Part shown: positions 1-44,217 of the stretch, in pieces
How the letters are laid out: every line of letters starts with the position of its first letter
Numbering within the stretch: position 1 is the stretch's first letter
NCBI GenBank assembly: GCA_964400105.1
Contig: CAYNTG010000001.1
Span: 18,885 to 63,101, forward strand
Direction of reading: 5' to 3'
DNA: 44,217 nucleotides
From: an uncultured bacterium
GTDB lineage: Bacteria; UBP14; UBA6098
Position numbers and translations under genes: made by a program
The notes under the pieces: model-generated
The model's input: only the letters and a program-made list of their open reading frames with translations
What the model was told of the DNA's origin: nothing
Databases searched by the model: none

Positions 1-1265
1 TATCGAAGTGCATCCACGACATTGAGTTTGCTTGCTTTGCGTGCCGGAATTATCCCGAACACCACGCCGACGAGGAACGAGAAGACCAATCCCATTATGA
101 TCAGGGATAGTGGGACAACGAGATCGAGCGATGCCTGCGCACCGTTTTCGGCGGGAAGAGCGATAGATCCGAAAGCGTTTGCGGCACCGACCACGATTGC
201 CATTCCGATAATGCCGCCAACCGACGAAAGCAGTATCGCTTCGATGGCGAACTGCATAAGAACCTGCCGCGAGGAAGCTCCGCACGCTTTCCGGATGCCT
301 ATCTCCTTCGTGCGCTCGCGGACTGCGACGAACATGACGTTCATAATGCCTATCCCGGCCACGAAAAGGCTAACCGCCGCGATTAGTATCACGACGAATG
401 CGGCGGCACCGGTAATCTTGCCGAAAAGGGCCTCCATCATCTCGGATGTAACGATGGAGAAGTCGTTATCGTCCTCCGGTCGAAGGCTTCTCAATCTGCG
501 CATCGTCGTAACAACCTCGTCCTCGGCGCTTCCCATCATGCCGGGCTCAGCCTCGACATTGATCTTCATGTGCCATATAAGCCACCGCCAGTGTTTGACG
601 GCTGCGGTAATCGGAACTATCGCGACCTGATCCGGGTTCGCGCCCAGGGTCGATCCAACGCTTTCAAGAAGACCAACGACCTTGCACGGCAACGGACCTA
701 TGCGAATCTCCTCGCCTATCGGGTCCATGCCGGGGAAGAATTCCTCTGCGACTTCCTTTCCGATAACGCAGACATAGCGTCTTCTTAAAATATCGTTCTC
801 TGTCAAAAATCTTCCGTCGGCAAGCTCGTAAATACCGCCTTGCAGGAAATCCTCGTTCGTTGCGATCACGTTGTAACTTTCATCCGACCTCTTCTTGCCA
901 TGGCGAAAACGACGATCGATATTCGCCACCGGCGCGACCGATTTAACCGATTTGCAATCCTCGCGAATATCATCGATGTAGTCGAGATCGAGGCGCGGCC
1001 TTCGCCAGAGATCGAAAAGCGCCTGCCGATCCCCCGAGGACCAATTCATGGCCATCTCGATCTGGCTCAACTTTTCGATAGTAAAGGTGTTCGCTCCCAT
1101 CTGCGATGCCTGCGCGGAAAACGCCATCTCCATACTCTTTGCGAGCGAACTCATTCCTATCACGGCCATTACTCCGATCACCACACCTAAAATCGAGAGA
1201 AAACCACGTAACCGATTGTGGTTTAGACCTTTAATCGCAACACCGATCGTGCTAAAGATAGTCAT
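1..1265 (-). CDS. ABC transporter permease, MacB/FtsX family (3' end cut by window edge)
   Basis: Not in the ORF track; translated by hand. ATG at 1263-1265 overlaps the upstream TGA (TGATG). Reads MTIFSTIGVAIKGLNHNRLRGFLSILGVVIGVMAVI...GIGIMNVMFVAVRERTKEIGIRKACGA...PARKASKLNVVDALR, with no stop before position 1. Confidence 0.93.
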   Translation of the reverse strand, partial: MTIFSTIGVAIKGLNHNRLRGFLSILGVVIGVMAVIGMSSLAKSMEMAFSAQASQMGANTFTIEKLSQIEMAMNWSSGDRQALFDLWRRPRLDLDYIDDIREDCKSVKSVAPVANIDRRFRHGKKRSDESYNVIATNEDFLQGGIYELADGRFLTENDILRRRYVCVIGKEVAEEFFPGMDPIGEEIRIGPLPCKVVGLLESVGSTLGANPDQVAIVPITAAVKHWRWLIWHMKINVEAEPGMMGSAEDEVVTTMRRLRSLRPEDDNDFSIVTSEMMEALFGKITGAAAFVVILIAAVSLFVAGIGIMNVMFVAVRERTKEIGIRKACGASSRQVLMQFAIEAILLSSVGGIIGMAIVVGAANAFGSIALPAENGAQASLDLVVPLSLIIMGLVFSFLVGVVFGIIPARKASKLNVVDALR

Positions 1266-2482
1266 CAGCCGAACCTCAATGCCTCGACCGGTGGTTTTCT
1301 CGCGGCCTTGACGGCGGGATACATCCCGAAAAATATCCCCGTCGCGCTCGTGAATGCAAACCCCATAGCCACAGCCAATCCCGAAACTACGAAAACGAGA
1401 GGCGAAATCGCGGCGACAATACCAGCGAAAGCGATTCCGGCGATGGCACCAACTATTCCGCCAAGCCAGCAAACCAGCAGCGCTTCGAGGAGAAACTGCA
1501 CGAGTATAAACGACCGCTTCGCGCCCACGGCCTTGCGAACGCCGATCTCGCGGGTTCGCTCCGTTACGGAGATCAACATGATGTTCATGATACCGACCCC
1601 GCCGACCAAAAGAGAAAGCCCCGCTATACCGACCAGCACGATCCACAGCACACGGGTTATTTTGCGGAATTGATTGAGCATGAAGTCCTGCTTGTTGATG
1701 CCGAAATTGTCCGGCTCGCCGGGATGTAGTCCCCGTGAGGCACGAAGCATCATCCGGCATTCGTCCTCGGTCTCGTCGAGGAGTTTCTCCGATGGAGCGC
1801 TGACCATGATCTCGACGCCCCACCTTCGACCGAACATCCTGTCCGAAGCGGAAAGCGGGATAAAAACCTTGTTATCCGGGGCCAGTCCGCTCATGTTCGC
1901 GATCATGTTGCCCTGTTTTTCAATAACGCCGATTACGCGAAACGGTATTCGTTCGATCTCGATATACCGGTTAATCGGGTCCTCGCCCGACTCGAATAGG
2001 TTTTTACATACCTCCGCACCTAGGATACAGAGGCTTCGGCCACGCTCAGCCTCGTAAGCTGTGAAGAACCGGCCCTTCTCGACGGGAACCACGCGGACGA
2101 GGTGGTAATCCTGCGTCGTGCCGACGATCTGAATGCCGGAGGCGGTTTTTTCGTTGCGTGAAAGCTCTCCCCATGTTTCCCGCGTTGGCACGACATATTC
2201 GGCCAGCTCGACGCGATGCAGCGCCTCGATCTCCTTTTCGCCGATCCTCGGCGCTCGCCGGAAGTATTCACCGCCCCATTGATGCCTGCTTATATAGAGA
2301 ACCCGTGTTCCCATCCGGGAGAACTCTTTTGCGACCATGCCGTCGAGACCGGCCATTATCGAGACGATAGCAATTATTGTCGCCACTCCCACCGCGATGC
2401 TGAGCATCGTGAGCATCGTCCTAAGGAATCGCCCCTTGAGAGATATAAATGCCGCCCGCATACTCTCGATGAAAAGATACAT
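1265..2482 (-). CDS. ABC transporter permease, MacB/FtsX family
   Basis: RTMLTMLSIAVGVA first TM helix, large periplasmic domain, GGVGIMNIMLISVTERTREIGVRKAVGA signature, C-terminal PVEALR. Confidence 0.95.
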   Translation of the reverse strand: MYLFIESMRAAFISLKGRFLRTMLTMLSIAVGVATIIAIVSIMAGLDGMVAKEFSRMGTRVLYISRHQWGGEYFRRAPRIGEKEIEALHRVELAEYVVPTRETWGELSRNEKTASGIQIVGTTQDYHLVRVVPVEKGRFFTAYEAERGRSLCILGAEVCKNLFESGEDPINRYIEIERIPFRVIGVIEKQGNMIANMSGLAPDNKVFIPLSASDRMFGRRWGVEIMVSAPSEKLLDETEDECRMMLRASRGLHPGEPDNFGINKQDFMLNQFRKITRVLWIVLVGIAGLSLLVGGVGIMNIMLISVTERTREIGVRKAVGAKRSFILVQFLLEALLVCWLGGIVGAIAGIAFAGIVAAISPLVFVVSGLAVAMGFAFTSATGIFFGMYPAVKAARKPPVEALRFG

Positions 2483-3175
2483 CTATCCCTTGTGTTTGAT
2501 GATGTCCGAGGCTATCGAACCGTCGAGGATATGCACCGTTCGCCTCGCATGTTCGGCGACCGATGCCTCGTGCGTTACGAGAATAATGACATGCCCCTTG
2601 CTTGAAAGATCGTCCAGAAGATGCATTATCTCATCGCCCGTTTGGCTATCGAGGTTTCCGGTAGGTTCGTCGGCGAGGACGATATCCGGTTCCGTTACGA
2701 GCGCTCGCGCTATGGCTACCCGCTGCCTCTGGCCGCCGGATAGCTCGTTTGGTTTGTGGTGCATCCTATCCGCTAAACCGACCGTTTCGAGGACGTTTTC
2801 CGCTTTCCTGCGCCGCTCTTTCCAGCCGAGACCGGCATAGATAAGGGGCAATTCGACGTTTCCAAGCGCGGTTGTTCTCGGAAGGAGGTTGAACGTCTGA
2901 AAAATAAACCCAACCTTTCGATTTCGCATCGCCGCGAGCTGTGCATCGCCGAATTCGCTAACCTCCGCGCCGTCCAAATAATATTTGCCGTCCGTCGGCA
3001 GGTCGAGCATCCCGATTATGTTTAGAAGCGTCGATTTACCGCTGCCGGAAGGCCCAGTGATTGCGACGTATTCGAGATGGTCGATTGTCAAATCCAAGCC
3101 GCGAAGGGCATGGACCTCCCTTTTCCCCATCTTATAAACCTTTGTAACACCTTTAAGCTCAATCAAAGCGGGCAT
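2483..3175 (-). CDS. ABC transporter ATP-binding protein, MacB/LolD family
   Basis: Walker [24 protein letters not shown], Walker [14 protein letters not shown]. Start uncertain (3175, 3187 or 3199). Confidence 0.96.
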
Positions 3176-4433
3176 TCCGACTTCCATTTCCTTTTTCACC
3201 GCCTGTTATCCGAACGCGATCCCCGTCTTCGATCTCGCGCAGCGCCTTATATCGACCGATAACGACCTCTTCTTTACCATCGAGGCCCTCGACGATCTCG
3301 ATATATCGATCGTCGGCGATGCCGGTTTTCACGATCTTTTGGACAGCGATCTCCTTTTCCACTGCGAATACGGCTTCATCCGAACGTTTAAAACCATTGA
3401 AATTTTCCCCGTCTTTTCGAGATTCGGGATCCTTCTCTTCAGCTTCATCTTCCTTCTTTTTTGCCGCGACAACCGCCTGAATCGGCACGGCCAACACGCT
3501 GTCCGCTTTCGCCACCTCGATCTCTGCAGAACAGCTCATCCCCGGTCGAATCCCATCCAATCGGTCGGATACAGCTACCTTCACCTCGAAGTTTGCGACC
3601 GTTTCCTGGCCGCCGATATTTTGAAGGGTCGCCCGATTGGCTATCTTTATAACAGTTCCGGTGAGGAATGTATCGGGGAATGCATCGACCTCGATTCGAG
3701 CCTCCTGGCCAATTTCCAGATCGACGACATCCGCCTCGTCCACGCTGACCACTGCCTCCATTGCATCGAGCTGTGCGAGCGTCATTATCGCGCTTCCGGC
3801 GATATTTGTAGTTCCTGTGATGACGTTCTCGCCTGCCTCGGCATAGAGTTTAACTATGACGCCGGAAACCGGAGCGAGCATCGTCGTTTGGTCGAGATTA
3901 TCCTGAGCCTCGTCGAGCGCAGCTCTCGCTCTGGCGACTCCGTCGCGCGTGGAGGCAATCTCGGCCTCGAGCAGCTTCACCTGCGTTACCGCTCTTTTTA
4001 ATGCATCCTCGGAGACGAGGTTTTTGTCGAACATCGATCGCGTCTTGCGCTCCGTATCGCGCGCCTGGTCGAGGTTGACATCGACCCTATCGACCTGTGC
4101 CCCGGAGCCGCGAAGCGAAGCCTTTGCGGAATTCAGCGAGGCTACATAGCGTGTTTTTTCGAGCGTGACGAGCGTGTCCCCCTTCTCGACCGTGTCACCC
4201 TCCTCGATATAGATATTTTCGATCTGGCCGATGATCCTCGTCGAGATATCGACCTCCACCTCCGGGCTTAGCCGTCCGAACGCGGTGACGACCTGCGATA
4301 TATCACGCCTTTCGACCTTCTCGGTTTGGACCTCGATACCGTTTGTAGATCGCTTTTTGATTGCGACACCGACCGCTACGACAATCGCAACAAGAACGAT
4401 CAGGATAATTATTACTATAACAACTCGTTTCAT
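3159..4433 (-). CDS. Periplasmic adaptor / membrane fusion protein, MacA/HlyD family
   Basis: N-terminal membrane anchor, lipoyl half-motifs ([13 protein letters not shown]; APVSGVI), coiled-coil hairpin, [14 protein letters not shown]. Confidence 0.94.
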
Positions 4434-4467
4434 CGCCCCTCCAACAAATAGGATTTGGATCGTGAAT

Positions 4468-5742
4468 TTATTCTATGCCCGACCAACGGGCAAGTTCGGC
4501 GATAGCCATGTTGTAATCGAATCTTGCGCCAATAGCTTCATCTTCGGCCTCGCGGAGCGAGAGTTCGGCTTCGAGGGTCTCGAACAGCGTGCTATCGCCC
4601 AGCTTGAATTTTTCGCTGAAAAGCTCGGCGTTAAGACGCGCGTCCTCGACCCTCGCCTCGGCAAGATCGATTCTCGCGCCGGATTCCTCGCTTTGTCTGT
4701 AAGCATCCCTCACGGAAGCCTCGATAGATTGAATTACCATTTTGAGATTTGTTTCGGCGTCCCTGAGTGAGCTATTTGCGCTTCTGATGCTCGCGATTCG
4801 CGATGTCCCTGCGAAAATGGTCCAATTGGCCGACAGGCCGACGCTCCACGAAGCTTCGTCGTCGAATTCGGGTAGCGTCGAAGGCATTTCGGAGTTGCTC
4901 CAGTTATACGAATATGAAGCGCTGACTCCGGGAATATATGCGGACCACGTCGAGATATTCGAAAGACGCGCCCGCCGGCGCGCCAACTCGGCGGAACTAA
5001 CCTGCGGGCTGTTATTTATCGCGGCATCGAGATAATCATCGAGCGTTGCGGACTCGCGTGTTTGCGCTTGCGGTTCGACAAGCTCGATCTTCGTCTCGAA
5101 CGGCATCGAAAGGAGCATCAGAAGCGATTCTATCGATTTTCGTTCGGTATTTTTCGTCTGGATGCCGGTCAATCTTGTCTGTGCGAGGCTGACCTTTATC
5201 TGTGTAACCTCGGTCGGATCGGCGAGACCAAGCTCGTCGCGGGCCATAACGAGCTCCATCTGATCCTCGGTTCTTCGAAGGGCGTTATTTGCATTTTCCG
5301 CCACGCTTTTCGAGCTTAAAACCGAATAAAAAGCCAATTTTACATTGTAAATTAGCGCGGCCTCTCGATCGGCGAGATCGTTTCTCGAACCATCGCGGGA
5401 AAGGAGCGCGCTTTTCGTTCCGAGGTAGTTATTTCCTCCTGCAAAGATGGTTTGATTCGCGGATAAACCCGCGCTGTAACGGCCATTATCCACATCGTTT
5501 TCGCCCTTCGACCATGAAAAACTTGTGCTCGCTCCGGGCATAAAGCTCGAAAGACTCGAAAGATACGACGCTTCGGAGCGAACTAACGACTCGCGATTCA
5601 TCGATATGCCGTAATTATCTTTAAGAGCAATATCGATACAACGATAGAGTGTAAGTGGTCTCGATTGGTCGAAGGATTGCACCTGCGCTTGCGCAAAGAT
5701 AATGCTCACAGGCAATAGGAGAATAATCGTGAATTTGTTCAT
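4468..5742 (-). CDS. TolC-family outer membrane efflux protein
   Basis: Signal peptide MNKFTIILLLPVSIIFAQA after a GGAG RBS, so start moved from 5805 to 5742. LTLxxCIDIALxxN start, duplicated OEP helical repeats, YNMAIAELARWSG end. Confidence 0.9.
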   Translation of the reverse strand: MNKFTIILLLPVSIIFAQAQVQSFDQSRPLTLYRCIDIALKDNYGISMNRESLVRSEASYLSSLSSFMPGASTSFSWSKGENDVDNGRYSAGLSANQTIFAGGNNYLGTKSALLSRDGSRNDLADREAALIYNVKLAFYSVLSSKSVAENANNALRRTEDQMELVMARDELGLADPTEVTQIKVSLAQTRLTGIQTKNTERKSIESLLMLLSMPFETKIELVEPQAQTRESATLDDYLDAAINNSPQVSSAELARRRARLSNISTWSAYIPGVSASYSYNWSNSEMPSTLPEFDDEASWSVGLSANWTIFAGTSRIASIRSANSSLRDAETNLKMVIQSIEASVRDAYRQSEESGARIDLAEARVEDARLNAELFSEKFKLGDSTLFETLEAELSLREAEDEAIGARFDYNMAIAELARWSGIE

Positions 5743-5808
5743 TTCGACTCCATGTTCATGAAGAGCGCTCAAAAAACATTTTTTTCTTAAAACATATATG
5801 CACAATTA

Positions 5809-5824
5809 TGCACAATCGGTGCCA
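5809..5824 (-). promoter_or_regulatory. Putative sigma54 (-24/-12) promoter of the tolC-macAB operon
   Basis: Minus strand reads TGGCACCGATTGTGCA, i.e. GG-N10-GC with TGGCAC, about 65 nt upstream of the tolC ATG and just downstream of a terminator. Confidence 0.55.
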
Positions 5825-5835
5825 TTAGCACAATT

Positions 5836-5860
5836 AAAAAAAAGCCCCTTACGGGGCTTT
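5836..5860 (-). terminator. Rho-independent terminator after tonB
   Basis: Minus strand AAAGCCCC-GTAA-GGGGCTTT continuing into a T run. Confidence 0.85.
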
Positions 5861-5881
5861 AAATATAGTTTTTGCAGGCTA

Positions 5882-6505
5882 TTATCGCAGCTCGAATTTC
5901 ATCGGTATCTGGAATCGAACCCTTACCGGTTTGTCGCGCTGTTTTGCAGGAGTGAACTCCCATTTTTTTGCAGCGGCAATAGCGGCCTCCTCGAAAAAAC
6001 CCTCCGGTTTGGCCTGGATAACCTCCGCTCTTTCGACCTTCCCATCGATGCCGATCACAACCTGCACGAGAACCACCCCTTCGACCTGCGCCTTTTTGGC
6101 TAAATCGGGATAATCCGGCTTCACCTCTTTGACTGGAGTCGGTGGAGCTTCGAGCGCGAAGAAATCGACCACGTCATCGTCTTCGGGAGGCGGCGGAATG
6201 AATGAGTCCACATTCAAATCGGTAATATCGATAGTAATCGTATCGGGGATTTCCTCATCCTCGCTGGCGATAACCTCTGCTATCCTTGGTTTTGGAGGCT
6301 CCTCTTTCTTTATCTGCTGTCGTGTCTGTTCGACATCCTCGATCTGGATAGTCTGTTGATATTCGGGGCCTTCCAGTTTTTTAGCATTAACGGTAATAAA
6401 TGTCAAAACCACTATTAGAATCCCCGCAATGGTGATAATCAGGCTCTTGCGGCTGTTTAAACCCCATTTGGATGGAAGATCAGCTTTGGGATCTCTATAC
6501 CTCAT
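5882..6505 (-). CDS. tonB: Energy transducer TonB
   Basis: N-terminal TM, acidic/Pro linker (EEPPKP, PPPP), TonB_C motif YPDLAKKAQVEGVVLVQVVIGIDGKV...FEEAAIAAAKKWEFTPA. Confidence 0.92.
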   Translation of the reverse strand: MRYRDPKADLPSKWGLNSRKSLIITIAGILIVVLTFITVNAKKLEGPEYQQTIQIEDVEQTRQQIKKEEPPKPRIAEVIASEDEEIPDTITIDITDLNVDSFIPPPPEDDDVVDFFALEAPPTPVKEVKPDYPDLAKKAQVEGVVLVQVVIGIDGKVERAEVIQAKPEGFFEEAAIAAAKKWEFTPAKQRDKPVRVRFQIPMKFELR

Positions 6506-6508
6506 GGC

Positions 6509-6922
6509 CTAACCTTCCGAAAGGGTTGCAAAGTTTATCCTCAACGCGTTTGCCTCTTTAAGTTCCTCCATGAGCAAAGCGACGCTTCCATATTGTGCTT
6601 TTTCATCTGCACGGATAGATACGATAATCGCGGGGTTTGCGATCATCTTATCGCTCATAACGGGTTTTACTTCACCCATCGATATCATCATGTCATCGAT
6701 ATTTATGTTATTTTCCCTATCGATCCATATGTATATAATATCCCTTTTTGCCTCGATTTTCTGTGTGGCTTTCGCTAGCGGAAGCTTTATGCGAAGGCCT
6801 TGATATTCCTTAAATACCGTGACCGTCATGAAAAAGATAAGCAGAAGAAATACGATATCGGCTAACGAAGCGTTCGGTATTTCGCTATTGAGCTTAGATT
6901 TTTGTTTGAATCCAACTGCCAA
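6509..6922 (-). CDS. exbD: Biopolymer transporter ExbD
   Basis: SLADIVFLLLIFFM TM helix with the conserved Asp; IRADEKAQYG; TTG start after a GGAGG RBS. Confidence 0.92.
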   Translation of the reverse strand: MAVGFKQKSKLNSEIPNASLADIVFLLLIFFMTVTVFKEYQGLRIKLPLAKATQKIEAKRDIIYIWIDRENNINIDDMMISMGEVKPVMSDKMIANPAIIVSIRADEKAQYGSVALLMEELKEANALRINFATLSEG

Positions 6923-7019
6923 TTTATCCTCCGAACAAAAGGAGTATTCTCATCGACTCCTCATTACAAATATATAAATAACCGAACGAATTATCCAGCA
7001 TTGACCGGTTCTCGACGTA

Positions 7020-7445
7020 TCAAAAATGCGGTGTTGCAATCGAGATTTTCGTTGCTCCGGCAAGTTTGATCTCGTCGAGGACATCGATCATCGAACGATA
7101 TTCCGCTTTCGGATGTGCGAGAAGGCTGATAATAATCTCCTCATCCATACCCTTTTCCCTCTTATATTCCTTCCGCTTTTCCTCGATCTTCGATCTCACT
7201 TCTCCCAGTGTCGCATTCTCACCACCGACGAGGATTCCCCCTTCTTGATTCACGAATACGTTGAGAACGTTTGTCTTGAAAATCTCGATTTGTTCGCCGG
7301 GAGGGGGTAGAGTGATCCCGATCCCTTTTGCGGGGTTCATACTCGTTGTTACGAGGAAGAATATCAGCAACAGAAATACGATATCCGCCAGACTGGATGT
7401 CGGTATCTCCGTTTTGGGCTTCGCGTGCCTTTTGAGCTTCGACAC
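7020..7445 (-). CDS. exbD: Biopolymer transporter ExbD (second paralog)
   Basis: SLADIVFLLLIFFLVTT; AEYRSMIDVLDEIKLAG. Confidence 0.92.
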   Translation of the reverse strand: MSKLKRHAKPKTEIPTSSLADIVFLLLIFFLVTTSMNPAKGIGITLPPPGEQIEIFKTNVLNVFVNQEGGILVGGENATLGEVRSKIEEKRKEYKREKGMDEEIIISLLAHPKAEYRSMIDVLDEIKLAGATKISIATPHF

Positions 7446-7453
7446 GAATCCCC

Positions 7454-8071
7454 CTATTTGGCTATAAGATTATTATCGATGAGAAACTCCACTAATTTAT
7501 TGGAGTAGTCCTCCATATCGACAACCATTCGATCGACCTTATTCACGAAGTAGTTAAAGAAAATCTGCATCGGGATAGCTATTGCCAATCCCGAAAAGGT
7601 TGTCAGAAGCGCGGTTGAGATACCGCCAGCTACCTCGCTTGGAACGATGTCGTTCGATTTTGCGATAGTGTCGAAAGCGATGATCATGCCTTGCACGGTT
7701 CCGAGGAATCCGAGCATCGGTGCGACGCTGATGATCGTTGAAAGCCAGATCATTCCTCTTTCGAGGAATCCGAGCTGCACGGCGGCCTCGTTCTCGATCG
7801 CTCTTTCGACATAGGCTAGACCTCGATCTGCCCTTTCGAGACCAGCGTGAAATAGCGCCGAAAGTGGACCGCGAGTCTTTTCACAAAATTCGATTGTCTT
7901 CTTCACACCACCGGATTTCAGCGCGCCAATGGTATTTTTGTAGAACTTTTTGCTATTGATGCTCGCACGCCCTATAAGCCAAAACTTGACGATGGTGAAT
8001 GCGATTCCGATAATGAACAGCCCCAACAGGGGATACATGAGGAATCCACCCTTATTGAAATAATAAACCAT
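7454..8071 (-). CDS. exbB: MotA/TolQ/ExbB proton channel protein
   Basis: APMLGFLGTVQGMI and GGISTALLTTFSGLAIAIP. ATG at 8071 preferred over TTG at 8077 on RBS spacing. Confidence 0.93.
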   Translation of the reverse strand: MVYYFNKGGFLMYPLLGLFIIGIAFTIVKFWLIGRASINSKKFYKNTIGALKSGGVKKTIEFCEKTRGPLSALFHAGLERADRGLAYVERAIENEAAVQLGFLERGMIWLSTIISVAPMLGFLGTVQGMIIAFDTIAKSNDIVPSEVAGGISTALLTTFSGLAIAIPMQIFFNYFVNKVDRMVVDMEDYSNKLVEFLIDNNLIAK

Positions 8072-8130
8072 CGGCAATGCCCCTTTCTGAGTTCGATATC
8101 ATGATTTTCATTTTTCGATTACGAACCTTG

Positions 8131-8159
8131 AATATAAACAGCCAAATGGTTCAAGTCAA
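8131..8159 (-). promoter_or_regulatory. Sigma70-type promoter of exbB-exbD-exbD-tonB
   Basis: TTGACT-N17-TATATT on the minus strand. Confidence 0.6.
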
Positions 8160-8236
8160 ATAAAAAATACATCCAAAAAAATTTCGTTTCGTTTGTAATC
8201 CTCGAATCTAAATATCGTCGTGGGGAATTTGCATTA

Positions 8237-8264
8237 TTGACATTGCGAAACGTAGATGTATAAT
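8237..8264 (+). promoter_or_regulatory. Consensus sigma70-type promoter
   Basis: TTGACA-N16-TATAAT. Confidence 0.7.
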
Positions 8265-8276
8265 TTATATTTGGGT

Positions 8277-8294
8277 TGTGTAACTCTTTACACA
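8277..8294. promoter_or_regulatory. Palindromic operator-like site
   Basis: TGTGTAA-CTCT-TTACACA, just downstream of the predicted +1. Confidence 0.4.
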
Positions 8295-8505
8295 TAGAGG
8301 GATTCGCGTGCGAGGTTTCTGAAATTTCTATGTGAAAATATTATAAAAAAGCTCGAAATGATAGATTGGCGTCCATACATGTTTTGCGGCGGATTATGCA
8401 CTACTCGGACGGGTTCGAGCATTCACAATTACAGGTGTGCGGAGAAGATTTTCATTCCTCGGCGCCTATTACACATTACCTATTACCCAAATCAAAGGAG
8501 TCATC

Positions 8506-8859
8506 GTGTTTAAATCCATATTCTTATCGATAACGATTCTCATCGCGCTCGCCGTTCCGGCGTTGGGGCAGAATTGTTGCGACAGCGATTTCGATGATGG
8601 CATTGCCGGTTGTTTCGGGTGCGCCGTGATGATATTCGGGATTTTCGTAGCGCTAATATTATTGGCTCTTTCGATATGGGCGACCGTATGGGTCTCGAAG
8701 GATGCGAAAGCGAGAGGTTTGGAGAGTGCGTCGCTGTTCACGATCCTCATGATAGTGGGGATTTTATTCCGCTTCTGGTGGATCGTTTGGATCGTCTATC
8801 TCCTTACGAGACCGAAGGATAAGCAGATCGCCTCCGAGCGGGAAATATCCGACGATTAA
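8506..8859 (+). CDS. Small membrane protein with signal peptide and Cys-rich N-terminus
   Basis: GTG at 8506 after AAGGAG; signal peptide ending PALG; QNCCDSDFDDGIAGCFGC; TM helices; WVSKDAKARG...VYLLTRP. Confidence 0.75.
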   Translation: MFKSIFLSITILIALAVPALGQNCCDSDFDDGIAGCFGCAVMIFGIFVALILLALSIWATVWVSKDAKARGLESASLFTILMIVGILFRFWWIVWIVYLLTRPKDKQIASEREISDD

Positions 8860-8862
8860 GGC

Positions 8863-9177
8863 GTGTCGTTGCGAACGACACTAATTCTGGTCATCGCTCT
8901 ATCGACGATCTCGATAGCAGCCGATCTTTGCCGTCCGGCGGATCGGCAGACGCTATCGCGAATCGCAATATCCCAGATACATTTCTATCAAAAATATATC
9001 TCGCCGAAATTTTCCCAAAAACTCGGGATCCATTGCAAGTTCACGCCGACGTGCAGCGAATACGCTGTCGAGGCTATCACTCGATACGGCATGATAAAAG
9101 GTGGATGGCTTGCGGCAAAGCGGATCGCACGATGCAATCGATGGAACGACGATTTTGGATTCGATCCGGTGCCATAA
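8863..9177 (+). CDS. yidD: YidD-like (membrane protein insertion efficiency factor / haemolytic domain) protein with hydrophobic N-terminal extension
   Basis: YQKYISP...CKFTPTCSEYAVEAITRYG...RIARCN...GFDPVP. Confidence 0.85.
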   Translation: MSLRTTLILVIALSTISIAADLCRPADRQTLSRIAISQIHFYQKYISPKFSQKLGIHCKFTPTCSEYAVEAITRYGMIKGGWLAAKRIARCNRWNDDFGFDPVP

Positions 9178-9205
9178 AAAAAGGGCGGGTTATAGAACCC
9201 GCCCT
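9176..9205 (-). terminator. Rho-independent terminator between convergent genes
   Basis: 10-bp stem AGGGCGGGTT/AACCCGCCCT with 4-nt loop; T run follows on the minus strand. Confidence 0.85.
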
Positions 9206-9231
9206 CTATAGTCACCTGTGACCATCTCAAA

Positions 9232-10821
9232 CTATTTCATATACACGACGCGCTTGGTAACGCGGTTTTCGCCGGCGGTTACCATGACCATATAAACGCT
9301 CGTCGGCATCTCTTCATTCGGTTGCCAGATATGGCTCTCCTCGTTCGATGAAATATCGAACTTCTCTATAAGGCTTCCGCGAATATCGAAAACCTCGACA
9401 TGCGATCCTGACGGAGCGGAGATGCGACATGCGGAGTTGAACGGATTCGGCGTCGCGGATACCAATTCGGACCAGGCCGGAAGGTTTTTCTCGGCAACGG
9501 CCAAAGCTCCAGCAGGAAGAGTATATTCATCCACGCCATCGGAGGCTGTGAATGTGAAAGCCTCACCGAAGCCGTGGTAGCCGGAGATAGAATTTTTATA
9601 CGTAACCCCCTCGGTCCAGCCATAGGGACCGACGACTTCATCCTTATAAAGCTCGACGATCTCGCGAGAAGCCGCAACCTCGACGCGGACATATTCCGGT
9701 GGGTTTTCGTCCATATCGGTATATGTAACCTCGATCTCGCTTTCGTCCGGGCCGGACAAATAGGTAACGGTCGGCGAGGTAAGCACCGGAGGGGTGTTCG
9801 GCGCGGTCGGAGACGAAACCCATTCCGAGATCGGGTAGTTATAGTATGCGTGACCGGATTTTGTATTGTCCGCCATATAGAAATGGGTCTCGGTTAAGCT
9901 GATAACATGTAAGTGCATCGTCTGCGCGCTGACATTGAGATAGCGGATGTCGTTCGGCCATGTGCCAAAATCAGAATCGCCGATAAGATCCGAAATCGGG
10001 CACGACACGAATAGTGTATCTCCTACCGTCATAACCTCGGCCGCTGTCGTAACAATTGCGACTTCGACAGTCGATCCAGAAAGATAAATCTTCAATAACT
10101 CGTCGTCGAAATGAATCGGCATAGAAACCGGCCATCCCGTGAGGTCTATATCATCGCATAGAACGACGCCGAAAGAATATTCGCTTACCGGACTTGCGGG
10201 ATTGTTGATCGAAAAGATATATCCGTAATTATCGTCGTGGAGATCGGTGAGAATGATCCCGGAGCCATCATTCGTGCGCCAATCGTTGTTCGCTTTGATG
10301 ATCTTCCCGTAAAATTTTGTGTTCGACATCGCGAATCCGGCACCGATTATATCCAGCCAATCGCCGGAACCGGGGAGATAGGCCGTCGTGCTGTCGAGTC
10401 CGGGTGTGTCATCCCAATTAACATACCAGTTCGGCGTTAGACGGCATGTCGAAGAGCCGCTATAAACCGGCGTCTGGCCTGCCCATGCCTCATCGCCCTC
10501 GAAATAAAAACGCCAGTTGGCATCGCCAGCGATAGAGCCGGTTTCCGCAGTGTATCTGTCGCCGGATTCGAGCGTCGCATCGATATAATTCCATGAAGCC
10601 TGACCATCCGTGGAATAATATAGCCGGTCGGTCGAGATCGGGCTAATCGGCTCGGTCGCGAACCTGAGATCGCACTGGCCGAACAGAAGATCGCCGGAAG
10701 ACCTCGCTCGAACGCCGGAATCGTATTGATACGGCGGTATGCTGTCCGTGTGAGATACTCCAATGGCCGCAATAGATACCAAACATACTAACATTAAAAC
10801 CGCGAACGAACCTCTGAACAT
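9232..10821 (-). CDS. Secreted protein with T9SS type A-like C-terminal sorting domain
   Basis: ATG at 10821 after GGAGG; signal peptide MFRGSFAVLMLVCLVSIAAIG; C-terminus ATPNPFNS...VEVFDIRGSLI...W...SVYMV...TKRVVYMK. Confidence 0.85.
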   Translation of the reverse strand: MFRGSFAVLMLVCLVSIAAIGVSHTDSIPPYQYDSGVRARSSGDLLFGQCDLRFATEPISPISTDRLYYSTDGQASWNYIDATLESGDRYTAETGSIAGDANWRFYFEGDEAWAGQTPVYSGSSTCRLTPNWYVNWDDTPGLDSTTAYLPGSGDWLDIIGAGFAMSNTKFYGKIIKANNDWRTNDGSGIILTDLHDDNYGYIFSINNPASPVSEYSFGVVLCDDIDLTGWPVSMPIHFDDELLKIYLSGSTVEVAIVTTAAEVMTVGDTLFVSCPISDLIGDSDFGTWPNDIRYLNVSAQTMHLHVISLTETHFYMADNTKSGHAYYNYPISEWVSSPTAPNTPPVLTSPTVTYLSGPDESEIEVTYTDMDENPPEYVRVEVAASREIVELYKDEVVGPYGWTEGVTYKNSISGYHGFGEAFTFTASDGVDEYTLPAGALAVAEKNLPAWSELVSATPNPFNSACRISAPSGSHVEVFDIRGSLIEKFDISSNEESHIWQPNEEMPTSVYMVMVTAGENRVTKRVVYMK

Positions 10822-10857
10822 CTTTACCTCCAAAAAGTGATTTTTATTATTTACCAA

Positions 10858-10885
10858 ATTATAATGCCAATTTAAAATCATGCAA
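10858..10885 (-). promoter_or_regulatory. Sigma70-type promoter of the type A CTD gene
   Basis: TTGCAT-N16-TATAAT. Confidence 0.55.
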
Positions 10886-10933
10886 GATAAACTTTATAAC
10901 CGATCAATTCCGTAAGCGAAGTATAATTTTAAT

Positions 10934-11092
10934 CTGCAATGTCAGCGGCTGGCGCGGGAGAAGGGATGTGATGGGTGGGGGTTTTTGCGTCCTTTTGGAA
11001 CCGCAAAAACCGTGACAGCCGCGGGTTGGGTCTGGCGAATATCCCAAAAGCGATCTTTCCGCAACAGGTCGGCGGTCTTTTGTGTATTGCCA
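10934..11092 (+). ncRNA. Candidate structured non-coding RNA (long rod with central bubble, 6S-like topology)
   Basis: Nested helices 10936-41/11085-90, 10954-60/11056-62, 10963-69/11039-45 and 10980-89/11002-11. G-U pairs favour the + strand. TATAAT at 10922-10927. No family-defining motif recognised. Confidence 0.45.
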
Positions 11093-11096
11093 GGTT

Positions 11097-11786
11097 CTAC
11101 TCATCTGTCTCCGATTCCGATTCGCCCTTGAAGCGATACTGAATTTGACCGTTATCGTAAAGAATCAACCGATGCGGCGATGCAACCTCGTAATAGGCTT
11201 GTTGAACGTTCATCCCGAAATCCAGGGCCACCTTAAAAACCTCGAATTCGCCAGCGGGGACAGTAACCTTCTCCTCGCCATTAACGACGATCATCATTTC
11301 GATAACGCTGGAATTGGCCGGAATAAAAAGCGAAAGGCGCTGTTTTTTAACCGTGAAATCCATCGCTGAAATGGAAAACAGAAGCTGACCATTGTGAAAA
11401 ACGGGTTCGTCCGGAAGCTCGATAGAGACATGCTCGTCGCCGCGTGGAGTCTTTGCATCGACAAGAATCGAATCTTCGGTGAAAACGGAATGTATCTCGT
11501 AATCGCCCTGATAATGGATCGTTTTTTCACCGCTCGATGGCAGAAGGTCGGGCATCGCGAGCCTCACAATACTCTCGTTCACAGAGTCCTCGATAAGAAG
11601 CATTCCATCGACAACCTCGATAACTACCTTCGTGGCGGCTATCTCATCGCCGTTACCATCGAAAAGACCGTAATCGAGAATCTGCTTTCCGGAGAAAACA
11701 GAACCGTCGAGGACAAGCGTGGGAGCCTTCCCTGCGAACGCCGCGCAAACGACGAGGATGATCGAGATAATAGCGAATTTATGCAT
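11097..11786 (-). CDS. Secreted protein, DUF3108-like
   Basis: Signal peptide ending AFA; GEEKVTVPAGEFEVFKV motif. Confidence 0.7.
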   Translation of the reverse strand: MHKFAIISIILVVCAAFAGKAPTLVLDGSVFSGKQILDYGLFDGNGDEIAATKVVIEVVDGMLLIEDSVNESIVRLAMPDLLPSSGEKTIHYQGDYEIHSVFTEDSILVDAKTPRGDEHVSIELPDEPVFHNGQLLFSISAMDFTVKKQRLSLFIPANSSVIEMMIVVNGEEKVTVPAGEFEVFKVALDFGMNVQQAYYEVASPHRLILYDNGQIQYRFKGESESETDE

Positions 11787-12441
11787 TTTTCTCTCCCATA
11801 TATAGGATCAAAGACAACGCCCAGGTGGCCAATGCGATTGCGCCGATGACTATCTCGATAGTGTTCACACCGAACGGTCGAAGCAGAAAGACGGCTGCGT
11901 AATTACATAAACCGTGCAATAACATCGCCAGCGGAAGTCCCCACGCAATCCTGCGGCCTTTGCCGCCGCCGACGGCGATCGAACAAAGACCAACATGAAA
12001 TATAATAGCCGAAGCCCTTTCCACAATCGCAATCCATCCGATATCCGCCGGATGGAGACCGACGAGAATAACAGCTTCCGTGAGTGCAAAACCAACGCCT
12101 GCAAATGGTCCGAAGAGATTTTTCGAGGTTCCTATTCGTGCTCCGAGAACGATAAGCAAAATCGGCAGAAGCGCCTTGGAAAATTCCTGGATAATTCCCG
12201 ATGGCCCGACTATGATCAGACTTCGAAGCCAAACCTCGATATCCGTGCCCATCAAAATCCCGCCGAGCCATTTTTGAAGCGGCATCTGGATAAGATACAC
12301 GGAGCCGAAAGATAGACCGCCCCATAGAAGCGCGATTATCCATCCAAAACCCATATCGCGATTTCGGATGACGAACGGCAGGATCGCTGCGAAACCACAG
12401 ATTGCAAATATCGTCAATCGAAGCTCTATTGGTATATTCAA
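11779..12441 (-). CDS. YhfC/PrsW-family intramembrane metalloprotease-like protein
   Basis: Multi-TM; GIIQEFSK, GVGFALTE, ERASAIIFH, LLHGLCN. Confidence 0.75.
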   Translation of the reverse strand: MNIPIELRLTIFAICGFAAILPFVIRNRDMGFGWIIALLWGGLSFGSVYLIQMPLQKWLGGILMGTDIEVWLRSLIIVGPSGIIQEFSKALLPILLIVLGARIGTSKNLFGPFAGVGFALTEAVILVGLHPADIGWIAIVERASAIIFHVGLCSIAVGGGKGRRIAWGLPLAMLLHGLCNYAAVFLLRPFGVNTIEIVIGAIALATWALSLILYMGEKNA

Positions 12442-12548
12442 TCCAGTGCCTCCGCATAAAATGGCAACAGAGATACGCTCCGTCGTGTTACGTAAATCTC
12501 GTTTTAATCACAAAGCAATAACATCGAAATGAAAAAATCGCCAAGAGT

Positions 12549-12758
12549 CTAATCTATCGCCTTGACATTGATTGCCTTAGAACCTTTGTTGCTATCGACC
12601 AGATCGAATTCGACATTATCTCCCGGCTCGAGAGTGCGGTAACCATCACCGGTTATATCGGAATAATGGACGAATACATCCTTGCCGTCTCCATCGTCAG
12701 GGGCGATAAATCCATAGCCTTTCTTGCGGTCGAACCTTTTGATGACACCTGTGGGCAT
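12549..12758 (-). CDS. Cold-shock domain protein, CspA family
   Basis: RNP1 KGYGFI, RNP2 VFVHY, GYRTL, KGSKAINV; AGGAG RBS. Confidence 0.96.
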   Translation of the reverse strand: MPTGVIKRFDRKKGYGFIAPDDGDGKDVFVHYSDITGDGYRTLEPGDNVEFDLVDSNKGSKAINVKAID

Positions 12759-12817
12759 AAAAACTCCTTTTCTGTTTATAATAGCAGTTTATTATCCTTA
12801 TGTAGTGGACATGATTT

Positions 12818-12846
12818 AGTTTAATACATTGAAAACCAACTGTCAA
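12818..12846 (-). promoter_or_regulatory. Sigma70-type promoter of the cold-shock gene
   Basis: TTGACA-N17-TAAACT. Confidence 0.65.
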
Positions 12847-12864
12847 ACAAAATCTTTTCAATAA

Positions 12865-15738
12865 TTAATGTTCTGTGATTTCCTCGATCTGAATAATAAC
12901 CCTGCGATTTGCCGCTCGCCCCTCCGGGAAGGCGTTGTTGCCGAGAAGAATCCTCTCGAAACGGCCAGCGCGATAACGCTCGACCTCGTATGGGTCTTTG
13001 TCGGCCATCCCCTGCCGGACGAGAGTGATGTTGTGTTCCGACAGCCACCTTTCCAGCTCGGAATCGGTGTCCACGCCGACGAATCGCCGCAGGTATCTTC
13101 GAATCGCCGTCTCTTCTTGTTCAGCTCGCTGCTCGCTGAGAATCTTGTTGCGTCTATCGGTTCCGATCGGGTCGGTGTGTCCGATGATCTTTATATTGAG
13201 ACGGAAACCGGATTTCCCTCCGAGGCTCTCGACCTTCTTCGCCATCGATTCGATGCGCGATTCGAGATATTTGCTAGTCGAATTTACCTCGTCGAAAGCA
13301 AATTGAACGATAATCGTGCTCTCCATTCTCCGCTCGATTCCCGCGACCCGGATTCGGATCTCCGGCGAGTAGTTGTTGCTGGTCTCCCCCACCGGATCGG
13401 TGGCCGATAGCCTCACGCGATAGACCTTTCTCGGATCGACGAGGTTGCCGTTTTCATCGCGCCAATCCCAAAAGACCTCCTTCGGCGGAAGGCCTTCACC
13501 GGATGCAAGCTCGATGATCTCGACCGAGTCCTGATCGACGATGTGAACCGAATAGCTTTCTACTATGCCCTCCGATATATCGATAAGAATTTTATTTCGC
13601 TTTTTATCTTCTGGAATCTCGAAATCCTTAGCGGCTAAGGCAGCCTCCTTTGGCCGATATAACAAGCCCTCGCCACTGCCGTAGATACGAATCGCTCCCG
13701 GAGAATCCTTATTCACATCGACAAGCACCGGGAACCGGCCATAATCCACATCGAGATCGGCCCCGGCGAGAAGCCTTGCCCTCAGGCCGTCGAGGATTTC
13801 GTATATCTCGCTCCACTCCCTTTCGGAGCGTGCATTCCCCTCGAAAATAAGCGATAATTCCGGGTTTCGATCTATGTAACCGGCGATCTTCGGCCCCAAT
13901 CCGATCACCGAATCGCGTAATGCCACGGGAAGAGTCGGTCCGTCCGGGAACTCGAACGTGAAAATTTCTCCGTCCAAACCATCGATCGCCGTGGACATCT
14001 CGACGCGGCGATTTTCCTGCTGCGCCCAGATCATATCCTCCATCGATTCATGCCTCGCGGAGATGCTTATGCGCGAAACGGTCGGGTCGTATCCGTCATG
14101 CGCCACCTCGACCGCATCAATATCCGCACCGATTTCGAGCGCCATTCGTTCGACCTCGATAGCGCGTCGAACGTTCAGGCTGTCGGTTTCCCATGTCTCA
14201 GGGTCGCTCGAAGGATCGATATACCCACTTAAAACGACTTTTATATCCGGATTCTCGTGCGTTCGCTGCACAATTGCATCGAGGACCGGGACAAAACGCT
14301 CGGCGACGGTAGTTTTTCCATTCTCGAAGAATACGACCGGCACGAGCGGCTCCTCTTCCGCGATGTAGGTCAGCTCCTCTATATCGAAATTGCAAAATTC
14401 AGGAACGATATCGGCCTCGATGGGACCGATAACATAAAACGGTATCTCGATCCGGTTGTTGGCGATGGATATCTCGGATATACTTCCACTATATAATGGG
14501 AACCGGCTTCCGTCGTCGTCGGCGGAGACGAGGAAACTATATCTTCCCGATGTCGGCGAAGCCCATTTCCATTCTATCGGAAAATCTTCGCCCGGTTCGA
14601 GCAATGGAACGGAGATCAGGTCTCCGACCATGAATGAATCCTCGCCCATAAAGAAGATCGACGTCGTCGCCTGATCGATGGGGATTTCGCCTACGTTCTT
14701 GATAATGGCTCGATAGCTTCTTTTCACACCGACCTCGGCAATTGGCAATTCCGGCGCGACCGGATCGGCGGCGGCCATGATATCCGGCAATCCCGTTATC
14801 GTCTTCGGCGAAGGCTTCTTCTTCGGCGGTCGAACACGCGGCGCGATGTTCGCGGTAATCCCGACCGAATGGGTTGTCAAGCCCGCTTTCGAAAGGCTTC
14901 CGTCCGGATAGACGAGCGCATAATCGAATGCGAGCGGAAATCTCGTTCGACCGGTTAGGCCTATCCCGAATGTCGCTCCCCCCGGTCGATATCCGGTTCG
15001 TAGTGAGAGTATTCCATCGAAAACCAGGAATTCGACACCGCACGCGCCATCGATGCCGCCATCCTCGGTCCATGAAATTTGACCGGATGGAACGAGCCAC
15101 TCAAACGCCGAATAGGCCGCACCCGCGACCAATTCGGTGGATTCGGTTTCTCCCTCTTCGGTGCCACCGGAAAGGGCGAGCGACGGCTTTACCAAGTTCC
15201 TTCCGGCGAATCCAAGATCGAAAGAAGAAGAGCGAAAAAGCACTCCGGCATCGAGGCCGAAACCGTCTGCCGAACTTCCGTAACGGTTGAACAGTGGGTC
15301 GTCATCAAAACGATAAAATTCGTCGATATGGTACTGGTTTCGGATCCATCGTCCATATATGCCGAGGCTCAATTCTTTCGTTCCTCTAACGCCGATGGAA
15401 TAGGCATATGCGGCACCGATATCGAATCGGTCATGGACGCCGGTGCCGAATTGGCGAAATTCGAGACCTATCGAGCCGAATTTTGCCGATGGAGGGACAT
15501 ATGCGATCCTCGAACCGAAGATATTTTCTTCCGAAAGCCCCAGCCAATATTTCGTGGCACCGACGAATATCTGATGATTACGATTGCCGGATATGGCGGC
15601 GGGATTTCCACCCATCCCCTCGGTTCCCTGCATAGACGGAACGAACACCCCACCCAAAGCTTCGAGGTGAGGTGTTTCGGAATAAGCGAGGGATGCGAGC
15701 AGAAGAAAAGGTATATATATTAGACCTTTAAGCCTCAA
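12865..15738 (-). CDS. Outer-membrane PorP/PorV-like beta-barrel fused to CARDB and OmpA-like domains (paralog 2)
   Basis: Signal peptide, NPAAI, amphipathic beta-strands to THSVGITANI, Pro/Lys linker, CARDB-like (IKNVG...LEPGE...EISIANN), internal OmpA-like (PVVFF...LSGYID...RRA...NRRVE), terminal OmpA (GHTDPIGTDRRNKILSEQRA...NRRV). Confidence 0.75.
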   Translation of the reverse strand: MRLKGLIYIPFLLLASLAYSETPHLEALGGVFVPSMQGTEGMGGNPAAISGNRNHQIFVGATKYWLGLSEENIFGSRIAYVPPSAKFGSIGLEFRQFGTGVHDRFDIGAAYAYSIGVRGTKELSLGIYGRWIRNQYHIDEFYRFDDDPLFNRYGSSADGFGLDAGVLFRSSSFDLGFAGRNLVKPSLALSGGTEEGETESTELVAGAAYSAFEWLVPSGQISWTEDGGIDGACGVEFLVFDGILSLRTGYRPGGATFGIGLTGRTRFPLAFDYALVYPDGSLSKAGLTTHSVGITANIAPRVRPPKKKPSPKTITGLPDIMAAADPVAPELPIAEVGVKRSYRAIIKNVGEIPIDQATTSIFFMGEDSFMVGDLISVPLLEPGEDFPIEWKWASPTSGRYSFLVSADDDGSRFPLYSGSISEISIANNRIEIPFYVIGPIEADIVPEFCNFDIEELTYIAEEEPLVPVVFFENGKTTVAERFVPVLDAIVQRTHENPDIKVVLSGYIDPSSDPETWETDSLNVRRAIEVERMALEIGADIDAVEVAHDGYDPTVSRISISARHESMEDMIWAQQENRRVEMSTAIDGLDGEIFTFEFPDGPTLPVALRDSVIGLGPKIAGYIDRNPELSLIFEGNARSEREWSEIYEILDGLRARLLAGADLDVDYGRFPVLVDVNKDSPGAIRIYGSGEGLLYRPKEAALAAKDFEIPEDKKRNKILIDISEGIVESYSVHIVDQDSVEIIELASGEGLPPKEVFWDWRDENGNLVDPRKVYRVRLSATDPVGETSNNYSPEIRIRVAGIERRMESTIIVQFAFDEVNSTSKYLESRIESMAKKVESLGGKSGFRLNIKIIGHTDPIGTDRRNKILSEQRAEQEETAIRRYLRRFVGVDTDSELERWLSEHNITLVRQGMADKDPYEVERYRAGRFERILLGNNAFPEGRAANRRVIIQIEEITEH

Positions 15739-15741
15739 GGA

Positions 15742-18675
15742 TCATTCCTGTTTTGTGAGGGTAAGAACCTCCAGCACGACGCGCCTGTTGGCGAGCCTTC
15801 CCTCCGGGAAGGAGTTATCGCCGACCAGCTCGCTCTGCCAATAACCACGTTCCCAATATCGCACGGCCATCGGATCTTTATAGCTTCGGCCTTCGTATGA
15901 AAGCTCCACCCGATGATCCTTCAGCCATGCTTCGAGTTCCACTATCGAGTTCAATTCGAGGATGTTCATCATTCCGTATTGGAGTCTGTCGAACTCCTTT
16001 TTTGCCCTTTCTATTGAAAGCTCCGTATTGGCCTTATCCGAGCCTACAACGTCGGTGTGGCCAATCACCGTCGCCTCGATTCTGGCATTTGGGCCGAGGT
16101 ATTTCGCGCGTTCGATCAACCTTTCGGCCAGCGCCTCGACGCGCGCCTCCAGATAATTCGATGTCGCTTCCGCCTTGCCGAAATTGAAACTGATAATGAA
16201 GAGTTCCTTGCGCTCCTCTTGCCCCTTCACCTCGACGCTTATCGGGTCCGATTGCGCGACGACCGATAGTCCGTATTTATCCTCGGAATAGACATCTATG
16301 AAATATCTCTTCTCCGGATCGGGTGGCTGACCGAACGACCCCAACCAACTCCATTCGAGTATCTTCGGAGGTTTTCCCGTGCCGGTTTCGAGCAGCGCAA
16401 ATGGGTCATCGGAACCCTCTTCGACAACCGAAACCACGAACGAATCGAGACCCACCTCGGATGCGATGGAATCTATGGTAATCTCGGTCTCGCCGAGATC
16501 CGAGAATTCGAGAGATTCCTTGCCGGAAATGGATCCGCGTGGCCTGAAGATCACGGCGTCGCCATCGAGAATAATTTCGACCTTCGGCACGTCGTTTCCC
16601 GGAGACCATTTCGATGTCAAAACCAACATCCGTGGATAAAGCCACTCAGGAATGCCATTCCGAACGAGCTTGCGGAATTCGTTAGCCCTGACGAAAGCCT
16701 CAAAATTGCAATCCTCCTGACCACAGCTTGCTACCCCGTTGAAAACGACGTTCACATCCTGATTTTGCCGGAGATAATCCAACTTTTCCATAATGGCGGA
16801 GATACATCCTCCGTCATTTTCTGCGCTCGGGCGGACATCGTCTTCCGTGTATTCAAATTCGCATATCTTCCCGCCATCCGGCAAGCGGATATCCAGCTCG
16901 ACGCTGCGATTCTCCTCGGAGATCATCTCGCGGAATTCGGAGGATGCGTCCTTCACCCTTTCTGCGGCCATATTATAACCATCTTCGATAACCACGATCT
17001 GTTTATCATTAGCCCCCATAGAAACCAGATAATCCCTTATCTTTTGCGCGCGCTGTTTCGCCAGTTGCGTGCCGCCATCGGCCTCTGTTGCGGCATCGTA
17101 ATAGCCGCGAATGTCGAGAAAGACGCCGGGGTTATCGTTAAGACGTTCTGCGACGATGCGAAGAACGTTGTCGAAGCGGCCTCGATCTATAAAAGTCGAT
17201 TTTTCCTTAAAGAAGACGACCGGTATCATCGGTGCCTCCTCCTTGACCTTCGATATTGTGGAAATTTCGAGCTTGTCCTTGCTCGTGCGAACCTTTCCGG
17301 TCATGACCGGCGGGCCGAAGCACGCGAGCTGCGTTTGCCCGGTGTTGTTTTCGAGATCGTATTCTAGGACTTTATTGTTCACCGACGGCACTTTGTCGCC
17401 CTTATCGTTCACGGAAGCGAACAGGTCGTAATATCCGGCCTCCTCCGGGCGGAATTTGATCTCGACCTCCTTCGTCTCGCCGGCGTTTAGCTCGTCTATC
17501 GTGATCTTCGCGGCGACAATCGGCTTTCCATCGACGAAGTAATAAAGAACCATCGGGAAATTTTTCGCGTCCATGTCGCCGTAGTTTGCGATCTTCGCTA
17601 CGATAGTCGCTTCGCTACCCGGCACAACATGTCCGGGCAATGCCTCGACCGAATTTTTCTCGACCGCGAGGTCGGTGATCACGCGCTCCGGTTTGCGCAT
17701 CCCGATGCCGATGGAGATCTTGTGCGTCTGGCCGATCTCGACTGGCGAATCGATCGGTATCTGCAAGGCATAATCGATTCCCGCATCCCAGTCGGTGCGC
17801 GAGCGGAAGGACAGCCCCATCGTGAACATGCTCCCCTTGCTATCACTTTCTGACGAGAGCATCGAGTTGAATCCCATGCGCGCGCCGATCATCTTCTCGA
17901 CGAACCACGACTCCGCGCCGACTGCGAAGCTCATATCGTCGGAGACTCCCGGATTACTCGTGATCGGAATCTCGACCTCGACCGCCGGCGTGATGTAATC
18001 CATGATATTATATGAGATTCCGGTGCGCACCTTGCGCGGAAGGGTTCCGCCCTCGACTCCCGCCCGCAGGGAGATCTCCGGTTCGTTGAGGTTATATGCT
18101 CGCAATCCCCACGAAAGCGGACCGTATTCGGCAAGCAGGGAGAGATCGCCGCCGAACGACATCTTCGAATAACCGTTTGCGAAAACGGGGTCGTTTGGAT
18201 CGAAATCCTCGGAGAAGTTATTATAATTGTAATCGATCCGATAGAGATTGGCGTTTATCGCCATGGAGATTTTTGCCTTGTTTTTGTATCTCCAAAGCTG
18301 CCGTCCGATCACGACCGAACCCATCTGCTGGTTATAGACGTCGTGATTGAAATAGCTCACGCCCAGCGCGAAGAAAAATTTGCTCCATACATATGGAGAG
18401 AAATACATCGATCCCTCCTGGAGAGCCGGGATATTCGCTCCAGAAAAATATCTTGTGTAGCTGCCGATCAGTTGGGTTCTCTGCAATCTCATCAGCCCTG
18501 CCGGGTTCGACGCGACAGAATTTACATCGTCCCCGATAGCGAGATATGCCCCCCCCAAACCGGCCGATCTCGCGCTTTCGAGCGAGATATCCGACTGTGC
18601 AAAACCGCATACGGCAATCAACATCACGAAGCAAACGGCTCCGAAAAATAACTTATTCATATTATTTTGGGTCAT
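15742..18675 (-). CDS. Outer-membrane PorP/PorV-like beta-barrel fused to CARDB and OmpA-like domains (paralog 1)
   Basis: ATG at 18675 after GAAAGGA; SARSAGLGGAYLAIGDD...NPAGL barrel start; NLNEP; CARDB (DLAV...IANYG...LNAGE...EYDLENN); OmpA motif GHTDVVGSDKANTELSIERA...NRRV. Confidence 0.8.
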   Translation of the reverse strand: MTQNNMNKLFFGAVCFVMLIAVCGFAQSDISLESARSAGLGGAYLAIGDDVNSVASNPAGLMRLQRTQLIGSYTRYFSGANIPALQEGSMYFSPYVWSKFFFALGVSYFNHDVYNQQMGSVVIGRQLWRYKNKAKISMAINANLYRIDYNYNNFSEDFDPNDPVFANGYSKMSFGGDLSLLAEYGPLSWGLRAYNLNEPEISLRAGVEGGTLPRKVRTGISYNIMDYITPAVEVEIPITSNPGVSDDMSFAVGAESWFVEKMIGARMGFNSMLSSESDSKGSMFTMGLSFRSRTDWDAGIDYALQIPIDSPVEIGQTHKISIGIGMRKPERVITDLAVEKNSVEALPGHVVPGSEATIVAKIANYGDMDAKNFPMVLYYFVDGKPIVAAKITIDELNAGETKEVEIKFRPEEAGYYDLFASVNDKGDKVPSVNNKVLEYDLENNTGQTQLACFGPPVMTGKVRTSKDKLEISTISKVKEEAPMIPVVFFKEKSTFIDRGRFDNVLRIVAERLNDNPGVFLDIRGYYDAATEADGGTQLAKQRAQKIRDYLVSMGANDKQIVVIEDGYNMAAERVKDASSEFREMISEENRSVELDIRLPDGGKICEFEYTEDDVRPSAENDGGCISAIMEKLDYLRQNQDVNVVFNGVASCGQEDCNFEAFVRANEFRKLVRNGIPEWLYPRMLVLTSKWSPGNDVPKVEIILDGDAVIFRPRGSISGKESLEFSDLGETEITIDSIASEVGLDSFVVSVVEEGSDDPFALLETGTGKPPKILEWSWLGSFGQPPDPEKRYFIDVYSEDKYGLSVVAQSDPISVEVKGQEERKELFIISFNFGKAEATSNYLEARVEALAERLIERAKYLGPNARIEATVIGHTDVVGSDKANTELSIERAKKEFDRLQYGMMNILELNSIVELEAWLKDHRVELSYEGRSYKDPMAVRYWERGYWQSELVGDNSFPEGRLANRRVVLEVLTLTKQE

Positions 18676-18769
18676 CGATGATCCTTTCAATGATTCCTAT
18701 TAACCTGTCAACCCCGAATTTGCGCAGCAACTTCACTATCGACATAAAGGTTATTATATAAATTCATAT

Positions 18770-21700
18770 TTACCTCGCAAGCACCGCCGTTCCGCCACAG
18801 TGCGTTTTTCTATCGGAAACACGACTGACGGAGAACATATACAGCCCGGACGGCATCGGCCTTCCGAAATCGTCGCAACCGTCCCAATCCCATTTGCCAT
18901 CGACATGCACCTCCCGAACCGGTCGCCCGTCGGCGGTCCATATCTTTATTATCGCCGTTTCGGAAAGCCCGGTAAAGATCGTTACCGCGTCGTAAAAGCC
19001 GTCGCCGTTGGGCGAGAATGGCCTCGGAACGGCCACGCAGCCTTCATCGGTTATAGTAAAACTAAACGTATAAGCATCTTCCATGATATTCGCAAAACCG
19101 TAATCGCCCGGATAGTCCCTCACCGAGCGAAGAACGACGGTCATCGAATCGGGCGAGCCGGGTCGAATCCCGATGGTTTCGAGATCGATATATATCCCCG
19201 CGCTGTCGGCATCGAATCCAATATCGCCGCTCGAATATGCCACTCCGTCGATCATAAGCTCGAACGAACCCGGATCGAAACCGCTTATCGTATCGCGAAC
19301 GAAAATCGATACACGATCGGGCGGACTCTCGAGAACTTCGTTATCCACAGGAATGGTGCCGACGACCTCCGGCGGATCGAAATCGGTGATAAAACCTCCG
19401 AGAACCGCATCCGAAGAATTTCCGAGGGCGTCCTCGCCATAGATCGAGATATCGTATAACCTTCCGCTTGTCCACTCGAAATCGGGATGGAACTCGACGA
19501 TATCGCCATCGAGCGTGAAGCCGGAGGAAGCGCCATATGAAATTCCGCCTATCGAGATAGATGTCGCGTCGAGATTCACGCCGTCGGAATCGGTAATCCT
19601 GATTCGTATCGGCTGGTTTTCGATATGCGTGATCGCGCCGTCGAACGGCTCGATCAGCTCGAAACCCGGACCCTCGCCATCGACATCGAACGACCACATT
19701 CGTGATGTAGAATTCGGTCCGCAGCTCGTTGTTTTGTCGAATGCCTCGACCTCGACGATAACCGCGCCATCGAGACCCAACATCGATGCGTCCATTGCGA
19801 GAGAATCGCCGAGAAGCTGCAAATACGGGCTATCGAGATAATATTCCAATCCGTTGATGGTCATCGAGATAAGATCGAGATCGACACCGGCAAAATCGTC
19901 CGCGACGCGCGCGGAGATAACGAGGCCCTCGCTCTGGACATTGCCGCCGTTCGCAGGATAAATCTCCTCTATTGTCGGCGGCTCGAAATCGAGCGTCGCC
20001 CCGAAACGCGATTGTTCAAAGTTGTTGCCGAGTGTGTCCCGAAGACCGGCGATGACGAATTCGTGCCATCCGTCCGACAAACCGCTTTCGGGGAAAGCGG
20101 CATAAAGCGAGTCTCCGCGAAGCTCGATTCCATCGGGATAACCCAGAACGACGGCATCGCAGGAAACGGTCGCATCGTCCGGAACCACCCCGAACTCGCT
20201 GCTTATCACGGCGAAAACCTCGATGGGATCGCACGCCACGAACGCCTCGGCTTCGGGATATACGCACTCGATCGAGGGCATGGCAGCATCGAATGTCAGA
20301 TTCGATAAAAGCTCACCTTCGTTCGGGCATCCGAATGCGAGGTCGGCGACATGAAGGCTAATTTCGATGTCCGAATCCCACGGCTCCGCCATCTCCGGAT
20401 TGAAAACGAGATTCGATCCATCCAAATCGAGGGCCGAATGCGAGAGATCATAAAATGCTCCATCGATCTCGACAACGATCGATGCCGGATCTATCCCGGA
20501 AGGTTCGTCCTCGATCCGCCATAATACTTTTTGAAGCGGGCCTCGTAAAACAGATTCCGGTGAAACAAGCTCGACCGCCGGCGGCTCGAAATCGAAGGTA
20601 AAGGCTCCGCCGACCGGCGTGTCGATATGGTTTCCGGCGCTATCCGCAACATCCATTAACATTATATTACATACTGCGCCGTGGGAGAAGTATCCGCTGT
20701 CGGGCGCAAATGTCAGGGTGCAAGAATCGAATGTAAGCTCCGCATCCGTCAGATCGATCGTTTCACTGCAGACGTTAAGCTCGACGGTCAAAGGGTCGAT
20801 CCCCTGCTCGTCGAATATATAGAACTCGAAACGCTGATCGGTGCAGCCGAGAATTGCGTCCTGCGGCGGTGAAAGAAGTTCTACTGTCGGTGGCGACCGA
20901 TCGATGTTATATGTCAAGCACTCGAAAGCGATGTTCGCGCCGCAACCTATCGAATTATCGACGGCATAGACACATACGCGAATGGTATCCAAAGTGAACG
21001 GATGGAGATCGTCCGTGGGCGCGGAAATCCGCGAACCGTCATATTCGAGACCCGTCGATTCGAGAATTCTATAACTGTTAAAACTTATGAAAGATGCGGC
21101 GATATCCAACCCGGAGGCATCGTCGAGGACGGCGAACGAGAATTTCTCCGGAAGCCCGGCAAGTTCCATCGAGCTATCCGGAATAGGGTCTTCGATTATC
21201 GGTGGTTCATTGTCCCAATAATATACAAGCGATATTGGATCTGTGATAGCGTTGTAAAATATATCCATCACATTCTCGACCGAAATCGCTACGGAATCTC
21301 CTGCGAAAACCGTGCGTGGAAGATCGAAGAAGAACGAATCGCCCTCGAATCGCGCATAATCCGAGCCGAGTTCGACATCGATACCATTGACGGATATATT
21401 CATAGAATCCGTATTTATTCCATCTTCATCGTGAATAGAAAAACAAATCGACAGCGTCTCGCACGAGATGAAAGAATATTCCGGCACGTCCGGCGGAGAT
21501 TGAATCGGTGGAGCGCATGGGACATCGATGTCCCACGAAAAACCGGACAGCACGTTCGCGCCGCAGAGCACGGCCAAATCGGCTATATCGACCTCGACGG
21601 AGATCGGATTACACCCGATCAGGCTTAATCCGATGTCGCCCGGATAGATAATGACCGTATCGGCCGAGATAGTGAGATCGGGCGATGTTGCCGAAAGAAG

Positions 21701-24007
21701 ACGACTGCCCTCCGGCCCCTCGACCGTGATATCGAGTGTCGAAATATCCACTCCGGCGCCGATATCGGATATGACAAAGGATATCGACCGATCGATACTT
21801 GAAAATTCGCCGCCGCCTGGAGAGACCGGTTCGATAACGGGTGCCGAGAGATCGATATTAAAAGACCACGAAAGCGGTGTAATTGCGATATGCGTCGATG
21901 TTCCGGCGACGAGAACGACATCTATCGTCGAGCCGTCGGCGAATGAAGCTGGTGGAACAAAAGTCAGGATCGTGTCGTCGAGGGATAATTCGGCACCGAT
22001 GTAGTATTCCACACCTGCGACGGTCAGGATTACGGTCGATGGATCGATTTCGCCGCCCGGATTCACGATCTTCGTTCGAATAATCTGCCTATCGCATGAC
22101 GACCACGCTCCGGGGAACGGCTCGATTATCTGCGCGTATGGCAGTTCGATATCCGTCCAAAAATCGACGCAAATCTGTGGCGAATGGTTCGGCCCGCAGG
22201 GGCCATAAGCCTTGTCGTGAATGCCCGCGAGGCAAATCTCGCAAGGCGAAATCCCTATCGGGATAAGGCCGGTTTCCATCGGTCGAATCGACGCGATTCC
22301 GCCTGCGAATTCGACCGGAAAATCCCAAATCGTGCCGTCGATGATCCAGTAAAGCGAGCTGTCCTCGACCCCGGAGATGTCGTCGAGTTGCACTAAAACC
22401 TCGAAATCCTCGTGAGTGGCCGTGTCGCCAGGCGAGGGGGACAGAACGGTCGAGGTCGGCGGATGCCAATCGAGGAATATATTCCATTCGTAATCGGTGA
22501 CAAGCGGACATCCGTCAAAATCGTGGATATCTCCGAGCGCGATATCGACAACGCCTTCGATAAGCTCGGACGATGGGATGAAACAGCTTAAGAAAGGCTC
22601 CGAATATTCCATCCGTTCGGGATATGGATATGAAAGATGAACGCCATCGACAGTGATCGAGATCGTTGTCGGGTCTATCTCTCCCGGATCGCCAAGTCGA
22701 AACAGGAGCGCCACCGTGTCGCAGGCTATGATCGCCCCGTCGCTTGGAGCCATAAATTCAGCCGTAGCTCCCCTGCCGTCAATCCCCGGAATATCGATAC
22801 ACCAATCGACGGAGAATGTGTCCGTCGCAGATGCCCATGCGGAAACCTCGAAACAGATAGTCGTGTCGTCATCGAACATCGTGTCATCGACGGCGACGGA
22901 CCATGAAACAGCGCCCGTCCCCCCCGGACCGAGCACGTCCGGCATGAGATCGACGACGGCATCGCCGTCTTCGACGCGGAAACCCTCAGGAAGGTCGATC
23001 TTCGCCTCGAGCGCACCGAGTATAACACCGGTTCCGTTCGACACGAGCAGGTTCACCGGAAATGGAACTGGCGATCTGAACGAGCATGATTCTATCGTCA
23101 ATTCATCGGGCGCCGAAAGTGAAAGATTCAGATCGCCCACGACGATCTCGACGCTGCCGAGGCCGTAATATGTGGCCATTCTGCGCGTTTCGCCCGGCAT
23201 GAGCGGATCGGCATCCCATCGCATTAGTATCGCGGAGTCGGAAAATGGGTCGCCTTCGATTATATAATCCCAAACGATGTCGTGAAAATTCCAGAAATCG
23301 CCATAGACGATGCGATCCGGCGGCACCGCGCTTCCTCCGATAATAACACCGGAGCCTATAAGGCTGTCCGGCGGCTGCCACGGCGACGACTCGAAAGCCT
23401 GCCAATATGTCGGTATGCTCGGAGAGATAAACTCCCGCTCGACGGAGAAATAACCGTATTCCGTGGCTATCGGGGCGTAGTCGTTCTCGCCGATCATGGT
23501 ATCGAGAAATAGAAGCAACCCGGCGTCCTTTGTGATGGAAGTTCGGTTCGTAGCGATATATTCGATCAGCACGGTCGAGTGCTCGCCGAGGATTGTCGGC
23601 GTCAGCCTTTGCTCGAATTCGATGCCGTCGATCTCGTATCGTGAAACAACCGCATCGCCAACCATAAATGGGTGCGTCAACACCCTCGCGGCATCTGGAT
23701 GCAATCCGCCATCGTCGGTATATGTTCCGGCGACGGAATCGTTCACGAAGAAGTGGGTGTGCGACGTCCCACCCTCGTGTGGGAAGCCGAACAAAAGCGA
23801 TTTTCCCTCGATCGTGCCTATCGTGAACCTACCATCGATGTCGTTAATAGCAACTCGAAGCTCCCCGGATGATATAACCCGGCGGCTTCCACCGGAACCC
23901 GTTGGAAGCATCCTTAACTTCGCCTCGACGGAATCGGTTTGACCCGTTGCCGTAAGGACGAAAAGGAAAAGGAGCGAGGTCGCCAACATTTTTGTGGCGC
24001 TTCTCAT
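18770..24007 (-). CDS. Large secreted repeat protein (~1745 aa) with gliding-motility-type (type B) CTD
   Basis: ATG at 24007 after GGAGG; signal peptide; 12 Ig-like ~110-aa modules bounded by DxxPP/GP; CTD PRPFSPNGDG.YD...WDG.D..G..MPSGLY...GTAVLAR. Confidence 0.85.
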   Translation of the reverse strand: MRSATKMLATSLLFLFVLTATGQTDSVEAKLRMLPTGSGGSRRVISSGELRVAINDIDGRFTIGTIEGKSLLFGFPHEGGTSHTHFFVNDSVAGTYTDDGGLHPDAARVLTHPFMVGDAVVSRYEIDGIEFEQRLTPTILGEHSTVLIEYIATNRTSITKDAGLLLFLDTMIGENDYAPIATEYGYFSVEREFISPSIPTYWQAFESSPWQPPDSLIGSGVIIGGSAVPPDRIVYGDFWNFHDIVWDYIIEGDPFSDSAILMRWDADPLMPGETRRMATYYGLGSVEIVVGDLNLSLSAPDELTIESCSFRSPVPFPVNLLVSNGTGVILGALEAKIDLPEGFRVEDGDAVVDLMPDVLGPGGTGAVSWSVAVDDTMFDDDTTICFEVSAWASATDTFSVDWCIDIPGIDGRGATAEFMAPSDGAIIACDTVALLFRLGDPGEIDPTTISITVDGVHLSYPYPERMEYSEPFLSCFIPSSELIEGVVDIALGDIHDFDGCPLVTDYEWNIFLDWHPPTSTVLSPSPGDTATHEDFEVLVQLDDISGVEDSSLYWIIDGTIWDFPVEFAGGIASIRPMETGLIPIGISPCEICLAGIHDKAYGPCGPNHSPQICVDFWTDIELPYAQIIEPFPGAWSSCDRQIIRTKIVNPGGEIDPSTVILTVAGVEYYIGAELSLDDTILTFVPPASFADGSTIDVVLVAGTSTHIAITPLSWSFNIDLSAPVIEPVSPGGGEFSSIDRSISFVISDIGAGVDISTLDITVEGPEGSRLLSATSPDLTISADTVIIYPGDIGLSLIGCNPISVEVDIADLAVLCGANVLSGFSWDIDVPCAPPIQSPPDVPEYSFISCETLSICFSIHDEDGINTDSMNISVNGIDVELGSDYARFEGDSFFFDLPRTVFAGDSVAISVENVMDIFYNAITDPISLVYYWDNEPPIIEDPIPDSSMELAGLPEKFSFAVLDDASGLDIAASFISFNSYRILESTGLEYDGSRISAPTDDLHPFTLDTIRVCVYAVDNSIGCGANIAFECLTYNIDRSPPTVELLSPPQDAILGCTDQRFEFYIFDEQGIDPLTVELNVCSETIDLTDAELTFDSCTLTFAPDSGYFSHGAVCNIMLMDVADSAGNHIDTPVGGAFTFDFEPPAVELVSPESVLRGPLQKVLWRIEDEPSGIDPASIVVEIDGAFYDLSHSALDLDGSNLVFNPEMAEPWDSDIEISLHVADLAFGCPNEGELLSNLTFDAAMPSIECVYPEAEAFVACDPIEVFAVISSEFGVVPDDATVSCDAVVLGYPDGIELRGDSLYAAFPESGLSDGWHEFVIAGLRDTLGNNFEQSRFGATLDFEPPTIEEIYPANGGNVQSEGLVISARVADDFAGVDLDLISMTINGLEYYLDSPYLQLLGDSLAMDASMLGLDGAVIVEVEAFDKTTSCGPNSTSRMWSFDVDGEGPGFELIEPFDGAITHIENQPIRIRITDSDGVNLDATSISIGGISYGASSGFTLDGDIVEFHPDFEWTSGRLYDISIYGEDALGNSSDAVLGGFITDFDPPEVVGTIPVDNEVLESPPDRVSIFVRDTISGFDPGSFELMIDGVAYSSGDIGFDADSAGIYIDLETIGIRPGSPDSMTVVLRSVRDYPGDYGFANIMEDAYTFSFTITDEGCVAVPRPFSPNGDGFYDAVTIFTGLSETAIIKIWTADGRPVREVHVDGKWDWDGCDDFGRPMPSGLYMFSVSRVSDRKTHCGGTAVLAR

Positions 24008-24016
24008 AATACACCT

Positions 24017-24038
24017 CCGATTTGCCGACGCAAATCGG
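24017..24038. other. Intergenic hairpin overlapping the RBS of the 18770-24007 gene
   Basis: CCGATTTGC-CGAC-GCAAATCGG, perfect 9-bp stem, no T tail. Confidence 0.55.
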
Positions 24039-24057
24039 TCGTTTGACGGTTCCCCAA

Positions 24058-27000
24058 CTACCGTGCTAAAACGACCGTGCCGGAACAGAGAACCTCGCCT
24101 CCTTGCTCTATCACATATATATAGACCCCTGGACGAACCGGGACTCCATTGAAGTCGTATCCGTCCCAAACAAATTTATGCGCGTCGCGACCAAATATCT
24201 CAGCCATCTGGCGGCCCTGCATATCGTAAATTTTTACCACGCCGTCGATGTCGATGCGACCCGGATAATCGAATATCACCTCGTCGTTATAGCCGTCCGC
24301 CGGCGGCGGCGGTGTGAACGGCTGCGGGCTTGCATGACACCTCGTAACGGGCTTGATATATTTAACACACATATAGTAATCGTCGAGAGAATTTTCTTCG
24401 CAGATTCCGGCCATATCCTGCGTATGCGCGATGCTGAAGAAGAGCGAATCGTCGCGTCCGATAGAGAGGCCTGCGGCATATCTCAAGTCGAGAATCAGGG
24501 TTCCGCTTCCCGCGTCGTATCTGAGCGCCGGTTCGCTGACGATATCGTAAAGATGAACCTGTGTCGCACCTCCGACGATCTGATTTACCTGAAGGATAAT
24601 CTCGTCCGGATCGACTCCGGCATCCACGTCGTCCAGATGAAAAACCACCGAATCGAACTCGGCGACATCGACGTTGGTGTCGATCTCGGCGATACACCAT
24701 GCGACCGGCGGGAAGAAGTCCATATAGAACTCCCAGCAATAATCCGTCGCCTCGTTGCCCCACCTGTCTATGACTCCGCGAACGCACGCCTCGACCGTCT
24801 CGCCATGGCTCCAGCAATCGGCTGTATCCGGTATATAATAAAGGTAATGGCTCCCGAAATGGTGGCCGGAGAAACCGGGGTTCCATGTAACCTGCGAACT
24901 GGCGGTGGAATATGGTGTGCCGTTCACCTCGAGGACGAGCATATCTGATATAAGCGTATCCTCATCCTGAAACTCGATCTCGATAGACTGTTCGGGGCAA
25001 AGGCAGCTGACATAGCTACTGTCCGGCGCAATACTGACAACGATGACCGGCGGAATGTCGTTATAGACGACGCACCAATGCGTATCGGAAATAGCGGCCT
25101 GCCGGTCGTCCGGGTTATCGAAATCGAAATCGTTGTCGTGCGACCAGACGATATATCCGAAGAACATGCCGGAAACGAGATCCGCCTCCGGAATAGCCCC
25201 CGGCGCGGTCGAAGCCCAGTAAAGGCTGTCGAAATCGGGACCGGAATATTCGACCACGGAATCGATATCCATCGGAATCCAATAGGTGTTCGTCGCGGTG
25301 AAGAATTCGACCATCAATCCCTGGCCGGTAGTGTCCGTCGATGCGTCGTCGAACACGCCGTCGGCGTCGGAAAGCGCGAGCGTGATGAAGAATCCGTCAT
25401 AATCCGCGCGAACGTAACACGAATCCGGGATCACGATCTCCGGGCCGGTCGTGTCGTCGTCGCCTATTGTGAAGCACCAATCGATCGTAGTGTCGTTCGG
25501 CGGGCAGTTGAACGGCTCGCCTATCGTCGTCGAATCGGAGATTATCAGATAAACGCATATCTCGGAGAACTCCGTGAAATCCGCGTCCGTCGAGAATATT
25601 ATCGTGTCGTCCGACCATGAAAGCTCGGTCGCGGGCCAGGGGTAGCTTCCCCACGGCGTGCCGTCCTCGTCGATACGGACACTAACGTTATCGTGATTTA
25701 TCCATGAAATCCCGTCGATGAGATGCGCCATGATATCCGGCGACCAATCTATAGAGATCTCTCCCGACATCGGTGAAATGAAATCCGTTTCCGGAGGCGA
25801 AAGATCGACGACCGCGCATAGATTCAGGCTTCCGAAATAATTATTTCCGAGCGAATCCGGCCATTGGATTATCTCCAGGCAAACCGTATCTCCGTCATCA
25901 TAGGACGAAGGCGGCCACAGAACGACCGTATCCTCGTCGGCCCCATCGGGACGCAGCTCGAAAAGCTCAGGACTGTCGCTCCATTTCACGGTATCGCCGT
26001 CCCACAGCACGATTACTTCGGACGTGTCGATACGCTCCGGGTCTATCGTGTGAATCCAGAACGCGCCGGAATCGCAGAACGTAACCATCGGATCGATAGT
26101 CGTGTCCGGGAAGATAATCGACAAACGCGGGCCGTCGGCGTTTATGTAGAATGTGTAGCATTCGGTGGCCATGACATTCGGGTCGCAGATAACTGTCGAA
26201 TCCGCAAGGCTGTCGAGGCAGAAAATGACCGTATCGCCACCGCCGAACGGTAGCGACGGCGAGACCGACGGATCGAAGAAGACCGTGTCGCCATGCCAAT
26301 AAACATGCGGGTCCGAAACAGGATAGGCGGTTCCATCTATGTAGATAATCGCAGTCGAATAATCGAGAATATAGCTCGTATCGGTAACGTGGAAACGGAT
26401 CAATGGATACGGCGTCGCGACCTCGGATAGATCATCGGGCCAGTAATCCAGGATGTATGGCGCGTCCCAATCGATAACGAACCAGCATGTGTCTTCGAAC
26501 CCGAACGCCGGATTGCCGAGAACGTCGTTCATATTGTCGATGGTAACCCAGATACTACCCGGAGCCTCGGGCGCACCCGGCTCGAAAAGCAGGGTGCTGT
26601 CGTGGTCGATAAGCGTAACCTCCGGCGAATCGATGTTGTAACTATGCACAAGTCCGCGTTCGCCATAGCCGATAATAATGCTGCTTGGATTGACACCCTC
26701 GACGTCGCGTATCGACCATCTAAATTGGAACGCTGTCGTGCATGAGATTCCGAGTCCGCATTCGTCCGGCTGCTCGAGCGTGACGATCGGGCCGTCGCCG
26801 GTATCGACATCGAAGCTCCAGCAGAACGTGTCGAGAAGCGCGGAAAGCATATTATTCGCAAGACATCCCGTGCTGTCGCAGGCCTCGATAAGACATATTT
26901 CGACCGGGCCCGGTTCGAGCGTGTCGCCCGCCAGAACCGCGCTCCAAACGAGCGTGCCGGGCATCGCTATAGTCGATTCGGGAATCCATGTTAAAATGCT

Positions 27001-30000
27001 ATCGTCATAAGTGAATGTATCGCTATTGATTGTGAGAACAAAGCAGTCCGGCCTGACGAAATTCAGGCTGTCCCAAATGGCAAGTCGAACCTCTGGATGG
27101 TGATCGATCACAGTTCCGGTCGGCGAAAGATATTCGACCACCGGCGGTTCGACATCGACGGTCAAATCCCAGCATGACGCGGTCATTGCATATCCGAGGC
27201 CGTCCTCGACACCAGAAATGCATATCTCGACATCGCCGATATCGAAGATTGTCGCAGGGCTGAATACGAGGACATATTCGACCGGGTCCCATGATAATTC
27301 CGGGCCGGGGTATGCAACTGGAACGCCGTTCACGGTGAAGCTCATGCCGGTAACAACCACGCCGTCCATGTCGTCGAAATCGAGAACGATTGTATCCTCA
27401 GGACATACCAACCCCAACGGATATGTGATTTCCGCCTCCGGCCCACCTTGAACGACCTCGAAACACCATGTCGTGTCGAACGTCGTGCAAGCTGGACATG
27501 CCGCAGCGTAGTCGCAGGCCATATCAACATGGATACAGGCCGAATCGCCGGTGGTAAGAATACAATCCAATGGATCGAAGCTGAATATCAGCGTTTCGGG
27601 AATCCCCGCCACCATTCGCCATTCGATGGTATCCGGTGCGGGCGAAGTGGCCGATACAAACGCACATGGGCCGCCGACCACGGAAACGGTAACGGAATTT
27701 GTGTCGATCCCCGCGATGTTGTCGGGGAATACTATATACACCTCCGGCGTGAAGCTGAATGCCTCATCGAACGGATGATCTATTATGAATTCCGGTGGAG
27801 TGTAATCATAGACGAAGTCGAACGAGTTCGGCTCCTGAGCGTTGCCGATCATATCGATAACCTCGATGCCGATCTGGAAGCGGCATCCCTCCGCCAGTAT
27901 CTCCGGCGGAACGAAATAGAGCGTATCCGCATCGGGTCCGTCGCGATAATCGACGATCATCCCGGAATCGGTTATGCCGTAATCGACGCTGTCCATAACA
28001 CATGATCTATACCATAAGGTAAGGCTCGATATGTCTATTCCGTCGATATCGAAAATCTCGAATTCAAGCGTATCCGGCTGTTCGCAACCGATGACCCCGT
28101 TTCCGCTCGGCCAAAGATTGATAATATCGGGGCCTCTTGCCGCAACAGGAAGTCTGCACGTGTCGGACCAGGCGATGCAATTCGGTTCGCAGATATCGGC
28201 CCAATCGCAGACATCGAGCACCGTGAAGATAATCGTGTCGCCGCCGAACCACCACGGGTCGAGTTGAGGAACCAGCGCGGTGTTCAAACCGACGGAATCG
28301 GTCGAGCCGGTGAACATCCATGCCGAAACGGCGTCATCATAGCAAATCGTGTCCCATTCCGTCGTGGTTCCGGGGTGCAAAAATCCGATGCACCATGCGA
28401 GGGTATCGACCCTCCCCCATATGTCGTGGGCGTTGAACCAAATAACCGGAGTGTTATCGCTTATGGAATCGTCAACGCATGAAGGTGTCGTCCAGATCGA
28501 TTCCGGCGGCGTTTGATCGATGATAAATTCATATTCGTAAGGCCCGCTGGAAACGAAATTCATCAGATTATCATAGGCCCAGACAGTAACGCCGATGGTA
28601 TCCTCCGATGAATATGGCACATCCGGGATAACGATTAGCGTTTCCGGGCGATTATGAAGGTTCCCGGACGGCCAGACATAATGGTTCGAGGTTCCAAAAA
28701 CATAGCTGCTGCAGGTAACCTCTATCGACGGCCAGTATATTCCGTCGGAGTCGGACAGGGCTATGACCATCGAATCGACCGTCGGGCATGCCGATATCCA
28801 TCCGTCCTCCGGCATGGCCGCATGCGGGATCGGCCCGTTAGAAGCGAGCCAGAATGTCCAGCAAGTCTGGCAATGGTTGAGGTCGCAACCCACAAGGGTA
28901 TCCGTGTCGTCGGTGTTTCGGATGCAGATATCGACCGTATCGCCACCGGAAACCCATAAAGATGCATCCAATAGGCCGACATTGAAGAAGGCCGTATCCG
29001 CGACCCAATAGACGGCGCCGGAGGTATCCGAGACCCAAATCCAGCTCGATCCGCCATCGAGTGAAAACGCGAGACTATCGCCGAGAACCGGAGCAAAATC
29101 ACGCGGGACATAGGACCAAATAAGCGGCGTCCGCGTGAATATCTCCAAGCTATCGGTGGGATAGAAATCATCAGGGCATGGATTCGTTGTATCCACGACA
29201 ACACACCAATTATCCACGCCCTCGTTCAATATACCGAACATATCTTGAATTCGATTGAACTCGACGCAAACCGTCTCGCCGACGGCTGCGAATGTGGATA
29301 GGTCGATATTTAAGGTTACCAGGAATTCGTCCGGTTCCAGAATCCACGAGGTGTCTATTACACCGGGCAAATCTCCCCAATCGATAACGGAATCGGGTGC
29401 GCCCGGCGAATGAATAACGAACCGGATCGTATTGGCATTTAGACCGTCGTCGTCATAGACCCTATATGTAAAGCCATTCGGCGGATCGAAACAACTGAGA
29501 TACATCTTCAGCGGCTGCCTTCGGCTGATCATAGGACCGCCGGCACTGACTCGAATACACCACTCATCAAAACCCATCATCCCCTCTGCGAATGCCGGTG
29601 AACAACCACCCAAACCCATATAATCGAGGGAATCCTCCAGATGGGAAATTCGGATACATATCGTATCGCTGTCCACTATCCAGTCCAGGCTCGGGATCGG
29701 AAGGTTCCATGTGTCGGCATCCCAAATAACCCTCGAATCGGAACCTTTTATTGTATCGATATCTCCCGAAGGCCTCGTGAAAAGTTCGAGCAGTGTATTC
29801 GAATGGCTGAACCAACCCGCGCATCCGGGTTCCACAACGAAGGTGATAGTATCGAAAGGCGAAACCGGCGGGATCGGTAATGTCGGAGTGGGACTCCAGG
29901 TCAGAGGATCGCTGAATGGTGGAATAGTATCGAGCATGAACGACCACGAACTGTCCAGCGTAATATTGCCGAGAAGGTCGTTCGCCTGAACAAGCTTGAC

Positions 30001-32877
30001 CGTAACGCTATCCGGACAAAGCGGAATCGGGTCCGCCGGACCGATATAGCATCGGAATGTATCTCCGAATTGCGTTACCGGGAACATAAGCCCGGCAATC
30101 TGAATGAGAACGGTGGTAGGATCGACCTCCGATATATCGCTGATAAGCACATCGACCCAACCAAGAGGAACACATGCCGAGATGCTGCCGTCCTCAGGCC
30201 AAAGCAGCGAGGCTTCCGGTCCTATGCCATCGACGAAATAGTCCCAGCAAATCGAATCACCAGCGAGCGTATTCTGCCCGCAAAGCTCTGCAACGTCGTT
30301 ACACCTTGTAACACAGCAATGCACCGTATCGCCGTTGTCGAGCGGGAAACCGCTCAGTGCGTTCGAATATATCAGCGTGTTATCGACTCCGAGCGAATGG
30401 ATGCTCGTGTTAATGGCTGCAATGTCGTATTCGAAAGTCGTCGCATCGACAATGAAACGCCAATTCAGGCTTAATTCGTCAATTGGCGAGTCGTCGGAAA
30501 CCTTTACACTGCAGGCGAACGAAGGGGATACCCAGCTTCCAGGAATAGGCGAAATAGAGAATGAATCCGGCATCGGGCCAAGCGTATCGACCATGAAATT
30601 AAAGACGACCGGAGCCATCACATTGCCGACACCATCTTGGATTTCTTTTACATCGACTCGAATCGCTCCGCTGGGTAAATCCACCCCGTGAATAAAGATG
30701 GTATCGCACATCCATTCGACATCGCAGGAAGACGTGGACAGCGTGCATGTCGGACCGGGAATGAAATTAACGATGCCAGCCGTCGTATCGACACAGGTGC
30801 TGTCGTGCACCGCAAAAATGACAGTAATCGCAGTGTCGCACGAGATTATCGAGAGGTTCGACGGTTGAATCATCTCTATGGTCGGCGGATTGCAATCCAC
30901 AAAGAAACTCCAGCAGCTATCGTAAACCCAGTTCGGGCCGCAGAAACCGTCAGTGAGGTCTGCGGCGGAATCGAGGCATACGTCGACCCATGCCTCGCAG
31001 GGGAAGTCGAACGGCGGGGTGTGCATCAAGAGTTTCGTCGTGGGATTATAATACGAACCCGGAAATGAAGCATCGTAATGGACGCCGTTTATCGTGTAGA
31101 ATATCTTTGTCGAATCCACGCCGGAAATGTAATCGCTCAATCCGATCTGGATCATCGGCGCCGGCGATGCGATACTCGTATCCGGCGGCGGATTAATAAA
31201 CCATATCTCCGGAGGATCCTGATCGACAAGTATCGTGTCGCAAATATACAAAGCAGAACAATCGTTGAAATCGACGGCATGAAGAACGCATATTATTATC
31301 GAGTCGCCGGTTCCATAGGACAGATATGAAATAGTGTCGAGCGGAATCATCAGTGTGTCCAAAAGATTACCATCACTGTGTCCCCATTGGAAAGCGGCAT
31401 CGAATGTCCAATCGACTATAGCGAATGTGTCTAAGACCGAATTTTTAACATCGATTCGAACAACCGTCTCAGCGAAGTTGAGACCGACAGTGTCCTCCGT
31501 TTCATCGAAAAGAACCCAGAGCTCCAGACCACTTCCAGTAGTGCAGGCCGTGAATGAATAAGACGGCTGAATAAACTCGACATCCGGCCCGATTCCACTG
31601 ATATATGGAATATCGAAACAGCTAGTCGTTTCCGCATTCGCTATCCCCGGTGTCGAGGTGCTGCCCGAGTATGTTATACAAAATGTTCCAAAGGTGTCCG
31701 CGACGGAGTTGAAAAGCCACCTTGGTGAATACAAGTCGCCGGGAGCCATATCGAGATACTCGACGCAAAGGGAATCGACATAAATGTCTAATGGGTCTAT
31801 GACCATCGTGGCCAATCCGGAATCGTAGTCCACGCAAACCCATACCGTGTCGAACGGCGTTAGACCGCTAGAATTGTTTTGAATATCCGCCCAGAATACC
31901 TTTGGATTTCCACCGAGGCTGCAACCCTCGGCAGGCCAATTGCTACCGTAAGGTGCCAAAGAAAGGTCTCCGATCACGGACGAGATATTGCCAAAACCAT
32001 ATTTTGTAATTAAATCAAGTGTGTATCCCGCTGGAAACGTTCGCGGGTTCCAACGAAGAAGGACACCACTATTAGCATAATCCCCTCCGGCAAAAGTTAT
32101 ATCGATATCGAATTTTGAGGGTATCAACATAAATTCATTTCCGTAAGCAAAAAAATCCGGCGGCGTCGCGCCCTCGATACCAATAAGACCGGTCGCAACA
32201 AGCTGATCCAAATCCGAATCGAAAAGGTCAAATTCTGCCGCTACAAACGCCCCGGGAATCGAACCCTCATAGACGCTGTTCGTATCGGCACTGTTTCCGG
32301 GGATCGAAACCGGAGCATCGTCCCTGCCGTTGATATTGATATCCCATTTATGCTCTACACCAATAGAATGCGGAAGCATCCCACTGTTGACAATGTGATA
32401 TTTAACCTTAATAACGCCCAAACTAACAAGCGTTGTTTCCGCATCATCGACTACGGAAATTGTATAATGGTCAGGGGTAAAAAACTGATCGATCTGAACC
32501 TCTTCGCTGCCGGGAAGTGGAAATATCCATCTGTTCTGTATCGTGTTTGTGGAGAGCAGTTTTTTGGGATAATCCGGTGCCATGTAATCGTAGAGGTCAT
32601 GATCGGGAGATGGAACGATCCCGACCCATGCATATATCTCGCCGTCGATCTTGAAAACCGGATTCGAGGAAGGATTTGCGAGCAAAGCCTCGGTCGGAAA
32701 TTCGAATGTAAGTTGTTCTCCGGTGGAATGCTTTCCGACACCGAAACCGCCTCTAGTCGAGTCGACCCGCGCCTCGCAATCCCAGTCCCATACGGAGAAA
32801 TAGGTTTGTCCAAAAACACCACCACACAAAATTAAAAAGAGCGTCGCTACATACGAAATTCTAACCAAACGGACCAC
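24058..32877 (-). CDS. Giant secreted repeat protein (~2940 aa) with gliding-motility-type (type B) CTD
   Basis: GTG at 32877 after GGAGG; signal peptide; about 21 Cys-rich Ig-like modules; CTD PQPFTP...DGYND...IYDMQGR...WDG.DFNG..V.PGVYIY...GTVVLAR. Confidence 0.87.
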   Translation of the reverse strand: MVRLVRISYVATLFLILCGGVFGQTYFSVWDWDCEARVDSTRGGFGVGKHSTGEQLTFEFPTEALLANPSSNPVFKIDGEIYAWVGIVPSPDHDLYDYMAPDYPKKLLSTNTIQNRWIFPLPGSEEVQIDQFFTPDHYTISVVDDAETTLVSLGVIKVKYHIVNSGMLPHSIGVEHKWDININGRDDAPVSIPGNSADTNSVYEGSIPGAFVAAEFDLFDSDLDQLVATGLIGIEGATPPDFFAYGNEFMLIPSKFDIDITFAGGDYANSGVLLRWNPRTFPAGYTLDLITKYGFGNISSVIGDLSLAPYGSNWPAEGCSLGGNPKVFWADIQNNSSGLTPFDTVWVCVDYDSGLATMVIDPLDIYVDSLCVEYLDMAPGDLYSPRWLFNSVADTFGTFCITYSGSTSTPGIANAETTSCFDIPYISGIGPDVEFIQPSYSFTACTTGSGLELWVLFDETEDTVGLNFAETVVRIDVKNSVLDTFAIVDWTFDAAFQWGHSDGNLLDTLMIPLDTISYLSYGTGDSIIICVLHAVDFNDCSALYICDTILVDQDPPEIWFINPPPDTSIASPAPMIQIGLSDYISGVDSTKIFYTINGVHYDASFPGSYYNPTTKLLMHTPPFDFPCEAWVDVCLDSAADLTDGFCGPNWVYDSCWSFFVDCNPPTIEMIQPSNLSIISCDTAITVIFAVHDSTCVDTTAGIVNFIPGPTCTLSTSSCDVEWMCDTIFIHGVDLPSGAIRVDVKEIQDGVGNVMAPVVFNFMVDTLGPMPDSFSISPIPGSWVSPSFACSVKVSDDSPIDELSLNWRFIVDATTFEYDIAAINTSIHSLGVDNTLIYSNALSGFPLDNGDTVHCCVTRCNDVAELCGQNTLAGDSICWDYFVDGIGPEASLLWPEDGSISACVPLGWVDVLISDISEVDPTTVLIQIAGLMFPVTQFGDTFRCYIGPADPIPLCPDSVTVKLVQANDLLGNITLDSSWSFMLDTIPPFSDPLTWSPTPTLPIPPVSPFDTITFVVEPGCAGWFSHSNTLLELFTRPSGDIDTIKGSDSRVIWDADTWNLPIPSLDWIVDSDTICIRISHLEDSLDYMGLGGCSPAFAEGMMGFDEWCIRVSAGGPMISRRQPLKMYLSCFDPPNGFTYRVYDDDGLNANTIRFVIHSPGAPDSVIDWGDLPGVIDTSWILEPDEFLVTLNIDLSTFAAVGETVCVEFNRIQDMFGILNEGVDNWCVVVDTTNPCPDDFYPTDSLEIFTRTPLIWSYVPRDFAPVLGDSLAFSLDGGSSWIWVSDTSGAVYWVADTAFFNVGLLDASLWVSGGDTVDICIRNTDDTDTLVGCDLNHCQTCWTFWLASNGPIPHAAMPEDGWISACPTVDSMVIALSDSDGIYWPSIEVTCSSYVFGTSNHYVWPSGNLHNRPETLIVIPDVPYSSEDTIGVTVWAYDNLMNFVSSGPYEYEFIIDQTPPESIWTTPSCVDDSISDNTPVIWFNAHDIWGRVDTLAWCIGFLHPGTTTEWDTICYDDAVSAWMFTGSTDSVGLNTALVPQLDPWWFGGDTIIFTVLDVCDWADICEPNCIAWSDTCRLPVAARGPDIINLWPSGNGVIGCEQPDTLEFEIFDIDGIDISSLTLWYRSCVMDSVDYGITDSGMIVDYRDGPDADTLYFVPPEILAEGCRFQIGIEVIDMIGNAQEPNSFDFVYDYTPPEFIIDHPFDEAFSFTPEVYIVFPDNIAGIDTNSVTVSVVGGPCAFVSATSPAPDTIEWRMVAGIPETLIFSFDPLDCILTTGDSACIHVDMACDYAAACPACTTFDTTWCFEVVQGGPEAEITYPLGLVCPEDTIVLDFDDMDGVVVTGMSFTVNGVPVAYPGPELSWDPVEYVLVFSPATIFDIGDVEICISGVEDGLGYAMTASCWDLTVDVEPPVVEYLSPTGTVIDHHPEVRLAIWDSLNFVRPDCFVLTINSDTFTYDDSILTWIPESTIAMPGTLVWSAVLAGDTLEPGPVEICLIEACDSTGCLANNMLSALLDTFCWSFDVDTGDGPIVTLEQPDECGLGISCTTAFQFRWSIRDVEGVNPSSIIIGYGERGLVHSYNIDSPEVTLIDHDSTLLFEPGAPEAPGSIWVTIDNMNDVLGNPAFGFEDTCWFVIDWDAPYILDYWPDDLSEVATPYPLIRFHVTDTSYILDYSTAIIYIDGTAYPVSDPHVYWHGDTVFFDPSVSPSLPFGGGDTVIFCLDSLADSTVICDPNVMATECYTFYINADGPRLSIIFPDTTIDPMVTFCDSGAFWIHTIDPERIDTSEVIVLWDGDTVKWSDSPELFELRPDGADEDTVVLWPPSSYDDGDTVCLEIIQWPDSLGNNYFGSLNLCAVVDLSPPETDFISPMSGEISIDWSPDIMAHLIDGISWINHDNVSVRIDEDGTPWGSYPWPATELSWSDDTIIFSTDADFTEFSEICVYLIISDSTTIGEPFNCPPNDTTIDWCFTIGDDDTTGPEIVIPDSCYVRADYDGFFITLALSDADGVFDDASTDTTGQGLMVEFFTATNTYWIPMDIDSVVEYSGPDFDSLYWASTAPGAIPEADLVSGMFFGYIVWSHDNDFDFDNPDDRQAAISDTHWCVVYNDIPPVIVVSIAPDSSYVSCLCPEQSIEIEFQDEDTLISDMLVLEVNGTPYSTASSQVTWNPGFSGHHFGSHYLYYIPDTADCWSHGETVEACVRGVIDRWGNEATDYCWEFYMDFFPPVAWCIAEIDTNVDVAEFDSVVFHLDDVDAGVDPDEIILQVNQIVGGATQVHLYDIVSEPALRYDAGSGTLILDLRYAAGLSIGRDDSLFFSIAHTQDMAGICEENSLDDYYMCVKYIKPVTRCHASPQPFTPPPPADGYNDEVIFDYPGRIDIDGVVKIYDMQGRQMAEIFGRDAHKFVWDGYDFNGVPVRPGVYIYVIEQGGEVLCSGTVVLAR

Positions 32878-32992
32878 AATGGCCTCCAATTACAATTTAC
32901 ATTTCTAACTTCTTATATTACAAGGAAGTAAAACAAATCTTCTTAAGTAATACATGACATACAGACAAATTAGTCCATAATCCATTGAAATA

Positions 32993-33020
32993 AATATAAG
33001 AATGGTGGGGGTATTGTCAA
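32993..33020 (-). promoter_or_regulatory. Sigma70-type promoter of the giant-protein operon
   Basis: TTGACA-N16-TATATT, about 115 nt upstream of the start codon. Confidence 0.65.
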
Positions 33021-33038
33021 GGCGATTAGTGATTTAAC

Positions 33039-33884
33039 TTACATTTGCTGACCTGAATGGTCATCCTCGATATCGATCTTCCTAACCCGTTCGATGTTCC
33101 TTTCGAGGAACCTTGCTCCGGTAGCTCCAAATCTTTCAGGGGCATCGCTCACCAGAAACCTATGCGTCGGCTTCCTGTCGCTTTTCCGCTCTGCGCCTGC
33201 CGACTGAAGAAGGCGATGGATCTCCATCACCGTCGATTCCGCTGAATCCACCAACTTGATGCCCGAGCCGAGCGTCTCCGAGATCACGCCTTCGAGCAAA
33301 GGGTAATGTGTGCAACCCAATATCAAGGTGTCGATATCCGTGAGGCGCAGGTCCGCGAGGTATGTCTCGGCGACCATACGCGCGATAGGGCCGAGCGTCC
33401 ATCCCTCCTCGGCGAGCGCGACGAACAGAGGACACGCTCTGGCCACGGTCTCGATCTGCGGGTTCAGCGCCTTAAGCTCCTTTTCATAGCTTTTTGATTC
33501 GATCGTGGCGTTGGTGCCGATAATGCCTATCTTGCCGTTGCGGGTCGTTCTGGCGGCGGCATACGCACCGGGTTTCACGACGCCGATGACAGGCACCGGC
33601 AACGCCGATTCGAGATAATCCAAGGCGACGCTGGATGCCGTGTTGCAGGCGATCACGATGATCTTTACATCGAAATCGAGAAGCAGCTTCGAGTTTTCGA
33701 GGGCAAGCCTTCGCACCCTTTCCGGGCTTCGTGTTCCGTATGGATATCGACCGGTATCGCCGAAATATACGACCTCCTCGTTTGGCATCTGTGAAAAAAT
33801 CTCCTTTACGACGGTCAAACCGCCTACTCCGCTATCGAAAACCCCGATCGCGTTTTCCGGTGTGTTAATCTCGATTTCCGGCAT
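33039..33884 (-). CDS. murI: Glutamate racemase
   Basis: IGVFDSGVGGLTV, PYG, catalytic cysteines in ACNTA and LGCTHY. Confidence 0.97.
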   Translation of the reverse strand: MPEIEINTPENAIGVFDSGVGGLTVVKEIFSQMPNEEVVYFGDTGRYPYGTRSPERVRRLALENSKLLLDFDVKIIVIACNTASSVALDYLESALPVPVIGVVKPGAYAAARTTRNGKIGIIGTNATIESKSYEKELKALNPQIETVARACPLFVALAEEGWTLGPIARMVAETYLADLRLTDIDTLILGCTHYPLLEGVISETLGSGIKLVDSAESTVMEIHRLLQSAGAERKSDRKPTHRFLVSDAPERFGATGARFLERNIERVRKIDIEDDHSGQQM

Positions 33885-34626
33885 ATCTCTCCAGTCTTTT
33901 TTTTAGCTCTTTCACCTCGATTGCGGTCAAAACACGCGACCCTCCCAACGGAAGATCGCCGACCTCGATTTCCGCGAACGAAAAGCGTTCGATGGATATC
34001 ACCTCGTGGCCAATCGATCCGAAGAAGCGGCGCACCTCGTGATATCGACCTTCGTGAAAATCGATCCGCCAGGATTGACTATTCCTATCTTGTTTTACCA
34101 TTTCCATCCGCGACGGCACTGCCCGCCGCCCGTCGAGGATCACTCCCCGCCGTGCGATCTCGATCTCATCGGTCGATAATTTTCCAACGATCTCGACGAG
34201 ATAACTTCGCGGCACCCCGTAGCTTGGATGAAGCATCCGTTGCGCCATATCGCCGTCGTTTGTGAAAAGCAGCACCCCGGTGGTCTCGTAATCGAGCCTT
34301 CCCACCGGAAACAGGTTTCGATGATTTTTTGGCAAAAGCTCCATCACCGTTTTTCTCCCGAACGGATCGCTGCGAGTCGTGATATATCCGCCCGGTTTGT
34401 TCATCAAAATCCAGATATTACTCGGCGGAAGGCGCAAACGCTTTCCATCCAAAGTAACGCTTTCCCCTTCAGCGATTCGATATCCGTATCGATCTACCAA
34501 CTCGCCGTCGATCTCGATCCGTCCAGCGGAAATCGCGGCATCGGCCTTCCTGCGGGACAAACCCGCCGCACGGGCCACGAACACATTGAGCCTTATTCCG
34601 CAGCTATCCTTCGCTTTTTTCACCAT
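33865..34626 (-). CDS. rluB: rRNA pseudouridine synthase, RluB/RsuA family
   Basis: S4 domain SRRKAD, NKPGGYITT, catalytic VGRLD; follows scpAB as in the conserved cluster. Confidence 0.9.
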   Translation of the reverse strand: MVKKAKDSCGIRLNVFVARAAGLSRRKADAAISAGRIEIDGELVDRYGYRIAEGESVTLDGKRLRLPPSNIWILMNKPGGYITTRSDPFGRKTVMELLPKNHRNLFPVGRLDYETTGVLLFTNDGDMAQRMLHPSYGVPRSYLVEIVGKLSTDEIEIARRGVILDGRRAVPSRMEMVKQDRNSQSWRIDFHEGRYHEVRRFFGSIGHEVISIERFSFAEIEVGDLPLGGSRVLTAIEVKELKKRLERYAGNRD

Positions 34627-35197
34627 CGTCCTCTATATCCATTTCAGGTATATCTTTATTTCCGGCATCGGAAAACAGACCCGCAAGTTCGGTTTCGTCG
34701 GGAAGGTCCTCGATCCTTTTCAGGCCGAAGAACCGCAGGAATTCGCGCGTCGTTCCATACAAAAAAGGCCTTCCGGGGGCCTTTTGGCGACCACGTATCG
34801 TTATAAGCCCCTGATCGAGAAGCGAATGAACCGGTCCGCCGCTGTCGGCCGCGCGGATCTTCTCGATAACCGGTTTTGTAACCGGTTGTTTGAGAGCGAC
34901 AATACCGAGCACTTCGAGCATCGAGCGCGTAAGCCTCGACACCTTCTTCTCCGAAAAAATCTCGCGAAGATAGGGGGCATAGGGCTTCGTCGTGAAAAAC
35001 TGATAGCCGCCGGCTATTGGTTTGATCCTGAACGAGCGCCCGTTTTTCTCGTAATCTCTGTTGAGCGCATCGACGATCCGTCCTACCTGTTCATTGGAAT
35101 CGAGGCTGGCGACAGACGCCATTTTCGAGTGGGACAAATAGTTTGGCGATGCAAAGATCAACGCCTCGATGATACCTTTTTTATCAATTTCCGACAA
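34604..35197 (-). CDS. scpB: SMC-Scp complex subunit ScpB
   Basis: IEALIFAS, GGYQF, LEVLGIVALKQPVT, PGRPFLYGTTREFLRFFGL. Confidence 0.96.
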   Translation of the reverse strand: MSEIDKKGIIEALIFASPNYLSHSKMASVASLDSNEQVGRIVDALNRDYEKNGRSFRIKPIAGGYQFFTTKPYAPYLREIFSEKKVSRLTRSMLEVLGIVALKQPVTKPVIEKIRAADSGGPVHSLLDQGLITIRGRQKAPGRPFLYGTTREFLRFFGLKRIEDLPDETELAGLFSDAGNKDIPEMDIEDDGEKSEG

Positions 35198-35942
35198 TCA
35201 TCTCCTCCGGGTTTGGATACAGCCAAATATTACCGAACGAACCACTCTGATCGATCCGAACGCTCTTCTTACGAACCAGCTCGAGAAGCGCGATAAACGT
35301 GGCGACGAACAGCACCGCAGTCGTTTGCGCCTCGAAAAGATCGATAAACCTCGCCCTCTTTTTTTCGGCGAGGAAGTTCACGATGAAGTCCATTCGCTGC
35401 TCCACATCGATCTCCTCCTCATCGAACCCCGGCAAGATCATGTTCTCGTTGCGAAGCATTTCCCATGCCGTGCGAAAAAGGGAATATAGATCGATCGGCG
35501 CAAGTTCCTCGACGATGAAATTCGACGCGATCTTCGATTCTGGATAACTCCCTTTCGAGAATAGGTATTCCTGCTCTTCCCGAAATCTCGAAAGGCGATC
35601 TCCGACCTTCTTGAAAAGCCTATACTCGACGAGCATCTCGATCAGTTCCCGGCGCGGGTCCTCGATATCGTCGGTATCTACCTCCGGAACTGGAAGGAGC
35701 ATGCGCGCTTTGATGCTTACCAGAAGGGCCGCCATGAAAAGGTATTCTCCGGCGATGGAGAGGTCGAGCTTTTCCATTTTATTCAAATAGTCGATATACT
35801 CGCGAACGACATGGCTTATCGGGATATCGTATATATCGATCTCATCGCGTTTTATGAGATATAAAAGCAAATCGAGCGGCCCCTCGAACATCTCCAGATG
35901 CACGCGACATCTCTCGTCTATTTTCTTTTCGTTTTCAACCAT
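35184..35942 (-). CDS. scpA: Segregation/condensation protein ScpA
   Basis: FEGPLDLLLYLI...IDIYDIPI, IKARMLLP, DPRRELI, TFIALLEL. Confidence 0.96.
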   Translation of the reverse strand: MVENEKKIDERCRVHLEMFEGPLDLLLYLIKRDEIDIYDIPISHVVREYIDYLNKMEKLDLSIAGEYLFMAALLVSIKARMLLPVPEVDTDDIEDPRRELIEMLVEYRLFKKVGDRLSRFREEQEYLFSKGSYPESKIASNFIVEELAPIDLYSLFRTAWEMLRNENMILPGFDEEEIDVEQRMDFIVNFLAEKKRARFIDLFEAQTTAVLFVATFIALLELVRKKSVRIDQSGSFGNIWLYPNPEEMIVGN

Positions 35943-36060
35943 AAGGGATTACAATTTATAAAATTTTTCCGGTTTCGCAAGGGCAAGCTTGCAACTAGAG
36001 ATTATTGTTTCACCCTTCGATGAAAAAAAATCGGTCGAGGAATATTTCGGTGAGATCGTC

Positions 36061-37134
36061 TTAGTCTTCGAAATGCAGTTCGAATGTTTTTTCGCGTATA
36101 AACAGCTCCACCATATCGTGATCGAACTGTTTTCCACTCTCCTGATACAAGACATCGATAGCCTCGTTGGTAGGAAGCGCGAGTCGATATGCCCTATCCG
36201 ATGTCATAGCGTCGTATGAGTCCACTACGGTGAGAATTCTCGCGCTGATAGGTATATCCTCGCCCTTGAGTCCGTCTGGATAGCCGTTGCCATCCCAACG
36301 CTCATGGTGCCATCGAATCACCGGAACGATCTGAGAGAAATAACTTACCTTGCTGACGATCCTCTCTCCGACTAGAGGATGCGTCTCGACGATCTTGCGT
36401 TCGTCGGGAGTCAATGCGGCCGGTTTATTCAAGATTCGCGGATCGATGGCAATCTTGCCTATATCGTGAAGGAGCGCGCCGAAATCGAGCATATCCAGCT
36501 CTTGTGACGAGTATCCTAGCGCATCCGCCATGTGATGCGCCATATGCCGGACGCGGTTTCCGTGGCCGCGGATATAAGGATCGCTTTCCTCGATAGCGCC
36601 CGAAAGGATACGCACCGTGTCCATATGCACGACTCGAAGCTGTGCGAGGGCCGTTGAAAGCTCCTTCGTGCGCTCATTCACCTCCACCTCGAGTTCCACC
36701 TGATATTTTCGATTATCGAGCTCGAGACGTCGGTTATATTTGACCAGGCGACCATAGGCAATGGCCTTTTTCACGCTTGCCATAAGCTCGTTATAGCGGA
36801 TAGGCTTTATGAGGAAATCGAACGCTCCACCCTTCATGACGGAAACGACGGTCTCGAAATCCGCTACGGCGGTGAGCATGACCACCGGCATATCGGGCAC
36901 ATTTTCGATAGCGAATTTGAGAACCTGTTTGCCATTGACGCCGGGCAATTTGATGTCGGCAATAAGGAGATCGTAGATGTTGTCCTTGCCGAGCTTCTCG
37001 ATAACCTCTTCTCCCGTCCCGGCTAAATCGATCTGATAACCCTCGCGTTCGAGTTGGATACCGAGTATCTTGCGGATGCGGACATCGTCGTCGAGGACGA
37101 GTATCTTAGATTGTTTTGTTGTTATGCTATTCAT
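36061..37134 (-). CDS. Response regulator with HD-GYP c-di-GMP phosphodiesterase domain (RpfG-like)
   Basis: REC domain (LDDD, ADIKLP, LTA, KP) followed by LHDIGK and HHERWDGNGYPDGL. Confidence 0.93.
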   Translation of the reverse strand: MNSITTKQSKILVLDDDVRIRKILGIQLEREGYQIDLAGTGEEVIEKLGKDNIYDLLIADIKLPGVNGKQVLKFAIENVPDMPVVMLTAVADFETVVSVMKGGAFDFLIKPIRYNELMASVKKAIAYGRLVKYNRRLELDNRKYQVELEVEVNERTKELSTALAQLRVVHMDTVRILSGAIEESDPYIRGHGNRVRHMAHHMADALGYSSQELDMLDFGALLHDIGKIAIDPRILNKPAALTPDERKIVETHPLVGERIVSKVSYFSQIVPVIRWHHERWDGNGYPDGLKGEDIPISARILTVVDSYDAMTSDRAYRLALPTNEAIDVLYQESGKQFDHDMVELFIREKTFELHFED

Positions 37135-37426
37135 ACAATGCTATTCGATATTCGTTCGATGTAAAGTATAATCGCCAATCCCTTGCAAGACAATGGATTG
37201 TCCGTTAAATATTGAGGTGGAAAACTCCGATTATCTGCTATATGCCAATCGGCGCGAAATAGGGATTTTTCAGGATTCATTAGCTATTTTTTCATATAGG
37301 ACAATATTATTTTGCAAATTTTTCTATGTCTTTTAATCATACATATTCATTTTCAATTGTCAACCTATAACCGACACATATCGCCACTAAACTCGGTCGT
37401 TGGCAGTCATATCCGCCTGCCGGACT

Positions 37427-38650
<1,224 letters not shown>

Positions 38651-38668
38651 TCATTGTTGAAATGTGCA

Positions 38669-38820
38669 TTTCAAGTTTGCTCATGAGCTTATCGTAAAAG
38701 TTGTTTTCGTCAAGACGGTTGCGGAACCTTACCAGCGTTGTGTCATCGGGCGGTTTTTTGTCGATAGTGATCTCGACTTATCACTTTGTAAAGGTTTCCG
38801 CTTGTTTTTCATCGATCTCT
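38669..38820 (-). mobile_element. IS5-family transposase remnant (left copy)
   Basis: Minus-strand translation ...ITIDKKPPDDTTLVRFRNRLDENNFYDKLMSKLE resembles the PD.TT..RFR..L segment of IS5/DUF772 transposases. 38669-38747 is an inverted copy (74/79 nt) of 40183-40261. Confidence 0.7.
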
Positions 38821-38856
38821 ACTCAGAAAAACCGAAAAAGCAACATAAGCCGACGA

Positions 38857-39978
38857 TTATTTCAGGAATCTTTTCGCCGTTTTGATGCCTTTAATGAACA
38901 GTCTAAACGGCGACGGGGAATAGATGCACCCAAGAAGACAGACGAAATTGCAGTGGAGCATCGCCTTTCGGATTTTTACCATTTTATCGCTGTTCCACAG
39001 TTCCCGAAACGACGTCTCTTTGAGATTGCCGACCAAACCATAGTTGCAATATCCAACATTTCCGTTCGGCTTTATCCATACGTTCTGAAATGCGACGGTG
39101 CATGGCTGCGGGTTTTCCAATAGGTCGAACGTGAAGTATCTTTTGACCGCTTCGAGATGTTCCCTATCGTTCATGATCGTGCCGGGAAATTTCTTTTCGA
39201 TCTCCAATATCCTGTCTATCGTTTCATTCAATAAACCGAATCTTTCCGGTGGTATCCATTGCGGAAACCGCTCATGAGCCTTTGTGGCATCCTTATGTTT
39301 GGTCAAAAAGGCATAGGCACATGGATCGAATGGCTGCAGAAAAATGACATATCCTCGCTCGGCGACGAATCTAACGAGTTCTGGAAGGTTGTCGATGTTC
39401 TCGTCGGAGATCACGCTGTTTATTTTAAGGTTGATATTTTTTGGTTTGACATCCTCGAAGGCGTTGAGCGATTTCAGAACTCCTTTTTCCCATACCCCTT
39501 TTCGCCCCCGGATTACATCGTGCACATCGCCGATTCCATCGACGGAAAGCGAGATATGCCCGACTCCCAAACCATCGTATCTTCTTATAATATCTTCGTT
39601 TAGCAAAAGACCGTTTGTCCCGAAATGTGTATACATCCCTTTAGCCGCAGCTACCTCCAGAACTGCGAACAATCTGTCTTTATCGACAAGCGACTCTCCG
39701 CCCGATACACCGAAATTCATAACGCCCATATCCGCGATTTCCTCGACGATCTCGATCATTCGCTCGGTAGAAATCCACTCCACACGCTCTTCTTTTATCG
39801 GAACATGCTTAACATTGCACATAGGGCAATTCAGGTTGCACTCTGTATGTTGAATCCAATAGACGGTCTGCGGCGGTTTTCTCGATATACCTGTTATAAC
39901 ATCCTTCTTAAGTGCTCTTTTTGCCGCAAATTTCCCAAAACCGATTCGACCGAGTTTATCGAGTTTTTTATAGTTCAT
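38857..39978 (-). CDS. Radical SAM protein with SPASM/twitch-like C-terminal domain
   Basis: CNLNCPMC (CxxxCxxC), SGGE, TNG, SLSVDG, PC...IKPNGNVGYC...VGNLKETSFRELWNS...C...C...C. Confidence 0.9.
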   Translation of the reverse strand: MNYKKLDKLGRIGFGKFAAKRALKKDVITGISRKPPQTVYWIQHTECNLNCPMCNVKHVPIKEERVEWISTERMIEIVEEIADMGVMNFGVSGGESLVDKDRLFAVLEVAAAKGMYTHFGTNGLLLNEDIIRRYDGLGVGHISLSVDGIGDVHDVIRGRKGVWEKGVLKSLNAFEDVKPKNINLKINSVISDENIDNLPELVRFVAERGYVIFLQPFDPCAYAFLTKHKDATKAHERFPQWIPPERFGLLNETIDRILEIEKKFPGTIMNDREHLEAVKRYFTFDLLENPQPCTVAFQNVWIKPNGNVGYCNYGLVGNLKETSFRELWNSDKMVKIRKAMLHCNFVCLLGCIYSPSPFRLFIKGIKTAKRFLK

Positions 39979-40008
39979 TCTATCCTTTGAAATTGTTATT
40001 GAGTATCA

Positions 40009-40367
40009 GAGCTTGCTGATTTTTGTTTTGCAACAAAACCGAAAATACAAAGTTCACTTCTTAATGGCTTCATGAGATAAATCCCGGAAAACAAATTCTT
40101 AGCTAACATAAGCAAAATCATAGACTTCGAGAAATTCCGCCCGATGCTCGACGAGTGCTACGAAAACATCGGAAGATGCGCGGACGACACAACGCTGATA
40201 AGGTTCCGCAACCGTCTTGACGAAAACGACCTTTATGATAAGCTCATGAGCAAACTTGAAAAGCAACTTACCCGCTCCGGCCTGAAAATCACCGAAGGTC
40301 GAAACTTGAGCTGAGAAAAGCTATAAAATATCCAAAATTGAAAGTTGTGCCCCTTTTCAGTGATCTC
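40009..40367 (+). mobile_element. Internally deleted IS5-family element (right copy), transposase pseudogene
   Basis: Frame reads KPKIQSSLLNGFMR*IPENKFLANISKIIDFEKFRPMLDECYENIGRCA|DDTTLIRFRNRLDENDLYDKLMSKLEKQLTRSGLKITEGRNLS*: internal stop, apparent deletion, no DDE domain. Possible imperfect ends GAGCTTGCTGA / GAGATCACTGA; boundaries tentative. Confidence 0.72.
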
Positions 40368-40412
40368 GCAATGACAGCTTAAATTCTTGTTTTCTGTTAA
40401 AAATCAGCAATC

Positions 40413-40961
40413 TCATATATTCTTTCTATAATGTAGTTCTTTCAGCGAATGGAAATTCGTGAAGTCGGCCTTGTTAATCGCTATGGCCTCCAGGCTTCGC
40501 CAGCCGCCGTCGCCCTCGTGGGCATGGACTGCAATGCAATGGCAAACCGCCGGCGGAAGGCCCATTTCGTAGGCGATAGCGCATCCGCTGAACGGATGTC
40601 GAAGGTATTTGCCGATCTCCGATTTCACGAAAGCGCCGTCCTCGTATTTATATTCGAGAAATTTGCCGACATCATGAAGAATGCCGCCAGCGATAAGGAC
40701 GTCGCGGTCGAATTTATAATCTTCATATGCCCCGGCCATGCGCTCGGCGTTGTCGAGGGCCATCTCCGTAACCTGTTTCGTGTGCTCGACGAGCGATACA
40801 TTCGTGCCCGGAATAAGCAGCGTGAACGGAATCTCGAAGATGTTATCCTCCGTCCATCCCGCGCGCTCGATAGCGGTTTCCATTGTTAAACGAACCTTCG
40901 CCCGAAGGTCCTCGTCGCCGATTTCATCGATAATCGATAGTTCTTGCCAAAGTCTATCCAT
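40413..40961 (-). CDS. HD-domain (HDIG-type) metal-dependent phosphohydrolase
   Basis: LVEHT...GILHDVGK...RHPFSG...AVHAHEG...KAD. ATG at 40961 follows GGAGG (alternative start 40973). Confidence 0.88.
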   Translation of the reverse strand: MDRLWQELSIIDEIGDEDLRAKVRLTMETAIERAGWTEDNIFEIPFTLLIPGTNVSLVEHTKQVTEMALDNAERMAGAYEDYKFDRDVLIAGGILHDVGKFLEYKYEDGAFVKSEIGKYLRHPFSGCAIAYEMGLPPAVCHCIAVHAHEGDGGWRSLEAIAINKADFTNFHSLKELHYRKNI

Positions 40962-41094
40962 AATCGCCTCCATTTTCCTCTAAAAATATACATAGTTTGC
41001 TACCCGTCAACGATATTAATTGGGTTGGCCGAAAGATTTTATCAAACGATCGATCAAACTTGATTTTGAATATATCTGGCATATCATATACGCC

Positions 41095-43371
41095 ATGAAT
41101 GCGGCAATCATTCGAATACAAGGCATCGTTCAAGGGGTCGGATTTCGACCCACGGTTTATCGTTTGGCCGGCGAATTTGATATCGTCGGTTTCGTCCGAA
41201 ACGACACCGGCGGTGTCACTATCCATGCGGAGGGCGCGAGGATCGACGAATTTATCCGGGCGCTGCGTTCGAGAGCACCGAGGGCGTCTATCGTTCGGGA
41301 GATGACGGTTGCCGAGATTTCGCCGGAGGGATATTCCGATTTCGTGATCGTCCCGAGCGAATCGACCGAGGGCGACGTCACATCGATCTCGCCCGACCTG
41401 GCAACATGCCCGGAATGCACCCGCGAGCTGCTCAATCCGGCGGATCGACGCTTCGGTTATCCGTTTATCAACTGCACGCTTTGCGGCCCAAGATATAGCA
41501 TCGTCCGCGAATTGCCATACGACCGGCCATTGACCACGATGTCCGATTTTCCGATGTGCGAGGACTGCAATCGAGAATACATGGATGTTCACGATAGACG
41601 CTTTCACGCCCAACCGAACGCATGCGAGGTTTGCGGCCCGCGATACGAGCTTCTCGATGGCGAAGGGAAAACGATCTCCTGCGAAAATCCGATCGAGCGC
41701 GCGGCGCGGTTTTTGTTATCCGGGAAGATCGTTGCGGTGAAAGGTATCGGCGGTTTTCATCTGATGGCCGATGCCCTTAACGACGATGTCGTCGATGAGC
41801 TTCGCCGACGGAAGCGGCGTCATTCAAAGCCATTTGCGGTGATGGTGAAGAATATTCAAACGGCTCGAAATCTATGCGAGCTATCGCGCTTTGAGGCCGA
41901 AATTCTCGAATCGCCGTCGGCGCCGATTCTCCTTGTAAAGATGAAAAACGAGCCTAAGCCAAAGCTACCGGAATCGCTCGCACCGGGACTCGATAGGCTC
42001 GGTGTATTTCTGCCTTATGCGCCGGTTCATCATCTTCTTTTTGCGAAAATGGATTCCCATGTTCTTATCGCCACGAGCGGAAATCGGCGCGACGAGCCAA
42101 TCGTGTGCGACAACGCCGAAGCGGTCGAAGACCTTAACGGCATCGCGGATTATTTTCTCGTCCATAATCGCGAGATAATCGGTCGAAGCGACGATTCGGT
42201 GGGATTCGTTTCGGAGAATGAAATGATAATCGTTCGCCGAAGCCGCGGAATCGTTCCGCGCTCTATCGAGATGCCGAATGCCGGGCCTTCCGTTCTCGCC
42301 GTCGGTGCCGATCTCAAGGGCACATTCTGCCTGACGCGCGGCGCCGAGGCCTTTCCCTCGCCTTATTTTGGCGATATGATAGGCGAGAAGTCATCCGCAT
42401 TTTTCGACGAGGTGTTGGATCGTTATCTTGGATGGCTGGATGTCGTTCCTCGCGCTGTGGCGTGCGATCTCCACCCCGATTATTTATCCACCATTAAAGC
42501 CGAGCGTCTCGCCAAGAAGCTGGGCGTTCCGCTCTTTCGGGTTCAGCACCATTACGCGCACGCTCTTTCCGTTGTCGCCGGAAACCGTTTGCCGAACGAG
42601 CCGGTACTGGCTCTCATTCTGGATGGCTTCGGTTACGGCGGAGACGGCTCGATCTGGGGATGTGAATTCCTGATCGTCGATTACAGCGAATTCGAGCGTG
42701 TCGGGCATCTTCGAGAAGTCGTTCAGCCGGGCGGCGACCGCGCTGCGGTAGATGTCCGTAGAATGGCGCTTTCATGGGCGTTCGAGGCATTCGGAGATCG
42801 CATTGGGCGACATTTCCCAAATCTCGTAAAATCGCTCGGCGATCTTGCGCAACCAATGATGAAAATCGTATCGAATGGCGGAGCGCCGATGGTTTCGAGC
42901 GCGGGGCGTCTTTTCGATACCGTGGCCTGCATGGCCGGGATTTGCTGCGAAAACACATACGAAAGCGAGTGCCCGCAAAGATTGATGTCCGCTTTCGATC
43001 CGCGCATCGAGGGGGCGTATAGATTCGATTTTTCCGATGGGATTCTCGATCCGATTCCGGCAATAATCGAGATTGCCGACGATGTTCGTGGGCGCGACGG
43101 AGCTTCCGTCATAGCGACGCGCTTTCATCGCGGTTTCGCGAACGGTTTGGTCGGAGCCGCACGGTCGATATGCGAGCGGCGCGGCATCTCCCGCGTGCTT
43201 TTGACCGGCGGCGTTTTTCAGAATTCGATCCTATTCGAGCTGGTTTTGAATGGACTGCGAAATGAGAATCTATCGCCGTTCTGGAATCGTTTTGTGCCGC
43301 CCGGAGATGCGGGCGTCGCTTTGGGTCAGGCGATGTTTGCTGTCGAGAAATTGCGCGGAAGCGGCGATTAA
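41095..43371 (+). CDS. hypF: Carbamoyltransferase HypF ([NiFe]-hydrogenase maturation)
   Basis: Acylphosphatase GIVQGVGFRP, zinc-finger CxxC pairs, RRFHAQP, KGIGGFHL, DLHPDYLS, QHHYAH, GDAGVALGQ. Confidence 0.97.
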   Translation: MNAAIIRIQGIVQGVGFRPTVYRLAGEFDIVGFVRNDTGGVTIHAEGARIDEFIRALRSRAPRASIVREMTVAEISPEGYSDFVIVPSESTEGDVTSISPDLATCPECTRELLNPADRRFGYPFINCTLCGPRYSIVRELPYDRPLTTMSDFPMCEDCNREYMDVHDRRFHAQPNACEVCGPRYELLDGEGKTISCENPIERAARFLLSGKIVAVKGIGGFHLMADALNDDVVDELRRRKRRHSKPFAVMVKNIQTARNLCELSRFEAEILESPSAPILLVKMKNEPKPKLPESLAPGLDRLGVFLPYAPVHHLLFAKMDSHVLIATSGNRRDEPIVCDNAEAVEDLNGIADYFLVHNREIIGRSDDSVGFVSENEMIIVRRSRGIVPRSIEMPNAGPSVLAVGADLKGTFCLTRGAEAFPSPYFGDMIGEKSSAFFDEVLDRYLGWLDVVPRAVACDLHPDYLSTIKAERLAKKLGVPLFRVQHHYAHALSVVAGNRLPNEPVLALILDGFGYGGDGSIWGCEFLIVDYSEFERVGHLREVVQPGGDRAAVDVRRMALSWAFEAFGDRIGRHFPNLVKSLGDLAQPMMKIVSNGGAPMVSSAGRLFDTVACMAGICCENTYESECPQRLMSAFDPRIEGAYRFDFSDGILDPIPAIIEIADDVRGRDGASVIATRFHRGFANGLVGAARSICERRGISRVLLTGGVFQNSILFELVLNGLRNENLSPFWNRFVPPGDAGVALGQAMFAVEKLRGSGD

Positions 43372-44217
43372 TCGGGCCAGACAAGCATCAGCAACATCAC
43401 GCGCGATGGGTGCCCGAATATCGAGATAAGCGCACGGCGGCCGTCCTGCGACCATGCGATCTCTTCGATACTCGTCGTTCCACGAGTTGAGATGGTTAAC
43501 GAATCTTCGCCATCGATTATGTATAAGGTTCCTTTTTCGACAACGAAATCGAGATCGGTTTGTGGCACTATTCCGGTCATAAAATTCGATGGAATCGAAT
43601 CGGAATCGATTTGAGGAGCAGCCGGAAAGAGTGTTTTGAGACAGGTCCCAGTTGTGTCGTCGGGGATTCTCCCGATCGGAAGCTCGTCCCCCGGCGGCAA
43701 TCCCCTTTCGATTTTTGCGACATTGCCATCGAATGTAGCGGAAAACCGTGCCGGTGGAATATTGGGTTTTGTGCAGATGGCGTAGAAGATCGAGTCCGAG
43801 CTTCCATCCCATGTCGCGATTCCGGGGATTTGCCCCATTGGAAGCTGGATCGACTCGAACGCGCCTCGCTCGTGGTAAATTTTCAGCGAAAGCTTATCCC
43901 AGTTTGCAGTATCGGGAACCATAACCGATGCCAGGACGACATTGCTCGAATCGACCTTGCCGCAAGATACCTTCAAAACGCCCGCCGAAATCAGCGTCCT
44001 CTTGTAGGTTCCGTTCCATTCCTGAAGCCGTGCGAGCTTCGGATTATTCGGCGGAGTCTCGATCCATATAACGGTGGAGTCGCCGGAAAGCCATTCGAGG
44101 TTGGAAGCCCAGCCATAGCCGATCTCCGAGAGCACACGCATTACATGCCCGGATGGGATTTCGCCCAAAGAACTCGATCCGAAAATCGCAATAATCAGCG
44201 ATAATAAAACTATTTTC
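43368..44217 (-). CDS. Secreted hypothetical protein (start at or just beyond the window edge)
   Basis: Frame stays open to the edge with a signal peptide (KIVLLSLIIAIFGSSSLG). C-terminal IAWSQDGRRAL resembles a WD40/PD40 propeller blade. Confidence 0.65.
   Translation of the reverse strand, partial: KIVLLSLIIAIFGSSSLGEIPSGHVMRVLSEIGYGWASNLEWLSGDSTVIWIETPPNNPKLARLQEWNGTYKRTLISAGVLKVSCGKVDSSNVVLASVMVPDTANWDKLSLKIYHERGAFESIQLPMGQIPGIATWDGSSDSIFYAICTKPNIPPARFSATFDGNVAKIERGLPPGDELPIGRIPDDTTGTCLKTLFPAAPQIDSDSIPSNFMTGIVPQTDLDFVVEKGTLYIIDGEDSLTISTRGTTSIEEIAWSQDGRRALISIFGHPSRVMLLMLVWPD

What the first reader, a model, noticed from the sequence alone, without database searches (positions are those of the whole stretch)
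12865..32877. Four-gene surface-display system: two giant type B CTD proteins paired with two barrel-OmpA fusion proteins
Seen: four co-oriented genes behind one clear promoter (32993-33020), separated by gaps of 50, 94 and 3 nt. Genes 1-2 end in gliding-motility-type CTDs. Genes 3-4 are paralogs with an N-terminal PorP/PorV-like barrel and C-terminal OmpA-like domains. Established: in Bacteroidetes, type B CTD cargo such as SprB needs a co-encoded PorP/SprF-family barrel, and such loci often include a separate PorE-like OmpA lipoprotein. Inference: here shuttle barrel and peptidoglycan anchor are one polypeptide, two barrels for two cargos, in a genome with non-Bacteroidetes promoter and RBS grammar. 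This suggests a dedicated cell-wall-tethered adhesin or filament system outside the studied T9SS lineages.
Basis: partly seen in the sequence, partly recalled or inferred. Interest (0 to 1): 0.85.

Follow-up and report, generated by a model that had tools for sequence, protein, structure and literature searches.

The report
Wall-anchored type IX secretion fibre operon
Two giant fibre-like surface proteins are encoded next to two outer-membrane barrels that carry their own cell-wall-binding domains, a fused form of a known Bacteroidota secretion-and-anchoring scheme found here in a little-studied candidate phylum.

Summary
Four co-oriented minus-strand genes (24058-32877, 18770-24007, 15742-18675, 12865-15738) lie behind the best sigma-70-like site of the region, with gaps of 50, 94 and 3 nt.

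Genes 1-2 (2939 and 1745 aa) have a signal peptide, a head of unknown fold, many ~100-aa Ig-like repeats and a type-B-like T9SS C-terminal domain (CTD). The window's own copies score below the curated cut-offs.

Genes 3-4 are paralogues. Each has a 14-strand PorP/PorV-like barrel, a CARDB Ig domain and OmpA-like domains. The last OmpA-like domain keeps the Asp/Asn/Arg peptidoglycan-binding triad.

The genome has SprA, PorU and a PorV-like gene. The four-gene order is kept in all 7 other genomes where enough flank was read. Barrel fusions occur in 26 of 26 genomes of the phylum, whose records are labelled UBP14 or Zixibacteria.

Best reading: a SprB/SprF-plus-PorE-type cargo, shuttle and wall anchor, with shuttle and anchor fused, giving static fibres.

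The fusion is not unique. A Saprospiraceae MAG has PorP+OmpA and a Flavobacteriia MAG has PorP+SPOR, each beside CHU_C cargo. It is therefore a new variant of a known kind.

CTD-barrel docking could not be computed because the tool did not complete. GldL and GldM were found in 0 of 26 genomes, which is unexplained.

The parts
32993..33020 (-). sigma-70-like promoter TTGACA-16-TATATT upstream of g1
   Evidence: 11 of 12 consensus matches, the top hit of the 20-kb scan. Sequence read. Consensus match only; no transcript data.
24058..32877 (-). g1: giant cargo (2939 aa from GTG 32877) with signal peptide, head region, about 20 or more divergent ~100-aa Ig-like repeats, and C-terminal T9SS CTD
   Evidence: Translation. 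GGAGG lies 5 nt before the GTG. Repeats. Orthologues of 2274-2999 aa lie in the same position in relatives.
24061..24360 (-). g1 C-terminal 100 aa: type-B-like CTD (PFTP..DGYND motif, ending GTVVLAR)
   Evidence: CHU_C 23.4 bits (cut-off 27). TIGR04131 type B 18.1 bits (cut-off 35). TIGR04183 type A 23.0 bits (cut-off 23). Distant g1 orthologues carry PNPFTPNGDGxND.
18770..24007 (-). g2: giant cargo (1745 aa from ATG 24007) with signal peptide, conserved ~450-aa head, about 12 Ig-like repeats, and CTD
   Evidence: Translation. RBS. Repeats. Head conserved at 37-65% identity in 7 orthologues. Head model pLDDT 62 with no informative fold match.
18773..19072 (-). g2 C-terminal 100 aa: type-B-like CTD (PRPFSPNGDGFYD motif, ending GGTAVLAR)
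   Evidence: TIGR04131 19.6 bits, E 7.5e-4. CHU_C 19.4 bits, E 1.2e-3. Alignment of 12 orthologues.
18753..18780 (-). possible internal promoter-like site in the g2-g3 junction
   Evidence: TTGCGA-16-TATAAT, 10 of 12 matches. Consensus match only.
15742..18675 (-). g3: barrel-OmpA fusion (977 aa from ATG 18675; P0003 is numbered from TTG 18690)
   Evidence: Pfam PorP_SprF, CARDB and OmpA. NCBIfam PorV_fam 56.3 bits. AF2 model pLDDT 74.8.
17698..18597 (-). g3 outer-membrane barrel (P0003 residues 32-331; 14 strands between residues 72 and 331)
   Evidence: DSSP of the model gives 14 strands. Foldseek matches FadL chains and the T9SS shuttle PorV: 8gl6_F E 2.5e-8, TMt 0.58; 6h3i_F E 7.8e-8, TMt 0.60. 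hhalign against Bacteroidota PorP gives 96.8% probability.
17410..17670 (-). g3 CARDB Ig-like domain (residues 341-427)
   Evidence: PF07705 43.9 bits, E 2.9e-11. Beta-sandwich in the model.
16885..17220 (-). g3 first OmpA-like domain (residues 491-602)
   Evidence: PF00691 best stretch at 508-574. Asp532 and Arg547 are invariant in 16 of 16 sequences, but the Asn position is Gly in 13 of 16.
16228..16869 (-). g3 middle region: alpha/beta domain (residues 608-709) and Ig-like domain (residues 735-821)
   Evidence: Secondary structure of the model only. No family match.
15754..16212 (-). g3 C-terminal OmpA-like domain (residues 827-979) with the peptidoglycan-binding triad
   Evidence: GHTD880 ... 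N888 ... R895 has the same 8+7 spacing as PorE Asp576/Asn584/Arg591 (PMC7192894 passages). The triad is invariant in 16 of 16 sequences.
12865..15738 (-). g4: paralogous barrel-OmpA fusion (957 aa), probably translationally coupled to g3
   Evidence: PorP_SprF 33.1 bits, OmpA 32.9 bits, CARDB E 0.01. TIGR03519 43.9 bits, E 1.9e-11. Triad at D856/N864/R871. 26% identical to g3. AGGA lies 8 nt before the TTG start.

Best explanation
This is an operon for two long, static, cell-wall-tethered surface fibres exported by the type IX secretion system.

Inferred mechanism:
1. g1 and g2 cross the inner membrane through Sec.
2. They cross the outer membrane through the SprA translocon, directed by their type-B-like C-terminal domains (CTDs).
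3. Each CTD is then taken over and held by a PorP/SprF-like 14-strand shuttle barrel, g3 or g4.
4. Unlike the studied Bacteroidota systems, where a separate PorE-like OmpA lipoprotein links the shuttle to the wall, here the barrel continues on the periplasmic side into a CARDB spacer and OmpA-like peptidoglycan-binding domains. Cargo, outer membrane and cell wall are thus joined through one polypeptide.

Shown here: the gene order, the domain content, the g3 barrel fold, conservation of the peptidoglycan-binding triad, presence of SprA and PorU, and conservation of the operon across the phylum.

Inferred, not shown: secretion through SprA, CTD-barrel binding, which cargo pairs with which barrel, periplasmic placement of the OmpA-like part (from the rule that both ends of an even-stranded outer-membrane barrel face the periplasm), and the adhesin or fibre role.
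For: Domains.
- g3 and g4 carry PorP_SprF and OmpA over the Pfam cut-offs, plus CARDB (over its cut-off in g3 only).
- A profile of 25 barrels from this phylum aligns to two bona fide Bacteroidota PorP_SprF proteins over 246 columns (hhalign probability 96.8%, E 2.8e-10).
- The g3 model has 14 strands and matches FadL and T9SS PorV chains.
- The C-terminal OmpA-like domain keeps the PorE Asp/Asn/Arg triad in 16 of 16 sequences.

Cargo CTDs.
- Of 20 g1/g2 CTDs from 12 loci, 20 match CHU_C (best E 1.3e-12) and 18 match TIGR04131 type B (best E 1.6e-11).
- They share PNPFTPNGDGxND ... WDG ... GTVxLAR. That this is the type B signature is my recollection.

Linkage in the window's own genome.
- 6 of 7 barrel-fusion genes sit next to a giant protein with this CTD.

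Linkage in relatives.
- The g1-g2-g3-g4 order is kept in all 7 other genomes with enough flank read, down to 26-32% identity.
- 12 of 20 barrel loci in four distant genomes have such a CTD ORF ending directly upstream.
- Barrel fusions occur in 26 of 26 genomes of the phylum.

Machinery.
- SprA (487 bits) and PorU (563 bits) are over their cut-offs in the own genome.
- SprA occurs in 25 of 26 genomes.

Precedent.
- PG1035-PorP-PorE complex in P. gingivalis (PMC9143113, passages).
- Five F. johnsoniae operons with a PorE-like gene, a type B cargo and an SprF-like shuttle, proposed to form static wall-anchored complexes (PMC12618676, passages).
Against: - The window's own CTDs are below the curated cut-offs. 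g2: TIGR04131 19.6 bits against 35, CHU_C 19.4 against 27. g1: TIGR04131 18.1 and CHU_C 23.4, while its type A score of 23.0 equals that model's cut-off.
- 19 of 20 CTDs also match the generic FlgD_ig model, and 14 of 20 match the type A model.
- TIGR03519 (PorP family) is not reached: g4 scores 43.9 bits against 90.55, and g3 has no match. g3 scores better on PorV/PorQ (56.3 bits against 90).
- 8 of 20 surveyed barrel loci, and the C61 barrel of the own genome, have no type-B-like neighbour.
- 8 of 14 type-B-like cargoes of the own genome have no adjacent barrel.
- No GldL or GldM in 0 of 26 genomes, although GldM rings in two Bacteroidota control genomes. GldK matches are only generic and below the cut-off. 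GldN has no match in the own genome. The usual T9SS motor is therefore not detected.
- No transcript, protein or binding data exist.
Confidence: 0.7

Rival explanations
1. g3 and g4 are PorV/PorQ-type partners of an attachment pathway rather than PorP/SprF-type holders. They would shuttle the cargo to the PorU sortase, the CTD would be cleaved, and the fibres would be linked to a lipid or glycan or released. The OmpA-like part would only fix the shuttle in place.
For: g3's best NCBIfam model is PorV/PorQ (56.3 bits). The closest solved T9SS chains are PorV. g1's CTD reaches the type A cut-off (23.0 bits). PorU and more than 40 type-A-like CTD proteins are present in the genome.
Against: A separate PorV-like gene sits beside porU on contig C9. 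A wall-fixed shuttle could not move between translocon and sortase. Dedicated one-to-one gene linkage is the hallmark reported for type B cargo and SprF-like shuttles (PMC12618676). At family level the CTDs match type B better than type A (best E 1.6e-11 against 2.1e-5).
Confidence: 0.12
2. g3 and g4 are general envelope staples that tie the outer membrane to the wall, like OmpA or OprF. They would be merely co-expressed with large surface proteins and have no specific CTD binding.
For: Two to three OmpA-like domains per chain. There are 5-21 matches to the barrel-fusion profile in every genome of the phylum. 8 of 20 surveyed barrel loci have no type-B-like neighbour.
Against: The barrel is PorP/PorV-like, not the 8-strand OmpA type. 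6 of 7 copies in the own genome and 12 of 20 in distant genomes abut a type-B-like CTD gene. The four-gene order is kept at 26-32% protein identity.
Confidence: 0.1
3. The mechanism is the same, but the product is a coat: g1 and g2 form a phylum-wide surface layer or sheath rather than adhesive fibres.
For: The operon is kept in every genome where it could be read, as expected of a core envelope structure. The proteins are built almost wholly of Ig-like repeats. The head has no recognisable enzyme or lectin fold.
Against: Nothing here separates a coat from fibres. No self-assembly or lattice domain was recognised.
Confidence: 0.08

Closest known systems
Flavobacterium johnsoniae operons with a type B cargo, an SprF-like shuttle and a PorE-like protein (e.g. 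Fjoh_3952 / Fjoh_3951 / Fjoh_3950; PMC12618676, passages read)
   Same: A large cargo with a type B CTD is followed directly by its PorP/SprF-like barrel gene. An OmpA-type wall binder lies in the same operon. The authors propose a static, wall-anchored surface complex.
   Different: There the barrel and the wall binder are separate proteins. Here they are one chain of about 960-980 aa with a CARDB spacer and two to three OmpA-like domains, and no TPR or propeller. Here two cargoes and two barrels share one operon, and the host is not a member of Bacteroidota.
Porphyromonas gingivalis PG1035-PorP-PorE complex (PMC9143113, passages; PorE OmpA_C-like structure PMC7192894, passages)
   Same: A type B CTD protein is held by a 14-strand PorP barrel that is bridged to peptidoglycan through an OmpA_C-like domain. 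The Asp/Asn/Arg triad has the same spacing.
   Different: PorE is a lipoprotein with TPR, beta-propeller and CRD domains. The NCBIfam PorE model scores 23.1 bits (g3) and 17.4 bits (g4) against a cut-off of 600. PorK/N association cannot apply as such, since no GldL or GldM, and no GldK over its cut-off, was found.
SprB/SprF gliding adhesin pair of F. johnsoniae (PMC9143113 and PMC12618676, passages)
   Same: [quoted passage not shown]
   Different: SprB moves along the cell and, per PMC12618676, has no PorE-like gene in its operon. A barrel fused to wall-binding domains should be immobile. No SprB repeats were detected in g1 or g2.
Unnamed PorP fusions in Bacteroidota MAGs found here: L083 (Saprospiraceae MAG) and L082 (Flavobacteriia MAG)
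   Same: The barrel and a peptidoglycan-binding domain are on one chain, next to CHU_C cargo. L083: PorP_SprF 207 bits + TSP_3 + OmpA 58.6 bits, 603 aa. L082: PorP_SprF 218.5 bits + SPOR 34.2 bits, 507 aa.
   Different: They are shorter, with a single wall-binding domain and no CARDB. Their barrels score about 200 bits on PF11751, against 23-33 bits here.
PorV bound to a substrate CTD in the SprA translocon (PDB 8gl6 chain F, 6h3i chain F)
   Same: These are the closest solved T9SS chains to the g3 barrel model (E 2.5e-8 and 7.8e-8, TMt 0.58-0.60).
   Different: PorV is a free shuttle for type A cargo with no periplasmic extension. FadL chains rank equally high, so fold alone does not assign the subfamily.

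Membership tests
T9SS type B CTD (TIGR04131 Bac_Flav_CTERM / PF13585 CHU_C) | Score over the curated cut-off of the family model | tested here: not met
   g2: TIGR04131 19.6 bits (cut-off 35), CHU_C 19.4 (cut-off 27). g1: 18.1 and 23.4. A paralogous cargo on contig C13 does pass, at 44.8 bits.
T9SS type B CTD (TIGR04131 / PF13585) | Significant similarity across the orthologue set, and better than to the type A model | tested here: met
   CHU_C matches 20 of 20 (best 1.3e-12). TIGR04131 matches 18 of 20 (best 1.6e-11). TIGR04183 type A matches 14 of 20 (best 2.1e-5). Pfam Por_Secre_tail matches 1 of 20. Exception: the window's g1 alone scores type A 23.0 bits against type B 18.1.
T9SS type B CTD (TIGR04131 / PF13585) | Domain at the extreme C-terminus of a protein with a Sec signal peptide, next to a PorP/SprF-like gene | tested here: met
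   Translations. Adjacency.
T9SS type B CTD (TIGR04131 / PF13585) | Secretion depends on the T9SS and on the cognate shuttle | not testable with these tools
   Needs genetics or secretion assays.
PorP/SprF family (PF11751 / TIGR03519) | Pfam gathering score reached | tested here: met
   g3 23.3 bits and g4 33.1 bits against 22.3. g3 passes only marginally.
PorP/SprF family (PF11751 / TIGR03519) | NCBIfam TIGR03519 cut-off reached | tested here: not met
   g4 43.9 bits against 90.55. g3 is not listed; its best model is PorV/PorQ NF033709, 56.3 bits against 90.
PorP/SprF family (PF11751 / TIGR03519) | Profile-level homology to undoubted PorP/SprF over the whole barrel | tested here: met
   hhalign probability 96.8%, E 2.8e-10, 246 columns covering template positions 36-307 of 320.
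PorP/SprF family (PF11751 / TIGR03519) | 14-strand outer-membrane barrel | tested here: met
   14 strands in the g3 model between residues 72 and 331. FadL and PorV are the top fold matches. g4 was not modelled.
PorP/SprF family (PF11751 / TIGR03519) | Binds the CTD of its cognate cargo | not tested
   Complex prediction was sent 11 times and never answered... the first of these is and the last; see Tried and rejected for the exact list.
PorE (NF052230) | Full architecture: lipoprotein with TPR, beta-propeller, CRD and OmpA_C-like domains | tested here: not met
   g3 scores 23.1 bits and g4 17.4 bits against a cut-off of 600, over the OmpA part only. No TPR, PD40 or CRD match. No conserved lipobox Cys in the consensus.
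PorE (NF052230) | OmpA_C-like domain with the Asp/Asn/Arg side chains that hold the DAP residue | tested here: met
   g3 D880/N888/R895 and g4 D856/N864/R871, with the same spacing as PorE 576/584/591. Invariant in 16 of 16 sequences.
OmpA family (PF00691) | Pfam gathering score reached | tested here: met
   g3 48.8 bits (two stretches) and g4 32.9 bits against 27.2.
Type IX secretion system (whole machine) | SprA/Sov translocon and PorU sortase with a PorV-like shuttle | tested here: met
   SprA 487 bits (631 with neighbouring stretches), over its cut-off. PorU 563 bits, over its cut-off. The PorV-like gene beside porU scores 95 bits, below the 250 cut-off. SprA occurs in 25 of 26 genomes of the phylum.
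Type IX secretion system (whole machine) | PorL/GldL-PorM/GldM motor and PorK/N ring | tested here: not met
   GldM: 0 of 26 genomes, and PF12081 has no match in the own genome; the GldM model rings in two Bacteroidota MAGs at 334 and 276 bits. GldL: 0 of 26, with no positive control run. GldK: only matches below the cut-off, of a kind that also ring in Bacillus subtilis. GldN: no match in the own genome. Divergent homologues may escape these Bacteroidota-built models.

The most novel reading that the evidence does not exclude
In this phylum the type-B branch of type IX secretion would be hard-wired to the cell wall, and it would run without the PorLM/GldLM motor and PorKN ring. The shuttles seen are mostly fused to peptidoglycan-binding domains. 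SprA is present in 25 of 26 genomes, and GldL and GldM in 0 of 26. If this is real, SprA-dependent export can be energised or organised in another way. The static barrel-anchor fusion could then be the ancestral state, from which the mobile SprB/SprF gliding adhesin of Bacteroidota arose by uncoupling the anchor. The relatives of this barrel that are fused to TPR, OmpA, LysM or CRD modules would be natural gene fusions pointing to a PorP-PorE contact.
Probability: 0.2. Interest if true: 0.8.

Novelty: new variant of a known kind. Interest (0 to 1): 0.55.

Why it matters
First, the PorP-PorE link that anchors type B cargo to the wall rests on pull-downs in one species and on gene neighbourhood in another. 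Natural fusions of a PorP-like barrel with OmpA-like domains give independent genomic support that the two act together. These fusions are kept across a whole phylum. Fusions with OmpA or SPOR are also seen in Bacteroidota MAGs, and with TPR, LysM or CRD modules in relatives of unknown lineage.

Second, the fusion predicts immobile fibres. This fits the published idea that the CTD and its shuttle decide whether a cargo glides or stays put.

Third, the same genomes show SprA, PorU and abundant CTD cargo but no detectable GldL or GldM. This makes the lineage a natural test case for what the T9SS motor is needed for.

Fourth, the two giant proteins are conserved across the phylum and have no known domains. 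They are prime candidates for the main surface structure of an uncultured group.

Tried and rejected
CTD-barrel docking. The request (g3 barrel, A1 residues 32-336, with the g2 CTD alignment A2) was sent unchanged. The machine did not complete, so there is no result.

Head domain of g2.
- Profile against PDB sequences: 0 matches at E up to 1.
- AF2 model: pLDDT only 62.4.
- Foldseek: TM-scores of 0.28 or less with rmsd above 13 Å, uninformative.
- ESM Atlas: nearest clusters are unnamed hypothetical proteins.
The function of the heads is unknown.

Pairing of cargoes with barrels. Alignment scores of 12 single cargo-barrel pairs against g1/g2 CTDs and g3/g4 barrels gave no consistent assignment. 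I rejected any claim about who binds whom.

Expression. No RNA holder was listed.

Hits outside the phylum.
- The Ignavibacteria and Kapaibacterium proteins are PD40 propeller plus two OmpA domains, with no barrel.
- A Flavobacteriia hit is an ordinary OMP_b-brl plus OmpA protein.
- A Saprospiraceae hit is OmpA only.
They share only the OmpA-like half.

GldK matches in relatives were rejected as evidence of PorK. All are below the cut-off, cover mainly the C-terminal half of the model, and the model also rings in non-T9SS control genomes.

Literature.
- No paper holds Zixibacteria with 'type IX secretion' or with 'T9SS'.
- Searches for PorP/SprF with OmpA, PorE-like or peptidoglycan-binding listed no paper whose title or abstract start describes a fused shuttle-anchor. 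I read passages of four T9SS papers only.
- Kulkarni et al. 2019 is known to me only through citations in those passages.

The Shine-Dalgarno check is rough. It uses the first in-frame ATG of 1297 open frames of 250 aa or more, spurious frames included.

Full report
OBSERVATION.
- g1 runs 24058-32877. Its likely start is GTG 32877, 5 nt after GGAGG; the longest frame begins at TTG 32889.
- g2 runs 18770-24007, with ATG 6 nt after GGAGG.
- g3 runs 15742-18675 (ATG; TTG 18690 is an alternative start).
- g4 runs 12865-15738. Its TTG lies 3 nt after the g3 stop and 8 nt after AGGA.

The gaps are 50, 94 and 3 nt. The site 33020-32993 (TTGACA-16-TATATT, 11 of 12) is the best of 28 promoter-like matches in 20 kb. 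A weaker site at 18780-18753 lies in the g2-g3 junction. These are consensus matches, not transcript evidence.

THE BARREL PROTEINS. Both g3 (P0003) and g4 (P0004) match Pfam PorP_SprF over the gathering score (23.3 and 33.1 bits against 22.3). Both match OmpA over its gathering score (48.8 and 32.9 bits against 27.2). CARDB is over its score in g3 (43.9 bits) and below it in g4 (16.4 bits against 22.7).

NCBIfam places g4 nearest the PorP family (TIGR03519, 43.9 bits) and g3 nearest PorV/PorQ (NF033709, 56.3 bits). Both are below the curated cut-offs. The two proteins are 26% identical over their full length.

An AlphaFold2 model of g3 was built from 16 sequences (mean pLDDT 74.8, pTM 0.44). 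It shows these parts:
- 14 strands between residues 72 and 331;
- an Ig domain (341-427);
- an OmpA-like domain (491-602);
- a further alpha/beta domain (608-709);
- an Ig-like domain (735-821);
- a C-terminal OmpA-like domain (827-979).

Foldseek against the PDB returns FadL-family channels and the T9SS shuttle PorV (8gl6_F, E 2.5e-8; 6h3i_F, E 7.8e-8; TMt 0.58-0.60).

A profile of 25 barrels from this phylum aligns with two undoubted Bacteroidota PorP_SprF proteins at hhalign probability 96.8% (E 2.8e-10, 246 columns).

The PorE structure paper names Asp576, Asn584 and Arg591 as the conserved side chains that hold the peptidoglycan stem peptide (PMC7192894, passages). The C-terminal OmpA-like domains here have the same 8+7 spacing: g3 D880/N888/R895 and g4 D856/N864/R871. 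The triad is invariant in 16 of 16 aligned sequences. The first OmpA-like domain keeps Asp and Arg but not Asn.

By the general rule that both ends of an even-stranded outer-membrane barrel face the periplasm (my knowledge, not tested here), the CARDB-OmpA part should be periplasmic.

THE CARGOES. g1 and g2 have signal peptides. Their stalks consist of divergent ~100-aa Ig-like repeats, about 12 in g2 and more in g1. No Pfam family matches at E up to 0.1 other than the C-terminal domain.

The last ~90 residues match T9SS CTD models weakly. g2 scores TIGR04131 (type B) 19.6 bits and CHU_C 19.4 bits. g1 scores CHU_C 23.4 bits, type B 18.1 bits and type A 23.0 bits.

Taken as a family the picture is clearer. 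Of 20 g1/g2 CTDs from 12 loci:
- 20 match CHU_C (best E 1.3e-12);
- 18 match type B (best E 1.6e-11);
- 14 match type A (best E 2.1e-5);
- 19 match FlgD_ig.

The alignment shows PNPFTPNGDGxND, WDG and a terminal GTVxLAR. I recognise this from memory as the type B signature. The window's g1 has a degenerate first motif. The heads gave no usable functional clue.

THE HOST AND ITS MACHINERY. Close homologues of g3 are named only 'OmpA family protein' or 'hypothetical'. Full-length relatives lie in MAGs labelled UBP14_UBA6098 or Candidatus Zixiibacteriota, or in unnamed MAGs.

The window's genome is 2.38 Mb in 149 contigs and 94.8% complete. It has the following:
- SprA over its cut-off;
- PorU over its cut-off, with a PorV-like gene beside it;
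- more than 40 proteins with CTD-like ends.

SprA occurs in 25 of 26 genomes of the phylum.

The motor was not found:
- GldM: 0 of 26 genomes, and PF12081 has no match in the own genome. The model rings at 334 and 276 bits in two Bacteroidota MAGs.
- GldL: 0 of 26; no positive control was run.
- GldK: only generic matches below the cut-off.
- GldN: no match in the own genome.

These models were built on Bacteroidota, so divergent homologues may be missed.

A rough count finds Shine-Dalgarno-like words before 32% of 1297 first in-frame ATGs, against 9% in a control window.

LINKAGE. In the own genome, BLAST and the PorP model find seven barrel-fusion genes of 919-981 aa: C1 twice, C82, C17, C75, C61, and a distant one on C13. 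Six of the seven lie directly beside a giant protein with the same CTD type. The cargo is upstream on C1, C82 and C75, and downstream on C17 and C13. C61 has none.

An HMM built from those six CTDs separates 14 proteins (73-123 bits) from all others (51 bits or less). Eight of the 14 have no barrel beside them. This recalls the 'orphan' type B cargoes of F. johnsoniae that share one shuttle (PMC12618676).

Across the phylum, 26 of 26 genomes have 5-21 matches to the g3 profile, most of them spanning the full-length 950-1000-aa frames.

I surveyed 20 barrel loci in four distant genomes. Of these, 12 have a type-B-like CTD ORF ending directly upstream and 8 have none within the stretch read.

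The complete g1-g2-g3-g4 order is present in every other genome where enough flank was available. Protein identity to the window falls as low as 26-32%. The evidence by locus:
- L030;
- L035, which is the same contig as L081;
- G002 (L076 with L058);
- G005 (L077 with L063);
- G016, G015 and G009 (L078-L080 for g1 and g2; coordinates for g3 and g4).

L031 to L034 show the partial cluster up to a contig or flank end, and L036 holds g4 alone. Such conservation argues for a functional unit of two cargoes and two barrels. Which barrel serves which cargo could not be resolved.

HOW IT MOST LIKELY WORKS. Published work shows several things.
- The P. gingivalis type B protein PG1035 is bound to PorP, and PorP to PorE, whose C-terminal domain binds peptidoglycan (PMC9143113).
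- In F. johnsoniae, type B cargoes need the SprF-like barrel encoded just downstream.
- Five F. johnsoniae operons add a PorE-like gene, and the authors speculate on static, wall-anchored complexes. Mobile cargoes such as SprB lack that gene (PMC12618676).

The locus here contains the same three functions, with the second and third on one chain. I therefore read it as follows (confidence about 0.7). g1 and g2 are exported through SprA. Their CTDs are captured and retained by g3 and g4. The OmpA-like domains pin each barrel to the wall. The result is immobile fibres tens of nanometres long.

Secretion, binding and topology are inferred. The docking computation never ran: the request was sent ten times (listed in Tried and rejected) and did not complete.

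IS THE FUSION NEW? It is not new as a principle. The ESM Atlas pointed to a Bacteroidota cluster annotated PorP_SprF + OmpA. I checked two Bacteroidota MAGs reached by chance.
- The Saprospiraceae MAG has a 603-aa PorP_SprF (207 bits) + TSP_3 + OmpA protein directly after a CHU_C/SprB-repeat protein.
- The Flavobacteriia MAG has a 507-aa PorP_SprF (218.5 bits) + SPOR protein flanked by two CHU_C proteins.

I also searched the 1.84 billion protein representatives with the barrel+CARDB profile.
- 97 of the best 150 proteins carry the barrel.
- 23 of these are under 400 aa, and 38 are 750-1000 aa.
- Of 37 with extensions that lacked my OmpA profile or were mid-length, Pfam finds PorP_SprF in 24, OmpA in 10, TPR_2 in 10, CARDB in 6, LysM in 2 and CarboxypepD_reg in 1.

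TPR, CRD and OmpA are the domain types of PorE. The lineages of these proteins are not known to me.

My literature searches listed no paper whose title or abstract start describes such fusions, and none on T9SS in Zixibacteria. One review-type introduction lists other FCB phyla as possible T9SS hosts (PMC11285876). Supplements were closed.

VERDICT. It is a new variant of a known kind: a T9SS type B cargo, shuttle and anchor module with shuttle and anchor fused and doubled, conserved across an unstudied phylum.

Its main value is twofold. It gives natural gene-fusion evidence for the PorP-PorE connection. It also offers an entry to a lineage that appears to have SprA without GldL or GldM. Interest is 0.55.

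Noticed in passing
whole genome G000 and the 25 other genomes of its phylum: SprA is present in 25 of 26 genomes. The GldM and GldL models match 0 of 26. GldM rings strongly in two Bacteroidota MAGs used as controls. GldK gives only generic matches below the cut-off. This suggests a T9SS translocon without a detectable PorLM-type motor.
   Followed up: partly
G000 contigs C4, C26, C38, C46, C47 (two genes), C62, C89; barrel on C61: The genome has 14 proteins with the type-B-like CTD but only 7 barrel fusions. Eight cargoes have no barrel next to them, and the C61 barrel has no giant neighbour. The C61 barrel may be a shared 'orphan' shuttle, as described for Fjoh_1677.
   Followed up: partly
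proteins P0019-P0167 (search of 1.84 billion representatives): Relatives of this barrel elsewhere carry other C-terminal modules. Of 37 scanned, 10 have TPR_2, 10 OmpA, 6 CARDB, 2 LysM and 1 CarboxypepD_reg. The ESM Atlas lists PorP-like+TPR and +LysM clusters, commonest in Elusimicrobiota, and CHU_C+FlgD_ig+OmpA clusters, commonest in Spirochaetota (leads only).
   Followed up: partly
L039, L047, L052 (Ignavibacteria and Kapaibacterium MAGs): Proteins of about 895 aa with a PD40 beta-propeller and two OmpA domains share similarity with the C-terminal region of g3 (residues ~780-970). They look PorE-like. The Kapaibacterium genome G028 had no PorP_SprF or GldM match.
   Followed up: partly
window 9232-10881 (-): A 549-aa protein with a type-A-like CTD (Por_Secre_tail E 5.6e-5, below the cut-off; ends VVYMK). 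It is conserved a few kb downstream of the operon in relatives L030, L033 and L035.
   Followed up: partly
window 11097-12441 (-): Two genes with no Pfam match lie just downstream of g4: a multi-pass membrane protein (11779-12441) and a secreted 229-aa protein (11097-11786). A promoter-like site at 12846-12818 lies upstream of them. Both are conserved in the same order in four relatives, at 47-59% and 38-55% identity.
   Followed up: partly
window 1265-8077 (-): A MacB-like ABC efflux set lies at 1265-5805 (FtsX/MacB_PCD, ABC ATPase, HlyD-type adaptor, TolC-like OEP). An ExbB/MotA-family gene lies at 7454-8077 and a TonB gene at 5882-6505. No link to the operon was tested.
   Followed up: no
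L077 859-1974 (+), G005 contig C10: A 372-aa ORF upstream of the g1 orthologue resembles the head region of g2 (27% identity over 250 aa, E 4e-21). The g1 and g2 heads also resemble each other. The head is thus a reusable module of unknown function.
   Followed up: no
window 33039-44168: Upstream genes are housekeeping: glutamate racemase-like, pseudouridine synthase, ScpA, a response regulator with an HD domain, tRNA-guanine transglycosylase, a radical SAM/SPASM protein, and HypF on the plus strand. There is no sign of a mobile element around the operon, and GC content is even at 0.46-0.55.
   Followed up: no
X2-X6 (coded sequencing runs): Parts of the stretch are held by salt-lake metagenome runs: share 0.28 in one run and 0.17 or less in four others. 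The likely source run is labelled marine metagenome.
   Followed up: no
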